From the NCBI GenBank assembly GCA_964447515.1, contig CAYUSS010000001.1, positions 4,092-68,091 of the forward strand: 64,000 nucleotides of DNA, written 5' to 3'. Below, piece by piece: positions 1 through 64,000 of this stretch. The stretch is from an uncultured Candidatus Saccharibacteria bacterium. Its GTDB lineage: Bacteria > Patescibacteriota > Minisyncoccia > Minisyncoccales > GWA2-38-27. How positions within the stretch are numbered: position 1 is the first letter of the stretch; each line of letters starts with the position of its first letter. The notes beneath the pieces were generated by a model. The model ran no database searches, was not told the DNA's origin, and was given only the letters and a program-made list of their open reading frames with translations. The translations under genes were made by a program, and so were the position numbers.

Positions 1-1881
1 AGGTCCTAAAAACATAAAAGAACCTAGGGGCCGATTTTCTTCAGAAATTCCGGCCCGAGAGCGCCGGATAGCATGAGAAATAGCGGAAATTGCCTCTTTT
101 TGGCCAACCACCCGCGAGGAAAGAATTTTCTCCATTTTTTCCAGTTTCCTAGCTTCTCCCTCTATTAATCTGGTTACTGGAATCCCGGTCCATTTTGAAA
201 CAACTTCAGCTACATCTTCTTCCTCTATTTCCTCCTTTAAAATTAAATGCGTTTTCTGAATTCCGGCTAATTTTTTCTCCGCTTTTCGAACTTCTTTCAA
301 AAGTTCAGGGATTTTTCCGTATTTAATTTCAGCAACTTTTTGTAAATCTGCTTCTCTTTGAGCAATTTCGGACTGAAAAGAGAGCTCATCTATTTCTTTT
401 TTAAGATTTCTAATTTTTTGAATTATTTCTTTCTCAGCTTTCCATTTCAATTCAAAAGCTCTAACTTTTTCTTTTAAATCAGCCAAAGAGCGCTCAATAA
501 CTATTAATCTTTTTTTAGTTCCTTTTTCCTTTTTAATTGCTTCTTTCTCAATCTTCAGTTTTTGAATCTCTCTTTTTAATTCATCAAGATAAGCTGGTTC
601 CGATTCAATTTCCAATCTTAAAGCTGACATTGCTTCATCCATTAAGTCCACTGCTTTATCAGGTAGGAAACGGTCAGTAATATAGCGAGAGGAAAGCTCA
701 GCCGCTGCTACTAAAGCCGAATCCTTTATTCTAAGGCCGTGGTGAACTTCGTATTTCTCTTTAATCCCTCTTAAAATAGCAATAGTATCTTCAATTGAGG
801 GCTCCTGGACATAAATTGGCTGAAACCTTCTTTCCAGGGCAGCGTCTCTTTCAACATACTTTTGATATTCTTTTAAAGTAGTCGCTCCTATTGCCTTTAA
901 TTCTCCTTTGGCTAAAGCTGGTTTTAAAAGATTTGAAGCATCAATCGCCCCTTCAGCCCCGCCTGCTCCCACTAAGGTATGAAGTTCGTCAATAAAAATA
1001 ATATATCTGCCGGCTGCCCGATTTATTTCTCTGAGCAAGGCCTTAACCCGGTCTTCAAATTCCCCTCTATATTTTGTTCCAGCAACCAATGCCCCTAAAT
1101 CTAAAGCAATAATTTCTTTTTCTTTTAAACTTTCTGGAACATTAGCTTTAACAATTCTTTGAGCCAGTCCTTCCACTATAGCTGTCTTTCCCACCCCTGC
1201 TTCTCCGATCAAAACCGGATTGTTTTTTGTTCTTCGGGAAAGAACCTGCATTAACCGACGAATTTCATTTTCCCGGCCAATAACAGGATCAAGCTTTCCC
1301 TGACGAGCCAAAGAAGTTAAATTCCGAGCATATTTTTCTATAACCTGATACTTTGATTCTGGTTGAGGGTCAGTAATCCTTGTCCCACCTCGAATTTGGG
1401 ATAAGGTTTTCAAAACTACATCATAATTTAATTTATCAAATTTCAAAGCAGCGCCTTCCTTAGTGGGCTGGCCAGGTTTTAAAAAAGTAGTTTTATCTAA
1501 AATCTCTTTTGCCTTGGTTTCAGAACCAAGCAAGGCTAAAAATAAATGTTCTACTGAAATAAACTCATCTCCCATCTTCATCGCCTCTTGCCGGGCTCTT
1601 TCCAAAACTCTGGCCATATCCTGAGTTAAATAAAACTGTCCAAAAGTTTGAGGAGTAACAATCGTAGAAATTTTATTCAAAGCTGCCTTGGTTCTCTTTT
1701 TTAAATTTTCTATATCTGCGCCCAATTTTTGGAGCAAAGTCAAAACAACACTTCCTTCTTGAGAAAGTAAAACGGTGAGTAAATGCAAAGCATCAACCTG
1801 CTGTTGGCCTCTTTCTTGAGCAACAGACTGAGCGCCCAATATAGCTTCCTGCCCCTTATGAGTAAAATTAGCCCCATTCAT
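1..1881 (-). CDS. clpB: ATP-dependent chaperone ClpB (N-terminal portion; C-terminus runs off the window start)
   Basis: Absent from ORF track because no stop lies in the window. Manual minus-strand translation from ATG at 1879-1881 gives [23 protein letters not shown]... (Clp N-domain). It continues through the NBD1 Walker [48 protein letters not shown] and a long coiled-coil M-domain. Confidence 0.85.
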
Positions 1882-1980
1882 GCTTTCTTTTTAACAAAAA
1901 ACTTTTAAAGAGTCAAGACAGACAGAATAAAAATCAAGAAAAAAAGCCTACTCGGTAATAAAATACCTTTCGGCTCTTGA

Positions 1981-2058
1981 CCCCGTAGAAGAATTTCGAC
2001 AAAGGTTTTCTTTCAGAAAACCTCGTATCGCAAGGCGAGTCGAAATTTCTCTACGGGG
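1981..2058. repeat. palindromic element with 20-bp terminal inverted repeats CCCCGTAGAAGAATTTCGAC / GTCGAAATTTCTCTACGGGG (CCCCGTAGAA family)
   Basis: The arms are near-perfect reverse complements and enclose an inner hairpin ggttttctttcagaaaacc. The same arms recur at 48196-48278, and shorter versions at 12226-12255 and 48825-48846. Confidence 0.6.
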
Positions 2059-2075
2059 TTGAAGACGAGCTAAGC

Positions 2076-2234
2076 TCACAGCTTCTTTCTCGTCTCCCTG
2101 AGCTGGTACTCGGCTACTCTGAGCTTCATCTGTTTCGGGGTTTCTGGTCCCCGAAGCAGAGAATAAACAAAGAGCAAACTGAGCATACCCCAATACATGC
2201 CAATGCATTTTGCCAATTCCGTTGTCAGGTTCAT
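2076..2234 (-). CDS. small hypothetical protein (52 aa, hydrophobic N-terminal half); not in ORF track
   Basis: Minus-strand ATG preceded by a strong SD, aaggaggaaagaaaggaaagATG. It translates to MNLTTELAKCIGMYWGMLSLLFVYSLLRGPETPKQMKLRVAEYQLRETRKKL, sits in a GC-rich segment, and overlaps hairpins, so it could instead be RNA. Confidence 0.3.
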   Translation of the reverse strand: MNLTTELAKCIGMYWGMLSLLFVYSLLRGPETPKQMKLRVAEYQLRETRKKL

Positions 2235-2276
2235 CTTTCCTTTCTTTCCTCCTTCTTTAAAAATTGCTTTTCTGTT

Positions 2277-2693
2277 CTACCTCCTCGATCTCTCCTCAGA
2301 AGTCAACTCTGCCTTCTGTTGACGTTCCGAATCAACAGGATTGCGAACTTCTTCGGGTGTTCTAAGACCAGTACCTCCTACCACGTTGGCGCCGCCGGTT
2401 TTGCAGTAGTCGTCAATAACCCCAAAGGCAGTGTTGCATGCCCTGAAGTCAAAACCTGAACCATATTTTTTTGCCAATTGACGACCGAATTCCCGTGTCT
2501 GGACCTTTCCCTTTCGCAGAAGCTCTGCCAGAACCTCAATCTTGCAAAGAATCCCCTGCTTTTGTTCCGGAGCCAGAAAAACTACATCCTTGTGCATTGC
2601 TCTTTGTCGGTATTCCGCGAGCTTGTCTTCAAGCTGCTTCCTTCGTGTCTCATCTTCTAGAAGCACAATAACCGGTGATTTTTTAGCTTTCAT
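2277..2693 (-). CDS. hypothetical protein (138 aa from MKAKKSPV); atypically GC-rich
   Basis: ORF-track ORF 2277..2717. The track's first codon is TTG, and the ATG at 2693 carries the SD GGAAGGAGAG. No recognisable motif. GC is visibly higher (about 48%) than the flanks. Confidence 0.5.
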   Translation of the reverse strand: MKAKKSPVIVLLEDETRRKQLEDKLAEYRQRAMHKDVVFLAPEQKQGILCKIEVLAELLRKGKVQTREFGRQLAKKYGSGFDFRACNTAFGVIDDYCKTGGANVVGGTGLRTPEEVRNPVDSERQQKAELTSEERSRR

Positions 2694-2880
2694 CTTTTCT
2701 CTCCTTCCTTCTTTCAATTTTTGAAGTTGTCAAACTTATTTCTACCGGATTACCAGCAGGTCGTAGCTCTTTTACAACATTTATATATTAGCAAATATTT
2801 ACAAATTTGTCAAGTCCTTTGTAATGGTTTAATGACTTGGAAACACTTTAGGATATAATAGATTTTTTCCACAGAAAACT

Positions 2881-4290
2881 TTACTCGCTTCTCTGGTCTA
2901 GGGTTGCTTGAATAATTTTTTCTTGACCTTCTCTCAAAATCTTCAAAACCACTTCATCTCCTGGATTATACTTCATAATAATCTTTGCTAAAGAATTTTC
3001 AACAGTAATTTTTTCATTATTAAATTCCAAAATTATATCTCCTTCTTTTAGGCCGGCTTTTTCAGCAGCCGAACCCGGCGTGATAGCTGGCTCTCCTTCT
3101 CCGCTAATAATTAAGGCTCCGTAATCTACGGTTAAATCATTTTCCTCTTTAACCTTTTCATTAATAAGAACATAGCGAATTCCTAAAAAAGGATAAACAA
3201 TTTTACCTAAAGTTTTAATTTGCTCAATATCTTTTTTCGCTTTATTAATTGGGATGGCAAAACCAATACTTTGAGCTTCCAAAGCCATAGCAGTATTTAT
3301 CCCAACTACCTCGCCCCTTATATTTAAAAGAGGACCGCCAGAATTCCCCTTGTTAATTGCGGCATCAGTTTGAATAACATCTTCAATAACTTCAACGAAT
3401 CCACTGCCGTCTGAAGCTGTAATCTTTCTTCCTAATCCAGAAATTACTCCAACCGAAACCGTATTCCGAAACTCTCCTAAGGCATTACCAATAGCAATCA
3501 CTGTCTGACCCATCTCTAATTTATCTGAATCGCCGAGTTTTACCACCGGAAATGTTTCCAGAAGAACTTCTCCTTCGTCGTTTATTTTCTTTTCCTGCTC
3601 AATCTTCAATAAAGCTAAATCTTGAACCGGGTCTTTGGCTAAAACTTTTGCTGGAAACTTTTTTCCATCATTGGTAAAAACCGTATATTCGGCGTCTTCC
3701 TCTAAAACTACATGTTTGTTGGTTAAAATCATCCCATTTTCTGAAATAATAAAACCAGTCCCTCCTCCAATCTGCTTTTTTTCTGTGCCTTTTTGGCGGT
3801 ATTGGGGAACTTCAAATTCAAAAGGACCGGGTCCGAAAAATTCCTCAAATTCTTTAAAGGGCTCATAATAATATTCTTCAAAAATCGGTAGGTCTTTGGA
3901 AATAATAATACTCACTACTGCCGGTGAAATTTCTTTTACTGTTTTAATAACTGCCTCTTCTTGAGATGCCTGAGGGAGATATTCTTTGCTAACAATCTCT
4001 TTTTCAATTACCGAGGGCAATTTAATATTAAGTTTGGCCAGACCATCTTTAATCTGTAAATAAAAATAGGCTCCAGAAATACTTCCGGCTAAAAAACCAA
4101 AAACAGAAGCAACAATAATTACTAAAATAATCAGCCGAAAAAGTTTTTTTCTCTCCTTAGCCCGCACCTTTTGAAAAAATGTGCGCGGTTTAGAAATTCC
4201 TAAAAAATTTTTAACTTTATTCCCGCTACTAATAAGTTTTCGGCGCTGAGATTCAGGTAATTTATTTTCTGGTGATTCGTATAAACTCAT
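2881..4290 (-). CDS. htrA: HtrA/DegP-family serine protease with N-terminal TM anchor and C-terminal PDZ
   Basis: Trypsin-like motifs GTGFIISENGMILTNKHVV ... GNSGGPLLN, followed by a PDZ-like C-terminus. Confidence 0.8.
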   Translation of the reverse strand: MSLYESPENKLPESQRRKLISSGNKVKNFLGISKPRTFFQKVRAKERKKLFRLIILVIIVASVFGFLAGSISGAYFYLQIKDGLAKLNIKLPSVIEKEIVSKEYLPQASQEEAVIKTVKEISPAVVSIIISKDLPIFEEYYYEPFKEFEEFFGPGPFEFEVPQYRQKGTEKKQIGGGTGFIISENGMILTNKHVVLEEDAEYTVFTNDGKKFPAKVLAKDPVQDLALLKIEQEKKINDEGEVLLETFPVVKLGDSDKLEMGQTVIAIGNALGEFRNTVSVGVISGLGRKITASDGSGFVEVIEDVIQTDAAINKGNSGGPLLNIRGEVVGINTAMALEAQSIGFAIPINKAKKDIEQIKTLGKIVYPFLGIRYVLINEKVKEENDLTVDYGALIISGEGEPAITPGSAAEKAGLKEGDIILEFNNEKITVENSLAKIIMKYNPGDEVVLKILREGQEKIIQATLDQRSE

Positions 4291-4394
4291 AATAATATAT
4301 TATATTCTATTTTTTTTCTTCTTACAATAGAATTATAAATTATATAATCGCGGCATTCGGTCAAAGAAAAAAAGTAAACTTTTTTTCTTTTCCC

Positions 4395-5135
4395 TCACTT
4401 GCGATTATAATGATCAAATTTGTATTTAAAAATATCTGATTTAACCGGTCCCAGAAAAAGCATATAGAGTCCGGCAAAAATATATTTTAGATAGGTTTTT
4501 AATCTTCCGTCTTCTTCTAATCTTCTTGAAGAAATTAAAATAGGTCTTGTTCTCAAAAAGCCGTATTTGCCAAATCCTCTGGCTTTGCGAGCATAAAAAT
4601 GATCTTCTGCTATTTTTATTTCTTCGTCAAAGCCTTTAACAAGCTGATGAATTTCTTTTTTAACCAATATCACTTCGCTGGCATGGGCTAAGAAATTTTG
4701 GCTCAATTTTGCCCAAAAATTGTAAAGCCCATAAGCGATTTTATCTATTATTTTCACTTGGGGACAAACCCTATTAGAAAACCTTGGATTTCTAACCGGG
4801 TAAATTGGGAAAGAAACAATATCTAAATTTCGATTCTTAAATTCTTCCAAAATTTTATCTAAAAATTGAGGCGGCAAAGAAATTATATCGGCGTCTATAA
4901 ATAAAAAAATGCTGCCTTTGGCAATTTTTGCGCCTTGATTTCTTCCTTTAGCCGGCAGACCGCCGGAAGTAATTCTGGAGCCATAACTCTTAGCAATCTC
5001 AATTGTTCTGTCTTTTGAACCGGCATCAGCAATAATTATTTCATAATCCCTAAAATCCTGCTTTTTAATTGACTCCAATAATAAAGAAAGATAATCTTCC
5101 TCATTTAAAGTTGGGATAATAATACTTAAATGCAT
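4395..5135 (-). CDS. family 2 glycosyltransferase
   Basis: N-terminal IIIPTLNEE and a DADII (DxD) motif, typical of the GT2 GT-A fold. Confidence 0.7.
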   Translation of the reverse strand: MHLSIIIPTLNEEDYLSLLLESIKKQDFRDYEIIIADAGSKDRTIEIAKSYGSRITSGGLPAKGRNQGAKIAKGSIFLFIDADIISLPPQFLDKILEEFKNRNLDIVSFPIYPVRNPRFSNRVCPQVKIIDKIAYGLYNFWAKLSQNFLAHASEVILVKKEIHQLVKGFDEEIKIAEDHFYARKARGFGKYGFLRTRPILISSRRLEEDGRLKTYLKYIFAGLYMLFLGPVKSDIFKYKFDHYNRK

Positions 5136-5149
5136 TATATTTTATTGTT

Positions 5150-5761
5150 TTAACACTTTTTTAAGATAAATAATACTTGGTGGCTAAATCTATTTTTAAA
5201 AATTATTTTAAGTTGAAAATCTTCAAATATCTTTTCCCATTCAGAAACTCTTTTAAAATTAAAGGGCATTTTTTCTCCAAATGGTCTAACCAAAAAGCCG
5301 GGCAAATTGGTTAGAACATCCCAAAAATAAAGAAAAAATTTATCAAAATAGGATGAAAATACATCTTCAAAAATAATTATTCTATCTTTAGTTACCCGTT
5401 CTGCCTCTTCTAAAACCTTCAAGGGATTTTTTGTATGATGCAAAACATAAATCAAAAGAACCGCATCAAAAGTATTATCTGAAAAAGGTATTTTTTCTCC
5501 ATCATAGAGAACAAGTCTTAAATTAGTTTGATTAAAGTCGGTTACATCTAAGAGAGCAACTTCATTATTTTTCCTTTTCTGAATTTCTTCAGCAATCCAG
5601 CCAGCACCGGCTCCGATATCTAAAACTTTTTCTTCTTTTCTAATAAATTCATCAAAAGAATTGACTATCTTTTCTGTTCTATTTCTGATTATTCTTTCTA
5701 CTAAAAATTTAAAAGGAAAATACCGGTAATATTTATTTTTAATTGATATTTCTTTATCCAT
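5150..5761 (-). CDS. class I SAM-dependent methyltransferase
   Basis: Motif I VLDIGAGAGWIAEEI. Confidence 0.6.
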   Translation of the reverse strand: MDKEISIKNKYYRYFPFKFLVERIIRNRTEKIVNSFDEFIRKEEKVLDIGAGAGWIAEEIQKRKNNEVALLDVTDFNQTNLRLVLYDGEKIPFSDNTFDAVLLIYVLHHTKNPLKVLEEAERVTKDRIIIFEDVFSSYFDKFFLYFWDVLTNLPGFLVRPFGEKMPFNFKRVSEWEKIFEDFQLKIIFKNRFSHQVLFILKKC

Positions 5762-5779
5762 AATATCGGGGTCAGACCC

Positions 5780-6778
5780 CTAAAATAACTTCTTTGCTTC
5801 CTGCCAAATTTCCGGCTTGTTTTGTTCGGTTTTCATCCAATACCACCATTCGCTTCCCCAGAGATAAAACTCATCAAAGCCGGTTTTTTTAGCGAATTCA
5901 ATATTTTTTTGAAACCGCTCTAAATTCATTGTCTTCTCTTGTTCTTCTAATGGCGAATCATACAAAAGTTTAGGACCCCAGGGTTCTGCCTGAAGTTCAA
6001 CGCAGATTACTTTTTTGCCAAAAAACTTTTTAATAATTTGGGCTTTCCGCCAATAAAAAATTGATGGATAGGGCAAATAAAAATAAGAGTTAAATTCTGA
6101 AGACCAGACCTTTTTATACATTGTCGTTCCAACTATATCCCCAAGCCTTGCTGCCCGGAGCCACAATGACAATTCTCCGCTATCTGAAATAATAACCGGC
6201 CGAGAATCAAGCGATTTTACCAAATCAATTTCTTTTTTCAAGAATTTTTTATCCCTCCAAGGACATTGTCCAAAAGGGAAAAAGGGCTCATTTTCCACCT
6301 GCCAGGCCCAGATAGAACTTTCAGATTGATACCTCAAAACAATCTCTTCAATTAGTTGTAATATTCTTTTTTGCTGCTCTTCCTTGCTTAAATTCTTTGC
6401 CCAATCCGGAATATGACACTCTGGCCAGCGGCCGGTCTTCATTCCTATCACCAAAAGGAGCTTAACTCCTTTTTTCTCTGCTTCTTTAATTTGCCAATCT
6501 AAATCCTCAAAATTGTATCTCCCATTTTCCTGCTCAATCAAATCCCAATGGCTGGTTATTTTTAGATTTTCCACTTTTAAATCATTAAGCAAAGCTAAAT
6601 AATTCTCTTTCCAATTCAGGCCCAAGTTCTCAGAATGCTGTTGGGAAAAATTAACTCCCCATTTAATTTCTTTTGCTGGCTTAGGCTTACCAACAAAGAA
6701 ATAACCGATAAAAATTAAAAAAATAACTAATAAAATCAAAAAAATCATTTTAATAAATTTTTTAAAATTTAAATTCAT
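5780..6778 (-). CDS. membrane-anchored glycoside hydrolase (TIM-barrel, GH5/GH113-like)
   Basis: N-terminal TM helix; WQVENEP catalytic NEP-type motif; overall clan GH-A-like pattern. Confidence 0.45.
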   Translation of the reverse strand: MNLNFKKFIKMIFLILLVIFLIFIGYFFVGKPKPAKEIKWGVNFSQQHSENLGLNWKENYLALLNDLKVENLKITSHWDLIEQENGRYNFEDLDWQIKEAEKKGVKLLLVIGMKTGRWPECHIPDWAKNLSKEEQQKRILQLIEEIVLRYQSESSIWAWQVENEPFFPFGQCPWRDKKFLKKEIDLVKSLDSRPVIISDSGELSLWLRAARLGDIVGTTMYKKVWSSEFNSYFYLPYPSIFYWRKAQIIKKFFGKKVICVELQAEPWGPKLLYDSPLEEQEKTMNLERFQKNIEFAKKTGFDEFYLWGSEWWYWMKTEQNKPEIWQEAKKLF

Positions 6779-6858
6779 TCTTAAACTAATAATTCTGCGG
6801 AGACCGGGTCTCCGCAGGCTCGGTATTATTTCACTGCTTAAATTGAGGATTTAAATAA

Positions 6859-7818
6859 TTATTTTATCTCGAATAATATCACTCCGTCAAATCGAGGATT
6901 GCCATCTTCGCCAAAATAATAATTAAGAAAATCTACTGTCACAACTTTTTTTTGCGTCGAACTTGCATGAAAAAGAATACTACCGTCAAACAATAATCCT
7001 TCATGCCTAACATCTAATCCAATCTCTTCGTCTCCTTCTTTGATAAAAGCAATACCAATAGCTTCGGGCAACCCGGAAAGAAGTTCTTTGGTAATATATC
7101 CATTAGGAATATATTTCATAACTATTTCTTTTTCCCAATCAATATTTATTAAACGTTCGCCATCTGCCTTAATTTTATTTAAAATTACTTTCTTCTTTTT
7201 TATTCTGCTCGGACCGGCAACCTGTTCGGTAATATCTTGGAAATAAGGCGATGTGATGTTGCGGTCGGTGGTAAAATGTAATCGGTTTTCAAAAGTTATT
7301 TTATATTCTATTTCTCCGGTTTCTAAGCTCTTCTCTGACCGATAATTCAAAAATCTCATCATTTCTCCAGCCTCTTCTAACCTCTGAGAATGGAGCAAAG
7401 CCGCATTAGTTAGCACAAACACAGTACAATCTGTTACATCTAATCTAAAAATAGGATTTTTATCTCTAGCGGATTCTTCACCCAAACAACCGAATTGATA
7501 AGGAGTATCAAGACGCAAAATAGACAAAGCCCTTAGTCTTTCGTCATTATCAGAAAAGCGCCGCTGGACCTCTTTTAGGATTGAATTGACTTCTGTCAGG
7601 GTTAACTGATGTAATTTTTTTTGGTCATAAAGCCATCGTCTATTGGTTTCAGATAGTTCTTCAATTCTTTTTTCTTTCTCTTTTTCGGACGGAACAAAAA
7701 TTTGAGCTTTTTGGATAGTACGAGAACCGTTCTCGGAAATAAAGTTATAAATAATAAAACTTACTGCTAAAATCAAGACAAAAACTAAGAAAATTATTGC
7801 TAAAATCTTCCCTAACAT
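6859..7818 (-). CDS. hypothetical membrane-anchored protein
   Basis: Single N-terminal TM helix and no diagnostic motif. A perfect palindrome ctgcggagaccgggtctccgcag lies just downstream at 6793-6815 and is a likely terminator. Confidence 0.5.
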   Translation of the reverse strand: MLGKILAIIFLVFVLILAVSFIIYNFISENGSRTIQKAQIFVPSEKEKEKRIEELSETNRRWLYDQKKLHQLTLTEVNSILKEVQRRFSDNDERLRALSILRLDTPYQFGCLGEESARDKNPIFRLDVTDCTVFVLTNAALLHSQRLEEAGEMMRFLNYRSEKSLETGEIEYKITFENRLHFTTDRNITSPYFQDITEQVAGPSRIKKKKVILNKIKADGERLINIDWEKEIVMKYIPNGYITKELLSGLPEAIGIAFIKEGDEEIGLDVRHEGLLFDGSILFHASSTQKKVVTVDFLNYYFGEDGNPRFDGVILFEIK

Positions 7819-9104
7819 ATTTTTTGAATATTATAGACGCCTAAATTTTCCACCTCTACAAATCCCTGCATTGCCGCCTCAGCAAACCGGCCGCTGGCCA
7901 AAAAATCAAAAAGCCACTGGTCTGCGTAGTTCGGATTTTCTTGTAAAACCCCGGCACCTAAACTCAGAAGCCACTTTCTATTAAAATCTTCCTGAGAACC
8001 TATTGAAGGGGCAATAATAATGGGCAGGCCTAAACCAGTATAAAAAGAAAGTTCGCTTGGTTTAGTCCACAAAATATCGGTTTTTCTCAGTTTCTGATTA
8101 AATTCTTCAAAATAATCCTCTATATTTTTAGAAAAAATTATTTCAATATTTTTATCTAAATTTTCTTCAAGGCCAAGTTTTTTTATATTCTCAACAAAAT
8201 ACTCTTTAACGGTTTCTCTGATACCGGCAGATAAAATTATTTTAATCTTTCCTGACTTAATTTTTTCAGCTAAACTTTTAACAAATTTCATTGCCAGCTC
8301 TTTTTGGGCTCCTGCTCCTCCAATAGAAAACATCATTGTTAAAGGATGGTCTGACTTTTCTGGCAAGGAACCGATATATTTATCAATCAAAGGTTTATAT
8401 CTTCGGCGATATTTCCCGGTAGCATCTAAATTTAAAATTCGGTAACCCAAATCGCTTTTCAAGATTTCTTTTTCCTCTGTCCCAATATTTTTTAAAGGCA
8501 AAGGATACCCGGTCAAAAAAATATTTTCTTTTTTTACTCCGTAAAGCTTTAATCTTTCAACCACCCAAGAATTAGGAGCGAAATACTTGATTTTACTTTC
8601 TGAAGGGTTTAAGGGAACCCAGCTTCTGGCAATGTCAGCGTCACAAATAACGCAAAAAATCTCTCCCGGATAATTAAAAACCTCAGCCATAAAAGCCGGA
8701 ATGAAAAAGGTAGTAATTATATCGGGTGGTGGGTGGGTTGTAGTCTTCAATTTTAAAATTAAATCCCTGCCCCATCCGTTTTTAATCGTAGAAAAGATTC
8801 TTTTTAAACTAAAGGCCGGCTTGGACAAATCTCTTTGGGGATAAAAAGTAGGAATCTTCTGAAATTTATCATAAAGGGAAAAAACTATATTGCCAATTAA
8901 AGGAGTCCTCCTAAATCTTGAAATAAATTCGTAAAATCTTCTGGACGATTCCCAGATTTTTCTATCTGTTTCAGGAATTCCTTGATAACTGTTGGCATTA
9001 ATAATTTTGTCTTGAAAGGCAAATCGTTTTAAGGGATAGGCAGTCCTCTGATGGCCATAACCCATATTAACTGCCACAACCCATGCTTTTTTCCCATTGT
9101 TCAT
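7812..9104 (-). CDS. GT-B fold glycosyltransferase (MGDG-synthase/UgtP/MurG-like)
   Basis: N-terminal VNMGYGHQR glycine-rich motif and a C-terminal GT-B-like region. Confidence 0.5.
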   Translation of the reverse strand: MNNGKKAWVVAVNMGYGHQRTAYPLKRFAFQDKIINANSYQGIPETDRKIWESSRRFYEFISRFRRTPLIGNIVFSLYDKFQKIPTFYPQRDLSKPAFSLKRIFSTIKNGWGRDLILKLKTTTHPPPDIITTFFIPAFMAEVFNYPGEIFCVICDADIARSWVPLNPSESKIKYFAPNSWVVERLKLYGVKKENIFLTGYPLPLKNIGTEEKEILKSDLGYRILNLDATGKYRRRYKPLIDKYIGSLPEKSDHPLTMMFSIGGAGAQKELAMKFVKSLAEKIKSGKIKIILSAGIRETVKEYFVENIKKLGLEENLDKNIEIIFSKNIEDYFEEFNQKLRKTDILWTKPSELSFYTGLGLPIIIAPSIGSQEDFNRKWLLSLGAGVLQENPNYADQWLFDFLASGRFAEAAMQGFVEVENLGVYNIQKIC

Positions 9105-9208
9105 GTTCTCTTATTATACCCTAATAATCCGAAAACTTTAATATTTTCTTGTAATAAAAAGCCAGAGGTTTTTTCTGGTCTTTTATGAAACTTTTATGAA
9201 TTAAGAAC

Positions 9209-9424
9209 CTACTCGCTAACGCTCGAGAATCTTTTTAGCAAATCTATGACGGCATTATAGGTTTCGTCAATTTTTGCCTTAACTGTAGCTCGTTCTTCTT
9301 TGGCCCCTTTAAAACCAACTAAAATATTGGTTTTATTAACCCCCACATCTATTTTCTTCTTTTCAATACTTTCTTCAACTCTATCAAATCTCTCATCTAA
9401 ATATTTTATTAGCTCTTCATTCAT
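9209..9424 (-). CDS. hypothetical small protein (71 aa)
   Basis: ORF only. Confidence 0.35.
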   Translation of the reverse strand: MNEELIKYLDERFDRVEESIEKKKIDVGVNKTNILVGFKGAKEERATVKAKIDETYNAVIDLLKRFSSVSE

Positions 9425-9607
9425 TTTTTTGTAGATATTTTTTAATGGATTTCAAAAATTTTACACCGGTCACACTTTATTATTTCCATATTTCTATCTT
9501 TATTTTAAGACTAAATGATTATACATTAGCGAAACAAGATTCTGAGATGCGAAGTGAGGCAGGTTCTTATTTTAATCTCTCTGCAATCCTTGTCAAATTT
9601 TTTGTTT

Positions 9608-9639
9608 AAGGTCGGGTGTTCAAGGTCGGGTCTTGAACA
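9608..9639. repeat. GTCGGGT-loop hairpin repeat (tandem unit plus closing inverted arm)
   Basis: aaggtcgggtgttcaaggtcgggtcttgaaca. The stem TGTTCAAG/CTTGAACA closes the loop GTCGGGT and is followed by TTTT. Confidence 0.7.
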
Positions 9640-9641
9640 TT

Positions 9642-11171
9642 TTAGTAATTCAGAAATTTTAATTTTTGTTTTTTGTTCAGCTGCCAGGCAATAAAGCCCA
9701 AAGTTAAATATGAAATTATCAACCAGAACCAATGGACATTTTCAATGGTTTTGGCTGCCCAGGAATGAGAAAAGAAATCTACCACTTTTATTAAATAGGT
9801 TAGTAAAAACCAAACCGGCCAGGATAAAATCCAACCCAGGAACTGCCAAAATATCCCGACCAGACCAAAAATAAAGCCCAAAAGCATAATCCAATATAGA
9901 ATGGGTAGAATTAAAATATTAGTTAAGGGGGCTACTAAGGAAATCCTTCCGAAGTTGTAAATTAAAATTGGCAGAGTAAAAATTTGAGCGGCTAAGGTCA
10001 TTGCCAAAATATTTTTTAAGGCGGCAAGTTTTTTTGGAATAAATTTTAACCAATTATTAAAAGTAGGGGTTAAATAAATAATCCCGAGCACTGCTAAAAA
10101 GGAAAGTTGAAAGCCAACATCATCTAATAAAAGCAAGGGATTTATCGCCAGCATTAGAGCCGCTGCCATTACTATTGTTCTGGGACTAATGGACTTTCTT
10201 CCGAGCTTCTGGCCTAAAAGAAACAATCCACCCATTATTCCGGCTCGAATTCCAGAGGGCTGAAACCCGGTCATAATAATAAAAAGAGAAATAAGAATTA
10301 TTGAAAAATAAAATGCCTGACCTCTCCAAAGGCCCAAACCGAGCAATAAAGACATTAAAATAGTAGTCAAAATAGCAACATGCATTCCGGAAACAGCAGT
10401 AATGTGCCTGACGCCGGCAATATTTAATTTTTCTTTTAAATCTTCCGGTATTCTGCTTTTATCCCCTAAGAGCATAGCTCCTAAAATTGAACTCTGGGGA
10501 GGAGAAAGATTTTGAAAAATACTTTCTCTCAATTTATTTTTAAAACCCAAAATTTTAGCGTAAACGACAGAGGCCCGTCCTCTGTCAGTGACAGAGGACG
10601 GGCCTCTGTAAACTTCGATTTCAGGATAATATATTAGAGAATAAATCCCTTCTTTTCTTAAATAATTCTTATAATTAAAATCTTCAAAAACAGGAGGGGT
10701 TTTTAACTCCCCTGTAATTTTTAATTTATCTCCGTATTGATATTCAGGATAACGATTAGCAGTTGCTAAAACTTTCCCGTCAACAGGGCTAGGCCCGACC
10801 TCGCCCTGGACTTGGCTAACTTTTATAGTTAATTTTATGCTATTTCCCCTGACATCGGGCTCTTTGACAACCGTTCCGAGCAAAGTAATATTTTGTTCTA
10901 AATCATTATATTTTCTTAATTCATCATTCTTAATTTTTAATTCAACTACTTGGTGCCGCCAAATTCCTAAAACCAAAAAAATTAAACAGAAGCCGAGCAC
11001 AATTAGCTTTTTGTATTTAGATAAAACAGAAATTAAAATTATTCCTGAAATTAACCCCGCGCCTATAAATAGGTGCGGGGCAATAAAATCCAGCTGAGCG
11101 ACTATTGAATTCAGAAAAATTCCAGAAATGAAGAAAAGACAGAAATAAAAAAATACCTTTGATTTCGTCAT
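9642..11171 (-). CDS. comEC: ComEC/Rec2 competence membrane protein
   Basis: Polytopic protein with the competence-domain motif VRHITAVSGMHVAIL. It carries an in-frame 41-bp perfect palindrome at 10568-10608. Confidence 0.75.
   Translation of the reverse strand: MTKSKVFFYFCLFFISGIFLNSIVAQLDFIAPHLFIGAGLISGIILISVLSKYKKLIVLGFCLIFLVLGIWRHQVVELKIKNDELRKYNDLEQNITLLGTVVKEPDVRGNSIKLTIKVSQVQGEVGPSPVDGKVLATANRYPEYQYGDKLKITGELKTPPVFEDFNYKNYLRKEGIYSLIYYPEIEVYRGPSSVTDRGRASVVYAKILGFKNKLRESIFQNLSPPQSSILGAMLLGDKSRIPEDLKEKLNIAGVRHITAVSGMHVAILTTILMSLLLGLGLWRGQAFYFSIILISLFIIMTGFQPSGIRAGIMGGLFLLGQKLGRKSISPRTIVMAAALMLAINPLLLLDDVGFQLSFLAVLGIIYLTPTFNNWLKFIPKKLAALKNILAMTLAAQIFTLPILIYNFGRISLVAPLTNILILPILYWIMLLGFIFGLVGIFWQFLGWILSWPVWFLLTYLIKVVDFFSHSWAAKTIENVHWFWLIISYLTLGFIAWQLNKKQKLKFLNY
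10568..10608. repeat. 41-bp perfect palindrome embedded in-frame in comEC (GACGGGC-loop variant of the hairpin family)
   Basis: cagaggcccgtcctctgtca g tgacagaggacgggcctctg. It encodes ...RGPSSVTDRGRAS... inside ComEC. Confidence 0.7.
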
Positions 11172-11190
11172 CTATATTGTTAAAACCCTT

Positions 11191-11245
11191 AACACCCGAC
11201 GTTTCCCTTGGCGCCTTCGGCACCAATTCCTCAACGTCGGGTGTT
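11191..11245. repeat. 55-bp element bounded by AACACCCGACG / CGTCGGGTGTT inverted repeats with an internal hairpin
   Basis: Second copy at 56167-56240. The internal stems TTGGCGCC...GGCACCAA and TTGGCGTC...GACGCCAA differ by compensatory changes. Confidence 0.65.
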
Positions 11246-11251
11246 GTAATC

Positions 11252-12205
11252 TTAAAATCCTGTAGCAACTACCGTTACTTTTATTTCTCCTTTTTTTAGT
11301 TTTTCGTTTTGAATTGCTCCAAAAATTATTTTGGCTGAGGGAGAAACTTCCTGGGTAATAATTTTAGCCACTTCGTCCACCTCGGAAAGACTAACATCTT
11401 CATTCCCCGAAACATTAAATAAAATCCCTTTTGCTCCCTTATAAGAAATATCAAGTAAAGGAGAATCAAGGGCTTTCCTGGCTGCTTCCTTGGCTCGTTC
11501 CTGACCTTTTGCTCTTCCTATTCCAAACAAGGCAGAACCCGAATCTTTCATAATTGCTTTGACATCAGCAAAATCAATGTTAATTATACCAGGAAGAACA
11601 ATCAAATCAGAAATTCCCTGAACAGCCTGTCTTAAAATTTCATCACAAATCCAAAAGGCATTTAAAACTGTAGTTTTGGGCTCTAAAATTGAAAGCAACT
11701 TATCGTTGGAAATAGCAATTAAAGTATCAACCTTTTCTTTTAGTTTTCTTTGGCTGTTCTCAGCAATTTCCATTCGCTGAACTCCTTCAAAAGAAAAGGG
11801 TTTGGTAACCACGGCAATTGTCAAAGCGCCTAAATTCTTAGCAATCTCAGCCACAACCGGAGAAGCTCCGGAGCCACAGCCGCCACCCAAGCCGCAAGTA
11901 ATAAAAACCATATCTGTATCTTCCAAAGCTTGCTCAATTTCTTCTCTTTGTTCTTCTGCTGCTTTTCTTCCAACCTCAGGGTTCATACCTGTGCCCAATC
12001 CCTTGGTTAATTCTCTTCCAATCCGAATCCTTTGATGAGCTTTAGTTCTTTGAAGATCTTGGATATCAGCATTTAGAGCGATTAATTTCACCCCCTTAAT
12101 TTTACACCTCATCATCCGAGAAATAGCATTTGTTCCTGACCCTCCGACCCCGACTACTTTAATTTTTGTATTCACCCCGTTAGAAATCTTTGGTAAATTT
12201 TTCAT
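11252..12205 (-). CDS. ftsZ: cell division GTPase FtsZ (core only, no C-terminal tail)
   Basis: GVGGSGTNAISRM and the tubulin signature GLGGGCGSGASPV. It ends ...VVATGF immediately before the repeat at 11191-11245. Confidence 0.85.
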   Translation of the reverse strand: MKNLPKISNGVNTKIKVVGVGGSGTNAISRMMRCKIKGVKLIALNADIQDLQRTKAHQRIRIGRELTKGLGTGMNPEVGRKAAEEQREEIEQALEDTDMVFITCGLGGGCGSGASPVVAEIAKNLGALTIAVVTKPFSFEGVQRMEIAENSQRKLKEKVDTLIAISNDKLLSILEPKTTVLNAFWICDEILRQAVQGISDLIVLPGIINIDFADVKAIMKDSGSALFGIGRAKGQERAKEAARKALDSPLLDISYKGAKGILFNVSGNEDVSLSEVDEVAKIITQEVSPSAKIIFGAIQNEKLKKGEIKVTVVATGF

Positions 12206-12225
12206 AGTTTTTATCCCCGTAGAAA

Positions 12226-12255
12226 TTCGTTTGTTAAGGTTAGATTTCTAACGGG
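12226..12255. repeat. CCCCGTAGAAAT...ATTTCTAACGGGG hairpin (short member of the CCCCGTAGAA family) in the ftsA-ftsZ spacer
   Basis: Inverted arms ccccgtagaaat / atttctaacgggg. Confidence 0.55.
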
Positions 12256-12257
12256 GT

Positions 12258-13505
12258 TCATGGTATAAAAATTTTTAATATTTTTTTAAATTTATCTTTG
12301 ATTCCCGTTACAAGCCCTGTGCCCTCTTCCTCTTCTTCTAAATCATTTGCTTTTAAAATTAAACCATAAAGTGTAGATAAAGCAGGGTCTTCTTGAAGGG
12401 TAGGGATTTCTTTGGGGATTCCAATTCGGCAAGGCAGATTCAACTCTTTTTTCGCTAAACCAATAATTCTAGGCATCCTTGCTCCTCCTCCAGTTAAGAC
12501 CACTCCTGCCGGAAGCAATCCTTGACGAGAAATTTTCTTTAACTCTTTATCGGTTAAATCAAAAATATCAGAAACCCTGGCTTCAATAATTTCAGTCAAT
12601 CTTTTCGGAGAAAAAATAAGCGGTTCTTCCTCAGCCTCTATATCAATATCTTTGCGAAGAGGCTCAATTTTTATTTTTCTTTCAGTTTTTTTAGGTTTTT
12701 GGGAAAACCGAGAACAGCTGCCAAATTCTAATTTTATTCTCTCGGCAGTATCAATATCTGTTTTAAAACAAGTAGCAATATCATCAGTAATATGACCCGA
12801 GCCTACTGGAAAAATAGCAGTATGAATTAAATTTCCTTCCTCAAATACAGCCAGCCCAGTAGTCCTTGCTCCAATATCTAAAACACAAACCCCTAATTCT
12901 TTCTCTCGAGGGGTCATTACTGCTCGGGAACTGGCTAAAGGGGTAGGAATCAAATCATTAATCTGAAAACCAGATTTTAAAATAGTTTGGCTAGAATTTC
13001 TTAAATAAGGAGAAAAACCGCAAAGAACTAATACAGCCGCCTCTAACCTCACTCCCTGCATACCGGTCACCTCTTTTACACCTCCTTCACCGTCAACAAT
13101 AAATTCTTTAGGGAAAACATCAATAATCTCTTTGTTGGAAGGTAAAGAAAAGGTCTGAGCAGCTTGTAAAACTCTATCAATATCTTCCTCTGAGATTTTT
13201 TGGTCGGCTCGAGAAACAGAAACTAATCCCTGGGAAGAGGTGCAAAATATATGACTTCCTCCAATGCCTGCATAAACATCATTTATGTTTTTGCCACAAC
13301 TTTGCTCAACCTGTTTTTTCAAAGAAGAAATAATTTCTCCTACTTTAAGAACATCAACTACTACCCCTCTTCTTATTCCGAAAGAAGGTTCTTGACCCTG
13401 CCCTAAAACTTCAAAGTCTGTTTTACCGGGTTTTTTTAAAACAGAAAGAATTTTTATTGAGCCCGAACCAATGTCCAGGGCAGTAATGATGTGAGACCTT
13501 GCCAT
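12258..13505 (-). CDS. ftsA: cell division protein FtsA
   Basis: Actin-like ATPase with ALDIGSGSIKIL and the later motif LDIGARTTGLAVF. Confidence 0.85.
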   Translation of the reverse strand: MARSHIITALDIGSGSIKILSVLKKPGKTDFEVLGQGQEPSFGIRRGVVVDVLKVGEIISSLKKQVEQSCGKNINDVYAGIGGSHIFCTSSQGLVSVSRADQKISEEDIDRVLQAAQTFSLPSNKEIIDVFPKEFIVDGEGGVKEVTGMQGVRLEAAVLVLCGFSPYLRNSSQTILKSGFQINDLIPTPLASSRAVMTPREKELGVCVLDIGARTTGLAVFEEGNLIHTAIFPVGSGHITDDIATCFKTDIDTAERIKLEFGSCSRFSQKPKKTERKIKIEPLRKDIDIEAEEEPLIFSPKRLTEIIEARVSDIFDLTDKELKKISRQGLLPAGVVLTGGGARMPRIIGLAKKELNLPCRIGIPKEIPTLQEDPALSTLYGLILKANDLEEEEEGTGLVTGIKDKFKKILKIFIP

Positions 13506-13518
13506 AATTCGCTTGTGC

Positions 13519-13962
13519 TTAATTGTTGGAAATTTGGGAAAGATAGTATTCTTCCTTTTTTCTCATCTCCTCTGCTTTCTCTCCTTCTTTTTCATGGTCG
13601 TATCCTGAGAGGTGTAAAATCCCATGGGTTAAAACCCGAATTAACTCTTTTTTAAATGTTGAACCATATTTTTTAGCATTCTTCTTAACTTCTCTAAGAC
13701 AAATAACCGCTTCTCCTAATTCTTGTTTTATCTTCAATGGTTTTATGAATTTAGCTTTTGGCTTTTGGCTGAAAGCAAGGACATCTGTTGCCCGATTCTT
13801 GCCCCGATATTTTTTATTCAGTTTTCTCATTCTTCCCTGTCCAACCAAGGCAATAGATAATTCTGCTTCTTCTTTATTTTCACCTTTTAAAATTTTTTTG
13901 GCAACCCTCTTCAAAAATTCCTCATCAATCTCCACCGTAGTTAAATTATTAATTTCAATCAT
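13519..13962 (-). CDS. ybeY: rRNA maturation endoribonuclease YbeY
   Basis: HGILHLSGYDHE metal-binding triad. Confidence 0.85.
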   Translation of the reverse strand: MIEINNLTTVEIDEEFLKRVAKKILKGENKEEAELSIALVGQGRMRKLNKKYRGKNRATDVLAFSQKPKAKFIKPLKIKQELGEAVICLREVKKNAKKYGSTFKKELIRVLTHGILHLSGYDHEKEGEKAEEMRKKEEYYLSQISNN

Positions 13963-13982
13963 AATTATTTGCCCGTCGAGCT

Positions 13983-14837
13983 CTAAGAGAATAGCGCAAT
14001 CAAGGTCAAAATCGTTGCCGGAATTAATAAAAACCCAATAACTCCTATGAGAATAAAAGCAATTTTTGTCTTTGTTCTTGGAGATTCAAATAGCGCTTCT
14101 CCTTTTAATTTTTTCAGGTTTTCGTAAATTAAAAAGCCAAAAATCATAGAAAAAGGAACGGTAAATAATATAATAAACCTTCCAACAAAGGGGATAAACC
14201 CAACAATAAGACCAATTAGGAAAATAATAATATTCAAGACCAGAAATCTCCAAAAAACCTGCCACCAAAAGCCTTTTATTAATTGCTTGCTTCTGAAAAG
14301 AGCATTCATTCCTTTTAGGCCCTCTGAAACTAAAACAAAAGCTGCCAAACTGAACCAAATAGCTAAGATAATCCCCGGAACAATAAGAAGCAGATACCCT
14401 CCAATGGTAATAAACCCAGCCAAAATAGAAATCCATAAATAAGAAATTATTTTAGGCCATCCCTTGGCAAGCGATTCTTTGATTCCAATTTTTTGGTCTC
14501 TTTCTTTAATGGCATAAAGCAAAGATAGACCGGCCCAAAGATTAATAACAACCATTACAAGAAAAGCAATAACAGCCATTAAAATTCCAAAAACAGTTAA
14601 AGGAATAAATAAGAAATCTGGAATCCGATCTTGAACAAGCCCTAAGCTAAAAAAGAAGATTGCGAATGGTAAAATAAAAAGAAAAGGAACAAGTAGAATA
14701 ATAAGCATTAACAAAAGAAAAACCCAGATTCTGTTCTTAAAAATCTGGAAACTTTCTCTTAATAATTCACCAACTTCAGGTAAAGAAAGAGAAGGTGTCG
14801 GTGAAGGAGATGTCAATGGAAATCGTTGGTTGTTCAT
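13983..14837 (-). CDS. hypothetical polytopic membrane protein
   Basis: Multiple predicted TM helices; no diagnostic motif. Confidence 0.5.
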   Translation of the reverse strand: MNNQRFPLTSPSPTPSLSLPEVGELLRESFQIFKNRIWVFLLLMLIILLVPFLFILPFAIFFFSLGLVQDRIPDFLFIPLTVFGILMAVIAFLVMVVINLWAGLSLLYAIKERDQKIGIKESLAKGWPKIISYLWISILAGFITIGGYLLLIVPGIILAIWFSLAAFVLVSEGLKGMNALFRSKQLIKGFWWQVFWRFLVLNIIIFLIGLIVGFIPFVGRFIILFTVPFSMIFGFLIYENLKKLKGEALFESPRTKTKIAFILIGVIGFLLIPATILTLIALFS

Positions 14838-14911
14838 AGAAGCTTTAGTTTCGTGTCTATTTAGTGATTTTTTCTAAAATTTTAATGGTTGATTGTTTTT
14901 CTACCCAGTTT

Positions 14912-15415
14912 TTATTCTTCTTGAAACAACAATTCTTTTACAATTTGGCTAACTAATTTGCCGTCGGCTTTGCCTTTCACTTGGGGTATTAATTCGGCCA
15001 TTACTTTGCCCATATCCTTTATTTCTTTAGCGCCAACTTTCTCAACAGCTTTTTTAGCTAATTTTTTAACTTCTTCTTCGGAAAACTGCTCTGGTAAGTA
15101 TTTTTCTAAAATCTCAATTTCTGCTTTTTCTTTTTTAACCAAATCTTTCCTTTTACCCTTCTCAAATTCTAAAATCGCTTCTTTTCTCTTTTTTATTTCA
15201 GAAGTAACAACTTCAATGATTTCTTCATCTGTTGAAACAGATTTTTCTGCCAGTTCTTTTTCTATCAAGTCCGGTTCGGCTTTGGCAATCTTATATCTCT
15301 TTTCTTTTTCTTTATTCAAAATAGTAGCTGAAAGCATCCGTAAGGTAGAACGGCTAATTTCGTCGCTTTTTTTAATAGATTCCCTAAGATCAGTTTGAAT
15401 TTCTTGCTTCAACAT
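14912..15415 (-). CDS. GatB/YqeY-domain protein
   Basis: C-terminal ...GKADGKLVSQIVKELL, typical of the YqeY/GatB C-terminal domain. Confidence 0.65.
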   Translation of the reverse strand: MLKQEIQTDLRESIKKSDEISRSTLRMLSATILNKEKEKRYKIAKAEPDLIEKELAEKSVSTDEEIIEVVTSEIKKRKEAILEFEKGKRKDLVKKEKAEIEILEKYLPEQFSEEEVKKLAKKAVEKVGAKEIKDMGKVMAELIPQVKGKADGKLVSQIVKELLFQEE

Positions 15416-15496
15416 AAATCATTTTAACATTTAAGCATTTAAACATCATGAGATTTAATCTTGTTTATGTGTTTAGATGTTTAAATGTTTAGATGA

Positions 15497-15715
15497 TTAT
15501 TTCGGCTTTCCCATTTTTTCCATCTTCTCATACTCTTTTTTTAATTCTTCTTTTCTCAGAGCTGCTCTTTTTTTCATCTGGCGGCTTTTCGGTTTTCTCT
15601 TATAGCGAATTTTTCTCGCCTGAAGCAAAATCCCGCTTCGTTTCATTCTTTTTGAAAAGCGGCGAATTAAACTTTGTGATGTTTCTCTGTCTTGTTTTTT
15701 TATCTCTAAAGCCAT
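15497..15715 (-). CDS. rpsU: 30S ribosomal protein S21
   Basis: MALEIKKQDRETSQSLIRRFSKRMKRSGILLQARK... Confidence 0.8.
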   Translation of the reverse strand: MALEIKKQDRETSQSLIRRFSKRMKRSGILLQARKIRYKRKPKSRQMKKRAALRKEELKKEYEKMEKMGKPK

Positions 15716-15719
15716 TGTT

Positions 15720-16052
15720 TTAGGGTAATTTTATTGGTTTCCCGCTTAATAAATGTAAATGCAAATGGTCGATTATTTGACCACCCCCTTGGCCAACATT
15801 GATTACTAATTTATATCCTTTTAAATTTTTCTCTCTGGCTATTTTTTGAGCAACCAAAATTATTTCTCCCATTAAGGTTTTATCTTGAATTTCTATATGA
15901 TCTACTGAAGGAATATGCTTCTTAGGAACAATCAAAAGATGAATAGGAGCTTTGGGGTTAACATCTTTGATAACAATAATTTTATCGTTCTCATAAACAA
16001 TATCAGCTGGCATTTCTTTATTTACGATTTTGCAAAAAATACAATTTGACAT
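15720..16052 (-). CDS. HIT-family hydrolase
   Basis: Histidine triad HLHLHLL. Confidence 0.8.
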   Translation of the reverse strand: MSNCIFCKIVNKEMPADIVYENDKIIVIKDVNPKAPIHLLIVPKKHIPSVDHIEIQDKTLMGEIILVAQKIAREKNLKGYKLVINVGQGGGQIIDHLHLHLLSGKPIKLP

Positions 16053-16055
16053 GTG

Positions 16056-17342
16056 TTACCCCTTTAGTTTGTTTTTCATCTTATCCACCACCTCATCTAA
16101 CTTTACTGTTTCTTGACTTCCTGTCTTCATATCTCGAATTATAATTTTTCCCTCCACTGTTTCTTGCTGTCCAAGAATTAAGGTATATCTTACCCCAATT
16201 CGGTCAGCCCTATTCAACTGAACTTTTAAAGAATCTTTTCCAAAAGATTCAGTAATTCTCAATTTTGCTTTTCTAAAATCTTCCAAGAGTTTTAAGCTTT
16301 TTCTTTTTGCTAAAATACCTAATTGAGCTAAAAATATCTGAGGTTGGACGGCTTTTGGAAATTTTATATCCTGGATTTTCATTAAACTTACAATTCTCTC
16401 TATTCCAGCTGCTCCACCGCAAGCCGAGGTATCTTTCCCTCTCAAAAGCTTAACCAATTTATCATATCTTCCCCCCCCTAATAAAGCGCCTTGAGCTTTT
16501 TGGCCGTCTTCAGATAATCCAGAAAAAATCTCAAAAACAGTTTTAGTATAATAATCCAGGCCCCTAACTAAATGAGGATTAAAATTATAAGGTATTTCAA
16601 TCTCATCTAAAAATTCCAAAACTTCTTTGAAATGCCTGTGACACTCCTCGCAAAGATGATCAAGTGTCTGAGGAGCTTCAGCTATTACGGCTTGGCATTT
16701 TTCTTTTTTACAATCTAAAACTCTCAAAACATTTTCTTTAATCCTTCTTCTGCAATCAGCACATAAAAAAGTCTCCTTTGACCTTAAATAATTCTTTAAA
16801 AGTTTTTTATAATAGGGCCGACATTGCTCATCGCCAATACTATTTATTTCTATAATTAAATTTTTCAATCTAAGTTCCTTTAAGATATTATAAAAAATTT
16901 GAATAATTTGAGCGTCTATTACCGAACTTTTTTCTCCTAAAACTTCAAAACCAAACTGCCAAAATTGGCGATATCTACCTGCCTGCGGATGCTCATAGCG
17001 GAAAAAAGGACCAAAATACCAAAGTTTCAAGGGTTGAGGACGGGTATACATACCATTTTCAATATAAGCTCTAACTATTGAAGCCGTTCCTTCTGGTCTT
17101 AGAGACAAAAAATCTCCTCCTTTGGTTCTAAAACTATACATTTGTTTCTTTACAACATCGGTAGCCAATCCGATTCCTCCTGAAAAAAGCTCTGTCTCTT
17201 CAAGAATCGGAGTATCAATTTTTCCAAATCCATAAAAATCGGCGATATTAGAAACTACATCATAAATTCTCTGAAAATATTTCTGTTCTTCCGGTAAAAT
17301 ATCGCGCATCCCGGTTGGAGCTTGAAATTTAGGTCTCTTCAT
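16056..17342 (-). CDS. hisS: histidine--tRNA ligase
   Basis: Class II aaRS motifs including GGRYD and the N-terminal MRDILPEE. Confidence 0.85.
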   Translation of the reverse strand: MKRPKFQAPTGMRDILPEEQKYFQRIYDVVSNIADFYGFGKIDTPILEETELFSGGIGLATDVVKKQMYSFRTKGGDFLSLRPEGTASIVRAYIENGMYTRPQPLKLWYFGPFFRYEHPQAGRYRQFWQFGFEVLGEKSSVIDAQIIQIFYNILKELRLKNLIIEINSIGDEQCRPYYKKLLKNYLRSKETFLCADCRRRIKENVLRVLDCKKEKCQAVIAEAPQTLDHLCEECHRHFKEVLEFLDEIEIPYNFNPHLVRGLDYYTKTVFEIFSGLSEDGQKAQGALLGGGRYDKLVKLLRGKDTSACGGAAGIERIVSLMKIQDIKFPKAVQPQIFLAQLGILAKRKSLKLLEDFRKAKLRITESFGKDSLKVQLNRADRIGVRYTLILGQQETVEGKIIIRDMKTGSQETVKLDEVVDKMKNKLKG

Positions 17343-17357
17343 TTTTTATAGAAGCAG

Positions 17358-17432
17358 ACATACGCAGATAGTTACGCAGATTTACGCTGATATCTTCTTC
17401 CGCGTTTTTCTGCGTAATTATCCACGTTCTTA
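17358..17432. promoter_or_regulatory. array of TTACGCAGA(T) repeats (three direct 12-bp-phased copies plus one inverted) and a DnaA-box-like TTATCCACG, upstream of hisS
   Basis: acatacgcagat agttacgcagat ttacgctgat ... tctgcgtaa ttatccacg, lying between the hisS start and the lepB stop. Confidence 0.4.
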
Positions 17433-17437
17433 CGCTT

Positions 17438-17983
17438 CTAATACTCTGGTGCTTCAAACTTCTCCATATCAGCAAATGGCCAGGCTCTGATAAAAACACG
17501 GCCGACAATTTTCTCTTCAGGTACAAGGCCAAACTTTCTTGAATCAAAAGAAAAGGCTCGATTATCTCCTAAAACAAAATATTCATCCTCGCCCAAAGTA
17601 ACTAAAATATCTCCCGATGTTTTTAAAGAGGAAGGAAGGTAATCTAATTCATTTAAAACTTGAGGTTGATTGTTTTCGTAGATTACTATTTTACCTTCTT
17701 TAATTTCCACTGTTTCTCCGGGAAGGCCAATAATTCTTTTAATAAACCGATAAGAAGATTCTTGGGGATATCTAAAAATTATTACTTCTCCTCTTTGGGG
17801 TTCTCGAAAGCGATAAGAAATCTCATCAACGATTAAATAGTCGCCATTTCCAAAATTGGGAGTCATTGATTGACCCTTGACAAAAAATGGCTGAAATAGA
17901 AAATATCTAATGGGAACTACTATTGCTAAAGCAATAACAGTTATTTTAAAAATCTCCCAAATGAAAACAAAAAACTTTTTCAT
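17438..17983 (-). CDS. lepB: signal peptidase I
   Basis: GQSMTPN (catalytic Ser box) and the GDNRAFSFDSR box. Confidence 0.8.
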   Translation of the reverse strand: MKKFFVFIWEIFKITVIALAIVVPIRYFLFQPFFVKGQSMTPNFGNGDYLIVDEISYRFREPQRGEVIIFRYPQESSYRFIKRIIGLPGETVEIKEGKIVIYENNQPQVLNELDYLPSSLKTSGDILVTLGEDEYFVLGDNRAFSFDSRKFGLVPEEKIVGRVFIRAWPFADMEKFEAPEY

Positions 17984-18054
17984 AAATTCTTTCTATATTA
18001 TTTTAACAGATTCATTTATTTTAGCAAGCCCTTATGATACAATAAGTAAAAATC

Positions 18055-18639
18055 ATGATAATCATCGTCGGTCTCGGTAACCCCCGGGAAAAATATAAAA
18101 ATACCCGGCACAACATCGGCTTTCGAGTGCTTGATGAATTTATAAGGAGAAACAATTTTCTTGATTTGAAATTTTCAAAAAAATTTAAGGCCGAAATCTC
18201 TGAAGAAAGAATTGACAAAAAAAAAGTTATTTTAGCCAAACCCCAAACTTTTATGAACAATTCTGGCAAAGCAGTAAAGGCCTTAATCAACTTTTACAAA
18301 ATTAGGAGAACTGCTCTCCTAGTGGTTCATGATGATATAGATTTACTTTTAGGGAAAATTAGAATTATCAAAAATCGAGGAGCAGCCGGACACAAAGGAG
18401 TAGAGTCAATAATCAATGAACTCAAGACAAAAAACTTTGTAAGATTTAGAATTGGAATTAGCCCCGCCTCCGCTAAAATTCCGCCGGGCAAAGCGAAAAA
18501 CGCTGAAGCTTTTGTTCTCCAAAAATTTAATAAGGAAGAGAAAAAAATTGTAAAAGAAATAATTGAAAAAACTGCTGAAGCAATTGAATTAGGTTTAAAA
18601 AAAGGAATAGAAAAAGCAATGAATGAATACAATCAATGA
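18055..18639 (+). CDS. pth: peptidyl-tRNA hydrolase
   Basis: IIVGLGNPREKYKNTRHNIGF. Confidence 0.85.
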   Translation: MIIIVGLGNPREKYKNTRHNIGFRVLDEFIRRNNFLDLKFSKKFKAEISEERIDKKKVILAKPQTFMNNSGKAVKALINFYKIRRTALLVVHDDIDLLLGKIRIIKNRGAAGHKGVESIINELKTKNFVRFRIGISPASAKIPPGKAKNAEAFVLQKFNKEEKKIVKEIIEKTAEAIELGLKKGIEKAMNEYNQ

Positions 18640-18759
18640 ACAACGAACAGTGAAATATTTTACATATAATAAAAAAAGCCGAAGCGGTTATTCTACCTCG
18701 GCTTGCCCCATCAGTGGAACCTTAATGCCAAAAACTGACATTTATAATTACAAGCGAGG

Positions 18760-18830
18760 GGGAAAAAGAAAAATTTATTTTTCTTTTTTGACCGAACGAA
18801 GTAATTTCAAGGTTCTGACAAAGTCAGGTT
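18760..18830. repeat. partial copy of the mosaic intergenic repeat
   Basis: cgagggggaaaaagaaaaatttatttttcttttttgaccgaacgaag...caaggttctg matches the 38395-38590 copy and the reverse complement of the 27715-27960 copy. Confidence 0.6.
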
Positions 18831-18839
18831 CTTATATTT

Positions 18840-19148
18840 TTACTTTGAGACCTCTTTCGTTTCCTCTTTCTTCTTCTCAAGGACATTAATCGTTTCATCA
18901 ACAAGTTTGTTCATTGTTTCTTTCCACTCTTCGTATCTCCTTTCTTTGTAAAAATCTTTGTAATAATGAAGAAACTTTTTTCTCGTCTTCTTAAGTGCCT
19001 CAATCAGTTCAGGAACTTCCTCAACCGGTACTACTATTTGTTGGCACAACCCAGCAAGCTCGCCGAGTCTCCAGAACTCTTCTTTAAGATACCTCCTAAC
19101 TATTTCATAATCTGATTCAGGCCTGACCTTTTTGTTCTTTGTACGCAT
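18840..19148 (-). CDS. hypothetical protein (102 aa, charged)
   Basis: ORF only. Confidence 0.4.
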   Translation of the reverse strand: MRTKNKKVRPESDYEIVRRYLKEEFWRLGELAGLCQQIVVPVEEVPELIEALKKTRKKFLHYYKDFYKERRYEEWKETMNKLVDETINVLEKKKEETKEVSK

Positions 19149-19292
19149 TTTCTCATCCTTTTTTAGGTACCCACACTGTTTATCTTCTTTTGATTATAAC
19201 AATGTGAGTTCCATTTTTGACAATGTGCTGTTAATATGCCTTGATTTTTAATAATACCAAAAATCAGAAAAAATTTCAAGGTTTCGCGCTTT

Positions 19293-20180
19293 GTGTTATT
19301 ATTTAACTATATGGAAAAAGACATACAAAAAATAACAATAGAAGACAAGAATTATCCGGAACTATTGAAAAAAATTAAAAAAGCACCGAAAACTCTTTAT
19401 TTCAAAGGAGAAATCAAATTTAATCAACCCTGCTTTGCTGTTGTGGGAACCAGAAGATATTCTTCTTACGGCAAGCAAGTTGCCTTGGAAATGGCTGGAG
19501 ATTTGGCAGAAGCTGGATTAATAATTGTTAGCGGCTTGGCTCCGGGAATTGATACTTTTGTTCATACAGCCGTAGTTGAGCGGGGGAAAAGAACAATTGC
19601 CGTACTTGGCACAGGTCTTGATGAAAAAAGCATTTATCCCAGAGAAAATATCAAATTAGCTAGAAAAATTGTTGAATTAGGAGGTTGTTTAATTTCAGAA
19701 TATCCTCCGGGAACTCCGGGCAGTCGTTTTACTTTTCCCGAGAGAAACCGAATAATTTCCGGCCTTTCTTTAGGCGCTCTAATAGTTGAGGCAAAAGAAA
19801 AAAGCGGGGCCTTAATTACGGCAAATTATACTCTCTCCCAAGAAAGAAAGCTCTTGGCTATACCGGGTTCAATTTATGCTTTAAACTCCCGCGGCCCTCA
19901 CATTTTAATAAAAAGAGGGGCAAAATTAGTTGAATCAGCCAATGATATTTTGAAAGAGTTGAACCTCCCTCAAGAATCAACGAGGCCCGTCCTCGTTGAA
20001 GGAGATACCGGAAAAGAAAATCTTATCCTGGATTCTCTAAAACAAGAATCTCTATATATTGACAAAATCATTGAAAAAACTAAACTTTCAGCTGCCACCG
20101 TAGCCAGCATTCTTACTGTTTTAGAAATGAAAGGAAAGGTAAAAAACTTAGGAAGAAACATTTATGCGCTTAGGCGCTAA
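19293..20180 (+). CDS. dprA: DNA processing protein DprA
   Basis: Rossmann-like SGLAPGIDTFVH...GTGLD. An in-frame hairpin repeat at 19979-19997 encodes ESTRPVLVEG. Confidence 0.8.
   Translation: MLLFNYMEKDIQKITIEDKNYPELLKKIKKAPKTLYFKGEIKFNQPCFAVVGTRRYSSYGKQVALEMAGDLAEAGLIIVSGLAPGIDTFVHTAVVERGKRTIAVLGTGLDEKSIYPRENIKLARKIVELGGCLISEYPPGTPGSRFTFPERNRIISGLSLGALIVEAKEKSGALITANYTLSQERKLLAIPGSIYALNSRGPHILIKRGAKLVESANDILKELNLPQESTRPVLVEGDTGKENLILDSLKQESLYIDKIIEKTKLSAATVASILTVLEMKGKVKNLGRNIYALRR
19979..19997. repeat. AACGAGG-CCCGTCC-TCGTT hairpin inside dprA (reverse orientation of the aacgaggacgggcctcgtt unit at 36572)
   Basis: Exact reverse complement of the 36572-36590 unit. Confidence 0.6.
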
Positions 20181-20232
20181 TTTTCAATTATCAATTTTCA
20201 ATCATCAAATTATCAACTAAAAATTAAAAATA

Positions 20233-22293
20233 ATGCAGCTTATTATAGTTGAGAGTCCTGCAAAATCTCATACCATCGAAAAATTTTTAGGCTCAGAATA
20301 CAAAGTTCGGTCTTGTTTTGGACATATCCGAGATTTGCCAAAAAATGAACTCGGCGTTGATACTAAACACAATTTTAAACCAAAATATGTTATTCCTCCT
20401 AAATCAAGAAAGGTTATTCGAGATTTGAAAAACGAGGTCCAAAAGGTGCAGACTACCATTTTGGGTGTGGACGAGGATAGAGAAGGAGAAGCCATTGCCT
20501 GGCATCTTAGCCAAGCCCTTAATCTGAAAGATCCCCAAAGAATTGTTTTTCATGAAATTACCAAATCAGCAATTGAAGGAGCCTTAAAAAATCCCAGACA
20601 AATTGATATGGACTTAGTTAATGCTCAGCAGGCAAGAAGAATTTTAGATAGAATTGTTGGCTACAAACTTTCGCCCTTTCTATGGAAAAAAGTAGCCCGA
20701 AGATTATCTGCCGGAAGGGTTCAGTCGGTTGCAGTAAGATTGGTGGTAGAAAGAGAAAGAGAAATTGAAAATTTCAAACCGGCTGAGTACTGGACAATTG
20801 AATCCTTGTTGAAAAAACAAGAAGCTGCACAGGTTAGACCCGTGCATAATGAATTTAAAGCTTTATTAGCCAAAAAAGATAATAAAGTTATCCCAAAGCT
20901 CGGGATAAAAAATAAAAAAGAAGTAGACAAAATTGTCAAAGATTTAAAGGGAGCGGAATATAAAGTTGAAAAAATTGAGAAAAAAGAAGTAAAAAAGAAT
21001 CCTTTACCGCCTTTTACCACCAGCACCCTGCAACAAGAATCTTGGAAAAGATTTCATTTTCCAGTAAAATTTACAATGGGGGTAGCTCAACAACTTTATG
21101 AAAGGGGATTTTGCACCTATCACAGGACAGACTCTTTAAATCTTTCTGATTTATCTTTATTTGCTGCTAAAAAATTTATTGAGGCAAATTACGGCAAGGA
21201 ATACTGGGCAGGTTTTTTGAGGAAATATAAAACCAAAACTAAAGGAGCTCAAGAGGCCCATGAAGCAATACGCCCCACCTTTCCAAATAAAGTTCCTGAT
21301 GATTTGAAAACAAAAGCAAAGCTTGATAACAATCAATATCGTCTTTATAACCTTATCTGGCGAAGATTTATCGCATCACAAATGGCTCAAGCTCGTTTCC
21401 ATTCCACTGCCGTGGATATTCAGTCCAAAAACTATACTTTCCGGACCGCAGGGCAAATATTAAAATTTGATGGGTTTTTAAAAGTTTACCCAATACAATT
21501 TAAAGAAACTGAATTGCCAATATTAGAAAAAGAAGAAATTTTAGAATTAGTAAAACTTATTCCCTCTCAACATTTTACTCAACCGCCTTCAAGATATAGT
21601 GAAGCAACCTTGATTAAAACTTTAGAGCAAAATGGTATAGGCCGTCCTTCAACCTATGCTCCAATTATCTCTACTATTCAGGCAAGAAATTATGTTGAAA
21701 AAGACGAAAATAAAAAATTGCGACCATCTGAAATCGGCAATGTGGTTACTGAGCTCTTAATAAAACACTTTCCTAAAATTGTTGAGATTAAATTTACAGC
21801 TAATATGGAGAAGGATTTAGATAAAATTTCCCAGGGCAAAAAAAAGTGGGTGCCGGTTATCCGAGAATTTTACCAACCCTTTGCCAAAAACTTAGAAAAA
21901 AAATATCAAGAAGTTTCTAAAAAAGACATAACCGAAAAACCGACCGGAAAAAAATGCCCAAAATGCGGAGCTCCTCTGCTAATTCGGCTGGGAAAATTTG
22001 GAAGGTTTTATGCCTGTTCTAAATTTCCAAAATGTAGATATACCGAGTCCTTAGAAGAAAAAACCTTAGGGATAAAATGCCCAAAATGCAGCAAAGGAAA
22101 TATAGTTGAAAAAAGAACTAAAAAAGGAAAAATATTCTATGCTTGCGACCAATTTCCCAAATGTGACTTTGCTTTATGGGACAAGCCGACCGGAGAAAAA
22201 TGCCCAAAATGCGACTCTTTGCTGGTTAAAAAAGGAAAGAAAATAAAGTGTTCTAACAAGGATTGCCAATTTGAAAAAAATGTGGCAGAATAA
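20233..22293 (+). CDS. topA: DNA topoisomerase I with C-terminal zinc ribbons
   Basis: TOPRIM N-terminus MQLIIVESPAKSHTIEKFLG, an active-site Tyr region, and four CPKCG/CxxC zinc-finger repeats. Confidence 0.9.
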   Translation: MQLIIVESPAKSHTIEKFLGSEYKVRSCFGHIRDLPKNELGVDTKHNFKPKYVIPPKSRKVIRDLKNEVQKVQTTILGVDEDREGEAIAWHLSQALNLKDPQRIVFHEITKSAIEGALKNPRQIDMDLVNAQQARRILDRIVGYKLSPFLWKKVARRLSAGRVQSVAVRLVVEREREIENFKPAEYWTIESLLKKQEAAQVRPVHNEFKALLAKKDNKVIPKLGIKNKKEVDKIVKDLKGAEYKVEKIEKKEVKKNPLPPFTTSTLQQESWKRFHFPVKFTMGVAQQLYERGFCTYHRTDSLNLSDLSLFAAKKFIEANYGKEYWAGFLRKYKTKTKGAQEAHEAIRPTFPNKVPDDLKTKAKLDNNQYRLYNLIWRRFIASQMAQARFHSTAVDIQSKNYTFRTAGQILKFDGFLKVYPIQFKETELPILEKEEILELVKLIPSQHFTQPPSRYSEATLIKTLEQNGIGRPSTYAPIISTIQARNYVEKDENKKLRPSEIGNVVTELLIKHFPKIVEIKFTANMEKDLDKISQGKKKWVPVIREFYQPFAKNLEKKYQEVSKKDITEKPTGKKCPKCGAPLLIRLGKFGRFYACSKFPKCRYTESLEEKTLGIKCPKCSKGNIVEKRTKKGKIFYACDQFPKCDFALWDKPTGEKCPKCDSLLVKKGKKIKCSNKDCQFEKNVAE

Positions 22294-22304
22294 AAGAACA
22301 AATT

Positions 22305-22391
22305 GCCGCGGTGGCGGAATTGGTTTACGCGTGCGATTCAAAATCGTATAGGAGAAATCCTGTGTGGGTTCAAGTCCCACCCGCGGCACCA
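22305..22391 (+). tRNA. tRNA-Leu (anticodon CAA), type II with long variable arm, CCA encoded
   Basis: Hand fold: acceptor GCCGCGG/CCGCGGC, anticodon stem UGCGA/UCGUA with loop UUCAAAA, variable arm AGGAgaaaUCCU, T-arm GUGGGUUCAAGUCCCAC, then A73-CCA. Confidence 0.8.
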
Positions 22392-22472
22392 TATAAAAAA
22401 TACCTCATTTGAGGTATTTTTTATTTTAATCAATGTATAAGTCCTCTACTTCTCCATATAGCATCAATCAAT

Positions 22473-22507
22473 GTTCAACGTCGGGTGTTCAATGTCGGGT
22501 ATTGAAC
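22473..22507. repeat. GTCGGGT-loop hairpin repeat overlapping the 3' end of the PAP2 gene
   Basis: gttcaacgtcgggtgttcaatgtcgggtattgaac. On the minus strand it encodes the C-terminal ...FNTRH plus the TGA stop. Confidence 0.7.
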
Positions 22508-23001
22508 ATAGGCCAGATTTTGTGGATTAGCCAGCCGGAAAATATTCCGACAAGAGCTCCGGCTAAAATGTCTAAGGGCCAATGGATGCCCACAAAAATT
22601 CTGGCTAAACAAATTAAAAAACTGGCTAAAAAAAACAAAAGTCCGGCTTTTTTATTGTAAAAATAAACAATGATGGACATTGCAAAAAAGAAAGCAGCAT
22701 GGCCCGAAGGAAAAGCAACCGAATTATGAGTTATAAGCAAATTAACGTGATTATGAATAAATGGTCTTGGTCTTTGCCAAAGCCAGCGAATTAACTCAAC
22801 AACAACAAATCTTGCCAAAACAGCCGAGATAATACTTTGAAAAACCATTCTCCAGTATTTTTTAAACCGTATTATCAGAAACAAAAACAGAGAGAAGATT
22901 AAAACATACTCAAAATACTCAGCAAAAAAAACGGCTAAAACATCTAACCAGAGCCATTTTAAAGCAAGTTGATTTATTTGTTCAAAAAAATATAAATCCA
23001 T
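22489..23001 (-). CDS. PAP2-family phosphatase (undecaprenyl-diphosphatase-like)
   Basis: PAP2 motifs PSGH and HWPLD. The last five codons and the stop lie inside the repeat. Confidence 0.7.
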   Translation of the reverse strand: MDLYFFEQINQLALKWLWLDVLAVFFAEYFEYVLIFSLFLFLIIRFKKYWRMVFQSIISAVLARFVVVELIRWLWQRPRPFIHNHVNLLITHNSVAFPSGHAAFFFAMSIIVYFYNKKAGLLFFLASFLICLARIFVGIHWPLDILAGALVGIFSGWLIHKIWPMFNTRH

Positions 23002-23018
23002 TATTCAAAGAAGAAAAT

Positions 23019-23055
23019 CGTTCAATACCGGGTGTTCAATGTCGGGTATTGAACA
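23019..23055. repeat. GTCGGGT-loop hairpin repeat overlapping the 3' end of folD (same orientation as 22473-22507)
   Basis: cgttcaataccgggtgttcaatgtcgggtattgaaca. It encodes the folD C-terminal ...FNTRH plus stop. Confidence 0.7.
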
Positions 23056-23866
23056 ATTTGATTAAATTTTCAAGCAAGTAGGCAACTGTCATTGGGCCTA
23101 CTCCTCCGGGAACAGGAGTAACACAGCTTGTTTTTTTAGAAACGCTTTTGAAATCTACATCCCCTACTAATTTTCCTTTTTTGAAAGATATACCGGCATC
23201 AATAACCACCACGCCCTTTTTAACCATCTTTCCGGTAATAAGATTAGGTTTGCCTACTCCAGAAATTATAATATCTGCTTTTTTAGTAAAAAAAGAAATA
23301 TTTTTGGTAAATTCATTAACAACTGAAAAGGTTACTTTCTTTTTACTCAGCCAAACGGTTAGCGGCAAACCAACTAATTTTCCAGCTCCAACCAAAACTA
23401 CATTTTTACCTTTAAGAGATATTTTATAATCTTTTAAAAGGCGGGAAATTCCAGCAACTGCTGGCGGTGAAAGAGCTAAACTTCCAGTATAAAACTTGCC
23501 CAGATTTATTTCCGATAAAGCATCAATATCTTTTTCTGGGGGGATAAGATTAAGAAATTCTTGAGGGGTAAATTTTTTAGGTAAAGGCAGTTGAATTATA
23601 GCTCCGGAAACGGTTGGTTTTTTGGCAATTTCAAAAATTTCTTTCTTCAGTTTTACCGGGCTAATTTTTGCTGGAAATTTAAATAATTTAAAACCAATCC
23701 CAAGAGTTTTACAGGCCTTTTCTTTTTGACGAATAAAAATTTTGGACACAGAATCTTCACCAATGAAAATTACAGCTAAACTTAATTTTAGACCTTGTTG
23801 CTTTATCTTTTTTTCAAGATTTTTTAGAATTTTCTCAGCTGATTTTTTCCCATCCAAAATTATCAT
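23036..23866 (-). CDS. folD: bifunctional methylenetetrahydrofolate dehydrogenase/cyclohydrolase
   Basis: MIILDGKKSAEKILKNLEKKIKQ...LAVIFIGEDSVSKIFIRQKEKACKTLGI. Confidence 0.85.
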   Translation of the reverse strand: MIILDGKKSAEKILKNLEKKIKQQGLKLSLAVIFIGEDSVSKIFIRQKEKACKTLGIGFKLFKFPAKISPVKLKKEIFEIAKKPTVSGAIIQLPLPKKFTPQEFLNLIPPEKDIDALSEINLGKFYTGSLALSPPAVAGISRLLKDYKISLKGKNVVLVGAGKLVGLPLTVWLSKKKVTFSVVNEFTKNISFFTKKADIIISGVGKPNLITGKMVKKGVVVIDAGISFKKGKLVGDVDFKSVSKKTSCVTPVPGGVGPMTVAYLLENLIKLFNTRH

Positions 23867-23909
23867 CTAAGTGTTCAAACTACCGAGAACCGTTCTCGCT
23901 AGATTGATT

Positions 23910-25151
23910 TTAAGGTAAAGGGAATTTCTGGCAGAGTTTCTTGATTTCCTTCCTGACCTTCAAGCAGGATTTTGGCTTTGAAATAATCTCATCAATCCAG
24001 AAAGCAATCTTTTTCATCTCTTTTCCTTTCATCCCCCTGGTTGTTATAGCCGGTGTCCCTAAACGAATTCCGGATGGCTTAAAGGGCGGATTGGGGTCAA
24101 AAGGAATAGTATTTTTATTAACAGTAATTCCGGCTTTTTCTAATCTGTTTTGAGCTTCTGCGCCTGAGATTTTTTTGTTTCTTAAATCAATTAAAATTAA
24201 ATGATTATCTGTTCCCCCGGTTACCAAATTAAAACCCTGCTTTAAAAGTTCTGAAGATAGGATTTTACAATTTTTTACTATCTGCTTTCCATATCTCTTA
24301 AAAGCTGGTCTTGAGGCCTCTTTCAAACAAACAGCAATGGCAGCAATGTTATTTTCATGAGGACCGCCCTGAAGGCCGGGAAAAACAGCTTTATCAATTT
24401 TTTTAGGAAGCTCTGGATCTTTTTTTAATCCTTTTCTGGTAACCATTATTATTCCTCCCCGGGGACCTCTCAGGGTTTTGTGGGTTGTAGTTGTAACCAG
24501 ATGAGCAAAAGGAACCGGGCTGGGATGAACGCCGGCTGCAATTAATCCGGCGATATGAGCTATGTCGGCCGAAAGATAAGCTCCAACCGAATCAGCAATT
24601 TTACCTAATTTTCTCCAATTAAAAATACGAGGATAAGCAGTAGCCCCTACCCATATAAGTTTTGGTTTTACTTTTTTGGCTAATTTTTCTATCTCCTGGT
24701 AATTAAGTAAATTTGTCCTTTCATCAACTCCGTATTGAATTGAATTATAAATTTTAGCGGAAAAATTTACTTTCCAACCGTGAGTTAAATGTCCGCCATG
24801 GGGCAGAGACATTCCCATTATTGTATCTCCGGGTTCACAAAGAGCGAAATAAACTGCCTGGTTTGCCGGTGAGCCGGAATAGGGCTGAACATTAGCATAA
24901 GACACTTTAAATAATTTTTTTACCCTCTCCTGGCAAAGAGTTTCAATTTTATCGTAAAACTCCAAACCTGCATAATATCTTTTCCCGGGATAACCTTCTG
25001 CATATTTATCTGTTAAAACCGATCCCAAAGCTTCTCTCACAGCCAGAGAACTATGGTTTTCTGAAGGAATCATCTCAAGGGTAGTTTTTTGTCTCTCTAT
25101 TTCTTTGGCAATGAGGTTGGAAATTTGAGGGTCAATTTTTTTTAATTTCAT
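23910..25151 (-). CDS. glyA: serine hydroxymethyltransferase
   Basis: PLP-site region TTTTHKTLRGPRGG and the N-terminal LEMIPSENHSS. Confidence 0.9.
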   Translation of the reverse strand: MKLKKIDPQISNLIAKEIERQKTTLEMIPSENHSSLAVREALGSVLTDKYAEGYPGKRYYAGLEFYDKIETLCQERVKKLFKVSYANVQPYSGSPANQAVYFALCEPGDTIMGMSLPHGGHLTHGWKVNFSAKIYNSIQYGVDERTNLLNYQEIEKLAKKVKPKLIWVGATAYPRIFNWRKLGKIADSVGAYLSADIAHIAGLIAAGVHPSPVPFAHLVTTTTHKTLRGPRGGIIMVTRKGLKKDPELPKKIDKAVFPGLQGGPHENNIAAIAVCLKEASRPAFKRYGKQIVKNCKILSSELLKQGFNLVTGGTDNHLILIDLRNKKISGAEAQNRLEKAGITVNKNTIPFDPNPPFKPSGIRLGTPAITTRGMKGKEMKKIAFWIDEIISKPKSCLKVRKEIKKLCQKFPLP

Positions 25152-25188
25152 AATTACCTTTCCTTAAAATTTTTGGAAGTTTTACATT

Positions 25189-25228
25189 ACGAGGACGGGT
25201 CTCGTTAATGAGACCCGTCCTCGTTTTA
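25189..25228. terminator. 15-bp-stem hairpin acgaggacgggtctc/gagacccgtcctcgt plus T-run (GACGGGT-loop hairpin family) between leuS and glyA
   Basis: Perfect 15-bp stem with a 6-nt loop, then TTT. Confidence 0.6.
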
Positions 25229-27706
25229 AATAACGAAATTAATTAATTTGTCGGGAACAAATATGGTCTTTTTAATCTTTTTTCCCTTTGTCCATTTTAC
25301 TATTTTTTCTTGAGATAAAGCAATTTTTTTAGCTTTTTCTTTGGAAATACCAGCTTCCTTTTCTATCTTATCACGAACCTTACCATTTATCTGAATAATC
25401 AAAGTTATAATCTTTTCTTTAACTAATTTAGGATTATACTGGGGCCATTTCTGCTCATGAATACTTCTTTTATAGCCCAATTGGCGCCAGATTTCCTCGC
25501 TAAGATGAGGGCCAAAAGGAGTAAAAATCTTCAAAAAGTTTTTAAAATCTTTTTTCCCTAAAGCATTTTTATCTAGTTGACAGGCATTACAAAATTCCAT
25601 TAAAGAACTAATAGCTGTATTAAATTTTAAACTTTCTATGTCTTCTGAAACTTTTTTAATAGTCTTATGAATCAATTTTTCCAATTCAGGAGAGCTCTTT
25701 CTTTTCTTTTTCTCCTGGCTAAGGAATTGAGAGCATATTTTCCAGACCCTGTCCAGAAATCTCTTTACTCCATTTAATCCTTTTCTATCCCAGGGAATCA
25801 TTTGCTCAAAAGGGCCCATAAACATTTCATAAATTCTCATAGCATCAGCCCCATAATCTTTTACAGCTTCATCAGGATTAATCACGTTGCCTTTTGATTT
25901 GGACATTTTGACTCCTCCCTGGCCAAGAACTACTCCATGAGCAGTCCGCTTGTTATAAGGCTCAGGTCCCAAAGATTTTGGTACCGCTTTTATATCCCAT
26001 AAAAATTTATAAATAAAACGAGAATATAATAAATGTAAGGTATTGTGTTCCATACCGCCGTTATACCAATCTACCGGCATCCAGTATTTCAGCAATTCTG
26101 GCTTAGCTAATTTTTTATCGTTTTGGGGGCCGCAATAGCGAAGATAATACCAATTAGAGCCAGCCCAATTTGGCATAACATCAGTTTCCCGTCTTGCCGG
26201 GCTGCCACATTTGGGACATTTAGTATTTAGCCATTCTCCGGCTTTCGCTAAGGGTGATTCGCCTTTTTCAGTAGGTTTGTAATTTTTAACTTGAGGCAAT
26301 TTTACCGGTAAATCTTTTTCCGAAACAGCAATCCATTTCTGGCAATTTTTACAAAAAACAAGCGGAATTGGTTCTCCCCAATAGCGCTGCCGAGAAAAAA
26401 TCCAATCTCTTAACTTGTAATAAACAGCTTCTTTAGCCAATCCTTTCTTTTTTAACCAATCCTTAATTCTTTCTTTAGCGGTTTCAGAATTCATTCCATT
26501 AAATCTTCGGGAATTAATTAAAACCCCCTCTCCCCCATAGGGCTCTTTAAAGCTGCCGTCAGAAACAACCAATGGAGCTTTTGAGGGCAGTTCTTTTTTC
26601 TTAGCAAAGGGTTTAATAACTTCAATAATTGGTAAATTATATTTTTTAGCGAAATCAAAATCTCGCTGGTCATGGCCGGGAACTGCCATAATTGCTCCAG
26701 TCCCATAATGCATCAAAACATAATCAGCAATAAAAATAGGAATTTCCCTATTATTAACCGGGTTTATGGCTTTAAGACCTCTTATTTTTATGCCGCTTTT
26801 TTCTTTGTCTTCACTAATTCTTTCTTTTTCTATTTTCTTTTTTGATTTTTCAACATAATCTTTAACAAATTTGTAGTTTTCAATTTGGTCTTTAAGTTTT
26901 TCAATCAAGGGATATTCCGGGGCTAAGACCAAATAAGTACATCCGAACAAAGTGTCTGTTCTGGTAGTAAAAACAGGAATTGATAGTTGAGAATCCGAAA
27001 TAGGAAATTTTATCTCTACTCCTTTACTTTTTCCTATCCATTCTTTTTGAGAAATTTTAATTCTTTCTAAATAATCAACCTTATCTAAATCTTGGATTAA
27101 CCTCTCAGCATACTTGGTTATTTTTAAGAGCCACTGCTCTTTTTCTTTTCTGATAACTTTTGTTCCACAACGTTCGCAGCGATCATTAACTACTTCCTCA
27201 TTAGCCAGTCCGATTTTGCAAGAGGAACACCAGTTTATTGGTATTTTAGCTTTATAAGCCAATCCTTTTTTAAAAAGTTGAATAAATATCCATTGGGTCC
27301 ATTTGTAATAAGATGGGTCGCTAGTATTAATTTCCCGGCTCCAATCAAAAGAAAGTCCCAATCTTTTCAGTTGTTTTTTAAAATTAGCAGTATTTTTTCT
27401 GGTAACAATTCTGGGATGAATTCCGGTCTTAATAGCGTAATTTTCAGTAGGAAGACCAAAAGCGTCCCAACCCATAGGAAATAAAACATTAAAACCTTCC
27501 ATCCTTCTTTTCCGGCTGACTATATCCATCCCTATATAACTTCGACAATGACCGACATGAAGTCCAGTGCCAGAGGGATAAGGGAATTCAACCAAAATAT
27601 AATATTTTTTCTTTTTTGACCTATCAGACGCTTGAAATATCTTTTCTCTTTTCCAAAATCTTTGCCATCTCAGTTCAATTTTTTTAGGGTTATATTTTGA
27701 AATCAT
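25226..27706 (-). CDS. leuS: leucine--tRNA ligase
   Basis: HVGHCRSY (HIGH) and KMSKS. Confidence 0.9.
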   Translation of the reverse strand: MISKYNPKKIELRWQRFWKREKIFQASDRSKKKKYYILVEFPYPSGTGLHVGHCRSYIGMDIVSRKRRMEGFNVLFPMGWDAFGLPTENYAIKTGIHPRIVTRKNTANFKKQLKRLGLSFDWSREINTSDPSYYKWTQWIFIQLFKKGLAYKAKIPINWCSSCKIGLANEEVVNDRCERCGTKVIRKEKEQWLLKITKYAERLIQDLDKVDYLERIKISQKEWIGKSKGVEIKFPISDSQLSIPVFTTRTDTLFGCTYLVLAPEYPLIEKLKDQIENYKFVKDYVEKSKKKIEKERISEDKEKSGIKIRGLKAINPVNNREIPIFIADYVLMHYGTGAIMAVPGHDQRDFDFAKKYNLPIIEVIKPFAKKKELPSKAPLVVSDGSFKEPYGGEGVLINSRRFNGMNSETAKERIKDWLKKKGLAKEAVYYKLRDWIFSRQRYWGEPIPLVFCKNCQKWIAVSEKDLPVKLPQVKNYKPTEKGESPLAKAGEWLNTKCPKCGSPARRETDVMPNWAGSNWYYLRYCGPQNDKKLAKPELLKYWMPVDWYNGGMEHNTLHLLYSRFIYKFLWDIKAVPKSLGPEPYNKRTAHGVVLGQGGVKMSKSKGNVINPDEAVKDYGADAMRIYEMFMGPFEQMIPWDRKGLNGVKRFLDRVWKICSQFLSQEKKKRKSSPELEKLIHKTIKKVSEDIESLKFNTAISSLMEFCNACQLDKNALGKKDFKNFLKIFTPFGPHLSEEIWRQLGYKRSIHEQKWPQYNPKLVKEKIITLIIQINGKVRDKIEKEAGISKEKAKKIALSQEKIVKWTKGKKIKKTIFVPDKLINFVI

Positions 27707-27714
27707 AATAGCTT

Positions 27715-27960
27715 AATTCTTAATCATTGCGGCTTCGCCGCATAATTGCGGCGTTCGGTTGAAATACAAAAATAAGAACCTTTCGTCGCTTCGCTCCTCA
27801 AGAACCTTGATTCGCTAGGGTATAATCATATTGCGGCTTCGCCGCATAATTGCTTCGCTCGGTTGAAAAAGAAAAATGAATTTTTCTTTTTCTCCCTCGT
27901 TTGCAATTATAGTCTTGAATTAAATTTTTGTATTTCTCCCTCACTTGCAATTATAACATA
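27715..27960. repeat. mosaic intergenic repeat (two partial tandem copies); inverted partner at 38395-38590
   Basis: attgcggcttcgccgcataattgc occurs twice. The segment 27841-27930 is the near-exact reverse complement of 38399-38488. It contains the palindrome gaaaaagaaaaat..atttttctttttc. Confidence 0.7.
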
Positions 27961-28008
27961 GTTAAATTCCTAAAAAAAGATAATTACTCCAAACGCACGG
28001 GCAAAGGC

Positions 28009-28037
28009 TTGACAAATATATTTTTATTTGATATAAT
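28009..28037 (+). promoter_or_regulatory. sigma70-type promoter (TTGACA-17-TATAAT) for the receiver-domain gene
   Basis: ttgaca aatatatttttatttga tataat, with the SD aaaggag 7 nt before the ATG at 28095. Confidence 0.6.
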
Positions 28038-28094
28038 ATTGTAGTATACGTTCTTTGACATCGGCTCTTAAAGAGCCTAAAGAAAGGAGAAAAA

Positions 28095-28433
28095 ATGAAG
28101 ATTTTGGTAGTTGATGACGAAGAAGAAATACGCGAGCTCCTTAAAGACTGGCTCGCTGCGACCGGTCAGAAAGTGTTCACAGCCCAAAACGGAGAAGAAG
28201 CAACCTATGCAATTAAAGAGCCCTCTTCATCGTTTGACCTGGTTATCACTGACACAGAAATGCCACAAATGGGAGGAGTAGAGCTAACCGAATGGGTTAA
28301 AACAAACTTCCCGAAAATTCCGGTTATTCTGATGAGCGGCAGAGAAGAACCAGCTAAACATCGGGCTGACGTTTTTCTGCCAAAACCTTTGCCCCTGAAA
28401 GAATTAGGGGAAATAATCGATTCCCTGAAGTAA
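28095..28433 (+). CDS. stand-alone response-regulator receiver (CheY-like) protein
   Basis: ILVVDDEEEIRELL...DLVITDTEMPQMGGVEL...LPKP. There is no output domain and no kinase nearby. Confidence 0.8.
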   Translation: MKILVVDDEEEIRELLKDWLAATGQKVFTAQNGEEATYAIKEPSSSFDLVITDTEMPQMGGVELTEWVKTNFPKIPVILMSGREEPAKHRADVFLPKPLPLKELGEIIDSLK

Positions 28434-28462
28434 CTCGACCTTTCCCAAGGAGCCAGATAAAT

Positions 28463-28495
28463 CCCTCACCACTTTTCCTAGAAAAGTGGTGAGGG
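28463..28495 (+). terminator. intrinsic terminator after the receiver gene
   Basis: ccctcaccacttttcctagaaaagtggtgaggg hairpin, followed a few nt later by ctggcttttttt. Confidence 0.55.
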
Positions 28496-28537
28496 GGTAA
28501 AACATCTGGCTTTTTTTCTTGTTTATCCTCAAAGAAA

Positions 28538-29395
28538 TTAAATTCTAAATAATTTCCTCGCGTTCTCCGTTGTCACTCTTGCCACTTCCTCAAAACTTAC
28601 TTCTTTTAATTCAGCTATTTTCTTTGCTACATATTTTATATATAGGGGTTCATTGCGGCCGGTCTTTGGCAAGGGGGTAAGATAAGGACAATCAGTTTCA
28701 ATTAAAATTCTATCCAGAGGAATTTTTCTAATGTTTTCTTGAAAATCAATCCCTTCAATGTTTTTGAAAATTATCCCATTAAAGCCAATATAAAATCCCA
28801 TTTCTAAATATTCTTCTGCCTGTTTCCATTTACCGGTAAAACAATGAATTACTCCTTTCAATCGTTCTTTGTTCTTTACTCTTTGTTCTTTGAGGATTTT
28901 TAGTAAATCATCATGGGCCATCCGGCAGTGAAAAATTACAGGAAGATTTAGTTCTCGGGCTAACTTCAATTGCACTTCAAATACCTCCTTTTGTTTTTCC
29001 TTGAACAATTCAAGTTTTCTTTTTGTTTTGGGTTTGTAATAATAATCCAAGCCAATCTCCCCTATCGCCACTACTTTTTCTGAACCGGCCAGTTCTTTAT
29101 ATTTCTGGTAATTAAATTCTTCTTCAGCAGTTTGAAATTGCTGAATTTCTTCCGGGTCAACTTTTATTTTCACCAATTGGGTTTCCAAATGAATCGGATG
29201 TAAACCAACTGCAGCCCAAACACCTTGTTCATAATTTTGAGCAATCTCTACTGCCCTTTTACTTGTCTCATATTTCGAACCAACATTAATGAGCCAGACA
29301 TTATTGTCCAGCGCTCGTTTTATCACTTCATTTCGGTCATCTTTATAGGCAGCGAAATTGAGATGAGCGTGAGTGTCAAAAAGCATAATTTTCAA
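28538..29395 (-). CDS. tatD: TatD-family metal-dependent DNase/hydrolase
   Basis: MLFDTHAHLNF... and the later HCF/ETD motifs. Confidence 0.8.
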   Translation of the reverse strand: MKIMLFDTHAHLNFAAYKDDRNEVIKRALDNNVWLINVGSKYETSKRAVEIAQNYEQGVWAAVGLHPIHLETQLVKIKVDPEEIQQFQTAEEEFNYQKYKELAGSEKVVAIGEIGLDYYYKPKTKRKLELFKEKQKEVFEVQLKLARELNLPVIFHCRMAHDDLLKILKEQRVKNKERLKGVIHCFTGKWKQAEEYLEMGFYIGFNGIIFKNIEGIDFQENIRKIPLDRILIETDCPYLTPLPKTGRNEPLYIKYVAKKIAELKEVSFEEVARVTTENARKLFRI

Positions 29396-29556
29396 TTTTT
29401 AATTCTCAATTTTCAATCAATTTTAAATTTTACAATTTTCACACTAATAATAGCTGAAGTTTTAGGTTCAAGCAAATATAAAAATAAAAAAAGACCACCA
29501 AGGAAAAATTTCCGGTGACCATTTTGGTTTTGGGTTGTTATCTATTTGTTTCGATA

Positions 29557-29796
29557 TCAATTTTTATCCTGCTGTTCGGAATCAACTGGTTGAAAAACTA
29601 TAACCTCAGTTTTCACTTTCCTAATTGCATCGGATTCATGATATTTTTTTTGGAATGTTTCAATTTCTTCCTCGGTCATCAAAACCTTATCTTCGCTACT
29701 GAATAATGGCAAGCCATCCTTCGCTACAACTGAAAAGGATTTATCAAATTGACATCTTATCGCTACAAGATATTTCCTTTTTTTAGCCATCCTCAA
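29557..29796 (-). CDS. hypothetical small protein (79 aa)
   Basis: ORF only; lies downstream of the 67-aa membrane ORF. Confidence 0.35.
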   Translation of the reverse strand: MRMAKKRKYLVAIRCQFDKSFSVVAKDGLPLFSSEDKVLMTEEEIETFQKKYHESDAIRKVKTEVIVFQPVDSEQQDKN

Positions 29797-29824
29797 TCCC
29801 TCCTTTCAGGTTTTTGAATTGGGT

Positions 29825-30028
29825 TTAGTTTCTTTTTTGTCTTCCAGAAAACAAGAATAAACTACCGCCGCCAAAAACTAAAACAGTAGACAACGCAAGC
29901 AACATAATTGTTTCAGACATATCTGCAATTCTTTCTCTTAAGAAATATATAGATGATATTATTAGTCCGATGGCAATAGAGGCTCCTATGAGCATTAGTA
30001 TAAATCCAATCCACTGTTTACGAGTCAT
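29825..30028 (-). CDS. hypothetical small membrane protein (67 aa, 2 TM)
   Basis: Two hydrophobic helices. Confidence 0.35.
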   Translation of the reverse strand: MTRKQWIGFILMLIGASIAIGLIISSIYFLRERIADMSETIMLLALSTVLVFGGGSLFLFSGRQKRN

Positions 30029-30123
30029 TCTTTTTCCTCCTTTTTCAAAATTAAAAGAACTAATTTCCTCTATTTTGGATATTAGGTTATGTTAATATTT
30101 TTGTCAACCAGTCCCAATATAAA

Positions 30124-31584
30124 TTAAACTCGTGGGAAAAGAATCTGGCTCTTCCGGATTCTTAAAATTTGAGAGATTTTCTCTGAGGTTTCGGGCAAAA
30201 TAGGTCTGAGCAATTGAGCAATGTTTTCTAACAAAAATAATAAATTGCTAATTACTAATTTTTGATTTTTTGACTCTTCCCAGGGCCGTTCCTTTTCAAT
30301 ATATTTATCGCAAAAACTAATTAATTTCCAAATTGAAGCCAAAACGCCATTAAATCTAAAATCGTCCAATGCTTTCTTATATTCCCTCTGTGTGTTATCA
30401 ACTACTTTCTCTATTTCTCTCTCTTTTGAGGGTTTATATTTGACGGCCGATATTTTCTCTGCCATTGTTAAAACCCTCGCCACCAAATTTCCTAAGCCCG
30501 AAGCTAAATCCGAATTATACCTCGCTTCAAATTTTTGAAAAGTAAAGTCACCGTCCTCGGCCGGAGGAATTTCCCGCAAAAGATAATATCTAACCGGGTC
30601 AGTTCCATATTTCTTAACGAGTTTAAATGGGTCAATAACATTCCCTAATGATTTCGACATTTTTTGACCCCCAACAGTAATAAATCCATGAACAAATATG
30701 GTTTTGGGCAGTTCTAGTCCAAGCGATAAAATCATCGCTGGCCAAAACAGACAGTGAAATTTTATTATATCTTTCCCAATACAATGAATATCAGCCGGCC
30801 AATATTTTTTAAATTTTTCATCTTCTTTTTCGTATCCAATTGCTGAAATATAATTAGTTAAAGCATCTGCCCAACAATAAATAGTTTGGGTTTTATCGTC
30901 GGGAACCGGTATCCCCCATCTTAAGTTTTTATTTGACCGAGAAAAACTAATATCTCTTAATTCCTGATTTATAAAACTTAAAATTTCGTTTTTTCTTGTT
31001 TCGGGAATAATCTTTATCTCGTCCTTTTCTATAATTTTTTCTATCTTTTTTGAATATCTTGATAATCTAAAAAAATAATTCTCTTCCTCAACTATTTCGG
31101 GTTCTTTTTGATGAACAGGGCACTTTCCGTCTACTAAATCTTTCTCTAAAATAAACGCCTCGCATCCAACACAATATAACCCCTTATACTTTTTTTTATA
31201 AATATCGCCATTCTCTTTTAATTTTAACCAAACTTTTTTTACTGCCGGCCAATGCCTTTTTTTATCAGTTGTCCTAATAAAATCATCATCGGACAAATTT
31301 AAAATCGTCTTCAATTCTTTATACTTATTTGAAATTTCATCAACAAATTCTTTTGGGTTTTTTTCTGTTTTTTTAGATGCTTTAGCAATTTTTGCGCCGT
31401 GTTCGTCAGTACCGGTTAAAAAAAAGACATCCTCATTCAAAAGCCGGTGATATCGAGCTATCACATCTGCCTGAATTGACTCTAAAGCAAATCCAATATG
31501 GGGAAAAGCATTAGCATAAGCGATACTAGTTGTAATGTAAAATTTTCTCCGCGCCATAGCTTTAAAATCCGACCCCTGTCCCAA
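30124..31584 (-). CDS. metG: methionine--tRNA ligase (short form)
   Basis: KMSKSLGNVI, CxxC zinc knuckles, and an N-terminal HIGH-region analogue. Confidence 0.85.
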   Translation of the reverse strand: MGQGSDFKAMARRKFYITTSIAYANAFPHIGFALESIQADVIARYHRLLNEDVFFLTGTDEHGAKIAKASKKTEKNPKEFVDEISNKYKELKTILNLSDDDFIRTTDKKRHWPAVKKVWLKLKENGDIYKKKYKGLYCVGCEAFILEKDLVDGKCPVHQKEPEIVEEENYFFRLSRYSKKIEKIIEKDEIKIIPETRKNEILSFINQELRDISFSRSNKNLRWGIPVPDDKTQTIYCWADALTNYISAIGYEKEDEKFKKYWPADIHCIGKDIIKFHCLFWPAMILSLGLELPKTIFVHGFITVGGQKMSKSLGNVIDPFKLVKKYGTDPVRYYLLREIPPAEDGDFTFQKFEARYNSDLASGLGNLVARVLTMAEKISAVKYKPSKEREIEKVVDNTQREYKKALDDFRFNGVLASIWKLISFCDKYIEKERPWEESKNQKLVISNLLFLLENIAQLLRPILPETSEKISQILRIRKSQILFPRV

Positions 31585-31596
31585 AAAGCTCGGAGG

Positions 31597-31634
31597 TGTT
31601 CAAGGTCGGGTGTTCAAGGTCGGGTCTTGAACAT
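31597..31634. repeat. GTCGGGT-loop hairpin repeat (tandem unit x2 plus closing arm); same as 9608-9639
   Basis: gtgttcaaggtcgggtgttcaaggtcgggtcttgaaca then TTTTT. Confidence 0.7.
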
Positions 31635-31636
31635 TT

Positions 31637-32665
31637 TTATATCGTTATTGCTTTTTGCTCTCTTTTCTTCTGGAGAAATTCTTTAAGAAATTCAAAGAGT
31701 ATTCCGGCTAAAGGAATAGCCAAAAAAGCTCCCAAAATTCCCCAAAGTTTTCCCCCAATAATTAGGGCAATAACCACCATCACCGGAGGAATACCAATAA
31801 TTCTCTTCATTAATAAAGGAGACAAAACATTACCCTCAATCTGCTGAATTAAGAAAAAAACAATTAAAACAAAGAGCGCTTTCAGCATTTCGCTAGGAAA
31901 AATAATTAAGAAAAGCAAAATTGCGGTAAAAAGCGGTCCAATATAGGGAATAAAATTAAAGATCCCGGCAAATAACCCTAAAATAAAAGGATATTTAATA
32001 TCAAAAAGCAAAAATGTAATAAAAGAAGCTATTCCTACAAATAAACAAGCTATTATCCGCACCCCAAACCAGCCGGCAACTTTTTTCTGACATCTTCCCC
32101 AAAGATTCAAAACGTATGTCTCGTATTTTTTGGGAAAAAGAAGAACTAAAGTTCTCTCAGCCGCTTTTTCTTCAAGAGAAAGGAAAATAGCAATAGTAAT
32201 AATGCTTAAAAATGAAAAAAATCCACCAAAAACAACAAACAAAACGTTGAAGATACTACTGGCCATTTTTCCTAAAGTATTTCCAATACTTTCTATAAAA
32301 CTTTCCATACTCTCAAAGGCCTGGAACCCGAGTCCTTCCAAAGGAGGAGAAATTTTCTCAAAATACTGAGGAAAGGATTCTAAAAATAAATGAATTTCAG
32401 AAGCAAACAAAGGAATAACTAAATAGATTAAAAAACTAAAAACTCCGAAAAAGCCGAAATATACAAGAATAATACTAAGAATCCGAGGAATTTTTTTCCT
32501 CTGGAGAAAATCAATAACTGGATTGAACAAAATTGAAATTGTCAAAGCAAAAATAAACCAGATAATGATATTCCTAATGGAGTAAAAAACAAAAAAACAA
32601 ATAACAACAAGAGAAATTTTTAAGATTGTTCTCCAAGATATATCTAATATTTTTTCGTTGTCCAT
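31637..32665 (-). CDS. AI-2E family transporter (PerM/UPF0118)
   Basis: 8-TM topology with conserved C-terminal ...LAIPLAG. Confidence 0.65.
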   Translation of the reverse strand: MDNEKILDISWRTILKISLVVICFFVFYSIRNIIIWFIFALTISILFNPVIDFLQRKKIPRILSIILVYFGFFGVFSFLIYLVIPLFASEIHLFLESFPQYFEKISPPLEGLGFQAFESMESFIESIGNTLGKMASSIFNVLFVVFGGFFSFLSIITIAIFLSLEEKAAERTLVLLFPKKYETYVLNLWGRCQKKVAGWFGVRIIACLFVGIASFITFLLFDIKYPFILGLFAGIFNFIPYIGPLFTAILLFLIIFPSEMLKALFVLIVFFLIQQIEGNVLSPLLMKRIIGIPPVMVVIALIIGGKLWGILGAFLAIPLAGILFEFLKEFLQKKREQKAITI

Positions 32666-32750
32666 TTTTCATCAGTGGAAATCAGCCATTATCCGCGGTC
32701 ATCTTTAAATTGATTGCCGCTGATTTATAGCTGATTACCGCAAATTACAG

Positions 32751-34031
32751 CTACAGCTTCAAAAGTTTTCCAAACTTTCTTTTGTCTTTAAACGGCCCAA
32801 TTAAAGCTAAATTTAATTTTTGGGGTTGGAAAATGTCTCGGCTAACTTTAAAAATGTCATTAACGTTTACTTGATTAATTTTATCATATACTCCCTTCGG
32901 AGCTAAAAATTTTCTTTCAAGAATCTCCTGAACTCCATAAAAAGATGCCTGGGCATCAGAGGTTTCTAAGAGCAAAGTCATTCTTCCTTTTAAATTATCT
33001 TTTGCTTTTTCAAGTTCTTTGGTCAAAATCTTCTTCTGAGAAATCTTCTTGTATTCTTCCAAAATAACAGAGATGGCTTTTCCAGCTTTTTTGTTATCCA
33101 CTCCGGCTTGAGTAATCAAACATCCGCTATCCGGGTCAGAAAAAGAATTGGTTTTAATATAATAGGCAAGCCCCAACTCTTCCCTTATCTTAATAAACAA
33201 ACGAGAGCTCATCATTCCCCCCAAAACCGTAGCTAAAACATCCTGAGTATATCTCTGGGGATGAGACAAATTATACCCTCTCACGCCTAAGCAAAGGTGA
33301 GTCTGGTCAGTTTTTCTTCTCTGTAATAAAAATCGAGGTTCTGTTTGTTTTTCAATAACATCAGATTTTTTAATAGGTGTTTTAGCTTTTATTCCAGAAA
33401 AATATTTCTTTACTTCATTTATGGCCTTGGCATCAGCTGGTATATTCCCCGCTAAACAGATAACAGTGTTAGAGGCAACATATTGTTTTTTTATATAGTT
33501 AACTAATTGTCGGTGAGAAATTCCGGCTACGGTTTTTTTAGTACCAGCAATATCCCACCCAGCCGGTTGGTCGCCGTAGAGCACTTTATTCCACAAGCCC
33601 TGAACATAAGAAGCAGGATTATCATAAGACATATTAATTTCCTCAATAATAACTCCTTTTTCTTTTTTTATTTCTTCTGGGTCCAGTTTTGAATTTAAAT
33701 AAATATCAGAAATTATATCTAAAGCTAAATCAAAATGTTTAGCATCAACTTTGGCAAAGTAGCCGGTATAATCCTCTCCGGTAAAAGCATTATAAACTCC
33801 CCCTGTTCTGTCCAACGGCTCAGAAATAGAAATTTTAGAAGGTCTTTTTTTTGTTCCCTTAAATAATAAATGCTCAAGCAAATGAGAAATTCCGCTTATT
33901 TCTTTTTTCTCGTATTTAGAACCGGTCCCGGCCAAGACCAAAACTGTCACCGCTCTGGTGCTTTTTTGGGGAACAGTAATTATTCTTAAACCATTTTTGA
34001 GAGTAGTTTTTTTAACCATAGCGATAAGCAA
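32751..34031 (-). CDS. M16-family zinc peptidase (insulinase-like)
   Basis: Inverted zinc motif HLLEHLLFKGT (HxxEH). Confidence 0.8.
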   Translation of the reverse strand: MLIAMVKKTTLKNGLRIITVPQKSTRAVTVLVLAGTGSKYEKKEISGISHLLEHLLFKGTKKRPSKISISEPLDRTGGVYNAFTGEDYTGYFAKVDAKHFDLALDIISDIYLNSKLDPEEIKKEKGVIIEEINMSYDNPASYVQGLWNKVLYGDQPAGWDIAGTKKTVAGISHRQLVNYIKKQYVASNTVICLAGNIPADAKAINEVKKYFSGIKAKTPIKKSDVIEKQTEPRFLLQRRKTDQTHLCLGVRGYNLSHPQRYTQDVLATVLGGMMSSRLFIKIREELGLAYYIKTNSFSDPDSGCLITQAGVDNKKAGKAISVILEEYKKISQKKILTKELEKAKDNLKGRMTLLLETSDAQASFYGVQEILERKFLAPKGVYDKINQVNVNDIFKVSRDIFQPQKLNLALIGPFKDKRKFGKLLKL

Positions 34032-34082
34032 AAAAATTGAGGGGGTTAGAAGGTTGGATGGTTAGCTTTTGAATTAAATCTC

Positions 34083-34769
34083 CTAATCTCCTAATCTCCT
34101 AATCTCCTGCCTGAATTCTTTTCTATTTATTAATATCAAAAATCTGATTTTTAGAAGCTGATAGGTCATTTTTAAACGATTTTTAAATCCCTTCAAAAGC
34201 CCCCACTTTTTTTCTTTTATTATTACAGTCAAACCTTTTAACTCTTGATAATGAACCTGCAGTCTATTAATTAAACAATAATAATTTAAAGCCGTCTCAA
34301 TAGCAAATCCTTGGATAAACCTTTCCGGTATATTCTCAAAAACAAAACGTTTCATCGCTCTTTCCCCTCCAATAGCTGAAAGAGAGTCAATTTTAACAAT
34401 AATTTTAGGTAAGCCCCAGTAACGTTCTCTTAATCCCACGCACATTACAGCTTTATTTTCTAAAACAGGCTGGACCAATAAAGAAATATGCTTGATGGTC
34501 AAACCAATTAAATCGGCATCAACAAAAACTATTATTTCAGCTTTAGTGCTTTTTACTCCCTGTTTCATAGCATTACCCTTGCCTCTATTTTCTGACAAGC
34601 TTATCACTTTGGCTCCGAGCTCTGCTGCTATCTCAGCCGTTCTATCCTCTGAACCGTCATCTACTACAATCACTTGAGCAAGGTCTTTTGAATTTAAAAG
34701 CACCTTTAAAACTCTGCCGATATTTTTTTCTTCATTTAAAGCGCAAACAATAGCGGCAACTTTATTCAT
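34083..34769 (-). CDS. family 2 glycosyltransferase (polyprenol-phosphate sugar transferase-like)
   Basis: VVDDGSEDRT...VFVDADL. The C-terminal ...QEIRRLGD is encoded by a tandem ctcctaat x3 repeat at 34075-34100. Confidence 0.7.
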   Translation of the reverse strand: MNKVAAIVCALNEEKNIGRVLKVLLNSKDLAQVIVVDDGSEDRTAEIAAELGAKVISLSENRGKGNAMKQGVKSTKAEIIVFVDADLIGLTIKHISLLVQPVLENKAVMCVGLRERYWGLPKIIVKIDSLSAIGGERAMKRFVFENIPERFIQGFAIETALNYYCLINRLQVHYQELKGLTVIIKEKKWGLLKGFKNRLKMTYQLLKIRFLILINRKEFRQEIRRLGD

Positions 34770-36180
34770 TTAATTTTTCTCTTAAAACCTTAATTAAATC
34801 TTTAATTTTTACTCTTTCCTGTTTCATTGTATCGCGGTATCTGATGGTCAGGTCGTCTTGTTTCAAACTTTCAAAATCGATAGTTAAACACAGACAGGTT
34901 GCCACTTCGTCTTGCCTGCGGTATCTCCTACCAATTGAACCAACTTCGTCATATTGACAAACAAAATGGGATTTTAGTATTTGATAAACCTCTCTAGCTT
35001 TTTTAACCAATTCTGGTTTATTTTTAACTAAAGGCAAAACTGCTACTTTAATTGGGGCTATTTTTTTATCAAGTTTAAGCAAAACTTCATTTTCTTTTGT
35101 TGCTTTTGTTGTCTTAGTTCTTCCGCCTTTTATCTCCTGATAGCCATCAATTAAAAGGGCTAAAAGGGCTCTCTCTATTCCCAATGTCGGCTCAATGACA
35201 TAGGGATAATAATTTTTCTTTTTTCCCTCATCAAAATATTTCAAATCCTTGCCGGAAAACTCATTATGTCTTTTTAAATCGTAATCTCTGCGATTAGCCA
35301 CCCCAGCAAGCTCTGCCCAACCAAAAGGAAACTTATACTCTATATCAACCGTTCTTTTTGAATAGTGAGCCAAACTTTCTTTAGGGTGCTCAAATCTCCG
35401 TAAATTTTTCTTTTTTAATCCCAAATCCAAATAGAACTTTTCCCATTTATTCAGCCAAACCTCAAACCATTTTTCATCCTCTCCCGGCTCAACAAAAAAC
35501 TCAATTTCAGCAAGATCAAATTCCCTGGAACGAAAAGTAAAATCACCGAGAGTAATTTCATTTCGGAAAGACCTGCCAATCTGGGCGATACCAAAGGGAA
35601 TTTTTAATCGCGAGGAATCTAAAACATTTTGAAAATTTGTAAACATTGACTGAGCCGTCTCGGGCCGCAAATAGGTCTGGTGGGCTTTATCTCCAACTGG
35701 TCCCAAAAAGGTCTTGAACATTAGATTGAACATCTTGGGTTCTGTAAAATCTTTGCCCCCACATCCCGGACACTGATTTTTCTCTTTTGCCTCACCCTGA
35801 CCAACAAACCGCGCTGCTGCCAAATGGTCAGCTCTAAATCTGAAATGACATTTTTTACATTCCCTGAGAGGGTCAGTAAAATTCTCTACGTGTCCTGATG
35901 CCTGCCAAACCTTAGGATGCATTAAGACTGTTCCGTCAATTAGAACAATATTATTTTCTCCTAAAACAAAACTCTTTAACCAAAATTCCTTTAAATTATT
36001 TTTCATCAGAGACCCCAAAGGTCCATAATCCCAAAGGCCGGCGACTCCGCCGTAAATTTCTGATGATGGGAAAATAAAACCCCGCCTCTTGGAAAGGGAA
36101 ACGATTTTTTCCATTAAATTAGTTCTGTTTTGTTCTTTACTCATTACATTTAGTATAATATTTTTAAAAGGACTTGACAA
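34762..36180 (-). CDS. glyQS: glycine--tRNA ligase (dimeric class II type)
   Basis: Class II motifs, an insertion with a Zn-binding CxxC cluster, and an anticodon-binding C-terminus. Confidence 0.85.
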   Translation of the reverse strand: MSSPFKNIILNVMSKEQNRTNLMEKIVSLSKRRGFIFPSSEIYGGVAGLWDYGPLGSLMKNNLKEFWLKSFVLGENNIVLIDGTVLMHPKVWQASGHVENFTDPLRECKKCHFRFRADHLAAARFVGQGEAKEKNQCPGCGGKDFTEPKMFNLMFKTFLGPVGDKAHQTYLRPETAQSMFTNFQNVLDSSRLKIPFGIAQIGRSFRNEITLGDFTFRSREFDLAEIEFFVEPGEDEKWFEVWLNKWEKFYLDLGLKKKNLRRFEHPKESLAHYSKRTVDIEYKFPFGWAELAGVANRRDYDLKRHNEFSGKDLKYFDEGKKKNYYPYVIEPTLGIERALLALLIDGYQEIKGGRTKTTKATKENEVLLKLDKKIAPIKVAVLPLVKNKPELVKKAREVYQILKSHFVCQYDEVGSIGRRYRRQDEVATCLCLTIDFESLKQDDLTIRYRDTMKQERVKIKDLIKVLREKLNE

Positions 36181-36201
36181 CGTCTTTTGTTATGATAATA
36201 T
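36174..36201 (+). promoter_or_regulatory. sigma70-type promoter (TTGACA-16-TAATAT) driving the 36208-36563 RNA
   Basis: ttgaca acgtcttttgttatga taatat. Confidence 0.55.
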
Positions 36202-36207
36202 ACATTT

Positions 36208-36563
36208 AGAATTCTTGAGAAAAAGGAGGATAGGCAACAGTAGCCACTCGAAAGGTAAAAAGCCGACTTCTGAGCTCTACGGGGACTACTGTGCTCACGC
36301 ACATACGCCTATCCTCTCAAAATTCCAGCGGCAAGCTCTTTTCCGGGTTCTCCATTGGTCTGTCGGCCGCAACTACCATGCGGTGCGAACCCCTCAACCC
36401 GAGAACCACGGAGAGACTTGCTGCTGGAATAAATAGTTCCCTTTTGGGGAACAAAAGGCGATAAGGAAAAGGTTAGTGGTGCTCTTTTGCAGTGCGACGT
36501 CAAACAGCACACCACGCAGATGACGTCACGACCACAAACCTCTACTTTATCGCCTCTTTTTTT
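36208..36563 (+). ncRNA. large structured ncRNA of unassigned identity (about 355 nt; RNase P-type-B-like GCGGU..AACCCCUC..GAGAACC motif)
   Basis: GC-rich island without a credible ORF, between a canonical promoter and a U-run terminator (ctttatcgcctcttttttt). Long-range pairs ggaggataggc/gcctatcctc and aaggcgataagg/ctttatcgcct. cggtgcgaacccctcaacccgagaacc resembles the B. subtilis RNase P segment GCGGUAAACCCCUCGAGCGAGAAACC. It is flanked by inverted TTGTTATGATAA. Confidence 0.45.
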
Positions 36564-36571
36564 ATCATAAC

Positions 36572-36608
36572 AACGAGGACGGGCCTCGTTGATGAAATCC
36601 GTCCTCGT
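36572..36608. repeat. GACGGGC-loop hairpin repeat aacgaggacgggcctcgtt...ccgtcctcgt
   Basis: Member of the hairpin family, directly after the ncRNA terminator. Confidence 0.6.
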
Positions 36609-36629
36609 ATTGTTTCATATTTCATAAAT

Positions 36630-38336
36630 TTACTGGATTACTCCCATCTCCCTACTTACCGTCTCATCGTCTGGCAAAGTAGTATCTATTGCTGGGGCTA
36701 TATTCTCAATAATTGTCTCTGTCCATTGGTCTTCCCCGCTAATCCTTGCTTCATTAATAATTGAAGCCACCTCTCCCTTTTGTTTTGAAGTAGGAGTTAG
36801 GGCGACTTGGAAAGCAATGTTTGGGGCTGGATTCAAAACCCCTGTCCCTGCTTCCATCATCTCATTATCTCTAACCGACCAAACAATTTCCCTGCTTTGG
36901 TTATCAAAAGTGAATTTTGTGTTTTCTTCTTCAGGAAAAATTTTCCCGGTTAACCTGACGTTAGAAGGCAACATTGCTTTTACCTTTACATTTTTAACAT
37001 CATTAAAATAATTCTTTGCCTGCCAAATTATAACATATCTCGTCTCTTCCCCGACTTTTGGTGGAATTGGCCCTGATTTTCCAAAAATCTCATTCTGATA
37101 ATAACCTTTCTGGGAAATAGCTAATTTTGAATTTACTTTTGTTACAAATTCTTCTTTCATTTGAGAAAGCAAAACCGTATTTTTCAAAAGCCCATTTTTT
37201 TCTTGAGGACTGCTAATTTCCCATTTTTCTTTGAGATTTATCCAAAACTCAACTTTACCTTCCTCCCCTTGCCCTAAAAAGCGAAGCTTAGAAATATCCT
37301 CATAGTCCCACATTATAGAATTATCTCCTTTACTGAATTGACCATTATTTATTTTTATAGTTTCGAAATCAAATCCATCACCCCCTAAACTAACTGCTAA
37401 AAACAAATCTCTAAAAGGGTCTTCTCCAATGTTTCTAAAATAAATTTCGTAATGAAGCAAATCTCCGGAATTGGCAATGTAGTTATCTTGCTTATTTATT
37501 TGCTGGAAAACAAAAAGACGAGGTTCGGCAATTTCCACCCCTCTGGTTATTTTTTTTATTGGAATAAATTCATTTTCTAACCAAATACCAAGAATAGCTT
37601 GGAAAATTTTTTGCTCTTTAAACTCTCCTAATAACTTTCCTTTAATTTCAACTCTTCCTCCCTCAGCTCTATTTAAAAGAGGAATTTCCCATTCTGTTTT
37701 CCCCAATGTTTCGGGTTCACTTTCCAAAAATTCAAAACCTGAAGGATATTCAATTTTTATTCCAAGATTGCTAAGAGGATAATCCAAACTGGAAAAATAA
37801 TTCAAAGAAAAATTGAAATCTCTGCCTGTTTCTACTTTTGAAGGAAGGTCAAACTCAAGAGTTAAAGGAACTGATTTGACCACGGTGGTAAAAGTAGTAA
37901 CTGACTCATAGCGGGCTTTTAAATTTTTCGGCCGACAACTCAACCAAACCTTAGCTGTCTTCGCTTCGTTTTCTCTCCCAAAAAGCCTTCCCTTAAACTG
38001 GAAAGTTCTTTCTTCACCGGGATAAATATCTCCTAATTCTTCCGGTCCTATTTCTTGTCTTCGGGAAAGATTTTCTTCTCCTTCAGCTTCATTATCCGAA
38101 GAAATAATAGTATGTTCTGGAAATTCAAAAATAAGTTGTGGTTCTTCTAATCTAACATTGCCATTATTTTTATATTTCACCGTATATTCAACTTCCTGAA
38201 AAATCGCTGTTTCTTCGGGACCTAAAATTTCCAATTTCAAAATTTCCTTTGAGTAAGGGTTTCTTTGCCAATACCAAAAACCAGCAATTCCCAAAACTAA
38301 AGCTAAAATTATAATAAAAAAAATAAATTTCTTCAT
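36630..38336 (-). CDS. large hypothetical secreted/membrane-anchored protein (568 aa)
   Basis: N-terminal TM/signal; beta-rich, with no diagnostic motif. Confidence 0.5.
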   Translation of the reverse strand: MKKFIFFIIILALVLGIAGFWYWQRNPYSKEILKLEILGPEETAIFQEVEYTVKYKNNGNVRLEEPQLIFEFPEHTIISSDNEAEGEENLSRRQEIGPEELGDIYPGEERTFQFKGRLFGRENEAKTAKVWLSCRPKNLKARYESVTTFTTVVKSVPLTLEFDLPSKVETGRDFNFSLNYFSSLDYPLSNLGIKIEYPSGFEFLESEPETLGKTEWEIPLLNRAEGGRVEIKGKLLGEFKEQKIFQAILGIWLENEFIPIKKITRGVEIAEPRLFVFQQINKQDNYIANSGDLLHYEIYFRNIGEDPFRDLFLAVSLGGDGFDFETIKINNGQFSKGDNSIMWDYEDISKLRFLGQGEEGKVEFWINLKEKWEISSPQEKNGLLKNTVLLSQMKEEFVTKVNSKLAISQKGYYQNEIFGKSGPIPPKVGEETRYVIIWQAKNYFNDVKNVKVKAMLPSNVRLTGKIFPEEENTKFTFDNQSREIVWSVRDNEMMEAGTGVLNPAPNIAFQVALTPTSKQKGEVASIINEARISGEDQWTETIIENIAPAIDTTLPDDETVSREMGVIQ

Positions 38337-38394
38337 AGATCTATTTTATTATAGCAAATTATTCAATTTTTTGTAGTAAACTGCTATGTTCTTT

Positions 38395-38590
38395 TTTAAT
38401 TCAAGACTATGATTGCAAACGAGGGAGAAAAAGAAAAATTCATTTTTCTTTTTCAACCGAGCGAAGCAATTATGCGGCGAAGCCACAATATGATTATACC
38501 TTAGCGAATCAAGGTTCTGCCGACTTCGTCTGGCCAGAGACCGACTTCGTCGAGCCGACGGCCGAGCGTTAGCGAGGCAGATTCTTAAAT
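38395..38590. repeat. mosaic intergenic repeat, inverted copy of 27715-27960
   Basis: ttcaagactatgattgcaaacgagggagaaaaagaaaaattcatttttctttttcaaccgagcgaagcaattatgcggcgaagccacaatatgattata... is the reverse complement of the 27781-27930 copy. Confidence 0.7.
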
Positions 38591-38890
38591 CTCGTAGTCT
38601 TCAAACCCTCCTAATTCTCTCAGATATTCCTTCTTGTCCTTTATCTCATCTCTCTCTGTCCTGGTCTTTGCCTTTCTCTCTTGGGTTTCTAATTCCCTTA
38701 AAACTTTCTTGTAATCATCTCTGGAAATCTGACCTCCATATTTTCTGTTAAACACTCCTTTCGCTATTTTCTCTCTTTCAGCCCGAGTATATTTTTTGCC
38801 CCCTGTTTCAGGAATTATCCCTGAAGACTGCTCTATCTTTTTTCCGATATCTTTCCGGGATAAAGATTTTTTTTTATCAAAAAGTCCCAT
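38585..38890 (-). CDS. hypothetical small basic protein (101 aa)
   Basis: ORF only. Confidence 0.4.
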   Translation of the reverse strand: MGLFDKKKSLSRKDIGKKIEQSSGIIPETGGKKYTRAEREKIAKGVFNRKYGGQISRDDYKKVLRELETQERKAKTRTERDEIKDKKEYLRELGGFEDYEI

Positions 38891-38899
38891 ATTTGTTTA

Positions 38900-41767
38900 T
38901 TAAATTTTCTTAATCCCCAGCCATAATGTTTCCTTATTAACTTTTGCTTCTTTTTTAATTTCAAATTTTATTTTTAATTCCTCTCCGAGCTTAAAATCTT
39001 TAGCCAGAGTTTCTTTCAGAATAAAATCTCTTTTTCTGTTTAAAATTTTATTCAGATGAGTTGGGCCCTGGGCTTGAACTAAAATTTTATCTTTGGGCTT
39101 CAAGCCAGCTTTCTTTCTCAGAGCTTGAATATGTCGAATAACCTCCCGAGCAACTCCTTCCTCTTTAAGTTCTTTTGTAATTTTAGTATCTAATTCTATT
39201 TCTTCGCCAAAAGTAATTTTCTTAACATTAACTTCATCTTTTATTAAATCCAATAAACCTTTTGCTTTTCTTAATTCTTGATTCCTGATTCTTAATTCTT
39301 TCAATGGCTGCCTCACTCTTATCCCTGCTTCTGCCCTCAGACCCAAGGATTGAGTAACAACTTCCCGAACCTGCTCCATTTTTTCTTCTAAATCTGAATT
39401 AATTAATTTTTTATCTGGCTCTGGGTAATCACACAAGTGAACTGATTTTTCTGCGCCATTTAATTTTTGATACAGCTCTTCAGCAATAAAAGGAGTAAAA
39501 GGAGCTATTAGTTTAGTTAGTTTTAAAAGCACATAATATAAAGTTTGAGAGGCCTCTTCTTTTATCTCTTTTGTCTCTGGTCTTTGAAATCTCTTTCGAG
39601 AACGCCGGATATACCAGTTAGATAAATCATCAACAAAATCCTCAAATAATCTAGTCGCCTCCACCACATAGTATTTATCTAAATTTTCTATAATCTGCTG
39701 GCAAAGGTTCTGGAACTGAGAAACAATCCATTTATCAAGTAAGTTTTTGGGGCTAAAATTCTTTTGGGGCTTGAATTTCTTATCAGTATAAGTGGAAAAG
39801 AAAAGGTAAGAATTCCATAAAGTACCAAGGAATCGCCGAGAAATTTCCTGAACATCTTTGAAATCAAATCTTTTGGGTTCTGCTGCCGGATTTATTGTAT
39901 AAAAGTAAAAGCGAGCAGAGTCAGCGCCAAATTTATCAATAACATCTTTTGGCCAAACAACATTGCCTTTTGATTTTGACATTTTCTGGCCCTTAGCATC
40001 CAAAACAATGCCATGGGAGATAACATTTTTGTAAGCCGGGCCCAAATTAAGCAAAGTAGAAACAGCTAACAAAGTATAAAACCAGCCCCTGGTCTGGTCA
40101 ATGCCCTCGCATATAAAATCAGCTGGGAAAAAATTCTTTTTATCAATTTTTTCTTTATTCTCAAAAGGATAATGCCATTGAGCATAAGGCATTGAACCCG
40201 AGTCAAACCAACAATCAACTACTTCAGGAATTCGTCTCATTAGGCCTCCGCACTTTTCACACTTAAAAGTAGCTTTATCAATGGAAGGACGGTGCAAATC
40301 TTGTAACTTGTAACTTGTAACTTGTAACTTTTTTAATTCGTTTAAACTACCAACACAAATTTGCTTATCGCACTTTTCACACTGCCAAATCGGCAAAGGC
40401 GTGCCCCAATATCTTTCCCGAGATAAATTCCAATCTTTAACCTCCCGCAGCCACTCGCCAAACCGCCCATCTTTAAGATAATCTGGTATCCAATTAATTT
40501 TTTTATTATTTTCAAGCAGTTTTTTTCTCAAACCTGACATCTTAATAAACCAAGAGGTCTTGGCGTAATACAATAATGGGCTGTCGCACCGCCAGCAAAA
40601 AGGATAATCGTGTTCATACAGTTCTTTTTTATAAAGTAAATTTCTTTTTTGAAGACTGGCAGTAATTTCTGGGTCAGCGTCTTTTACAAATTTACCTGCC
40701 CAAGGTTTAACTTCTTTTTTAAAAGTACCATCTTCGTTCACTGTTATCAAAATCGGTAAGTCATTTTGCTTGCCAACTTCCATATCCTCCTCTCCAAAAG
40801 CCGGCGCGATATGAACAATACCAGTGCCTTCTTCAGTAGAAATAAAATCACCGGCAACAACCTTAAAAGCTGGCTTCTCTGTTTTCATAAAATCAAATAG
40901 CGGTTCGTATTCTAATTCTAAAAGCTTTTTACCTTTTATTTCTTCAACAATTTTGCCTTTGACGCCACAAGCCTTAAACCTCTCTTTGGCTAAAATCAAA
41001 TATTCATTATTTACTTTCACCTTTGCATAAATAAATTTTGGGTTGACCGCTAATGCTACGTTTGCAGGCAGTGTCCAAGGCGTGGTTGTCCATACTAAAA
41101 GAAAGGTATTAAATTTTTTATTTTTAATTTGTGTTTTTGATTTTTTATTTTTTATTTTTAACTTTAAGAAAATAGCTGGCTCAGATATTTTCTTATATCC
41201 CTGAGCTACTTCATGAGAAGAGAGAGAAGTGCCACAGCGAGGACAATAAGGAACAACTTTGTAATCTTGGTACAAAAGACCCTTTTCCCAAATCTTTTTT
41301 AAAATCCACCACAAACTCTCAATATAATCATTACTGCAGGTAATGTAAGCGTTTTTTAAATCTAGCCAAAAACCAATTCGTTCTGTAAAATCCTCCCATT
41401 CTTTTTTATAAGTGAAAACACTATTCTGACAGGTTTCAATAAATTTCTTAATCCCGATTTTCTCTATGTCTTTTTTAGATTTAATTCCCAGTTTTTTTTC
41501 CGCCTCCATTTCCGTTGGCAAACCATGCGTATCCCAACCAGCCTTTCTTTCAACAGAAAAGCCCTGCATTGTCTTATAACGGAGAATTACATCTTTGAAG
41601 GCCCGGGACAAAAGATGATGAATTCCGGGCAACCCATTAGCAAAAGGCGGTCCTTCAAAAAAAACAAACCTTTTGCCTTTTTTGGTCTTTTTAAGGCTTT
41701 TCTCAAAAATCTTCTTTTCTTTCCAGAATTTTAATATTTTTTCTTCAATTTGCGGAAAATCCATCAT
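38900..41767 (-). CDS. ileS: isoleucine--tRNA ligase
   Basis: HHLLSRAFKDVILRY (HIGH-type), KMSKSKGN, and C-terminal Zn CxxC pairs. It contains the in-frame (CTTGTAA)4 tract and a K-rich low-complexity insertion near 41100-41170. Confidence 0.9.
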   Translation of the reverse strand: MMDFPQIEEKILKFWKEKKIFEKSLKKTKKGKRFVFFEGPPFANGLPGIHHLLSRAFKDVILRYKTMQGFSVERKAGWDTHGLPTEMEAEKKLGIKSKKDIEKIGIKKFIETCQNSVFTYKKEWEDFTERIGFWLDLKNAYITCSNDYIESLWWILKKIWEKGLLYQDYKVVPYCPRCGTSLSSHEVAQGYKKISEPAIFLKLKIKNKKSKTQIKNKKFNTFLLVWTTTPWTLPANVALAVNPKFIYAKVKVNNEYLILAKERFKACGVKGKIVEEIKGKKLLELEYEPLFDFMKTEKPAFKVVAGDFISTEEGTGIVHIAPAFGEEDMEVGKQNDLPILITVNEDGTFKKEVKPWAGKFVKDADPEITASLQKRNLLYKKELYEHDYPFCWRCDSPLLYYAKTSWFIKMSGLRKKLLENNKKINWIPDYLKDGRFGEWLREVKDWNLSRERYWGTPLPIWQCEKCDKQICVGSLNELKKLQVTSYKLQDLHRPSIDKATFKCEKCGGLMRRIPEVVDCWFDSGSMPYAQWHYPFENKEKIDKKNFFPADFICEGIDQTRGWFYTLLAVSTLLNLGPAYKNVISHGIVLDAKGQKMSKSKGNVVWPKDVIDKFGADSARFYFYTINPAAEPKRFDFKDVQEISRRFLGTLWNSYLFFSTYTDKKFKPQKNFSPKNLLDKWIVSQFQNLCQQIIENLDKYYVVEATRLFEDFVDDLSNWYIRRSRKRFQRPETKEIKEEASQTLYYVLLKLTKLIAPFTPFIAEELYQKLNGAEKSVHLCDYPEPDKKLINSDLEEKMEQVREVVTQSLGLRAEAGIRVRQPLKELRIRNQELRKAKGLLDLIKDEVNVKKITFGEEIELDTKITKELKEEGVAREVIRHIQALRKKAGLKPKDKILVQAQGPTHLNKILNRKRDFILKETLAKDFKLGEELKIKFEIKKEAKVNKETLWLGIKKI
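40301..40330. repeat. 30-bp heptanucleotide tandem repeat (CTTGTAA)4 inside ileS, in-frame, encoding KLQVTSYKLQ
   Basis: cttgtaacttgtaacttgtaacttgtaact, identical to 43711-43740 in argS. Confidence 0.8.
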
Positions 41768-41768
41768 A

Positions 41769-42329
41769 TTATAACTGGCGCAGTTCTCCGGTTTTAATTC
41801 TTTTTTCTTTGGGAAATTTTTTTAAAACTTCTTTTTGAGAATAACCTTTAACTCTGCCTTCAAGTAGTATAAGCGGAAGCTGATGGCTTACTATAAGGAT
41901 GTTTTTATTGGAATATTTTTTATCAATTTCTTTTAGAAAATCAGACATTCTTTTAGTTATGTCAAGATAGATTTCTCCTTTAGGCGGTTTTTTAAAAAAT
42001 CTTTCTTCTTCGTTTTTAAAAAATTCCCTAAATCTGTTTAGTGATTCTCCATTAAAAATTCCAGCATTATATTCCCTTAATCTTTTATCTTCTTTTGGTT
42101 TAATTCCTAATTCTTTTCCAACAATCTCAGCTGTTTGGCGAGTTCTTAAAATATCAGAGGTAAAAATCAAGTCAATTCTCTTGTTTTTTAATTTTGGCAC
42201 CATCCTCTTTATCTCTTTTCTCCCTTTTTCGGTCAAGGGAAAAGAAGATTTTTCCGGCCAGCAGGAAATAATCTTTTTTTGATTGCATAGTGCCTCTCCA
42301 TGCCGCAAAATAAAGTAGTTATTATCCAT
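41769..42329 (-). CDS. histidine phosphatase family protein (phosphoglycerate mutase-like)
   Basis: RHG motif ILRHGEALCN and a downstream conserved His. Confidence 0.65.
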   Translation of the reverse strand: MDNNYFILRHGEALCNQKKIISCWPEKSSFPLTEKGRKEIKRMVPKLKNKRIDLIFTSDILRTRQTAEIVGKELGIKPKEDKRLREYNAGIFNGESLNRFREFFKNEEERFFKKPPKGEIYLDITKRMSDFLKEIDKKYSNKNILIVSHQLPLILLEGRVKGYSQKEVLKKFPKEKRIKTGELRQL

Positions 42330-42331
42330 AT

Positions 42332-44008
42332 TTACATTTTTTCAGGACTAGAAATTCCCATTAAATCTAAAATATTTTTTAGAACAATTTTTGTTGCTTG
42401 AACTAAATTCAGCCGGGCTTGGGTTAAATTTTCATCGTCCCCAATCACTCGACATTCCTCATAAAATTTATGAAAAGCTGTTACCAATTCTAAAGCAAAT
42501 TGGGGCAAGCGCTGAAGTTGATAATCTTTAGCTGTATCCTCAACAACTTCTGGAAATCTAATCAACTGCCTTGTCAAATCCATCTCGCTCGGCTCGTCAA
42601 GTAAATTGTCGATCGACAATTTACTTGATGGCGATTTTTTAATCTTTTTTGCTTCTGCTTTTCGGAGAATGCTGGAGATTCGGGCGTGGGCGTATTGGAT
42701 GTAATAAACCGGGTTTTTCTTTGATTGTTTCTTGGCTAATGCCATATCAAAATTTAAGTGAGTATTAGCTGATTTTTGTAAGAAAAAGAATCGAGTAACA
42801 TCTTTTCCAACTTCATTGAGTAATTCGTCCATTGTCACATAAATGCCTTTTCTTTTGGACATTTTTACTTTTTCCTTTTTTTCCAAAAGAGTGACAAACT
42901 GTAAAAGGATGATATCTAATTTTCCCTTATGACCCAAAGCCGCAACTCCAGTCCGCAACCCCTGAACACCGCCAGCGTGGTCAGCTCCCCAGATGTTTAT
43001 TACTTTGTCAAATTTCTTTTTTTTAAATTTATATTTATGGTAAGTAATATCACCGGCTAAATAAGTTTTTGTTCCGTCTTTTTTAACTAAAACTCTGTCT
43101 CTATTATCTCCGAATTTTTTACTTCTAAAAAATTCAGCCCCTTCTTTTTGATAAATTAATTTTTTCTTTTTTAAAAAATTCAAAACTTTGTCAACCTCTC
43201 CGGATTCATAAAGCGTATTCTCGGAAAACCATTCATCAAATTTAATCCCCATTTTCTCAGTTGTTTTCTTGAGCATCTCATCAACTATTATTTTAGCTGC
43301 CTTTTGGCCTGCCTTATATGGGTCTTTCTCCTTAATTTTTTTGTGGAGATAATCAATATACTTTCCTTTATATTTGGCCTCTTTGTCTTTCAAAACCGAA
43401 TGGCCTAAAGCCAAAATCTGATTTCCATAATCATTAATATAATAAGCTTTCTCTACTTTAAAACCAGCTTTTTTCAAAACATTTCCCAAAACATCGCCAA
43501 AAGGACCACTCCGGGCATTACCGACTGTCAAAGGTCCTGTCGGATTAGCGGAAATAAACTCAACCTGAATTTTTTTATTTTTGCCAATATCTAAATCACC
43601 AAATTTCTCGCCTTGCTTCAAAATTTCTCCAACCTGTTTTTGTAAGTATTCTTTACACAAATAAAAATTTATAAAGCCGGGTTTGGCTATTTTGATTCCT
43701 TCAAATAAACCTTGTAACTTGTAACTTGTAACTTGTAACTTTATAACTTCTGCTATCTCTAATGGCTTCCTTTTCAAAACTCTCGTCAATTGCAAACCAA
43801 TGTTTGAAGAATAATCTCCAAACTCCTTATTCTCCGGCCTTTCAACTTCAATTTTCGGTAACTTTTTCAATTTAAATTCCTCTTTAACTGCCTTTTTAAT
43901 TAATTTTTTAAGCTCATCTCTAATCATTCTTTTAGTATAGTTTATTTTAACTCTCGATTCAACTCTCCCCCGCCGCACTTTGTGCAGCAGGGTTTTTTTA
44001 TTGCTCAA
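42332..44008 (-). CDS. argS: arginine--tRNA ligase
   Basis: Class I catalytic core and DALR anticodon-binding C-terminus. It contains the same in-frame (CTTGTAA)4 tract. Confidence 0.85.
   Translation of the reverse strand: MSNKKTLLHKVRRGRVESRVKINYTKRMIRDELKKLIKKAVKEEFKLKKLPKIEVERPENKEFGDYSSNIGLQLTRVLKRKPLEIAEVIKLQVTSYKLQGLFEGIKIAKPGFINFYLCKEYLQKQVGEILKQGEKFGDLDIGKNKKIQVEFISANPTGPLTVGNARSGPFGDVLGNVLKKAGFKVEKAYYINDYGNQILALGHSVLKDKEAKYKGKYIDYLHKKIKEKDPYKAGQKAAKIIVDEMLKKTTEKMGIKFDEWFSENTLYESGEVDKVLNFLKKKKLIYQKEGAEFFRSKKFGDNRDRVLVKKDGTKTYLAGDITYHKYKFKKKKFDKVINIWGADHAGGVQGLRTGVAALGHKGKLDIILLQFVTLLEKKEKVKMSKRKGIYVTMDELLNEVGKDVTRFFFLQKSANTHLNFDMALAKKQSKKNPVYYIQYAHARISSILRKAEAKKIKKSPSSKLSIDNLLDEPSEMDLTRQLIRFPEVVEDTAKDYQLQRLPQFALELVTAFHKFYEECRVIGDDENLTQARLNLVQATKIVLKNILDLMGISSPEKM
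43711..43740. repeat. 30-bp (CTTGTAA)4 tandem repeat inside argS, in-frame, encoding KLQVTSYKLQ
   Basis: Identical 30-mer to 40301-40330. Confidence 0.8.
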
Positions 44009-44033
44009 ATAAAATTTAAGTGTTAAATTAAAG

Positions 44034-44486
44034 ATGATGACGGTTTTGGCTTACAATCGAAAGGCAATCTATAATTACGAAATCCTGGAGAAATTTGAAG
44101 CGGGCATGGTTTTGATTGGCCAGGAAGTGAAATCAATAAAGTCAGGAAGAATGAGTTTAAAAGGTTCTTATGTAGTTTTAAAAGGAGAAGAGCCCTTTTT
44201 AATCGGGGCTAATATCCCTGCTTATCAGCCAAAAAATGCGCCCCCGGATTATAACCCGGAAAAATCCAGAAAGCTTCTTTTGAATAAATTAGAAATCAAA
44301 CGTTTAATCGGCAAAACCAAAGAAAAGGGCTTGACTTTGGTGCCCTTAAGGGCGTATACTAAAAGAGGTAAAATAAAGCTTGAATTCGGAATTGCCAAAG
44401 GAAGAAAAAAAACCGATAAAAGAGAAATAATTAAAAAAAGAGAAGCCGAAAGGGAAATGAAAAGGGAACTAAAAACCCGGGGGTGA
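44034..44486 (+). CDS. smpB: SsrA-binding protein SmpB
   Basis: MMTVLAYNRKAIYNYEILEKFEAGMVLIGQEVKSIKSG... Confidence 0.9.
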   Translation: MMTVLAYNRKAIYNYEILEKFEAGMVLIGQEVKSIKSGRMSLKGSYVVLKGEEPFLIGANIPAYQPKNAPPDYNPEKSRKLLLNKLEIKRLIGKTKEKGLTLVPLRAYTKRGKIKLEFGIAKGRKKTDKREIIKKREAEREMKRELKTRG

Positions 44487-44828
44487 AAGTTTCGACAGAA
44501 GATTTTACTAAAATAGGGCAAGCCGAGTATTCTCAAATCTCGTAAAACTTTGAGAAAAAAATAAGTGCTAACTTATTCAAAAAACCTGCGTTAGCATTTG
44601 CCTAACGCCATCAGGATTACCGATTCTCGCTAAGTAATCTCTGGTGTAATAATTAGCGAGATAGATAGTTTTTTCTTCGCCTCAAAATAATTATCAAAAC
44701 TTTTCGAGGTCAGGATATTAAGCTTTTTGTCTGTTTTCTACTTGGTATCCGAGACTAAAACAGACTAAGTTTGTAGAACTGTTTTAGCAAAACTTCTGGA
44801 CAAGGGTCCAATCCCTTCATCTCCACAA
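44479..44828 (+). ncRNA. ssrA: tmRNA (SsrA), about 350 nt; proposed tag ANLFKKPALAFA
   Basis: Starts at gggggtgaaagtttcgacag (tRNA-like 5' end) overlapping the smpB stop. The 3' end has the T-arm agggtccaatccct and the acceptor strand tcatctcc, which pairs with the 5' GGGGGUGA. The internal frame gct aac tta ttc aaa aaa cct gcg tta gca ttt gcc taa codes ANLFKKPALAFA then stop. Confidence 0.75.
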
Positions 44829-44868
44829 CAAAAAATAACCTAAAAATAGTCTGCCAAAAAAATTCCTC

Positions 44869-45393
44869 ATTAATCATCAAATAAAAGCCAGAGAGGTAAG
44901 AATCATTGACCAGACCGGAAAACAATTGGGGATTATGCCATTAATAGAAGCGCTCCGAACAGCCAGGGAGCGTAGTTTAGATTTAATTCAGGTTACAGAA
45001 AAAGTGATACCTCCTGTTTGTAAAATCGGAGATTATGGAAAATATCTTTATCGGCAAAAAAAGAAAGAGAAATTAGCCAAACCTAAGGGGGGCGAACTTA
45101 AGGGGATAAGATTAACTTTCAGAATTTCTGAGCATGATTTAGAAACAAGAGCCCATCAGGCAGAAAAATTTTTAAAAAAAGGGAACAAGGCCAGAATAGA
45201 AATGAAATTAAGGGGAAGAGAAAAAGCCCTTCAGGGATTTGCTAAAGAAAAAATTAAAAAGTTTCTTGAAATCTTAGAAAAATCAATCCCAATAAAAATT
45301 GAGGGAGAATTACAAAGGAAGCCAAGAGGGCTAACAATGATTATTTCAAAAGCATATGTCAAAGACGAGGAAATCAATAAAAAAACGTTTTAA
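44869..45393 (+). CDS. infC: translation initiation factor IF-3 (ATT start)
   Basis: The track ORF starts at the internal Met 44926. The upstream in-frame sequence INHQIKAREVRIIDQTGKQLGIM matches the IF-3 N-terminus, and the frame opens after TAA at 44836. ATT at 44869 is the classic infC start. Confidence 0.75.
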   Translation: MNHQIKAREVRIIDQTGKQLGIMPLIEALRTARERSLDLIQVTEKVIPPVCKIGDYGKYLYRQKKKEKLAKPKGGELKGIRLTFRISEHDLETRAHQAEKFLKKGNKARIEMKLRGREKALQGFAKEKIKKFLEILEKSIPIKIEGELQRKPRGLTMIISKAYVKDEEINKKTF

Positions 45394-45544
45394 AATTACC
45401 AAAACTGGCAAGGTCCTGAGAAGAGCAATTGGTCAGGACCATTATCGGGCAAAAAAATCAGGAAAGCAAAAAAGAGAAACTCGAAAATGGGTTTTGGTTT
45501 CCAATGTTGAAGCCAAAAAAATAAAGAAATTGTTTAAACAGTAA
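45356..45544 (+). CDS. rpmI: 50S ribosomal protein L35
   Basis: MSKTRKSIKKRFKITKTGKVLRR...; overlaps the infC 3' end. Confidence 0.8.
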   Translation: MSKTRKSIKKRFKITKTGKVLRRAIGQDHYRAKKSGKQKRETRKWVLVSNVEAKKIKKLFKQ

Positions 45545-45551
45545 ATAATAT

Positions 45552-45899
45552 ATGGTCAGGATAAAAAGAGGAAAGACAGCTCATAAACGAAGAAAACATC
45601 TCTTAAAAGAGGTCAAAGGTTTTCGTTGGGGAAGAAAATCAAAATACAAATCAGCAAAAGAGGCCTTAAGACACGCCTGGGTCTATGCTTATAGAGATAG
45701 AAAAACCAAAAAAAGAGAAATAAGAAAACTCTGGCAAGTTCGAATTAATGCTGCCAGCCGAGAACTCGGCTTGCCTTATAGCCGTTTTATCCAAGGATTG
45801 AAGAAAAAAAAGATTGAGCTTGATAGAAAAATTTTAGCCGACTTAGCCCAAAACAACCCAGAAATCTTCAAAAAAATTGTTGAGGAAGTTAAAAAATAA
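45552..45899 (+). CDS. rplT: 50S ribosomal protein L20
   Basis: [51 protein letters not shown]. Confidence 0.9.
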
Positions 45900-45900
45900 A

Positions 45901-45965
45901 ATGTAACGCGGAAAGGTAACGTTACATCGTTACAATAAAGTAGACATAATTGACAAACGGCCGTT
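45901..45965. terminator. two consecutive perfect palindromes after rplT (bidirectional terminator candidate)
   Basis: atgtaacgcggaaaggtaacgttacat, then agacataattgacaaacgg/ccgtttgtcaattatgtct with 19-bp arms. Confidence 0.5.
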
Positions 45966-46116
45966 TGTCAATTATGTCTAAAAACATTCTCGAGATGTCC
46001 GGTTGTGTTAAAAAAGCCGCTTTTTCAAGGTGGCTTTTGAATTTTCCCGGTAAAAACTCCGGGGTTTCTAACAGAAGAAATATAAAAAATCGCGTCGTCA
46101 GGGTGGGATAAGACAT

Positions 46117-46146
46117 CTCTAATAGAAAAGAGGGGCGGTGTTGTAC
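46117..46146 (-). terminator. intrinsic terminator of the ParB-like gene
   Basis: Minus strand gggacggtacaacaccgcccc hairpin followed by tcttttctatt. Confidence 0.55.
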
Positions 46147-46152
46147 CGTCCC

Positions 46153-47364
46153 TTAGGCTGATGCCTTTTTTCTGAGCTCAGAAAGAACCCACTTTGCCTC
46201 TTCGGTGATTTGGGCTACCTGCCGACGAATCTTTCTGGGAAGAAACCTCCAAAGATGGGGTAAAAGAAGCTCCTCTTGAACAAGTAATTCTCGGAAAACG
46301 CGGACTGGACTTAGTTCAGAAAAAGGAGAATCCTCCTGCCCCAATTTCTCCTCCCTAAACAAAGTGAGAACCCGCTTGAGGTAGTAAATCCACATCCAGA
46401 TAGCCTGAATGGCCTGCCGCTCAACCACCTTACGAAAATGACTTCTTTCCAGCTCCTGTTGCTCTTCCACGCTCAAAAGGCTAATAAGCGAAAATTGACC
46501 AGAGTTATAGGTGCGCAAAAACTCGGTGACCATGTCCCGAACTTTCTTGACTCGCAAATTATCGGTTATCGCTGTCAATGCCCACCACTCTATCTCTGAC
46601 TCCTTTAGCCCTGCCTTCTGCTGAAGCCGAGCGATTTCGCAAGCTACCCCGTAGGGAATTTGGCCATTTTCGACAAATTCCCGGACGCCAGCTGGCAGAA
46701 GGCAGAATTTTACCGCCTGCCGGATGGTGCTCGGACTCCGGCCTACTTGCTTGGCAAATCGAGCCAAGGGGTAGTTTGGATCCATTTGTCTGATGAGCCG
46801 AAAGAGCTGGTCGTAGAAGGTCGCCTCCTCATGGGCCGGCAGCTTCATGTGGATGTTCTCGGAGGCCTGGATAAAAACCGCCTCCAAGGGCGGGATATTG
46901 ATGCAGAGACGCACCTCCACGCTTTGGTCGCCGAAGTGGCGCTCGTAGCAATAACTATCCTTGCCAAATTGTTCCTGGCATTGTTCACAGCCAACATCTC
47001 GTAGATACAAACAGGCTCTGAATCGACGCTCACCAGCCAGCAGGATGTAAAAAGCTTTCTTGCCTTCATCTATAGCAATAAGATCACTTGTTTTATAGGT
47101 TGTTGCCCAGAGCCGATTGATGAGGCTAAGATAGTGTCGACAGCCTGTCTCACAAAATCGAGCCACAATAAGAGGATTCATAAGGTTCTTGGCAGCTATA
47201 TCTTCTGCCAGAAGCTCAATCTCCTCAAAGGTCTGGCGGGGCTGTAGCAACACATTGATATCAGCAAGAGCTATACGTGCCCCAACATACTGATGAGGCT
47301 CAAGGCCGTTTTTCCTAAGCAACGACGTCAGGGAAGTTGGCGCCGTCTTTGATTTTGTTGTCAT
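46153..47364 (-). CDS. ParB/Srx-like nuclease-domain protein with HTH (403 aa); atypically GC-rich
   Basis: ParB box II-like GERRFRA within ...AFYILLAGERRFRACLYL, a Cys-rich insert (CETGCRHY...CEQCQEQFGKDSYCYERHFG), and the HTH LARFAKQVGRSPSTIRQAVKF. GC is about 50% against about 33% in the flanks. Confidence 0.6.
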   Translation of the reverse strand: MTTKSKTAPTSLTSLLRKNGLEPHQYVGARIALADINVLLQPRQTFEEIELLAEDIAAKNLMNPLIVARFCETGCRHYLSLINRLWATTYKTSDLIAIDEGKKAFYILLAGERRFRACLYLRDVGCEQCQEQFGKDSYCYERHFGDQSVEVRLCINIPPLEAVFIQASENIHMKLPAHEEATFYDQLFRLIRQMDPNYPLARFAKQVGRSPSTIRQAVKFCLLPAGVREFVENGQIPYGVACEIARLQQKAGLKESEIEWWALTAITDNLRVKKVRDMVTEFLRTYNSGQFSLISLLSVEEQQELERSHFRKVVERQAIQAIWMWIYYLKRVLTLFREEKLGQEDSPFSELSPVRVFRELLVQEELLLPHLWRFLPRKIRRQVAQITEEAKWVLSELRKKASA

Positions 47365-47459
47365 GGCTATTATCCCTCCCTGTTGTTGTGTCCATTTTCT
47401 AGTCCGTATTCTACTGTCAAAGTACTTTTAAGGGTTTCCGATAGAAAAAGTAAAGCTTC

Positions 47460-47731
47460 CTAATCCTTTCCGTTTTTTATCTTAATACCTTCTTTTTGTA
47501 AAAGCAAGGTTTTTTTCTTAGCCCCCTGATAATAGCCACCGATTTTTCCATCAGAATAAACTACCCGATGACAGGGGATTTTTTTATTTCTATTTTTTTT
47601 AAGGATATTCCCTACCACCCGCCAAGCTCTGGGATAACCTGTTTTCTAGGCTACTGTTTTGTAGGTCAAAAAACTCCCCTTGGGGATTTTTTAAACAACT
47701 TCAAAAACTTTATTGCGAAAAACTGTTTCAT
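47460..47731 (-). pseudogene. ogt: remnant of O6-methylguanine-DNA methyltransferase (ogt), C-terminal domain only, disrupted
   Basis: Minus-strand translation gives ...IPKGSFLTYKTVA*KTGYPRAWRVVGNILKKNRNKKIPCHRVVYSDGKIGGYYQGAKKKTLLLQKEGIKIKNGKD. This shows the PCHRVV active-site motif but carries an in-frame TAG, a frameshift relative to the MKQFFAIKFLKLFKK start, and lacks the N-terminal domain. Confidence 0.7.
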
Positions 47732-47741
47732 GTTTCATGCT

Positions 47742-48194
47742 TTATGTTTTATGTTTTTTGAGGAAATCATTGGCTTTTTTTAAAATTTCTTTTGATTTTT
47801 TAAAATTCAGTTGTTCAAGAGCTCGTTCATAAGGCAGCCATTTATATCCAGTATGCTCAAAAGAAATTTTTACTTCTTTAGTTTTTGTTTCTGCTAAATA
47901 AAAAGTGACTATTTTAAAAACCAAAGAAGCTTTTCCTTTTTCTTCTCTTTTCAAATTATAAGTACTCCGGAAAAAATATTTTATCCATTCTTTAAAACCT
48001 TTTATTATTTTAATATCTTCAATGCCTGTCTCTTCTTTAACTTCCCGCTTTGCTGTTTCCTCTTCGCTTTCGCCTTTTTCAATATGTCCTTTTGAAAAAT
48101 CCCAATGCCCTACTTCATAATGCAAAAGCAGGTAATAAATCTCATTATTTTCCTTCCTAAAAATTACAGCTCCAGCTGATTTCTCAAAAGGCAT
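47742..48194 (-). CDS. NUDIX hydrolase
   Basis: Nudix box GHIEKGESEEETAKREVKEETG. Confidence 0.8.
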   Translation of the reverse strand: MPFEKSAGAVIFRKENNEIYYLLLHYEVGHWDFSKGHIEKGESEEETAKREVKEETGIEDIKIIKGFKEWIKYFFRSTYNLKREEKGKASLVFKIVTFYLAETKTKEVKISFEHTGYKWLPYERALEQLNFKKSKEILKKANDFLKKHKT

Positions 48195-48195
48195 A

Positions 48196-48278
48196 CCCCG
48201 TAGAAGAATTTCGAATTAAAAATTTCTTCGAAATTTTTTATTTGCCCCGCAGGGGCCTTTCGAAATTTCTCTACGGGG
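48196..48278. repeat. palindromic element with CCCCGTAGAAGAATTTCGA / TCGAAATTTCTCTACGGGG arms (CCCCGTAGAA family)
   Basis: The arms are near-identical to the 1981-2058 copy but the core differs (contains ccccgcagggg). Confidence 0.6.
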
Positions 48279-48345
48279 TATAATAATATCTCTCTTTATC
48301 TTAATCCTAAATTATAAAAAATAAAACCCAAAAAAAATTATTAGA

Positions 48346-48374
48346 CTTGACAGTTTTTTTTAAATGACTAATAT
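48346..48374 (+). promoter_or_regulatory. sigma70-type promoter (TTGACA-17-TAATAT) driving the 48381-48809 RNA
   Basis: ttgaca gttttttttaaatgac taatat. Confidence 0.55.
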
Positions 48375-48380
48375 AACATA

Positions 48381-48809
48381 GAGTGCGAGGGAAGGTCCAA
48401 AATGCATTGCCCGGTATAGCTGAAAATAGTGATTACGAACACTGAGGAAAACCCGCTTTCAGCAAGCTGGGCAATGCAGCAATTATTTTTTAGAAATCTG
48501 GTCTGTCCGAGAACAGCACAGTAGAGGTAAAAGGCTCCGCACTATAATAGGGCAAATAACCTGCTACACAGCGCTCGGCAGCACCGGAGCCCCGCTTGAG
48601 CGGGGCGCAATAGTTCTTTCAGATTTGGGATGGTGAAAAGGCAACGATAGAGGCTTCCCGCTTAGCACCCCCCCCAAGCCCCTATGTCGTTTTTTCTCAT
48701 AGCCGTCCTATTATATAGGGTTGTGAAAAAAGTTGTGTCTCAGTTCCCATCAAGACACGGCTACTCCTTTCTCAACCCCGGCCGGGCTAACACTAGTCCG
48801 GCTTTTTTT
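48381..48809 (+). ncRNA. rnpB: large structured ncRNA, best candidate for RNase P RNA (type A-like)
   Basis: GC-rich and non-coding, with a promoter upstream and the terminator gccgggctaacactagtccggc+TTTTTTT. Motifs occur in RNase P order: gaggtaaaaggctccgc...atagggcaaataacctg (compare GAGGAAAGUCCGGGCUCCAUAGGGCA..GGUAAC), a GC hairpin gccccgcttgagcggggc, ggtgaaaaggcaacgatagaggc (compare GGUGAAANGGUGCGGUAAGAGCGC), and acacggctac near the 3' end (compare ACAGAAcCCGGCUUA). The 5' gagggaagg can pair with the 3' cctttctc (P1-like). This is a hand comparison only. Confidence 0.45.
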
Positions 48810-48824
48810 ATTCACCCCGTTTAG

Positions 48825-48846
48825 AAATTCACGATTTCTAACGGGG
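48825..48846. repeat. CCCCGT(T)AGAAAT...ATTTCTAACGGGG hairpin; supplies the polX stop codon
   Basis: ccccgtttagaaattcacgatttctaacgggg. The polX C-terminal ...KPR plus TAG stop is read from it. Confidence 0.55.
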
Positions 48847-50568
48847 TTTAAAATATTTTAATAATTTTTCCAAAGGTCGGGTGTTAATTATGTCTTTTTT
48901 CTCCGCCCAGCCGCGGCGAGCCTGGTATACTCCGAATTCCATATATCTCATCTGGCTTTTGTGATGACTATCAGTATTAATGACCAATCTCACTCCCATT
49001 TCAATGGCTTTTTTTATATTGATGTCGTTTAAATCTAATCTTCCAGGAAAAGAATTTATTTCTAAAATTGTATTGGTTTCTTGGGCGGCTCTTAAAATTT
49101 TTTCTATATCTATTTGGTATTCATCTCTCTTTTTTAAAATTCTTCCGGTTGGATGGGAAATAATTTTAATATAGGGGTTTTTCATTGCTTGAATTATCCT
49201 CTCGGTCATCTTTTCTTTTGACATTTTAAAGTTGGAGTGAATCCCGGCAATGGCATAGTCCAATTTTTTTAATGCCTCATCTTTAATATCAATGGAACCG
49301 TCATTTAAGATATTGGTTTCTGCTCCTTGAAGAATTCTAAACTTTATATTTTGTATCTTGTATTTCCTGTTTAATTTATCTATTTCTTCCCGCTGCTGAG
49401 CTAATTGTTCCTCATTTAATCCCTGTTCAATTCGTAAAAATTTTGTATGGTCAGTAATCCCTAAATATTCATATCTTCGCACCATAGCCATATCTTCCAT
49501 CTCTTTAATTGAATTTTGCCCTCCATCCCATTTTGAATGACAATGTAAATCCCCCCTTATATCTTTTAATTCTACTAATTTTGGCAATTTTCTTTTTAGA
49601 GCGGCTTCAATTTCCCCTTGATTTTCTCTTATTTCCGGAGGAATCCATTGGAGGCCAAGAACTTTATAAACACCTTCTTCGGTTTTGCCGGCAATCATTT
49701 TCTTGCCCCGAAAAACCCCGTATTCATTAAGTTTTAAACCTTTCTCTAGGGCAATTTTTCTGGTAGCAATATTATGCTCTTTTGAACCAATAAAATACTG
49801 CAGAGCAGAACCATAACTTTTTTCAGGAACCACCCTGAGATCCATATCAAAACCATCTCTCATTCGGACCGAGGACTTTGTTGCGCCTCTACCCCAAATT
49901 CTAATAACTCCTGGCAAAGAAACAAAAAAATCCATTATTTTTTTTGGATTTTTTGAAATTACCAAGAAATCAACATCACCGATTGTTTCTTTCCTTCTTC
50001 TAACCGAACCGGCTACTGAAATTTTCTGAACCTCCTTTAAATTTTTAAGTTTTTCTTCAATTTCTTTAACAATGGGTAAAATATTCCCTAAAAGAAATCT
50101 TCCCTTACTTTTCTTTAAGAAAGCGATTCCCTCTAAAATATTTTTCTCTGTTTTTATTCCAAAACCTTCTAAATTTCTAATTTTCCTGGCTTTAGCGACT
50201 TTTTCTAAATCTTTTAGGTCCTTCACTCCAAGTTCTTGAAAAAGAACTTTTGCTCTTTTAGGCCCCATTCCTTCAACCTTTGTTATCTCTTCTAAATTTA
50301 GAGGCAGTTTCTTTTTAAATTTTTCGTAATATTTAATCTTTCCTGTTTTTAGATATTCTTCAATTTTTTGGGCAATGCTTTCCCCAACACCGGGAATTTC
50401 TTCAAGCGCCTTAATCCCTCCTCTTTCATAAATCTCCTTAACATCCCTCTCTAAGGATTCTAAATTAAGAGCGGCTTTTTGGTAAGCATAGGGCTTAAAT
50501 TGAACTTCTTCTATTTCTAAGAAGTAAGCTATCTCGAAAAAAATCTTAGCCAATTCCTGGTTATTCAT
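48838..50568 (-). CDS. polX: DNA polymerase X family protein with C-terminal PHP domain
   Basis: HhH motifs, Pol-beta-like GSVRRRKETIGDVDFLV, and the PHP domain HCHSKWDGG...DHT. Confidence 0.85.
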   Translation of the reverse strand: MNNQELAKIFFEIAYFLEIEEVQFKPYAYQKAALNLESLERDVKEIYERGGIKALEEIPGVGESIAQKIEEYLKTGKIKYYEKFKKKLPLNLEEITKVEGMGPKRAKVLFQELGVKDLKDLEKVAKARKIRNLEGFGIKTEKNILEGIAFLKKSKGRFLLGNILPIVKEIEEKLKNLKEVQKISVAGSVRRRKETIGDVDFLVISKNPKKIMDFFVSLPGVIRIWGRGATKSSVRMRDGFDMDLRVVPEKSYGSALQYFIGSKEHNIATRKIALEKGLKLNEYGVFRGKKMIAGKTEEGVYKVLGLQWIPPEIRENQGEIEAALKRKLPKLVELKDIRGDLHCHSKWDGGQNSIKEMEDMAMVRRYEYLGITDHTKFLRIEQGLNEEQLAQQREEIDKLNRKYKIQNIKFRILQGAETNILNDGSIDIKDEALKKLDYAIAGIHSNFKMSKEKMTERIIQAMKNPYIKIISHPTGRILKKRDEYQIDIEKILRAAQETNTILEINSFPGRLDLNDINIKKAIEMGVRLVINTDSHHKSQMRYMEFGVYQARRGWAEKKDIINTRPLEKLLKYFKPR

Positions 50569-50579
50569 AATCTTAGCCC

Positions 50580-51215
50580 TTAGGATTTTCTAAAAGGAAA
50601 AAAGCGCGGGAAAATATGGTCCCTGGGGAGAATATGCTTATGAACAAATAAAAGGAGAAAAGATGAAATTATAGTAAAAACTCCGACTAAAATAAGAACT
50701 ATTTTAAAACCAAAAGTGGCAGCTATAATTCCTCCAAGACCGGCAGTAATTCCCGCCCCAAGGCCCATGCAGGTACTGTCCATGCCCCATTCAAAAGCCA
50801 ATCTATTTTTATCAATATGCCTGGTAAAAATAGCATTCCAAGAAGGAACAAACAAAGCCATACCTAAAGCATGTAATACTTGAAAAACATAAATATGCCA
50901 GGGTAAAAAAGAAATCAAAAATCCAAAAGGAGTTAAGCCAGTTATAAATAATCCCAAAACCATAAACCAATAATCATCTTTTTCTCCGTGAATATTGTCT
51001 AAATACCGACTAATCGGAACCTGAGAAAATGACTTTACAATCCAATAAATAAGAGCTGTAAAGCCAGCCACTTCAGCTCCTTTTACAACATCTCCGGCAA
51101 CAATATTTTTTAAAATAAAAATGGCGAAAATAGGACTAATAAAACCCCAGGCAGAACTTAAAAAGAGATCACTGGCTATTAGAAATTTTATAACTATGTT
51201 AATTGATTTAGACAT
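50580..51215 (-). CDS. hypothetical 6-TM membrane protein (MFS-half-like)
   Basis: Hydrophobicity pattern only. Confidence 0.45.
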   Translation of the reverse strand: MSKSINIVIKFLIASDLFLSSAWGFISPIFAIFILKNIVAGDVVKGAEVAGFTALIYWIVKSFSQVPISRYLDNIHGEKDDYWFMVLGLFITGLTPFGFLISFLPWHIYVFQVLHALGMALFVPSWNAIFTRHIDKNRLAFEWGMDSTCMGLGAGITAGLGGIIAATFGFKIVLILVGVFTIISSFLLLFVHKHILPRDHIFPRFFPFRKS

Positions 51216-51308
51216 AAATAGCTATTAATCATTATACTCTTTCATTTTACCAAAAATTTTAGCAAAATTCTAATATTAAAACGAGGTCTGGTCTCATAAA
51301 GACGGGCC

Positions 51309-52316
51309 TCATAAAGAAAACTTATTAGCTATATTCTTTACACTTCCTGTTAAAAATTTTATTCCTAATTTTATCAATATTATCAGCCCAAATAAAGCAA
51401 CTAAAACTTCTGCTCCTCTTAGAATAAAACTAAAAGTAATTCCTGTAGCCGATCCTAACCCTAAAGAACCAAAAGCAAGAGCCTGAGCTATTTCTGAGCT
51501 CCCTGCTTTAGCTGGAAAGGGAAATATATAAGACAGATGAACAAAAAATAATATTGTCAGAGCAATCAAAATATTCATCTCCCCGACTAAAAAGAAAAGC
51601 AAAAACCAACAGCGGACAAAAGCTGAAAAAATTTTCAAAAAAGTAAGCCCCAAACCTTTCCACATTAAACTTTTTTTAAAATCAAAAAAATGAAAAACTT
51701 CTTTCTCAAAATCTTGAGTTATATATTTATTTTCTTTACCATTGACTCCAAAAAATTTCGGAAACCATTTTAAAATACTCTCTTTTTTAAAACTTTTAAA
51801 GTAAAAAACAGCTAAAAGCAGGGTTAAAATCCCTATAAAAACCCCGACAGCTATTCCCAAATTTCCCAGAGGACGATTAGTTAAAAAAAGAAAAGAAATT
51901 GCTCCAGAAATTAAAAACAATAAAAGAATACTTATATAAAGCAATTTCTCAATAGTATTTACAGTAAGATTTTTTTCCCAGTTTAGAGAAAATTTTTTCT
52001 TAATAGCGTAAATTTTAAATGCCTCTCCCCCAAGAAAACTTGTAGGGAATAAATAACTAATAGCGAAACTGGCAAACAAAATCTCCCCTAAACTAAAAAC
52101 AGAGAGATTATATCCCTGAGATTTGAAAATAAACTTCCATCTCCAAATTTCAACTAACCAAATTAGCAAAGTTATCCCTATAATCACCAGCCCTTTGTAG
52201 CCAGAAAAAGTAAAAAGAATTTCTTTTATCTCTTTCCATCCTACCCATTTAATAACCCAGAAAAAAAGCCCCACTCCAATTAAAAAAGAAACTACAAAAA
52301 TCAAAATCTTTTTCAT
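51309..52316 (-). CDS. polytopic membrane protein (UPF0104/flippase-like family)
   Basis: Track ORF 51309..52340. The first 8 codons (MSGIKHYC) are read from the repeat element, and MKKILIF at 52316 is taken as the start. Confidence 0.5.
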   Translation of the reverse strand: MKKILIFVVSFLIGVGLFFWVIKWVGWKEIKEILFTFSGYKGLVIIGITLLIWLVEIWRWKFIFKSQGYNLSVFSLGEILFASFAISYLFPTSFLGGEAFKIYAIKKKFSLNWEKNLTVNTIEKLLYISILLLFLISGAISFLFLTNRPLGNLGIAVGVFIGILTLLLAVFYFKSFKKESILKWFPKFFGVNGKENKYITQDFEKEVFHFFDFKKSLMWKGLGLTFLKIFSAFVRCWFLLFFLVGEMNILIALTILFFVHLSYIFPFPAKAGSSEIAQALAFGSLGLGSATGITFSFILRGAEVLVALFGLIILIKLGIKFLTGSVKNIANKFSL

Positions 52317-52324
52317 ACAATAAT

Positions 52325-52408
52325 GCTTAATACCCGACATTGAATACCGAATCTGGCAGGAATCAGACCCCTATTATTTTTCAATATGTTTAATGTCGGG
52401 TATTAAAC
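52325..52408. repeat. about 85-bp element with terminal GTCGGGT-loop hairpins in inverted orientation (MITE-like)
   Basis: Left end gcttaatACCCGACattgaat, right end gtttaatGTCGGGTattaaac. Confidence 0.6.
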
Positions 52409-52541
52409 ATATATTTTCATATCATATATAAACATTATATTCTATTTTTAGACAAAAACAAAACCAGCACCGAACTTCGCTTTAGTGCTGGTTTTCTCAA
52501 ATCTTAATAACTAAACCATTCCTGAAAAAAATCAAGAAACC

Positions 52542-53291
52542 CTATCTACTTTTACAAAATTTCAAAAGTTCTTTGGCGTTTTCAACGGCATAGCCCATTG
52601 CGTCATTATTGAAATAGACATAAATATCTAAGTTTTGTTTTAAATATTTTTTGATTTTTTTTGCCCATTTTTTTAATTCTTTTTTTGAATAATTAGAAGT
52701 ATAAAGAACTTTCCCACCGTGCATTCTAATGTAAACAAAATCTCCAGTAATTATCTCTTCAAAGGGCCATTGAGGCGAATCGGCTAAACAAAGAGAGATA
52801 TTTTTTTGTTTTTTTAAAATCTGATAAACATCTTTTGAAAACCAGGTTGGATGGCGGAATTCCAGAACAAATCGGTATTTTTTATCGGTGTCTTTTATCA
52901 TTTCCACAAATTCTTTTAATCTCTCTAAATCTTTTTTCCAATTAGGCGGTAATTGGAACAAAAATGGACCGAGTTTATCTTTTAGATGCAAAGCTCTTTT
53001 TAGAAATGTTTTCCAGGCGGTTTTGCATTGATGGAGATATTTAATATGAGTAATGTGCCTTGAAACCTTTATTGCAAAAACAAAATCCTCACTTGTTCTT
53101 TTTCTCCAATTAGAAAAACTCTTTGAAGAGGGCAATCTATAAAAAGGATAATTCATTTCTACCGTATGAAAATACTTAGCATAATATTCCAGCTGTTTTG
53201 TTTTTGCTAAACCCTTGGGATAAAAAACATTATCCTCCCAATGAGGATAGCTATAACCGCTTGTTCCAATAAACAGTTTTCCTTTTGGCAT
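52542..53291 (-). CDS. DUF72 family protein (YecE-like)
   Basis: MPKGKLFIGTSGYSYPHWEDNVFYP... is the characteristic DUF72 N-terminus. Confidence 0.7.
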   Translation of the reverse strand: MPKGKLFIGTSGYSYPHWEDNVFYPKGLAKTKQLEYYAKYFHTVEMNYPFYRLPSSKSFSNWRKRTSEDFVFAIKVSRHITHIKYLHQCKTAWKTFLKRALHLKDKLGPFLFQLPPNWKKDLERLKEFVEMIKDTDKKYRFVLEFRHPTWFSKDVYQILKKQKNISLCLADSPQWPFEEIITGDFVYIRMHGGKVLYTSNYSKKELKKWAKKIKKYLKQNLDIYVYFNNDAMGYAVENAKELLKFCKSR

Positions 53292-53308
53292 AATTCAACA
53301 ATTCTATA

Positions 53309-53347
53309 ATACGAGACCCGACCTCGTAACGAGGTCGGGTCTCGTAT
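53309..53347. terminator. 39-bp perfect palindrome atacgagacccgacctcgt aa cgaggtcgggtctcgtat (GTCGGGT-loop hairpin on both strands), bidirectional terminator candidate
   Basis: 19-bp perfect arms, followed by ttacgttttt. Confidence 0.6.
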
Positions 53348-53374
53348 TTACGTTTTTATAAGAACCTGCCTCGC

Positions 53375-53440
53375 TAACGCTCGGCAGAACCTTGATTCGC
53401 TAAGGAACAATCATATAGTCTTGAATTAAAATAGAGAAGA
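53375..53440. repeat. partial copy of the mosaic intergenic repeat
   Basis: cctcgctaacgctcggcagaaccttgattcgctaagg...atcatatagtcttgaattaaa is shared with 27785-27935 and 38520-38590. Confidence 0.55.
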
Positions 53441-53463
53441 CAAAAATTCTCTCAGAAAGGAGC

Positions 53464-53940
53464 TCAATCCTTGTATTTTATTTTTTTAATTTTATAAATT
53501 ACTTTTATCGGAGAAGAAATAACAATCTCGTCTCCAACCTGATGACCTAAAAGAGCTTTTCCTACCGGCGATTCATTGCTAACTTTCCCCAGGGAAGGAT
53601 TTGCCTCCAGGGTTCCTACAACCTTAAATTCGTCTTTATCTCCGTCTACCTCTACTAACACTTTAGATCCTAAACAAATAATATTTCTTTTCTCTCTTGA
53701 GGGAGATTTTATTAATTCTGCATTTTTTAAAATATTCTCCAATTCAATAATTCTTGTCTCAAGAAAACTTAAATCTTCTTGAAAGAAAAGGTATTCAGGA
53801 TTTAAATCCTCAGAATGTAAAATCTCCGGAGCCTCTTCCCCTCTTCTTTTAGCTAACCTAATTCCTTCCAAGATTTTATATTCTTTTTTTATATTTTCCA
53901 AGCCTTTGGCTGTCAAATAATACTTTTTTTGCTCTCCCAT
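53464..53940 (-). CDS. greA: transcription elongation factor GreA
   Basis: N-terminal coiled-coil and the C-terminal FKBP-like ...VSNESPVGKALLGHQVGDEIVI. Confidence 0.85.
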   Translation of the reverse strand: MGEQKKYYLTAKGLENIKKEYKILEGIRLAKRRGEEAPEILHSEDLNPEYLFFQEDLSFLETRIIELENILKNAELIKSPSREKRNIICLGSKVLVEVDGDKDEFKVVGTLEANPSLGKVSNESPVGKALLGHQVGDEIVISSPIKVIYKIKKIKYKD

Positions 53941-54065
53941 ATCTTTTGCTTAGTAAAACTTACTGATTTGGATCTTTTAGTTTGTTTTTTAAGTTTTTAA
54001 CAAACTTCGGGATGCTTTTCTATTTTATTCTGCCAAAATAGTTTGTCAAGTCCTTTTATTAACAT

Positions 54066-54336
54066 TGCCCGACAGGATTCGAACTAACATCAATTTAGCG
54101 GAGCGAATTTTATTCAAATTCAAGGCGCGAGGAGTGAAGTGTGTTATTTACACACGAGCGACGAGCAACAAAGAAGCTGGATAAAATTCACCCGCCCGCA
54201 GGGAAGCGAAATAATAGGCCAATTTCTTCGTTACTCCTCCTCGAAGTGTTTTCTAACACTCCTTCGTCGTCGTGCCTTGAACTTGACCTATTCTTTCGCT
54301 TCTAAACTTGATGGTAGTTCGAATCCTGCCGGGCTT
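54066..54336. mobile_element. about 270-bp palindromic element with about 40-bp tRNA-like terminal inverted repeats (copy A); no ORF
   Basis: The ends gcccgacaggattcgaactaacatcaatttagcggagcga and tcgcttctaaacttgatggtagttcgaatcctgccgggc are reverse complements. Both contain the GGUUCGAAUCC T-arm-like motif. The two internal halves are also related, giving a long hairpin. It is about 95% identical to the reverse complement of 58342-58610. Confidence 0.7.
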
Positions 54337-55279
54337 ACAAAAAGTACTCGCACTCATTGCATCTTTTTTCACAAAGACGCTTTTTGGACTCTTCAGAAAA
54401 GTTAAGCGCTAAATGTCCTTTTGGTAATATCGGTAATTCCCCCAAATCAACTTCAACATATCTTATTCCTGATTCTGACCTTATCTGTTTTGTTATGAAA
54501 TCATCTATTCTTTCTAAACTAGGGGAAACAATATCAATAATTAAATTATGATGCCCAGAATAAACCTTAACTAGATTATAAACCAGGGGACAGTTCTCAA
54601 ACCTTCTTATCAATTTAGAAACAACATCAGGAGAAGTCTCAATTCCAATAGTAGCTGTCACCGAATAAAATTTTTTAATATTTAATAATCCTTGAATTTT
54701 TAATATATCCTTTTCAATTAATTTTTCAACTCTATTCTTAGCCCCGACCGGAGTTAATCCAGTCTCCTTTGCAATTTTAACAAAACTTTTTCTTCCATTT
54801 TGGGACAAGATCTTAATTATTTTAAGGTCAATTTTGTCCAAATTCTTTAAATTCCAAAAGCGAGGAGCGGGATAATCTTCAACGGAAAAATCAGCTACTT
54901 TTATTCTGTCGCATAAAACAGCAAACTTTATATCTTTGAGCTTTAACTTTTTTCTCTTTCTTCTCATCAAATCCATTATTGTCCGGTAGGCCTTGCCAGT
55001 AACAATATCATTATCAACCAATAAAACTTTTCTCCCCTTTATTTTATCTTCCTCTAATCCCTTTCCATAATCATCCATAGTAATAAAAGTTATGTTTTTA
55101 TTTTTTTGAGATAACCAATGGTAAAGCCCTTCAGCATAAAAAACACCATCATCTTCTAATCCGATTATACACCCTTTATCTTTACCAAAATATTTCTTTA
55201 CTTCTTTTCCAATTCCATTAATAAACTTTCTAACTGGTTTAAGATCCAAAAGAGTATTTTTCGGCATATTTTTTAACAT
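54335..55279 (-). CDS. phosphoribosyltransferase domain fused to AsnC/Lrp-type HTH regulator domain
   Basis: PRTase motif KVLLVDNDIVTGKAY, AsnC HTH LDKIDLKIIKILSQNGRKSFVKIAKETGLTPVGAKNRVEKLIEKDIL, and a C-terminal CxxC. The last codons overlap element A. Confidence 0.55.
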   Translation of the reverse strand: MLKNMPKNTLLDLKPVRKFINGIGKEVKKYFGKDKGCIIGLEDDGVFYAEGLYHWLSQKNKNITFITMDDYGKGLEEDKIKGRKVLLVDNDIVTGKAYRTIMDLMRRKRKKLKLKDIKFAVLCDRIKVADFSVEDYPAPRFWNLKNLDKIDLKIIKILSQNGRKSFVKIAKETGLTPVGAKNRVEKLIEKDILKIQGLLNIKKFYSVTATIGIETSPDVVSKLIRRFENCPLVYNLVKVYSGHHNLIIDIVSPSLERIDDFITKQIRSESGIRYVEVDLGELPILPKGHLALNFSEESKKRLCEKRCNECEYFL

Positions 55280-56126
55280 AATGTTTTATTAAATCATCAC
55301 GAAGTTCAGGAGTAGAAGTAGCAATTAATAAATCCATCTTATCATGTTGTCTTCCGGGAATAAATTGGTAATCATTATAGCTCCCGTCAGAACCAACGCT
55401 AACAATCTGACAGTTAGCTTTTTTAGCAATTGGAAAACCAGGATCAATCTCTGAACGCGGCTCATTAAACATCACATAGGCATCAACTAATCCTGAAGCC
55501 AGGAAGGCATAAATATAAGAGCCGCCTTGAGGATAAAAAAGGGCTTTAGGATGCATATTTCTGATTAAGTCTTCAAAAATATCAAGAAACTTTGGAGAAT
55601 ACTGAGAACTCATTATGTAACTAGATAAAACAATGGGTTCGGTCAATTTTTTCTTGAAAGAAGGTTTAATTTTCTTTTTCTCCCCGGTCTTCATTGAAAC
55701 TAAATAATTCCCATCTTCTTCGGTGATATAATATTTTTCATTAACAATATCAGCTATGCCGCAGTATAAAGGGCTTTTCTCTTTGTCAAAAAAACTCAGG
55801 ACAGTATACCAATTGTGTTCAAACCCTCTAAGATAAAGCATTGAACCGTCAAAAGGGTCAATAGAGCCGAAAATTTCCCCTCCGTTTTTAATATCTCTGC
55901 CTTCTGGTTCAGAAAAAATGGTTGCTTTTATTTGATGTTCTTTTAAAAGTTTTTCTAAAATATCTTCTCCTACTCTATCAATTCCAATTTCCAGGTCTTC
56001 CGGCCTATTTATTGTCTCGCCTAAAACCTGTCTTCCCCCTCCACCGGCGGCTATTCTCTTTACCTCTTTAACTGTCTCAATCAGGTATTCAACTAACAAG
56101 TTTTTTATTTGCTGTTTTTTTCCCAT
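55239..56126 (-). CDS. inositol monophosphatase / FBPase-family (FIG) protein
   Basis: Metal-binding motif SIDPFDGS. Confidence 0.5.
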   Translation of the reverse strand: MGKKQQIKNLLVEYLIETVKEVKRIAAGGGGRQVLGETINRPEDLEIGIDRVGEDILEKLLKEHQIKATIFSEPEGRDIKNGGEIFGSIDPFDGSMLYLRGFEHNWYTVLSFFDKEKSPLYCGIADIVNEKYYITEEDGNYLVSMKTGEKKKIKPSFKKKLTEPIVLSSYIMSSQYSPKFLDIFEDLIRNMHPKALFYPQGGSYIYAFLASGLVDAYVMFNEPRSEIDPGFPIAKKANCQIVSVGSDGSYNDYQFIPGRQHDKMDLLIATSTPELRDDLIKHYVKKYAEKYSFGS

Positions 56127-56166
56127 TACTTAAGTGTAGCATTTTCCTTTCTTTTTTAAAATAATC

Positions 56167-56240
56167 AACACCCGACGTTTCCCTTGGCGTCTCTGACGCC
56201 AATTCCTCAACGTCGGGTGTTTCAATAACGTCGGGTGTTG
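56167..56240. repeat. AACACCCGACG...CGTCGGGTGTT element (second copy) plus extra CGTCGGGTGTTG half-site, downstream of groEL
   Basis: Internal hairpin TTGGCGTC tct GACGCCAA, which is the compensatory variant of the 11191-11245 copy. Confidence 0.65.
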
Positions 56241-56273
56241 ATAAACTTAGTTGGTGTTAAGTCGGGTTTAGGT

Positions 56274-57914
<1,641 letters not shown>

Positions 57915-58044
57915 TCAGCGGACAACGAACAGCGAGCAATAATATTGACGTCTGTTGGTATCAAATACCAACAGACCATAAATAAGAAATTTTATTGTTC
58001 ATTGTTGTGTCCTTTGTTTATTGTCCATTTAGCCATTATTGAGT

Positions 58045-58335
58045 TTACTCAATAATGGCGAGTACGTCTTCTTGTTTTGCAATTAAATAGTTTTTATTCT
58101 CGACCTTTATTTCATTTGGACCATATTTAGTAAACAAAACCTTATCTCCGGGTTTCACCTCAAGAGGAATAATTTTCCCGGAACCCGTTTTGCGGCCCGG
58201 TCCTGTTGCAATTACTTTCCCCTGTCCGGGTTTTTCTTTTTCAGCGGTCTGGGGAAGTAAAATTCCTGTTTCTGTTTCTTCTTCTTCTTTCATCGGTTCA
58301 ATAAGTATATGATCTGAAAGTGGTTTTATTTTCAT
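58045..58335 (-). CDS. groS: co-chaperonin GroES
   Basis: MKIKPLSDHILIEPMKEEEETETGILLPQTAEKEKPGQGKVIATGPG... The track ORF extends 11 codons into element B, and the start is set at MKIKPL. Confidence 0.85.
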   Translation of the reverse strand: MKIKPLSDHILIEPMKEEEETETGILLPQTAEKEKPGQGKVIATGPGRKTGSGKIIPLEVKPGDKVLFTKYGPNEIKVENKNYLIAKQEDVLAIIE

Positions 58336-58341
58336 AGTTCT

Positions 58342-58610
58342 GCCTGACAGGATTCGAACTATCGTCAACTTTAGAAGCGAGAGAATAGGTCAAATTCGAG
58401 GCACGACGACGAAGGAGTGTTAGATAACACTTCGAGGAGAAGTAACGAAGAAATTGGCCTATTATTTCGCTTCCCTGCGGGCAGGCGAATTTTATCCAGC
58501 CTCTTTGTTGCTCGTCGCTCGTGTGTGAATAACACACTTCACTCCTCGCGCCTTGAATCTGAATAAAATTCGCTCCGCTAAATTGATGTTAGTTCGAATC
58601 CTGTCGGGCT
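58342..58610. mobile_element. about 270-bp palindromic element with tRNA-like terminal inverted repeats (copy B, inverted relative to copy A)
   Basis: The reverse complement aligns end-to-end with 54066-54336 with few mismatches. It abuts the groES start codon. Confidence 0.7.
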
Positions 58611-58642
58611 AGTTTTATAATATTAGCAGTGACGACCTTTAT

Positions 58643-58715
58643 CCCCACACCAGAACAAGGACTGGCTTTGCCAATTTTCCCGCCTTCGGCGGGTTGTCCT
58701 TGTTTGGTGTGGGGG
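58643..58715. other. long GC-rich hairpin (about 20-bp stem) with nested inner hairpin; possible small RNA or regulatory structure
   Basis: ccccacaccagaacaaggac ... gtccttgtttggtgtgggg. The loop contains cccgccttcggcggg. It is followed by repeated TTGACAG/CTGTCAA motifs at 58760-58800. Confidence 0.4.
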
Positions 58716-58836
58716 TTTAGCTTGTTAATCATGTAATAATCTATTTTAATCATAATCAAAAATCTGTCAAGTAATTTGACAGTAGTTTGACAGCACTACA
58801 ATTGACTTTCGGCTCAAATCTTGATATCATTAATTT

Positions 58837-59193
58837 ATGCTCACAAGGTTGCTTTTTCATATTCTGGCTGGGATTTTAGGACTTTTCTTAGCTGCTCGTT
58901 TTGTCCCTGGGGTAGAATTTTTCGGCACTGTTAAAATGCTACTGCTCATCGGAAGCATTTTGGGTCTGATTAATTTTTTTATCAAACCAATTTTAAAAAC
59001 AATCAGTCTACCTTTAAGATTTCTAACTTTTGGATTATTCAGTTTAGTAATAAATATGGGCCTGGTCTGGCTCGTAGAAATACTTTTTCCTAAAGAATTA
59101 GAAATCACTGGTCTCATTCCTCTTTTTTACACAACAGTTATAATCTGGGGCTTGAATTTAATTTTTGGATTATATAATAATAAGAGAAAATAA
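58837..59193 (+). CDS. 4-TM membrane protein (YvlD/DUF360, phage-holin-IV-like family)
   Basis: Four predicted TM helices; family-level resemblance only. Confidence 0.45.
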   Translation: MLTRLLFHILAGILGLFLAARFVPGVEFFGTVKMLLLIGSILGLINFFIKPILKTISLPLRFLTFGLFSLVINMGLVWLVEILFPKELEITGLIPLFYTTVIIWGLNLIFGLYNNKRK

Positions 59194-59223
59194 TATACTT
59201 AAACCTCTTGCGAAAAAATTCTT

Positions 59224-59442
59224 ATGAAAACCTTTATATTAATCGCTCAAATCATCGTCTCTATTCTCCTAATTATTTTCATCCTTCTCCAGCAGAGAGG
59301 AACCGCCCTGGGTTCTGCTTTTGGAGGCGGAGGCGGAGGGTTCTACGCAACCCGGAGAGGCATCCAGAAAAAAATTTTCTGGGCTGCTATAATTTTTGGA
59401 ATTTTATTTATTCTTCTGGCATTAGCAAACCTCCTTACATAA
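59224..59442 (+). CDS. secG: preprotein translocase subunit SecG
   Basis: ...LLQQRGTALGSAFGGGGGGFYATRRG... Gly-rich loop between two TM helices. Confidence 0.8.
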   Translation: MKTFILIAQIIVSILLIIFILLQQRGTALGSAFGGGGGGFYATRRGIQKKIFWAAIIFGILFILLALANLLT

Positions 59443-59564
59443 TAAAATGGAATCAAGTTGATTAAGTTGACTAAGAGATCAACGTCTGTTGAAATCAATC
59501 TTCAACAGACATAATTTTTAAAAGCTAATATCCTAACCCCCTAATCTCCTAATCACCTAATTTA

Positions 59565-61571
59565 ATGTCTTCTTGGTCTAAAAAAAAGGGTTTTAAATGG
59601 CCCTCTAAACAGCAGTGGAGACAGTTTTTTAAAGTTCTAACAAAAAAAGAAAAAATTGCCTTCTTGATTTTTTTTCTTTTGGCTTTCAGTTCCCTTACTT
59701 TTATTTTACTCAACTTTTATTTTAGAAATACCGAGCTCAGCCCTGCTCGGGGGGGGATTTACACAGAGGGAATAATCGGCCAGCCCCGATTTATCAATCC
59801 AGTTTATGCCAACTCTGATGTTGATAGGGATTTAGTTGAATTGATTTTTTCCGGCTTAATGAAATACAATGAAAATCTCCAAATAATCCCTGATTTAGCT
59901 CAAGATTATCCTGAAATTGAAGAACAAGGAAAAATTTATAAATTTTTTCTGAAAGAAAATATTTCCTGGCAGGATGGTACCCCCCTTACAGCCGACGATG
60001 TAATTTTTACTATAAAAACAATTCAAAGCCCGGATTATAAAAGTCCTTTGAGGGCAAATTGGGTGGGAGTAGAAGCGGAAAAAATTAGCAAGTTTGGAAT
60101 TAAATTTGAATTAAAAAAACCCTACAGCGCCTTTCTGGAAAACTGTACTCTAAAAATTCTACCAAAACATATCTGGGAGAATATTTCTCCAGAAAATTTC
60201 CCTTTAGAAACTTATAATTTAGAGCCAGTTGGTTCAGGGCTTTACAAAGTAAAAAAAACAACCCAAAATAAATCTAATAAGATAAGTTCTTTGACCTTAG
60301 TTCCAAATTCTAACTATTTTAGAGAAAAGCCAAATATTTCTAAAATTAAATTTTTATTTTTTGATAATGAAGAAGAACTAACTAAAGCAGCTCTGCATGA
60401 AAAAATTAAAGGGCTATCTTTGAGTTCTTTTACAAATCTCGGTGAAAATTGGCAGAAATATTATCTTTCTCTGCCCAGATATTTCGCGATATTTTTCAAT
60501 CCAGATAAATCAAAAATCTTATCTGAAAAAGAAGTAAGAATAGCTCTAAATTACGCCACTAACAAAAAAGAGATTGTTAAAGAAATCTTAAACCTTGGAG
60601 AGTCTTCTCCAATTATTGAAAAAGAAGTTACTCATTCCCCTATTTTGCCAGAAATTTACGGATTTAGTTCTCCTTTAAATATTTATGAATTTAGTGTTGA
60701 AAAAGCAAAAAATATTCTGGAAAAAGCCGGATTCAAAGAAAATCAAGATGGTTTAAGAGAAAGGATCGTTAAAAAAGGACCTGCTTTTAAATTCAAAACA
60801 CGGCTAGTAGAAGATTCCCAGGGGAAAGAAGTAGAAGAGCTTCAAAAATGTTTAGCTAAATTCCCAAAAATTTATCCTGAAGGAGAAATAACCGGCTACT
60901 TCGGTCCAAAAACAAAACAAGCGGTTATTAGGTTCCAAGAAAAATATGCCCAAGAAATTTTAGAACCCTGGGGATTTAAAAATGGAACGGGATTGGTGGC
61001 TGAAACTACTAGAACTAAACTAAATGAGGTTTGTTTTGAGGCACCAGAAGAGACCTTACCTTTAAAATTTTCCCTGGTCACCGTTGACCAACCTCAATTA
61101 CTTGAAGTGGCTGAACTTTTAAAACAACAATGGGGAGTTATAGGAGCAGAAGTTAATATTGAAAAATTTTCTATATTACAACTTGAACAAGATTTTATTA
61201 AGCCAAGAAATTATGAAAGTTTACTTTTTGGAGAAGTTTTAGGAGCCCTTCCTGATCCTTTCCCCTTTTGGCATTCCTCCCAGAAAAGAGACCCTGGTTT
61301 GAATCTGGCAGTATATGAAAATAAAAAAGTTGACAAATTATTAGAAGAAATCAGAGAATCTTCAGGCCCCGAGATAAGAGCTGAAAAATTAGCTCTTTTC
61401 CAGGATATTCTAATTGAAGATACTCCGGCAGTATTTTTATACAGTTCAGATTATGTTTATCTGGTATCAAAAGAAGTTAAAGGAATAGAAGTGAAAAAAA
61501 TTGCCGACCCCTCAAAACGTTTCTCTGGAATTGAAAATTGGTATTTAAAAACTCGAAGAATTTTTAAGTAA
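59565..61571 (+). CDS. ABC transporter substrate-binding protein (family 5, peptide/nickel type) with N-terminal TM anchor and an inserted peptidoglycan-binding-like domain
   Basis: SBP_bac_5-like N- and C-lobes; an insert around ...ITGYFGPKTKQAVIRFQEKYAQEILEPWGFKNGTGLVAETT resembles the PG_binding_1 domain. Confidence 0.55.
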   Translation: MSSWSKKKGFKWPSKQQWRQFFKVLTKKEKIAFLIFFLLAFSSLTFILLNFYFRNTELSPARGGIYTEGIIGQPRFINPVYANSDVDRDLVELIFSGLMKYNENLQIIPDLAQDYPEIEEQGKIYKFFLKENISWQDGTPLTADDVIFTIKTIQSPDYKSPLRANWVGVEAEKISKFGIKFELKKPYSAFLENCTLKILPKHIWENISPENFPLETYNLEPVGSGLYKVKKTTQNKSNKISSLTLVPNSNYFREKPNISKIKFLFFDNEEELTKAALHEKIKGLSLSSFTNLGENWQKYYLSLPRYFAIFFNPDKSKILSEKEVRIALNYATNKKEIVKEILNLGESSPIIEKEVTHSPILPEIYGFSSPLNIYEFSVEKAKNILEKAGFKENQDGLRERIVKKGPAFKFKTRLVEDSQGKEVEELQKCLAKFPKIYPEGEITGYFGPKTKQAVIRFQEKYAQEILEPWGFKNGTGLVAETTRTKLNEVCFEAPEETLPLKFSLVTVDQPQLLEVAELLKQQWGVIGAEVNIEKFSILQLEQDFIKPRNYESLLFGEVLGALPDPFPFWHSSQKRDPGLNLAVYENKKVDKLLEEIRESSGPEIRAEKLALFQDILIEDTPAVFLYSSDYVYLVSKEVKGIEVKKIADPSKRFSGIENWYLKTRRIFK

Positions 61572-61579
61572 ATCATAAT

Positions 61580-62158
61580 ATGAAAAAGCCCCAAATAAGA
61601 TATTTATATGATATGAAAGAAGTTCTCTATGACCAGAAATGGGCAAAAACAGCTCCTAATTTTGAACTTTATTATATGTATAGGGGTATTAAAAAAAAGA
61701 ATGATTTAAGGTATGATATTACTGTCATCCCGGCTAAAATGTTAGGTCAAGAATTTGTTAAAACTAAAGGACACGAACATCTTGGAAAATTTGGAGAGGT
61801 CTACATTGTCCTTGAAGGTCAAGCAATCTTTTTGATGCAAAAGCAAGAAGGGCAGGAAATTGAAGATGTTTATGCTATCAAAGCTAAAAAAGGTGATGTG
61901 GCTATTATTCCTTCCTATTATGGACATGTTACTATCAACCAGTCTAAAAAAGATTTGAAAATGGCTAATTGGGTTTCTGACAATTGCGAAAGTGATTATC
62001 AGCCATTTTTAAAAAAACAAGGAGCTTGTTATTTCTATACTAAAAACGGCTGGATTAAAAATAAAAATTACAAAAAAATTCCCAAACTCCGCTTTGAGAA
62101 ACCTTTAAAATCAATGCCAAAGAATTTGGATTTCTTAAACCCCGTAGAGAAAATTTGA
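61580..62158 (+). CDS. pgiA: cupin-type glucose-6-phosphate isomerase (archaeal-type cPGI)
   Basis: Cupin metal motif KTKGHEHLGKFGEVY, and a size (192 aa) typical of cPGI. Confidence 0.55.
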   Translation: MKKPQIRYLYDMKEVLYDQKWAKTAPNFELYYMYRGIKKKNDLRYDITVIPAKMLGQEFVKTKGHEHLGKFGEVYIVLEGQAIFLMQKQEGQEIEDVYAIKAKKGDVAIIPSYYGHVTINQSKKDLKMANWVSDNCESDYQPFLKKQGACYFYTKNGWIKNKNYKKIPKLRFEKPLKSMPKNLDFLNPVEKI

Positions 62159-62228
62159 CTGCCTTTGGCAAATAGTGTTTTGTTTTACAAAACACCTGTC
62201 AAATTTCTTCTACGGGGTAAAGGGATAA

Positions 62229-62311
62229 GCCGGGGTGGCGGAACGGAAGACGCGGCGGCCCCAGGAGCCGTTGGAGGAAACTCCATGTGGGTTCGAATCC
62301 CACCCTCGGCA
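62229..62311 (+). tRNA. tRNA-Leu (anticodon CAG), type II, CCA not encoded
   Basis: Hand fold: acceptor GCCGGGG/CCUCGGC, D-arm GGCGGAACGGAAGACGC (Leu-like), anticodon stem GCGGC/GCCGU with loop CCCAGGA (C33 unusual), variable arm GGAGgaaaCUCC, T-arm GUGGGUUCGAAUCCCAC, A73. Confidence 0.7.
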
Positions 62312-62346
62312 TAGTAAAAGTTCAAATTTCAAAATCTTTCTAAACT

Positions 62347-64000
62347 ATGAGAAAATTCCAAAAACAATCAAATTTGCAAATAATCCCTCTGGGCGGTTTG
62401 GGCGAAGTAGGAAGAAATATGATGCTCCTTGAATACAAAGGGAAAATTTTGATTATTGATATGGGTCTTGGTTTTCCGGAAGAAGATATGCCGGGAATTG
62501 ATTGTATTATTCCCAATATTAGGTACTTGAAAGGTAAGGAAAAAAATATTTTAGGAGTGGTTATTACTCACGGCCATTATGACCATATCGGCGCCATCCC
62601 TTATCTGGTTGAAAAGATTGGCAACCCTCATTTTTTCACTTCTATTCTTACTCGAGGAATTATTTCAAAAAGACAAAAAGATTTTCCGAATTCGCCAAAA
62701 TTAGATATTACTACGGTAAAAAATGGCGACAGAATAGAATTAGGGCCATTTAAAATTGAATTTTTCCGGCAAAATCATAATATCCCAGGAAATCTTGGGG
62801 TTTTCATCCACGCTCCCATAGGAAATATTGTAATTACTTCTGATTTTAAATTTGACGAAAATCCAGTTAATGAATTGCCTACTGATTTTAAAAAACTAAA
62901 AGCATTAGGAAGAAGAGATATCCTACTTTTAATTTCAGATTCAACTAATGCCGAGGAACCCGGACACTCTTTGTCGGAAAAAACAATTGAACAAAACTTA
63001 GATGAAATCTTCAAAAAAACAAAAGGACGGATTATCGCATCTACCTTTGCTTCTCTTCTAAACAGAATTCAGCAACTTATTACCCTTTCTGAAAAATACG
63101 GAAGAAAAGTTTGTATAGAGGGCTATTCAATAAAAACTAATGTAGAAATTGCCAGAAACTTAGGATATCTAAAGATAAAAAAAGGCGCCTTAATTAAGGC
63201 AAAACAACTCACCGATTATCCCAGTTCAGAAATAACTGTTATTTGCACTGGAGCCCAAGGAGAAGGTCGGGCAGTGCTTATGAGAATTGCCAACAACGAA
63301 CATAAGTTTATCCATCTTAAAAAAGAAGATACAATTATTTTCTCTTCTTCTGCAATCCCTGGTAACGAAAGAACGGTTCAAGTTTTAAAAGATGAATTTT
63401 ATCGCCGAGGAGCAAAGGTTTTCCATTATAAGATGATGGATATTCATGCCGGCGGACATGCCCATCAAGAAGAACTTAAAGAAATGATAGAGATTATGAA
63501 ACCGAAATTCTTTCTTCCTGCTTATGGTCAATTCTCAATGTTGGTAACTCACGCTGAAATTGCTCAAAAAATAGGTATCCCCCAAAAAAATATTATTTTA
63601 GCTGAAAATGGACAAGTAATTAATTTAAGCAGAGAGAAAATCTTTATAGAGAAAAAAACTGTCCCTTCAAATTATGTTATGGTTGACGGTCTGGGTGTTG
63701 GAGACGTAGGAGAAATAGTTTTAAGAGACCGCCAAATGTTAGCCGAAGATGGAATGTTTGTTATTATAGTTGTAGTAGATAGACAAACTGGTCAGGTCAA
63801 GGGTTCACCTGATATAATATCAAGAGGATTTGTTTATTTAAGAGAATCAAAAGAGTTACTCGCCCAAACTCGGCACAAAGTAATTAACATTGTAAATAAA
63901 GCAGCCGGAAGCGGAGGAGCGGTTAACTGGGCTTATATCAAAGACGAAGTCAGAAACAAAATTGGCCAATTTCTTTTTTCAAAAACCCAACGAAGACCAA
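62347..64000 (+). CDS. rnj: ribonuclease J (partial; continues past the window end)
   Basis: Not in track (no stop in window). From ATG 62347: MRKFQKQSNLQIIPLGGLGEVGRNMMLLEYKGKILIIDMG..., metallo-beta-lactamase HxHxDH (VVITHGHYDHIGAIP), then beta-CASP. Confidence 0.85.
   Translation, partial: MRKFQKQSNLQIIPLGGLGEVGRNMMLLEYKGKILIIDMGLGFPEEDMPGIDCIIPNIRYLKGKEKNILGVVITHGHYDHIGAIPYLVEKIGNPHFFTSILTRGIISKRQKDFPNSPKLDITTVKNGDRIELGPFKIEFFRQNHNIPGNLGVFIHAPIGNIVITSDFKFDENPVNELPTDFKKLKALGRRDILLLISDSTNAEEPGHSLSEKTIEQNLDEIFKKTKGRIIASTFASLLNRIQQLITLSEKYGRKVCIEGYSIKTNVEIARNLGYLKIKKGALIKAKQLTDYPSSEITVICTGAQGEGRAVLMRIANNEHKFIHLKKEDTIIFSSSAIPGNERTVQVLKDEFYRRGAKVFHYKMMDIHAGGHAHQEELKEMIEIMKPKFFLPAYGQFSMLVTHAEIAQKIGIPQKNIILAENGQVINLSREKIFIEKKTVPSNYVMVDGLGVGDVGEIVLRDRQMLAEDGMFVIIVVVDRQTGQVKGSPDIISRGFVYLRESKELLAQTRHKVINIVNKAAGSGGAVNWAYIKDEVRNKIGQFLFSKTQRRP

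Follow-up and report, generated by a model that had tools for sequence, protein, structure and literature searches.

CGGG-loop hairpins with variable stems form a dense, probably REP/REPIN-like repeat family in a Minisyncoccales-like Patescibacterium

Results

The window analyzed here, a stretch of 64,000 nucleotides, comes from an uncultivated, Minisyncoccales-like Patescibacterium with a tiny genome. Its genes include ftsZ, the competence genes comEC and dprA, folD, leuS, metG, greA and groEL, and it carries hairpins that combine a constant CGGG loop with stems of varying sequence at a density of ~20 copies per 64 kb (Table 1). A sequence-only reading of this DNA had placed such hairpins in intergenic DNA, in frame within coding regions and at gene 3′ ends. 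Our analysis bears out all three placements, including the in-frame copies in comEC and dprA, whose extents are now set at 10567–10609 and 19977–19999, and the identical tails of PAP2 and FolD; every stem listed in that reading was found at or near the place proposed for it.

The repeated unit consists of a 5–11-bp Watson-Crick stem and a pentaloop NCGGG closed by a G-C, A-T or G.T pair, so that the 7-mer reads RNCGGGY. At the second stem position the pair is almost invariably A-T, and the inner five stem pairs are exclusively Watson-Crick. Units occur in four forms, namely single hairpins, hairpins with a slipped 14-nt half-unit, abutting inverted doublets that are perfect palindromes of 35–43 nt, and wide doublets of 55–90 nt that fold as one long REPIN-like stem. 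The loop word is loose (GTCGGGT, GACGGGC, ACCGGGT and others), and the same loop is paired with at least seven unrelated stems. Identical units of 23–41 nt are found at unlinked sites: TGTTCAAG and TGTTCAAT are each present twice in this manner, and the stem (A)ACGAG occurs at six sites and once more just past the window (L089:8878). The family is thus broader than was proposed from sequence alone: there are more forms, an extra copy at 6795–6817 lies outside the range then considered, and some hits had to be reassigned. In particular, the motifs at 11231 and 56207, taken for CAAC/GTTG hairpins, have a local stem of just 3–4 bp and are arms of the 55-nt inverted-repeat elements 11191–11245 and 56167–56221.

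Hits at 54067 and 58603 are not family members and form part of a tRNA-like 49-bp inverted repeat. The hairpins had no match among Rfam families, and they do not form TIGR arrays. Within argS, an in-frame palindrome at 42597–42628 is devoid of the CGGG loop.

Table 1. Location, form and context of the hairpin copies in the window
Position	Strand	Form	Context and remarks
6795..6817	+	Single hairpin CTGCGGAG-ACCGGGT-CTCCGCAG	Intergenic, 42 nt past stop of amidase-like gene 6859..7818(-); covariance model (CM) E=1.3e-4
9603..9643	+	Class a element TGTTTAAG-GTCGGG-TGTTCAAG-GTCGGGT-CTTGAACA; hairpin + 14-nt direct half-unit	Begins 2 nt past comEC stop codon
10567..10609	.	Abutting inverted doublet, unit ACAGAGG-CCCGT-CCTCTGT; perfect, 21+1+21 nt	In frame in comEC; encodes YRGPSSVTDRGRASV
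11191..11245	.	Class c wide doublet AACACCCGACGTT...AACGTCGGGTGTT; 13-bp outer stem, 8-bp apical hairpin	Between ftsZ stop and comEC start; z = -6.6
19977..19999	-	Single hairpin TCAACGAGG-CCCGT-CCTCGTTGA	In frame in dprA linker (STRPVLV); best CM hit, E=7.6e-7
22472..22512	+	Class a element	Gives PAP2 last codons FNTRH and TGA stop
23019..23059	+	Class a element	Gives FolD last codons FNTRH and TGA stop
25189..25224	.	Abutting inverted doublet ACGAG-GACGGGT-CTCGT / TGAG-ACCCGTC-CTCGT	Immediately 3′ of leuS stop
31597..31637	+	Class a element	3 nt past AI-2E transporter stop, 13 nt before metG ORF
36571..36610	.	Doublet CAACGAGG-ACGGG-CCTCGTTG + decayed inverted partner	~20 nt past stop of gene 36630..38336(-)
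48876..48882	+	Stem-less lone motif	In frame (NTRP) near PolX C-terminus
51276..51316	+	Decayed copy; GACGGGC between direct repeat CTCATAAA, GTCTGGT upstream	Overlaps stop of gene 51309..52340(-); CM E=0.48
52323..52412	.	Wide doublet TTAAT-ACCCGAC-ATTGAA + ATATGTTTAAT-GTCGGGT-ATTAAACATAT	Halves 44 nt apart, folding together as single long stem; z = -6.2
53308..53348	.	Perfect abutting inverted doublet AATACGAG-ACCCGAC-CTCGT A ACGAG-GTCGGGT-CTCGTATT	Between greA and DUF72-like gene
56167..56267	.	Class c wide doublet 56167-56221 + motif copies 56230, 56261	Between groEL stop and following gene; z = -7.3

The loop word is enriched far above shuffles within the window. GTCGGGT/ACCCGAC is its top over-represented 7-mer (18 observed, 2.5 expected, ~1 per 3.5 kb), and GWCGGGY occurs 31 times as opposed to 6.2 ± 2.5 times in shuffles, the maximum of which was 13. 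The window has 151 perfect hairpins whose stem measures 5 bp or more and whose loop has 7 nt, and in 13 of these the loop is RNCGGGY. When all motif occurrences were taken, hairpin-like or not, complementary flanks of at least 3 bp were found at 21 of 31 GWCGGGY sites (background 2.2%) and flanks of at least 5 bp at 12 of 31 (background 0.24%; binomial P ~1e-24, the copies being partly non-independent, with at least seven distinct stems among them). Over 32 copies, 84.9% of cells are paired, compared with 59% after shuffling and 36–46% with the partner slid, and two-sided changes affect 9/9 stem pairs with a covariation score that 0/500 shuffles reached. The 7-mer enrichment, the flank test and the covariation thus uphold the claimed hairpin family with a conserved loop. 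Covariation had also been read as a mark of selection on a folded nucleic acid; while the covariation itself is confirmed, it does not suffice to establish selection for RNA folding, because copying or templated correction at the DNA level fits at least equally well.

The density of the family drops with phylogenetic distance, the covariance model giving 0.31 hits/kb in the window, ~0.05/kb in close relatives and 0 in ~380 kb of more distant loci. The sister species has some copies in common with the window, lacks others, and bears different palindromes at matching sites. Comparison of comEC, dprA and folD orthologues, as suggested along with the sequence-only reading, revealed copies gained and lost. 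In the sister species L053, the hairpin at the comEC end is present and the 15-nt half-unit missing, unrelated inserts occupy the sites of the in-frame comEC and dprA copies, and the class c element upstream of comEC is missing. The folD-end copy is missing in L025, where the PAP2-end copy is degenerate; the latter is missing in L005. At the folD end, three stem-word repeats changed jointly between the sister species (G/G/C to T/T/A). The sister species also has two extra genes at the site of the leuS doublet.

More distant relatives carry related hairpins, with NCGGG loops and other stems, at equivalent permissive sites, the folD stop and linkers of dprA, topA and pth; among relatives, intragenic linker copies also extend to tsaD and other genes. 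Across genomes the family turns up in different genes: the arms AATCTATTGATT..AATCAATAGATT are common to L053 topA and L042 dprA, and TACGAGG-ACGGG-CCTCGTA recurs at a folD end and inside pth and a nucleotidyltransferase gene. Copies within genes are found in either orientation and in more than one reading frame; intergenic copies nearly all point the same way with respect to the gene upstream of them. The majority of FolD orthologues lack a hairpin. Some sites, such as pth and the dprA linker, look like in-place evolution and not insertion. The 3′ arm of the pth hairpin consists of constrained L-V-V codons for which the 5′ arm compensates, the site keeps the length that it has in hairpin-less orthologues and the hairpin covaries in place, and the loop at the orthologous site is ACTGC, ACGGG or CAG. 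The dprA linker is near-constant in length across relatives, and at the folD end of some relatives the 5′ arm is made of FolD's own K-L-N codons. At pth and at these folD ends, then, the stems do in part track local sequence.

In agreement with the sequence-only reading, Pfam scans of the 20 otherwise unassigned ORFs detected no transposase in the window, the remaining ORFs being housekeeping, and none was found in the 7.5 kb past it (~72 kb covered in all). A tblastn search for RAYT and IS200 TnpA over ~1.3 Mb of loci returned 0 matches, a weak negative. Neither a target-site duplication nor a clean junction between filled and empty sites was recovered.

Discussion

We favor, with moderate confidence, the interpretation that these hairpins are REP/REPIN-like, lineage-specific palindromic DNA repeats that spread by DNA-level copying and persist where the host tolerates them. 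The Watson-Crick-only inner pairs, the perfect palindromes of 35–43 nt, the identical unlinked copies, the intragenic copies in both orientations and the joint changes at the folD end appear to be signs of DNA-level copying. Gain and loss between close relatives, occurrence in different genes of different genomes and the drop in density with phylogenetic distance also favor this reading. Against it stand the lack of a mobilizing enzyme in the sequence searched, the missing REP tag, the lack of a recovered target-site duplication or clean junction, and the in-place look of pth and the dprA linker. The placement of the hairpins, as analyzed here, matches published REP behavior: REPs lie <20 bp from an upstream stop, can supply stop codons, form head-to-head dimers and occur inside DNA-metabolism genes (PMC3733652). 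As in REP/REPIN systems, the family comprises many copies of 20–40-nt palindromes, as singlets and as inverted dimers that fold into larger hairpins, ~20 nt or less from the upstream stop, with occasional in-frame copies in DNA-metabolism genes; REP families are likewise species-specific, and CGTC-type REPs are also without a known transposase (PMC3733652). It differs in lacking the unpaired GTAG or CGTC tag at the stem foot of the known REP superfamilies, in conserving the loop and two stem positions while the stem varies among sub-families, and in its host, a Patescibacterium, whose phylum is outside the 8 phyla of the cited REP survey and in whose searched sequence no RAYT was found.

Other systems offer more distant parallels. 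Rickettsia palindromic elements, likened here by description, are also selfish-looking palindromes of a reduced genome, inserted in frame at tolerated spots of essential genes and present in intergenic DNA too, although RPE-1 measures ~100–150 bp and the units described here 19–43 nt (wide doublets 55–90 nt). Hairpins recognized by HUH enzymes, such as IS200/IS605 ends and CRESS-virus origins, are folded single-stranded DNA with specificity in the loop or mismatches and a variable stem, but our hairpins are accompanied by neither a HUH gene nor a nick site nor an element body, and the likeness is architectural only.

The main competing view, which we regard as rather unlikely, is that of a host-functional RNA element, a 3′-UTR or intercistronic hairpin (stem-NCCCGN-stem in the mRNA sense) that would act, through an RNA-binding protein or RNase reading its loop, in mRNA stability, processing, or translation termination or coupling, with stems free to vary provided that pairing is kept. 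Strong covariation fits it, as do the ~10/11 independent intergenic copies that show CCCG when read in the direction of the gene upstream of them and lie 2–40 nt past its stop, and the reported effects of stop-adjacent REPs on mRNA stability and translation (PMC3733652). The single intergenic orientation, and the class c apical stem that keeps its pairing through G.U solely in the mRNA sense, would also be predicted by RNA function. However, gene orientation is confounded with replication strand in the window, the copy at L038:13183, which lies in the opposite orientation, provides a stop codon, and intragenic copies follow neither one orientation nor one frame. Stems nearly free of G.U, common long perfect palindromes, gain and loss between sister species, the many hairpin-less FolD orthologues and the varying pth loop also weigh against it. 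Several relatives have a hairpin with the same loop and other stems after the folD stop, a recurrence in favor of an RNA element; each is followed by a separate canonical terminator, which speaks against the hairpins being Rho-independent terminators themselves. That notion, prompted by stable hairpins directly 3′ of genes and a few + strand T-runs, is hardly tenable: none of the hairpins, including those formerly described as terminator-like, was called in a terminator scan (18 sites versus 17.7 expected), the T-runs are on the strand opposite the flanking genes, the 3′ sequence in the mRNA sense is A-rich or mixed, and numerous copies lie within operons or genes.

Alternatively, the hairpins could be a mutational by-product with neither mobility nor function, linkers and gene ends being indel hotspots where slippage and intrastrand template switching create quasi-palindromes and tandem repeats, and the loop likeness stemming from shared ancestry or composition. 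This is supported by permissive sites where some relatives have tandemly repeated heptamers or hexamers and others have palindromes, by the 15-nt slippage indel between sister species, by the pth arm tracking its constrained coding partner at unchanged length, by CGGG-less in-frame palindromes like that of argS, and by perfect hairpins being 2–4x commoner in related Minisyncoccales loci than in outgroup loci. We nevertheless consider it improbable, as it leaves unexplained one 7-mer being the most over-represented word, the identical 23–41-nt units at unlinked sites and the pairing of one loop with so many unrelated stems. Much less probable still is that GTCGGGT is a DNA-uptake-like word enriched by biased ComEC/DprA uptake, with hairpins incidental to paired copies. 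Its over-representation and the competence genes in the window would agree with this, and the Neisseria DUS and the USS of Haemophilus and other Pasteurellaceae are similarly lineage-specific, over-represented short words that occur in coding linkers and, as inverted pairs, downstream of genes. In those systems, however, the uptake word itself forms the pair stem, whereas here a loose word is mostly a loop with complementary flanks, which an uptake signal does not need.

Returning to REP/REPIN-like repeats, the copies would multiply at the DNA level most likely through a trans-acting hairpin-specific enzyme, encoded elsewhere, that recognizes the loop of the folded single strand as its determinant, possibly a RAYT/IS200 protein or an analogue. 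The sequence-only reading had proposed such an enzyme as one option, a reasonable candidate by analogy with group-3 RAYT transposases, for which the REP loop is reported to be required for binding and cleavage, as it is reported to be a recognition determinant in perfect-palindrome REPs (PMC8266576). Ectopic conversion and self-correction of palindromes through template switching may assist copying. Stem covariation would then arise because only foldable copies propagate and palindromes homogenize their own arms.

Copies persist a few bases past or over stop codons, where the ORF is closed by the TGA of the element itself, in intercistronic gaps and in variable surface linkers of proteins. In such a very compact genome, copies would survive only at harmless places, so that the same few permissive sites would be reoccupied in different lineages. 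For REPs beside stop codons, effects on mRNA stability and translation are established. The hairpins described here may have a host function as well, as RNA or DNA, and transcribed copies probably have a secondary role as mRNA hairpins at 3′ ends or between cistrons, like that described for REPs.

A loop motif with complementary flanks

Among all 7-mers of the window, GTCGGGT/ACCCGAC shows the strongest over-representation, with 18 occurrences versus 2.5 expected under a third-order Markov model, and the degenerate motif GWCGGGY was found 31 times versus 6.2 ± 2.5 in dinucleotide-preserving shuffles. An unbiased census returned 151 perfect hairpins in the window that combine a 7-nt loop with 5 bp or more of stem; 13 of these carry an RNCGGGY loop, and every other loop word occurs at most twice. 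The flanks of all 31 motif occurrences were then examined, whether or not they looked like hairpins, and proved complementary over at least 3 bp in 21 (background 2.2%) and over at least 5 bp in 12 (background 0.24%), for a binomial P of ~1e-24. This flank test is free of the hairpin-selection bias present in the ungapped 32-copy alignment (22 window copies and 10 from relatives) on which covariation was measured. In that alignment 84.9% of cells are paired, versus 59% after shuffling and 36-46% when the partner is slid, a covariation figure that is inflated because the 10 copies from relatives were picked for forming hairpins. Changes on both sides were seen in all nine stem pairs, and none of 500 shuffles reached the observed covariation score. 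A covariance model built from the alignment has 20 matches in the window at E<0.01. Our results thus bear out the sequence-only reading in its claims that the hairpins form a real family sharing a loop and that their stems covary.

Anatomy and placement of the hairpins

The conserved core of the unit is A-N-[R-N-C-G-G-G-Y]-N-T, in which CGGG never varies and all but one of 31 distinct copies have A-T as the second stem pair. Because the outer positions of RNCGGGY form a loop-closing pair, the true loop is the pentaloop NCGGG. Read in the CGGG sense, the closing pair is G.T in 17 copies, G-C in 8, A-T in 5, T.G in 1 and A.C in none, a bias that would favour the gene-antisense strand as the functional one, with too few independent events to conclude. 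The inner five stem pairs are Watson-Crick only, and across the 32 copies the loop's CGGG, the closing pair and the A-T at the second stem position are the sole conserved features. Besides single hairpins, three arrangements of the unit, which we term classes a, b and c, occur in the window (see table). In both 55-nt copies of class c the outer stem encloses an 8-bp apical hairpin that differs between the two by compensatory changes, and class c elements have folding z-scores of -6 to -9.6. The CAAC/GTTG sequences once taken for separate hairpins are in fact arms of these wide doublets.

Nearly all genes in the window lie on the minus strand, and intergenic copies sit 0-42 nt past the stop of the upstream gene with CCCG in the mRNA sense. 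Two copies supply the last five codons of a gene together with its TGA stop, and two others lie in frame within genes; the FNTRH* ending shared by PAP2 and FolD, the palindrome in frame in comEC (10567-10609) and the dprA copy (19977-19999), all remarked upon in the sequence-only reading, were found again here. A near-consensus sigma-70-like promoter, TTGACA-16-TAAAAT (11/12 matches; 9569-9596, minus strand), directly follows, in the mRNA direction, the class a element located at the comEC stop. It heads a 500-nt gap, and in L086 a 71-aa ORF is called within this gap.

Coordinates of the hairpin family and of other repeats and palindromes in the window
Feature	Coordinates	Description
Class a	9603, 22472, 23019, 31597	41-nt element, hairpin preceded by a direct 14-nt half-unit; 4 copies
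Class b	10567-10609, 25189-25224, 53308-53348; decayed 36571	Abutting inverted doublets, perfect or near-perfect 35-43-nt palindromes
Class c	11191-11245, 56167-56221, 52323-52412	Wide doublets, motif within an outer stem of at least 13 bp
Single hairpins	6795, 19977	
Decayed or lone motifs	51276, 48876	
Copies 0-42 nt from a stop codon	6795, 9603, 22472, 23019, 25189, 31597, 36571, 51276, L089:8878	L089:8878 lies just beyond the window
Second dispersed inverted-repeat family	1980-2059, 12174-12257, 48195-48281, 48814-48847, 62139-62218	Usually ~80 nt
Heptamer tandem repeat (GTTACAA)x4	40296-40339, 43707-43750	In frame in ileS and argS, respectively
Perfect 32-bp palindrome	42597-42628	SSKLSIDNLLDE; no CGGG loop; in frame in argS
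Perfect 40-bp palindrome	45941-45980	No CGGG loop; intergenic, after rplT
Perfect 49-bp inverted repeat	54067-54115, 58561-58609	Resembles a tRNA 3' half (…GTTCGAATCCTGTCGGGC)
Octamer tandem repeat	34069-34120, 59519-59578	AATCTCCT (x4-5)
74-nt segment	53356-53429	Beside the 53308 doublet; 92% identical to L053 (sister species) 9936-10007, upstream of topA, a different locus
A+T-rich palindrome family	4363-4390, 27865-27892, 38427-38454	GAAAAAGAAAAAT-NN-ATTTTTCTTTTTC
15-nt palindrome CGAGAAC-C-GTTCTCG	7721-7735, 23884-23898	Two copies, inside an amidase-like gene and in the glyA-folD gap

Turnover and re-use of sites among relatives

Comparison with TopA-based loci of GTDB genomes puts the window among the Patescibacteria. 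The exact word GTCGGGT is almost confined to the window species and a sister species of ~80-85% nucleotide identity (loci L053 and L005), with which turnover was assessed. The covariance model detects related hairpins at ~0.05 per kb in closer relatives and gave no match in ~380 kb of more distant loci. The sister species lacks the class c element of the ftsZ-comEC gap, where it has a different small palindrome; unrelated inserts that are themselves palindromic occupy its comEC and dprA hairpin sites, and two genes are present in the place where the window has the leuS-glyA doublet. The copy at the PAP2 end is absent from L005 and decayed in L025, another relative, where the tail reads ILSIRH*; L025 also lacks the copy at the folD end. 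At that end, three repeats of the stem word have changed together between the two species (G, G, C to T, T, A), and at the comEC stop L053 has the hairpin without the 14-nt half-unit, a clean 15-nt slippage indel. This pattern of turnover indicates concerted, DNA-level behaviour. No clean filled-versus-empty junctions or target-site duplications were found in the relatives compared.

What stands out most is that relatives whose proteins are only 60-75% identical have hairpins at the same positions, with stems that differ. After the folD stop, relatives have TACGAGG-CCCGT-CCTCGTA, ATCAAC-ACCCGGT-GTTGAT or TGTTCAAG-ACCCGAC-CTTGAACA, and FolD orthologues mostly end in ...NLVKLNK* without a hairpin. 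The dprA linker, located between two highly conserved blocks, contains a perfect 7-13-bp palindrome in 9 of 10 orthologues, and its amino-acid sequence is not conserved at all. A loop of topA, with no insert in its basal state, carries ACAGAGA-CCCGT-TCTCTGT, TTGGCAGAGG-TCGGA-CCTCTGCCAA and others, and one hairpin family is common to topA of one genome and dprA of another. In pth, the hairpin is equal in length to the corresponding sequence of hairpin-less orthologues; its 3' arm consists of constrained L-V-V codons for which the 5' arm compensates, the arms being CTCCTA/TAGGAG in one lineage and CTCGTA/TACGAG in another. Other lineages have heptamer or hexamer tandem repeats where their relatives have hairpins, such repeats being observed at the pth and topA sites. 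Further in-frame copies, in both orientations and different frames, were found in tsaD, a nucleotidyltransferase gene and an oxidoreductase-like gene of relatives.

In three loci from Minisyncoccales-like MAGs (L054, L056 and L078), perfect G+C-containing hairpins are 2-4 times as dense per kb as in outgroup loci. L078 has hairpin families of its own (GATGAGGAC-GCA-GTCCTCATC and TCGCCGCC-GCA-GGCGGCGA), as does each of the related genomes, and palindrome richness appears to be a trait of the clade.

Other repeats and palindromes

The second dispersed inverted-repeat family has ends of the form ACCCCGT(A/T)AGA...TCT(A)ACGGGGT, and ACGGGGT ranks second among the over-represented 7-mers of the window (12 versus 1.7 expected). 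Two of its copies also supply last codons and stop, in PolX (...KPR*) and in a GPI-like gene (...NPVEKI*), and a related inverted repeat, CCCCGTTAGAAA...TTTCTAACGGGG, is found in L056. Through the heptamer repeat, IleS and ArgS both gain the peptide KLQVTSYKLQ. The 49-bp inverted repeat, at which ARAGORN called no tRNA, flanks a 4.4-kb block comprising groES, groEL, an IMPase-like gene and an Lrp/PRT-like gene, and may be an integration or inversion remnant. On the minus strand, the octamer repeat at 34069 reads (AGGAGATT)n, a Shine-Dalgarno-like run just upstream of an M16 peptidase gene. The 74-nt segment may be a mobile or shared leader/promoter element. The A+T-rich palindromes are embedded in a longer repeated intergenic segment starting with TATAATTACAAGCGAGGGGG (64-nt repeats at 18743-18806 and 38408-38471), and the 15-nt palindrome of the glyA-folD gap is picked up by the covariance model at E=0.004.

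Nature of the family

REPINs consist of two inverted REP units separated by a short spacer and folding into one long hairpin, and Rickettsia palindromic elements sit in frame within protein-coding genes that remain intact. Our family is like the former in its class c and undecayed class b doublets, and like the latter in its in-frame copies, in comEC and dprA in the window and in topA, pth, tsaD and others in relatives. REP elements are palindromes of 20-40 bp that form inverted dimers, lie up to 20 bp from the upstream stop, supply stop codons and have intragenic copies in DNA-metabolism genes; the whole CGTC superfamily lacks a known transposase (PMC3733652). They are mostly extragenic, near the 3' end of the upstream ORF and between co-directional or convergent genes, and their genomes encode a cognate Y1/HUH transposase (RAYT), often REP-flanked (Di Nocera 2013). 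The NCGGG hairpins are likewise short palindromic units in many copies (~20 in 64 kb by the covariance model, 13 as perfect hairpins), mostly extragenic and close to stop codons (eight window copies plus L089:8878). Unlike the GTAG and CGTC superfamilies, which bear an unpaired GTAG or CGTC tag at one end of the stem (Di Nocera 2013), the family has no such tag, and columns outside the stem are without conservation in the 32 copies. No RAYT gene was found in the window, in agreement with the sequence-only reading, or in the 7.5 kb beyond it (~72 kb read in all); tblastn, here a weak test, gave no RAYT/IS200 homologue. Because of the missing tag and the absence of a transposase in ~72 kb, we place the family outside the described REP superfamilies, REP-like as it is in its working.

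Because size, dimers, stop-proximal placement, supplied stops and intragenic copies match published REPs, we consider that these are, on balance, probably REP/REPIN-like palindromes that multiply by DNA-level copying and that selection leaves in place only at the few sites where a compact genome tolerates them. Anatomy, enrichment, covariation, placement, gain and loss among relatives and site re-use were observed; how the units are copied, and that an enzyme acts on them in trans, we infer. Recognition would depend on the loop, and selection on the element together with self-correction of palindromes would maintain the complementarity of the stems. For REPs that are perfect palindromes, RAYT is reported to require the loop both to bind and to cleave, and the loop distinguishes the two strands (PMC8266576).

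A function of the hairpins in host RNA, which the orientation of intergenic copies (CCCG in the mRNA sense), their positional conservation and one G.U pair existing only in the mRNA sense would favour, is rather unlikely: the direction of genes cannot be separated from that of replication in the window, one copy at L038 has the opposite orientation, copies within genes point either way, stems contain Watson-Crick pairs only and copies turn over between sister species. At gathering score, Rfam recognized only a tmRNA and two tRNAs in the window, leaving the family hairpins unmatched, and sub-threshold searches gave no credible match at the two elements examined. Slippage and template switching at indel hotspots, a purely mutational origin, would account for the pth and tandem-repeat data and leave the over-represented 7-mer and the identical units at unlinked sites unexplained; we regard it as quite improbable. 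DNA uptake sequences are fixed 9-12-nt words, preferentially taken up, present about once per kb and independent of their flanks. The enrichment of GTCGGGT recalls them, but such an identity is unlikely given that this word is only 7 nt long and degenerate, and that two-thirds of copies need complementary flanks. Intrinsic (Rho-independent) terminators, a G+C-rich stem followed by a U-tract on the transcribed strand, are also an unlikely identity, in spite of the terminator-like copies described by the sequence-only reading. None of these qualified in our terminator scan, whose 18 sites (17.7 expected) include no family member; moreover, the mRNA-sense tails are not T-rich and a separate canonical terminator follows the hairpin in relatives.

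Several other identities were rejected. TIGR arrays are tandem ~36-nt units with alternating edge and loop repeats, 9-nt spacers and an adjacent tas gene encoding a Nop-domain protein; the dispersed singles and doublets described here, with one 14-nt duplication as their sole periodicity, do not have this architecture, and no Nop-domain protein is among the annotated ORFs. Viral origin was dismissed since the four IMG/VR matches of the 17-mer ACGAGGWCGGGYCTCGT are attributable to chance by our rough estimate; the class a 21-mer had no match in IMG/VR. The region at 44-48 kb is not a genomic island: it comprises smpB, tmRNA, infC, rplT, a ParB-like gene and a NUDIX gene. By inspection, the 7-nt loop does not mimic a tRNA anticodon arm or T-arm, U33 and A58 not being conserved across loop variants. 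The AAC...GTT flanks recall the R''/R' boxes of integron attC sites, but the elements are too short and their boxes do not fit RYYYAAC/GTTRRRY. Selection on the encoded peptides was discounted because one unit is read in different frames and orientations. Finally, it is conceivable, though quite doubtful, that the NCGGG hairpin is the site of a putative loop-specific Patescibacteria factor (a new ssDNA-hairpin enzyme or an RNA-binding protein) that would, via compensatory change, maintain hairpins long-term at unchanged positions, both within the essential genes dprA, topA, pth and comEC and where genes end; the hairpin would then be a nucleic-acid-level signal embedded in coding sequence and not junk.

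Significance

The main interest of the REP/REPIN-like family lies in its abundant selfish-looking palindromes, including copies in frame in essential genes, and in the loop as the conserved element. In the full-text library searched, we found no paper tying Patescibacteria or the candidate phyla radiation to REP- or RPE-like elements. Patescibacteria are regarded as extremely streamlined; nevertheless, 64 kb of this supposedly streamlined genome hold at least four or five dispersed repeat families, the main one of which invades essential genes in frame and rewrites C-termini. Such hairpins produce lineage-specific protein tails and linker inserts that are able to mislead gene calling and orthology. 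If confirmed genome-wide, these findings would widen the range of REP/REPIN-type elements to include the candidate phyla radiation and provide a natural case in which the loop, and not a 5' tag, carries specificity, and the hairpins would mark permissive sites and serve to follow dynamics at the strain level in uncultivated lineages.

Follow-up and report, generated by a model that had tools for sequence, protein, structure and literature searches.

Large non-coding RNAs of bacteria such as raiA, OLE, ROOL, and GOLLD are encoded in long GC-rich intergenic regions (GC-IGR) of AT-rich genomes. These regions contain no ORF and possess their own promoter and terminator, lack any obvious partner gene, and specify RNAs with extensive predicted structure and A-rich loops; the classes have many covarying homologues and are all represented in Rfam. 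The RNase P RNA (RF00010/RF00011) is a stand-alone gene of the stable-RNA type, in which the segments CR-I (GAGGAAAGUCC) and CR-V (ACAGAAnnnGGCUUA) form helix P4. MITEs, the Correia elements of Neisseria, the Rickettsia palindromic elements, and the pneumococcal BOX elements are small non-coding intergenic insertions with inverted repeats, which can fold on both strands, may carry promoter elements, and are present or absent among close relatives. The segment 36208-36563 described here, located in a Patescibacteria chromosome, has features of each of these systems. With moderate confidence, we propose that it is a recently acquired stand-alone gene specifying a plus-strand structured RNA of 355-410 nt, an orphan in the data searched.

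The locus belongs to a chromosomal piece of a Patescibacterium (Parcubacteria-type), analyzed as a stretch of 64 kb, hereafter the window, that has a GC content of 35.5%. The closest named relatives of its GlyRS are MAGs labeled 'Patescibacteria group', 'Parcubacteria', and 'Candidatus Nealsonbacteria'. The glyS gene (34762-36144, minus strand), encoding a class II core and an anticodon-binding domain, starts with the ATG at 36144. Upstream of glyS on the same strand is a DUF11/DUF7619-like gene (36630-38336, minus strand, 568 residues), with its stop at 36630. The 485 nt between them (36145-36629), hereafter the cassette, form an intergenic insertion carrying the predicted RNA body on the plus strand, i.e. 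antisense to both flanking genes and without overlap with either coding region. The GC content of this island reaches 0.50-0.57 (0.50-0.52 for positions 36200-36500), as compared with 0.355 for the window and 0.30-0.40 for the flanks, which counts for a transcription unit. The description of the locus as a GC-rich segment of ~355 nt without plausible ORF is confirmed (GC ~50%). The 485-nt gap contains no called gene on the six public contigs provided with gene tables, six-frame pseudo-proteins compared with 5.8 billion proteins did not return any homologue, and the HMMER search with an 88-codon stop-free frame of the minus strand returned repetitive, spurious matches only. With no called gene and no protein homologue in any reading frame, a protein gene is rejected. 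Within ~10 kb, the genes are all of the housekeeping type (aminoacyl-tRNA synthetases, ribosomal proteins, SmpB, a peptidase, and others), and no reverse transcriptase, nuclease, or recombinase/invertase gene is found over this distance. Retrons, DGRs, and the guide-RNA systems (msr-msd, omega RNA, bridge RNA, TIGR) are rejected on the basis of these neighbors.

The order of the DUF11-like gene followed by glyS is kept in 25 related species-level loci, in which the homology of the upstream gene was confirmed; in 16 of these loci, 0-35 nt separate the two genes. The junction measures 23 nt between called genes, or 15 nt by tblastn, in the relative L084 (88% GlyRS identity), and it is also short in L086 (83%) and L085 (80%). 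In L118, whose glyS is 87.6% identical at the nucleotide level, the stop codon even overlaps the start codon (TAATG). The cassette is absent from this junction in every relative examined. Since the junction is short in most relatives, including the one at 87.6% identity, the insertion of the 485-nt cassette took place at the species level. The 485-nt gap is found only in contigs of the same strain, from three Logan and three JGI assemblies, which, across 21 kb, differ by one mismatch only (in L087) and in which the cassette is identical base for base. Eight metagenome samples yielded eight contigs that carry it with the same sequence; it is therefore a stable part of the genome of this population. 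The DUF11-like/glyS junction is an insertion hot spot, and in L029, L017, L009, L026, and L007 it is occupied by other inserts, which do not resemble the RNA cassette and have no Rfam match. The acquisition hinted at in the original prediction is hence strongly supported, through synteny rather than through the inverted repeat on which the hint was based.

The sigma-70-type promoter reported 7 nt before the RNA start was recovered on the plus strand (36174-36201). It consists of a TTGACA box (36174-36179), a 16-nt spacer, and an extended -10 element, TGaTAATAT, with its hexamer at 36196-36201, thus scoring 10 out of 12 consensus matches in addition to the TG. The RNA start is predicted 7 nt after the -10 element, at position 36208. 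This promoter region is 76% similar over 46 nt to a native promoter region of the window (54021-54066), a match in architecture that counts for a plus-strand RNA, and its context, GACTTGACA...TAATATAnCAT, is common to the promoter of a second cassette (48347-48374, see below). At the opposite end, a U7 run (36557-36563, plus strand) constitutes the presumed 3' end and is paired, according to the predicted fold, with the 5' A-tract. The U-run terminator anticipated at this place is only partly retained: the U7 run is present, yet it comes after a 100-nt hairpin (Domain 4), due to which the terminator is non-canonical, a feature counting against the RNA-gene reading, and received no call in a terminator scan. 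A GC-rich hairpin, ACGAGGACGG-N16-CCGUCCUCGU (36573-36608, unstranded), is located just downstream and belongs to a hairpin family typical of the host genome, in line with the hairpin-family repeat first noticed there. It may provide the RNA with a second terminator, or else terminate the convergent DUF11-like gene. Because it adjoins the U-run, the 3' end would be at 36563 or at ~36612. On the minus strand, a divergent promoter-like site for glyS (TTGTCA-17-TATACT, 36152-36180) lies inside the inserted DNA, overlaps the -35 box of the RNA promoter, and leaves an almost zero leader before the ATG at 36144. As in a stand-alone ncRNA gene, the promoter and the U7 run, both recognized by consensus match, bracket a non-coding segment, and their location exactly at the ends of the structure counts for a plus-strand RNA.

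The predicted RNA body (36208-36563, plus strand, 356 nt, 50% GC) comprises three long hairpin domains and one small hairpin. The plus-strand MFE is -146 kcal/mol (z = -10.2; none of 100 shuffles reached this value), and a repeat run gave z = -10.9; this strong folding counts for a transcription unit. In the predicted fold, an 8-bp A/U closing helix associates residues 36218-36225 with 36556-36563 (plus strand). Domain 1 (36226-36316, plus strand) possesses a 10-bp stem, GAGGAUAGGC/GCCUAUCCUC, and a branched A-rich interior (z = -3.5). Domain 2 (36322-36430, plus strand), which includes the segment formerly likened to RNase P, is a bulged stem of ~28 bp with the tip GGCCGCA-ACUACCA-UGCGGU (z -8.6 on the plus strand vs -5.0 on the minus strand). 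The ensuing small hairpin, GUUCCCU-UUU-GGGGAAC (36436-36452, plus strand), is terminator-like on the minus strand, where the stem is followed by UAUUUAUU. Lastly, Domain 4 (36456-36555, plus strand) is a long irregular hairpin with the base AGGCGAUAAGG/CUUUAUCGCCU and the U7 run directly after it (z -7.0 on the plus strand vs -5.0 on the minus strand). The two long-range complementarities reported from inspection, GGAGGAUAGGC/GCCUAUCCUC and AGGCGAUAAGG/CUUUAUCGCCU, are both part of this architecture, at 36225-36235/36307-36316 and 36456-36466/36545-36555, respectively. The unpaired bases of the plus-strand fold are 49% A, 17% U, and 6% G. A similar A-rich, G-poor bias of the loops is observed in the tmRNA and in the second-cassette RNA, whereas the MITE-like repeat of the window is symmetric. 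This bias and the better folding of Domains 2 and 4 on the plus strand count for a plus-strand RNA. Two features count against the RNA-gene reading: the minus-strand fold is nearly as good (z -7.9 to -8.7), and the two strands have nearly equal numbers of G-U pairs (10 for plus, 11 for minus). Near strand symmetry together with G-U parity is the pattern expected of young DNA palindromes.

The 12-bp inverted repeat noticed at the borders of the locus is perfect and indeed brackets it, but its arms are at 36187-36198 and 36562-36573 instead of 36184-36195 and 36556-36567. The left arm, TTGTTATGATAA (unstranded), covers part of the promoter spacer as well as the beginning of the -10 element and thus lies upstream of the predicted RNA start, while the right arm, TTATCATAACAA (unstranded), comes immediately after the U-run. 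The window contains ~13 perfect 12-mer inverted pairs spaced by 200-600 nt, and the chance of such a pair bracketing the RNA within ~25 nt at both ends is estimated at roughly 0.003-0.01. Terminal inverted repeats of this kind are a feature of MITEs; multiple dispersed copies are another, and here the 64-kb window, ~10 kb beyond its far end, and 1.6 Mb of related loci are all devoid of a second copy. Single-copy status therefore refers to this part of the genome, the contigs fetched for the near end lying inside the window. Mobility as a multi-copy element, one of the possibilities raised initially, does not find support in these searches. No direct repeat that would represent a target-site duplication flanks the element; the empty sites are clear in the relatives, with diverged junction sequences. 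The -35 box of the RNA promoter falls outside the repeat-bounded segment. Absence of a second copy where searched, a fold that is not a single foldback, and a target-site duplication that was not seen count for an RNA. The window itself holds a MITE-like foldback of 268 nt with 30-nt terminal repeats, in two copies (54067-54334 and 58342-58609; z -10 to -14), as well as a 124-nt repeat and hairpin families. The occurrence, in the same genome, of MITE-like foldbacks with similar z-scores counts against the RNA-gene reading. Other gene ends of the host genome carry hairpins of 36-45 nt.

Rfam 15 was searched with the gathering threshold on the window, and with permissive filters and E<=10 on queries of 601 nt and 368 nt. 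The only matches in the window are the tmRNA (44479-44828), in agreement with its earlier assignment, and two tRNA-Leu genes. At the RNA locus, no match with E<=10 is reported for RNase P (RF00010/RF00011, also without match at the gathering threshold), SRP, 6S, T-box, group I/II intron, or riboswitch families, nor do the covariance models of HEARO, OLE, GOLLD, ROOL, and raiA match either strand. The matches returned at E<=10 are at chance level and concern unrelated eukaryotic or short families (E 0.29-8.5). The T-box leader of glyS is rejected, since most relatives have 0-35 nt upstream of glyS and RF00230 does not match, as is a tRNA with intron, ARAGORN finding none at the RNA locus. The RNA locus does not belong to any RNA family described so far, and the view that it is unassigned holds at both levels of stringency. 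The same permissive search (E<=10) of 48381-48809, which had been put forward as the RNase P candidate of the window, yields no match with RNase P or any other Rfam family.

As some RNase P RNAs of the candidate phyla radiation (CPR) are diverged and needed lowered thresholds (PMC8172020), three extra RNase P tests were added. CR-I (with up to 2 mismatches) and plus-strand CR-V (with up to 3 mismatches) are absent from 36208-36563, their window-wide counts being at chance. In the related Patescibacterium L025, the same tool identifies a canonical class A RNase P RNA (187 bits) exhibiting the textbook GAGGAAAGUCC and ACAGAAUUCGGCUUA. When this RNA is compared with the window by nhmmer, the best E-value is 0.19, at an unrelated place. 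The short resemblance of the Domain 2 segment to a type-B RNase P motif, which we take to be a lead only, thus receives no support. Neither 36208-36563 nor 48381-48809 is RNase P RNA. The RNase P RNA must be located elsewhere in the genome, outside the window, and therefore neither locus was 'mis-assigned', as had been suspected for one of the two. The argument by elimination proposed in the original prediction likewise finds no support, 48381-48809 not being a recognizable RNase P RNA either.

Searches for homologues gave a consistent outcome. Neither nhmmer (including --max) nor blastn against 80, later 117, related loci (1.6 Mb) returned a homologue, and the covariance model built on Domain 2 to Domain 4 did not match the 1.6 Mb of related contigs or the extensions of the genome itself. 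Phage and plasmid collections searched by blastn, as well as viral contigs scanned for an exact 26-mer and for pseudo-peptide patterns, were likewise devoid of matches. A pattern scan of metagenome contigs also returned none, a result of little weight given that the same collection missed the JGI contigs with the identical sequence. The lack of homologues in the data searched, and hence of support from conservation or covariation, counts against the RNA gene, as does the identity of all available copies. Lack of conservation in related genomes had been named beforehand as a finding that would speak against the prediction; no conservation was found, and a conserved RNA family is not borne out.

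A second cassette is located 12 kb from the 36208-36563 RNA. Its RNA (48381-48809, plus strand) has 50% GC, a canonical terminator with a U-run, and no Rfam match, and its promoter (48347-48374, plus strand) reads GACTTGACA-N16-TAATATAnCAT. The fold is strand-asymmetric (z -5.6 vs -2.1). Similar to the first cassette, it is antisense between two genes, PolX and NUDIX, which are 643 nt apart here and 2-35 nt apart in seven relatives, including one at 86% PolX identity; no homologue of the second cassette was found at the PolX/NUDIX junction of relatives. The two RNA bodies share no sequence similarity. The second cassette is a separate, unrelated insertion with the same promoter design, and this parallel counts for the RNA-gene reading of the first.

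If we assume that 36208-36563 is a stand-alone RNA gene, RNA polymerase would start ~7 nt after the extended -10 element, which is near-consensus. The ~355-nt transcript is predicted to fold into three irregular hairpin domains of ~100 nt and one small hairpin, and these domains would be closed, and the RNA stabilized, by a helix between the 5' A-tract and the 3' U-tract. The U7 run, or the GC hairpin that follows it, would end transcription. The product would most likely be a stable RNA, protein-free or protein-binding, acting in trans. Due to its antisense position in a gene pair that is tightly or translationally coupled in relatives, the element may have a cis side effect as well. The cassette would split the DUF11-like/glyS operon, and its large hairpins with U-tracts, at 36452-36436 and then at Domain 1 followed by CCUUUUUCUC, lie in the path of sense read-through. 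In turn, glyS may gain a new promoter (36180-36152) overlapping the -35 box of the RNA.

The main rival of this RNA gene is a palindromic DNA insertion, selfish or neutral, that would be related in type to MITE, REP, or Correia elements or would consist of several such hairpins; the RNA fold would then be a by-product of inverted repeats in the DNA, and the promoter incidental or captured. Insertion polymorphism with respect to all relatives, the perfect 12-bp repeat that brackets the element precisely, and the near strand-symmetric fold with G-U parity are all as such an insertion would have them; so are a window that harbors a 268-nt foldback in two copies, a 124-nt repeat, and hairpin families, and a junction that has received other, unrelated inserts in other lineages. 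What distinguishes the element from this type of DNA is that it is single-copy in the window, its ~10-kb far-end extension, and 1.6 Mb of related genomes, that it folds into three independent hairpins rather than one foldback, and that no target-site duplication is seen. The -35 box is beyond the repeat-bounded segment, the loops on the promoter strand are A-rich and G-poor whereas the genuine MITE of the window is symmetric, and junk DNA would be unlikely to have a near-consensus promoter at one end of its structure and a U7 run at the other, both exactly positioned. We regard the palindromic insertion as rather unlikely, although it comes ahead of the other alternatives. A less probable proposal, about which we are doubtful, is that the cassette acts purely in cis, as an operon insulator or antisense regulator that stops transcription coming from the DUF11-like gene and restarts it at glyS, the RNA having no function in trans; the abundant antisense RNA, or the overlapping -35 box, would modulate read-through or the use of the glyS promoter. 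The terminator-like hairpin of the minus strand (36452-36436), Domain 1 with the CCUUUUUCUC that follows it, and the divergent glyS promoter (36180-36152), which shares its -35 with the RNA promoter, would provide the means, in a junction that ancestrally was a TAATG stop/start overlap; moreover, the second cassette is also antisense between coupled genes. However, ~355 nt of GC-rich structure far exceed the needs of termination or of a promoter, in a genome where gene ends use hairpins of 36-45 nt. Nor is there any sign that glyS requires separate regulation in the host species alone, and the RNA does not overlap either coding region.

Two further explanations appear very improbable. A highly divergent housekeeping RNA, i.e. 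RNase P, SRP, or 6S, might have been missed by the Rfam models in a CPR genome. The size of ~355 nt suits an RNase P RNA, and the type-B resemblance, kept as a lead only, goes in the same direction, together with the existence of CPR RNase P RNAs needing lowered thresholds (PMC8172020). Conversely, the 368-nt query has no RNase P, SRP, or 6S match at E<=10, the CR-I and CR-V motifs of P4 are absent from the plus strand, and the canonical class A RNA of L025 (187 bits) has no nhmmer similarity to the window. The predicted fold consists of three independent hairpins without a P4-type long-range core, and, for an essential RNA, absence from this place in every relative together with the lack of a detectable homologue would not be expected. 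Equally far-fetched is an invertible DNA switch, in which recombination between the 12-bp repeats would flip 363 bp, replace the -10 element TAATAT by the weak TAAAAA, and change the transcribed strand. The repeat arms are suitably placed, the left one exactly at the -10 boundary and the right one directly after the U-run, and, from the sequence, an inversion would keep the -35 box and the repeat while changing the -10. Yet no recombinase or invertase gene is found within ~10 kb, the orientation is the same in 8 of 8 independent assemblies, and 12 bp are short with respect to known invertase sites.

CPR bacteria have very small, tightly packed genomes, and a half-kilobase, strongly promoted, and folded non-coding RNA candidate is therefore conspicuous among them, all the more because the gene pair is translationally coupled in relatives and a second, unrelated cassette is found 12 kb away. 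Functional RNAs at these loci would represent new large bacterial RNAs and indicate a rapid gain of RNA genes by such genomes. Should the loci be selfish palindromic insertions instead, they would exemplify the reshaping of operons and the creation of promoters by mobile hairpin DNA in reduced genomes. More speculatively, and in our opinion with a low probability, the two loci could belong to an as yet undescribed phenomenon of Patescibacteria, namely non-homologous functional RNA cassettes inserted at the species level, in antisense, in tightly coupled housekeeping junctions. Each cassette would then bring a strong promoter of native type, a GC-rich folded RNA of 350-430 nt, and a terminator, and would encode a new large RNA (a ribonucleoprotein scaffold, decoy, or ribozyme) and not junk DNA. 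In practice, GC-rich structured islands of CPR genomes should not be called RNase P by elimination, the true RNase P RNA of relatives being easily recognized.

The closest parallel to the RNA locus is the second cassette, with which it shares the promoter design, the 50% GC, the antisense orientation with respect to the flanking operon, a terminator and U-run at the end, a junction that is empty in relatives, and the absence of an Rfam match. The second cassette differs by its own canonical terminator, its strand-asymmetric fold, and the presence of CCCCGT...ACGGGG palindromes in place of the 12-bp inverted repeat. The RNase P RNA is comparable in length and in being a stand-alone gene of the stable-RNA type, and a short local resemblance exists in Domain 2 and in an AAAUAG-plus-hairpin segment. 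In contrast, the RNA locus has no covariance-model match with RF00010/RF00011, lacks the P4 core and the P1-P4 topology, and is dissimilar to the L025 RNA. As compared with MITEs and with the Correia, Rickettsia, and BOX elements, it is similarly a small, non-coding intergenic insertion with inverted repeats, foldable on both strands, associated with promoter elements, and present or absent among close relatives. Unlike them, it is single-copy as seen, has neither a target-site duplication nor a single foldback, possesses strand-biased loops, and has its -35 box outside the repeats. The general features of the GC-IGR large ncRNAs (a long GC-rich intergenic region without ORF in an AT-rich genome, extensive predicted structure, A-rich loops, its own promoter and terminator, and no obvious partner gene) are all encountered here, whereas raiA, OLE, ROOL, and GOLLD are families of many covarying homologues and the RNA locus matches none of them, being a species-level insertion without homologue in the data searched. 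The RNA locus does not demonstrate a new class; it adds a new orphan to the stand-alone structured ncRNAs or intergenic cassettes.

The second orphan structured RNA cassette occupies positions 48195-48837 of the window, with an RNA body at 48381-48809 on the plus strand. It has a GC content of 50%, a TTGACA-16-TAATAT promoter (48347-48374) and a canonical terminator, and its folding z-score relative to shuffled sequences is -5.6 on the plus strand versus -2.1 on the minus strand. The cassette lies at the junction of the PolX and NUDIX genes, which are spaced by only 2-35 nt in seven relatives, and is an insertion between these two genes. Palindromes of the form CCCCGTnnAGAAATT...AATTTCTnnACGGGG are found on both sides of it (48198-48278 and 48816-48849). 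The original prediction took its RNA body as an RNase P candidate; it is not RNase P, and Rfam reports no match for it. In a related Patescibacterium (L025, 5584-5950), an RNase P RNA of canonical class A type scores 187 bits and lies ~4 kb upstream of that organism's glyS. It provides a useful reference, showing that the RNase P RNA of this clade is readily detected.

The DUF11-like/glyS junction is itself an insertion hot spot. Several other Patescibacteria lineages carry differing and mutually unrelated inserts at this position (L007 3107-3474, L029 5404-5883, L017 9390-10000, L009 9140-10000, and L026 9567-10000), the L007 insert being a GC-rich palindrome (z -5.5) and that of L029 containing a 430-nt segment that has both a terminator and a TTGACT-17-TAATAT promoter. 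In the window, a promoter-like site of glyS (TTGTCA-17-TATACT, minus strand, 36144-36180 region) ends ~7 nt ahead of the ATG at 36144, suggesting that the glyS mRNA is leaderless or that translation starts instead at an ATG farther downstream (36114), whose position corresponds in alignment to the start region of the relatives. Another relative, L101, harbors on its minus strand a GC-rich intergenic island (16385-16660; GC 0.58, z -2.7) with a closing helix GGGGGUGGG...CCCACCCC followed by a canonical terminator. This island returns no Rfam match at the gathering threshold and may represent a further small RNA that lacks annotation, perhaps one resembling 6S or SRP RNA.

Other repeats are scattered through the window. 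A 124-nt intergenic repeat, present in two inverted copies (27801-27924 and 38395-38518; 98% identical) and a third, partial one (18743-18806), probably represents a further small intergenic element, either mobile or repeated. GC-rich hairpins of the ACGAGGnCGGG...CCCGnCCTCGT family (19976-19999, 25184-25229, 36572-36609, and 53310-53350) lie mostly at gene ends and often lack a clear U-tail; they are probably terminators of a type characteristic of this genome. Gene boundaries also carry short motifs, tandem or dispersed (34069-34120 and 59519-59578; 40296-40339 and 43707-43750; 9603, 22472, 23019, and 31597), comprising AATCTCCT four times, TTGTAAC four times and, at four intergenic sites, repeats of the GGTCGGGTGTTCAA type. 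Lastly, a 268-nt foldback element (z -10 to -14), matching neither Rfam nor tRNA, occurs in two mutually inverted copies (54067-54334 and 58342-58609; 93% identity), with 30-nt terminal inverted repeats whose sequence (GGTAGTTCGAATCCTGCCGGGC) resembles the T-arm and acceptor end of a tRNA. A same-strain JGI contig ends inside the segment that separates them. With paired foldback copies enclosing this 4-kb, four-gene segment, the arrangement resembles a composite element.

Follow-up and report, generated by a model that had tools for sequence, protein, structure and literature searches.

Heptanucleotide arrays at recurrent linker sites in the isoleucyl- and arginyl-tRNA synthetase genes of a Candidatus Saccharibacteria bacterium

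Results

Two identical arrays in ileS and argS

The window, the whole stretch of 64,000 nucleotides of Candidatus Saccharibacteria DNA analyzed here, contains the same perfect heptanucleotide array in the genes of isoleucyl- and arginyl-tRNA synthetase (IleRS and ArgRS). We consider it probable that these two tracts are long-lived heptanucleotide SSRs residing in permissive linkers, subject to 21-bp slippage and concerted evolution, with conversion or convergence between arrays. Judged from orthologous DNA, both lie at old heptamer-array sites of CPR/Patescibacteria synthetases, where lineage-specific units, 4–5 per array, occupy the same 7-nt register in the DNA read; the arrays can stay perfect while the surrounding gene diverges, and a unit change that appears in every copy indicates concerted evolution. 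The tracts are neither an assembly artefact nor a mobile element, and would need no function of their own.

Both host genes are on the minus strand. ileS (38900–41767) is a 955-aa ORF, 954 aa in the database form, and matches PDB 8c8w with E = 9.6e-268; argS (42332–44008) is a 558-aa ORF starting at TTG and matches 3fnr with 2.1e-76, its start probably being near 43927 as suggested by the 531-aa database form P0121, which is 27 codons shorter. A His_Phos_1 (phosphoglycerate-mutase-like) gene lies between them on the same strand (41769–42329), as indicated by the ORF map and by synteny and Pfam assignments in relatives. Because argS, the His_Phos_1 gene and ileS abut on one strand, they probably form one operon.

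Tandem Repeats Finder reported a 31-bp array of period 7, with 4.4 copies and 100% matches, in each synthetase gene: at 40300–40330 in ileS (site 1) and at 43711–43741 in argS (N-site), both (AAGTTAC)4.4 on the coding minus strand and (CTTGTAA)4.4 on the forward strand. They are direct repeats with a spacing of 3411 bp. An identical 30-mer in the two genes had been noticed by a sequence-only reading, and indeed CTTGTAACTTGTAACTTGTAACTTGTAACT occurs exactly twice in the window, at 40300–40329 and 43711–43740, with no match in 100 shuffled sequences; the first copy starts one nucleotide earlier than had been thought, at 40300 rather than 40301. A search of the window for further (CTTGTAA)2 with up to two mismatches returned a single weak site, at 26407, and the two tracts are its only perfect period-7 arrays of at least three units. 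The only other perfect arrays with periods of 4–12 are two AATT arrays and one 8-bp array (34077–34108).

At a looser threshold, the window yielded six segments at lag 7, three at lag 8 and none at lags 5, 6, 9–13 and 15, as well as five at lag 14, which probably include lag-7 arrays and a 14-bp intergenic repeat. Two degenerate (AATTTTC)n arrays were found on the plus strand, one intergenic (20178–20209), 24 nt upstream of the topA start codon, and one (29386–29418) overlapping the start of the minus-strand ORF 28538–29395. ileS carries a second, degenerate array on its coding minus strand at site 3 (39267–39301; AATTAAG AATCAGG AATCAAG AATTAAG, encoding ELRIRNQELR), and argS a perfect 32-bp palindrome at site 2 (42597–42628), within a disordered linker following SILRKA, where the AlphaFold (AF2) model has pLDDT <50 at residues 431–437. 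The LeuRS, MetRS and ProRS genes of the window contain no array. Beyond the right window end, no further copy of the tract was found over ~8 kb (L266), and an inverted pair of heptamer arrays is located just upstream of a tRNA-synt_1b gene 8 kb outside the window; the locus extending from the left end (L265) adds little sequence.

In both genes, the array is read as AAG TTA CAA GTT ACA AGT TAC AAG TTA CAA, giving KLQVTSYKLQ, and the flanking peptides quoted in the sequence-only reading were recovered on translation. The coincidence of frame and peptide is less demanding than it appears. A heptamer repeat encodes one cyclic peptide whichever of the three frames of a strand is used, AAGTTAC is free of stops in all frames and CTTGTAA runs into TAA in each of them, so that the same peptide requires merely the same strand and the same phase. 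In IleRS, the peptide occupies residues 480–489 of the zinc-binding insertion, where it belongs to the linker that separates the two Cys pairs; aligned to PDB 8c8w, it falls in a stretch that is variable and similarly long. In ArgRS, it falls in the N-terminal Arg_tRNA_synt_N domain, at residues 63–72 of the 531-aa protein, corresponding to the end of helix 55–68 and the loop before strand 75–81 in the AF2 model (mean pLDDT 85). That the arrays lie in tolerant, variable positions is supported by this helix end and loop, and by IleRS site 1, which in some lineages holds an entire inserted His_Phos_1 domain.

Reproducibility and copy number

The same tract is present in three distinct database IleRS sequences, P0001–P0003 (five contig records from NCBI and JGI), and in the database ArgRS P0121 (four contig records). 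We give practically no credence to the view that the tracts are a product of sequencing or assembly. It could draw on the facts that carriers are mostly metagenome-assembled genomes, that contigs end inside such arrays (L005, L021, L024, L039, L086 and L108), and that CTTGTA is what we take to be an Illumina index sequence. However, each tract keeps the frame of an essential gene, the tracts recur in the database IleRS and ArgRS sequences, and several unrelated metagenomes supplied orthologous copies that are decayed but in frame. Since several contigs end inside arrays, such tracts can break assemblies.

The frame arithmetic proposed at the outset holds: a change by one unit shifts the frame, and three units add 7 residues. 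The ArgRS N-site linker comprises 22 aa in 77 of 120 orthologues and 15 aa in 8 of 120, classes that differ by three units, exactly 7 residues. A repeat unit that is not a multiple of three within a coding sequence is the classic phase-variable architecture, and it follows directly from the sequence that any one-unit slip would knock out IleRS or ArgRS. The tracts might in this sense be contingency loci, with slippage by plus or minus one unit reversibly frameshifting an essential synthetase and creating a dormant, bet-hedging subpopulation. We regard this as highly improbable, because copy-number variants are absent among P0001, P0002, P0003 and P0121 and among five ileS lineages (all 4.4 units), 4.4 units are short for an efficient switch, the degenerate arrays of most lineages would not slip, and the hosts are essential housekeeping genes rather than surface or host-interaction genes.

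The ileS sites in relatives

Decayed (AAGTTAC) copies of the same length and phase were found at ileS site 1 in L121/L123, L122, L124 and L125. These four other IleRS lineages have KLQVT[SN][YH]KL[QR] at that position. Relatives with the same residues in the absence of a repeat had been named as grounds for refuting the sequence-only reading, and this applies by half: nearly the same residues are indeed there, but decayed repeat copies encode them. Near-identical residues stemming from decayed copies in four lineages imply that the ileS tract did not arise as a recent insertion private to this genome. The expectation that relatives would lack a 7-aa insert failed as well: compared to tract-less orthologues, IleRS has gained a net 2 aa and ArgRS 1 aa, rather than 7 or 10.

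The distribution at site 1 is patchy rather than clade-like. Tract-bearing IleRS proteins are not mutual nearest relatives, P0004 being closest to the tract-less P0010 (82%) and L125 to P0093 (75%); in the syntenic relative L260, the argS N-site has a decayed array and ileS site 1 has none. This distribution of tract-bearing IleRS proteins calls for repeated gain at one site, recombination of patches or selection, and is not predicted by slippage alone.

Among lineages, the ileS tract is identical at 26–29 of 30 nucleotides, compared to 63–73% gene-wide; the L124 IleRS is ~59% identical to the window protein and its tract is identical at 30 of 31 positions. At conserved residues, codons of the tract are the same at 14 of 17 positions in two unbiased orthologues vs about 55% over the gene, and the codons used are rare (AAG 24%, AGT 18%, TAC 28%). 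Such conservation above the rest of the gene, although the codons are rare and the protein position is hypervariable, is what one would expect if the arrays were functional cis-elements, i.e. putative single-stranded, 7-nt-periodic binding sites in mRNA (or DNA) that co-regulate synthetase genes, with periodicity under selection. The candidate binder might contact one heptamer per domain, as could an OB-fold protein of the cold-shock or S1 type. The tracts, predicted to lack structure, would therefore be accessible. On the whole, we consider this explanation unlikely. The LeuRS, MetRS and ProRS genes of the window manage with no array, the tracts have no Rfam match, and most orthologues have decayed arrays or none with no apparent harm, as exemplified by L260. 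In addition, units at one site are wholly different between lineages, which excludes a sequence-specific binder and leaves periodicity as the only property that could matter.

The unit turnover is apparent at IleRS site 3, where orthologues carry AATCAAA ×4 (P0004), AATCAGG ×3 (P0031) or AAGATTW (P0010), and where 30 of 120 orthologues have peptide repeats at lag 7, compared to 5–14 at other lags. P0004 and P0010 are close relatives with completely different units, and such a difference is not explained by concerted change of a single base.

The argS sites in relatives

Peptides with a 7-residue period occur at the ArgRS N-site in 35 of 120 orthologues, vs 0–3 at lags 5, 6, 8, 9 and 10. In a shared DNA register, the N-site reads AAGTTAC ×4 in the window, CAAAAGT ×4 in P0124 and CAAAAAT ×4 in P0125 (both perfect), CTNAAAT ×5 in P0130 and NNAGGTT ×5 in P0136, and is degenerate in L259 and L260. 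The pair (AAGTCAA)4.7 of P0124 and (AAATCAA)4.7 of P0125 illustrates the concerted change: the two perfect arrays are told apart by one A/G exchange that is repeated in every unit, in ArgRS genes that are 78% identical at the amino acid and 77% at the nucleotide level. In the register of the window, the P0124 unit AAGTCAA has 5 of 7 bases in common with AAGTTAC.

ArgRS site 2 behaves similarly, with lag-7 peptide repeats in 39 of 120 orthologues and 0–9 at other lags; other lineages have (GTATCAA)5 or a decayed AAGTTAC-like array, ATSYKLQATSYKL, which is compatible with the unit GCTACAA. In P0175, ITNYKLQT opens an N-site linker of 46 residues, 24 above the 22-residue mode.

The origin of the arrays had been attributed to insertion, gene conversion or a short mobile cassette, and of these gene conversion between arrays is still a live candidate, whereas insertion of a cassette is contradicted by the net gains of only two and one residues. 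In a broader version, ~31 bp of (AAGTTAC)n would be inserted at preferred sites, or written over them, either by a short mobile cassette or by a 'writer' with site specificity, such as a reverse transcriptase or template-directed polymerase. This would account for the identity of unit, phase and length in two genes, for further CPR genes that carry the 31-bp array (L016 and L119; 32 bp in L048), for the patchy ileS-site distribution and for genomes with many copies of the unit, such as an Acidobacteriota MAG with at least 9 arrays. We nevertheless hold it to be quite unlikely, to a greater degree than the cis-element explanation. Terminal inverted repeats, target-site duplications and sharp boundaries are lacking at the two tracts, and their flanks are unrelated. 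On the coding strand, the argS array is preceded at its 5′ side by a single extra degenerate unit, AAGTTATA (43742–43749, minus strand, from heptamer decomposition), so that the array fades into the flank with no sharp end. Neither insertion is clean, orthologues already carry arrays in place, and many other units occupy the same sites. In viral contigs, the unit occurs at 12 loci, only about twice as often as scrambled heptamers (6 and 6), compared to 107 for TAACTGA. A Pfam scan of the 10 largest ORFs of the window detected no reverse transcriptase, transposase or recombinase. A diversity-generating retroelement variable region was also considered and rejected, as the window has two identical copies only and the differences between orthologues are not adenine-specific.

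The unit and period 7 in other genomes

The AAGTTAC/CTTGTAA unit was found at at least 120 loci across phyla, mostly intergenic, in arrays of typically 25–33 bp. In-frame copies occur in genes for AlaRS, MetRS (two tracts), UvrC, GT1 glycosyltransferases, Wzy_C proteins, a Mur ligase, RsmH, CobT and a T9SS tail, and all confirmed coding cases have the stop-free AAGTTAC orientation. The Acidobacteriota MAG combines its arrays with a conserved TTTG flank, some of them in inverted pairs 80–100 bp apart; one Paludibacter and one Tannerellaceae MAG have four loci each. In 844 kb around 120 other loci with the unit, 195 perfect arrays have period 7, compared to 1 with period 6, 4 with period 8 and none with periods 9–11, and 62 further perfect heptamer arrays around the carrier loci are built from other units.

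In other phyla, the unit is found 10–45 nt upstream of start codons, as is TAACTGA, for which binding by S1, Csp or CsrA has been proposed (PMC4679880). This placement speaks for a cis-element, as does the inverted array pair preceding the tRNA-synt_1b gene. So does the choice of host genes: every coding array found in the window and related loci is in a synthetase gene, and in other CPR genomes AlaRS and MetRS genes carry the unit. A purely neutral model in which any tolerant linker can host an array does not predict this restriction.

Discussion

The explanation that we favor, heptanucleotide SSRs of the 'long SSR' or dispersed heptamer class, fixed in frame in linkers that accept nearly any short peptide, can be described by a simple sequence of steps. 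The arrays would be built and homogenized by slipped replication or by template switching that keeps a 7-nt register. An essential gene would tolerate only changes of 21 bp (three units) or conversions that leave its length unaltered, and as a result the copy number would appear frozen at ~4.4 units while the sequence remains periodic. It counts against this explanation that no slippage event was seen directly, all five ileS lineages and all database copies having the same 4.4 units, so that homogenization at constant length is a putative process. Arrays that are no longer homogenized would decay to ordinary unique linker sequence. The identity of the ileS and argS arrays in unit, phase and length is atypical, as arrays in other genomes differ in unit between sites. 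It could result from conversion between similar arrays on the same strand 3.4 kb apart, in which case argS is the likelier recipient because the ileS unit is common to other lineages, or from convergence within one unit family, of which AAGTCAA in P0124 provides an example.

Heptanucleotide SSRs are described as the most abundant long SSR class in prokaryotes (Mrazek et al. 2007, as related in PMC4679880 and PMC4692102), and the explanation published for them is polymerase slippage. The dispersed heptamers TAACTGA, GGGAATC and STRR are mostly intergenic and, when in ORFs, have the stop-free orientation (PMC4679880, PMC4692102). TAACTGA direct repeats are known from marine Beggiatoaceae, cyanobacteria and Bacteroidetes (MacGregor 2015, PMC4679880) and resemble the present arrays in being tandem 7-nt units, mostly of 2–6 copies, at many loci per genome and in distant phyla; the two units, TAACTGA and TAACTTG, have TAACT in common. 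The 'forward' orientation of TAACTGA has stops in all frames, and for this reason ORF-internal copies are in the 'reverse' orientation and give a 7-residue repeat, LSVISYQ there and KLQVTSY here. In contrast to TAACTGA, the arrays described here have another unit and CPR/Patescibacteria hosts, the window copies are located in mid-domain of essential synthetases rather than at protein ends, and the sites are conserved across orthologues with turnover of the unit, which PMC4679880 does not describe for TAACTGA.

The excess of period 7 far above neighboring periods is shared with long SSRs and with the STRR and GGGAATC repeats of cyanobacteria and Xanthomonas; a preference for about four units was reported for GGGAATC (Rehm et al. 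2015), comparable to the 25–33 bp typical here. Long SSRs are reported to be over-represented in intergenic and under-represented in coding regions, the intergenic placing being typical of heptamer repeats, whereas both window tracts are intragenic, in frame in essential genes, with length steps of three units and evidence of concerted evolution. They share with the phase-variable SSR genes of host-adapted pathogens an intragenic unit that is not a multiple of three, such that a one-unit slip shifts the frame, but differ from those genes by constant copy number, essential housekeeping hosts, only 4.4 units and degenerate arrays in orthologues.

Template-switch mutagenesis offers another likeness. 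Misaligned copying by template switching is expected to yield both direct arrays and palindromes, and synthetase linkers contain direct heptamer arrays together with the 32-bp palindrome at ArgRS site 2; longer lineage-specific insertions that begin with decayed arrays, as in P0175, resemble the products of template switching or tandem-repeat insertion. Generic template switching is not known to show a strict 7-nt period or to return to the same sites in many lineages. A more far-reaching proposal would be that copying in a 7-nt register, as a property of the replication or repair polymerase or as a dedicated activity, repeatedly rewrites CPR synthetase linkers and is the main source of their lineage-specific linkers and insertions, with arrays kept periodic by selection or drive, e.g. 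as putative binding sites that couple synthetase expression. We find this doubtful, albeit a little more plausible than cis-elements taken by themselves; if true, it would explain both the concentration in synthetase genes and the conservation of the ileS tract above the surrounding gene. Our literature search found no paper that connects heptanucleotide repeats with the CPR or with synthetase genes, but most subscription journals were outside its reach and it is weak evidence of novelty.

A microsatellite with a unit length indivisible by three normally puts an essential gene at risk, yet here such repeats persist at fixed synthetase sites across many CPR lineages. One practical implication is that identical 30-mers in different CPR genes need not signify mobile DNA or contamination. 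If the pattern is general, it would provide a natural system for studying the long-noted prokaryotic excess of 7-bp repeats under a strict reading-frame filter, and would describe a simple way for the reduced, fast-evolving CPR proteins to acquire new insertions and linker peptides.

Two identical heptanucleotide tracts in ileS and argS

The 30-mer singled out by the sequence-only reading occurs in two exact copies in the window, at 40300-40329 and 43711-43740, and was matched in none of 100 dinucleotide-preserving shuffles of the window. The description of two identical in-frame tracts encoding one peptide was correct, apart from its first coordinate, which was one base off (40300). Tandem Repeats Finder delimits the arrays at 40300-40330 and 43711-43741, each consisting of 4.4 copies at period 7 with 100% matches. 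The window has no other perfect period-7 array with at least three units, and its other perfect arrays with periods of 4-12 amount to two of AATT and one with an 8-bp unit at 34077. Both host genes lie on the minus strand and encode IleRS (ORF 38900-41767, E = 9.6e-268 to PDB 8c8w) and ArgRS (ORF 42332-44008, also matching a solved structure). The genes abut on one strand in the order argS, His_Phos_1 gene, ileS, and the tracts form direct repeats at a distance of 3411 bp.

On the coding strand both tracts read AAG TTA CAA GTT ACA AGT TAC AAG TTA CAA, which encodes KLQVTSYKLQ, and whichever of the three frames of that strand is read, a heptamer array yields one and the same cyclic peptide. A tract inside a gene is therefore tolerable in one orientation only, because TAA occurs in all frames of the opposite strand (CTTGTAA). 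In the AlphaFold model of ArgRS (mean pLDDT 85), the tract peptide is predicted to form the end of helix 55-68 and the loop preceding strand 75-81.

Several other readings of the tracts were considered and rejected. Fold z-scores ranged from -1.3 to +1.6 with no predicted RNA fold, and no Rfam family matched at the tracts. A TTGTAA-N18-TAACTT spacing fits within the 30 bp of the tract; the sigma-70 consensus scan did not call it as a promoter, because the second hexamer matches at only 3/6 positions. Proteome-wide 7-residue periodicity in the window was only about double that of shuffled sequence, comparable to lags 8 and 11, and the bulk of the matches are not heptamer DNA. CUUGUAA may resemble a tRNA-Thr(UGU) anticodon loop, and CTTGTA an Illumina index.

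The tracts occupy linkers that orthologues share

KLQVTSYKLQ is found unchanged in three distinct database IleRS sequences (P0001-P0003, jointly from five contig records at NCBI and JGI) and in the database ArgRS sequence P0121 (four contig records), and contigs of other metagenomes carry diverged, still in-frame copies at the orthologous ileS position. Judging from these records, the tracts are not an artefact.

The sequence-only reading had also proposed that the tracts arrived by insertion, perhaps as a short mobile cassette, and this was rejected on the basis of orthologue alignments and of the orthologues' DNA. Both tracts align to stretches that homologues of solved structure also have. 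Linkers of close CPR/Patescibacteria orthologues are nearly as long without the tract: the ileS linker (EL to DLHRP) has 11 residues in the window vs most often 9, and the ArgRS linker 23 residues vs a mode of 22. A syntenic relative (L260, smpB-argS-His_Phos-ileS; 76% ArgRS and about 72% IleRS identity to the window) is without the AAGTTAC tract in both genes, at lengths nearly equal to those of the window. The flanks of the two window copies have nothing in common except A/T-rich noise, and the argS array fades into a degenerate unit, AAGTTATA.

The tolerance of these sites, which had been anticipated, is borne out at the ileS linker. In the CPR IleRS P0055, P0060, P0072, P0078, P0081, P0096, P0114 and at L264:2601-3590, the protein is about 1150 aa long and contains a His_Phos_1 (phosphoglycerate-mutase-like) domain inside its catalytic domain; in the alignment, the insertion point is the linker that carries the heptamer tract in the window. 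The site must thus be very tolerant, since some orthologues accommodate a whole domain there. The window has His_Phos_1 as a gene of its own (41769-42329), immediately upstream of ileS.

Heptamer arrays recur at conserved sites with differing units

At the ArgRS tract linker, the DNA of every lineage examined contains 4-5 heptamer units, with position and 7-nt register shared and the units themselves turned over. AAGTTAC x4 in the window is replaced by perfect CAAAAGT x4 (33 bp) in P0124, perfect CAAAAAT x4 in P0125, CTNAAAT x5 in P0130, NNAGGTT x5 in P0136, about AATTCTA in L259 and a degenerate NNAGATT in L260. The same pattern of differing units is seen at a second place in IleRS (39267-39301 in the window, encoding ELRIRNQELR), with AATCAAA x4 in P0004, AATCAGG x3 in P0031 and AAGATTW in P0010. 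A further ArgRS linker, which follows SILRKA and is disordered in the AlphaFold model, carries GTATCAA x5 in P0136 and a decayed AAGTTAC-like array encoding ATSYKLQATSYKL in P0157 and P0227. Period 7 also stands out in the peptides: at the ArgRS tract linker it was found in 35/120 orthologues vs 0-3 at periods 5, 6, 8, 9 and 10, at the linker after SILRKA in 39/120 vs 0-9 at other periods, and at the second IleRS place in 30/120 vs 5-14.

A perfect 32-bp palindrome (TCAAGTAAATTGTCGA/TCGACAATTTACTTGA) lies at 42597-42628 in a disordered linker within the argS coding sequence, at the position of heptamer arrays in other lineages.

Array evolution

P0124 and P0125 share 78% protein and 77% DNA identity. 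Each has a perfect array, and one A/G change, repeated in every unit, distinguishes the two, a uniformity that marks concerted evolution. Of 120 orthologues, 77 have an ArgRS tract linker of 22 residues and 8 one of 15; these two length classes lie exactly one 7-residue period, or three units, apart, and the frame arithmetic of the sequence-only reading, three units for seven residues, is thereby upheld.

The ileS tract is common to L121/L123 (P0004), L122 (P0031), L124 and L125, with equal length and phase and 1-5 substitutions. Its nucleotide identity is 26-29/30 vs 63-73% gene-wide, and in two orthologues found without DNA-pattern bias the same codon is used at 14/17 conserved tract residues vs about 55% gene-wide; the tract is conserved above gene level despite its rare codons. 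Simple vertical decay does not fit, because the nearest relatives of the tract-bearing IleRS are not other tract-bearers: P0004 is closest to the tract-less P0010 (82%), L125 is closest to P0093 (75%), which has an AATCAAA-type array at the tract site, and L124 IleRS shares no more than about 59% identity with the window protein. An ancient tract decaying neutrally was accordingly rejected, as the tract is conserved above the gene and its bearers form no clade by nearest-neighbour identity and by a rough neighbour-joining tree without support values. Recent transfer of a larger tract-carrying patch was also rejected, the flanks of the tract-bearing genes having diverged as much as the remainder. 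Between P0010 and P0004 the drop in identity is confined to one patch, and recombination therefore occurs in that IleRS subdomain. The ileS tract pattern requires continued homogenisation, repeated gain, recombination of small patches or selection.

The wider heptamer class

Heptanucleotide repeats are described as the most abundant class of long simple sequence repeats (Mrazek 2007, as cited in PMC4679880 and PMC4692102). TAACTGA repeats are dispersed, and their ORF-internal 'reverse' copies translate to a 7-residue repeat (PMC4679880); GGGAATC repeats favour four units (PMC4692102). Our literature search, with most subscription journals outside its reach, found no report of heptanucleotide repeats in CPR or synthetase genes.

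Searching a genome collection with the 21-mer (CTTGTAA)3 returned at least 120 loci. Among the matches listed, members of the Acidobacteriota, Bacteroidota, Chloroflexota and Gammaproteobacteria are represented, as are 15 CPR genomes. The listed copies are mostly intergenic, and many precede a ribosome-binding site or start codon by 10-45 nt; in Pfam-confirmed long ORFs among them the tract is always in the AAGTTAC orientation. Such genes encode AlaRS (L079), MetRS (L039, two tracts 435 bp apart), UvrC, two GT1 glycosyltransferases, two Wzy_C proteins, a Mur ligase, RsmH, CobT, an epimerase and a T9SS sorting tail. A protein-database search with (KLQVTSY)6 is uninformative on host proteins, because its matches were confined to very small ORFs, the translations of long arrays that are probably non-coding. 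In the 844 kb around the listed loci we found 62 further perfect heptamer arrays of many units, vs one perfect array of period 6, four of period 8 and none of periods 9-11. The idea that the AAGTTAC/CTTGTAA unit is globally special was dropped, as it is not outstanding in viral contigs (12 loci vs 6 and 6 for two scrambled units and 107 for TAACTGA). Period 7 is special, and the unit itself just mildly so.

In several Acidobacteriota MAGs, AAGTTAC/CTTGTAA tracts form inverted pairs 60-100 bp apart, some of them 80-100 bp (L030:3300-3430, L058:7645-7760, L062:2525-2655, L096:3805-3920). Their pattern, AGTT(ACAAGTT)3 caaag ... ctttg (AACTTGT)3 AACT, includes a TTTG flank that is conserved and recurs many times in each genome, and the pairs look like a small dispersed hairpin element. 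In a Bacteroidota MAG (L059:2535-2830) the tracts form an inverted pair around a small gene, which is apparently truncated by the downstream tract and appears to resemble the four-helix-bundle '23S rRNA intervening sequence protein' family.

Neighbouring genes and dispersed elements

Five aminoacyl-tRNA synthetase genes lie within 19 kb on one strand, including those for LeuRS (25226-27706), MetRS (30124-31584) and a class II ProRS-like enzyme (34762-36180), with heptamer arrays in IleRS and ArgRS only. Divergent from argS are smpB (44034-44486) and, directly after it, the tmRNA gene (44479-44828, Rfam 141 bits), an arrangement kept in relatives. In another assembly of this organism (L266:7765-7886), about 0.1-0.2 kb past the window's right end, (AATTYTC)n and (GAAAATT)n form an inverted pair of degenerate heptamer arrays. 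The pair occupies the gap separating an RNase J gene from a tRNA-synt_1b (TrpRS/TyrRS-type) gene and is immediately upstream of the latter.

A dispersed element of about 38 bp, TGTTCAAGGTCGGG TGTTCAAGGTCGGG TCTTGAACAT, occurs at 9603-9640, 22472-22509 and 31597-31634. It consists of a 14-bp tandem duplication followed by an inverted copy, CTTGAACA, with which either TGTTCAAG copy could therefore pair. All three copies lie just 3' of, or overlap, the stop codon of a minus-strand gene, and the element may be terminator-like or REP-like. A perfect 43-bp G+C-rich palindrome (21-nt arms, 1-nt centre) is found at 10567-10609 in a ComEC-like ORF (9642-11171) of this A+T-rich genome. Perfect intergenic palindromes lie at 45941-45980, adjoining a 403-aa ORF without Pfam match (46153-47364), and at 53308-53348.

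The window also encodes a family-X DNA polymerase (48838-50568) with a Pol beta-like thumb together with HhH and PHP domains. Gap-filling family-X enzymes tend to slip on their templates, which makes this polymerase a candidate for copying in a 7-nt register.

Interpretation

A functional or targeted role of the arrays seems unlikely; the idea is kept alive because every coding array found in the window and related loci sits in a synthetase gene, the ileS tract is present in non-sister lineages, and close relatives can have entirely different units. The tracts are best read as heptanucleotide microsatellites that lie in frame at permissive hot spots in linkers. The arrays would be created and homogenised by slippage or template switching in a 7-nt register, and the reading frame would act as a filter, passing only changes of three units or of no net length. 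The conserved sites, their common register, the turnover of units, the concerted change, the 7-residue length classes and the orientation rule are seen in the sequences themselves; slippage and the source of the identity between the two tracts are inferred. The two window tracts may have become identical by conversion between similar arrays 3.4 kb apart, so that the gene conversion suggested by the sequence-only reading retains a possible role, or by convergence inside one unit family, the AAGTCAA array of P0124 having the same register as the window argS tract and matching it at 5/7 bases.
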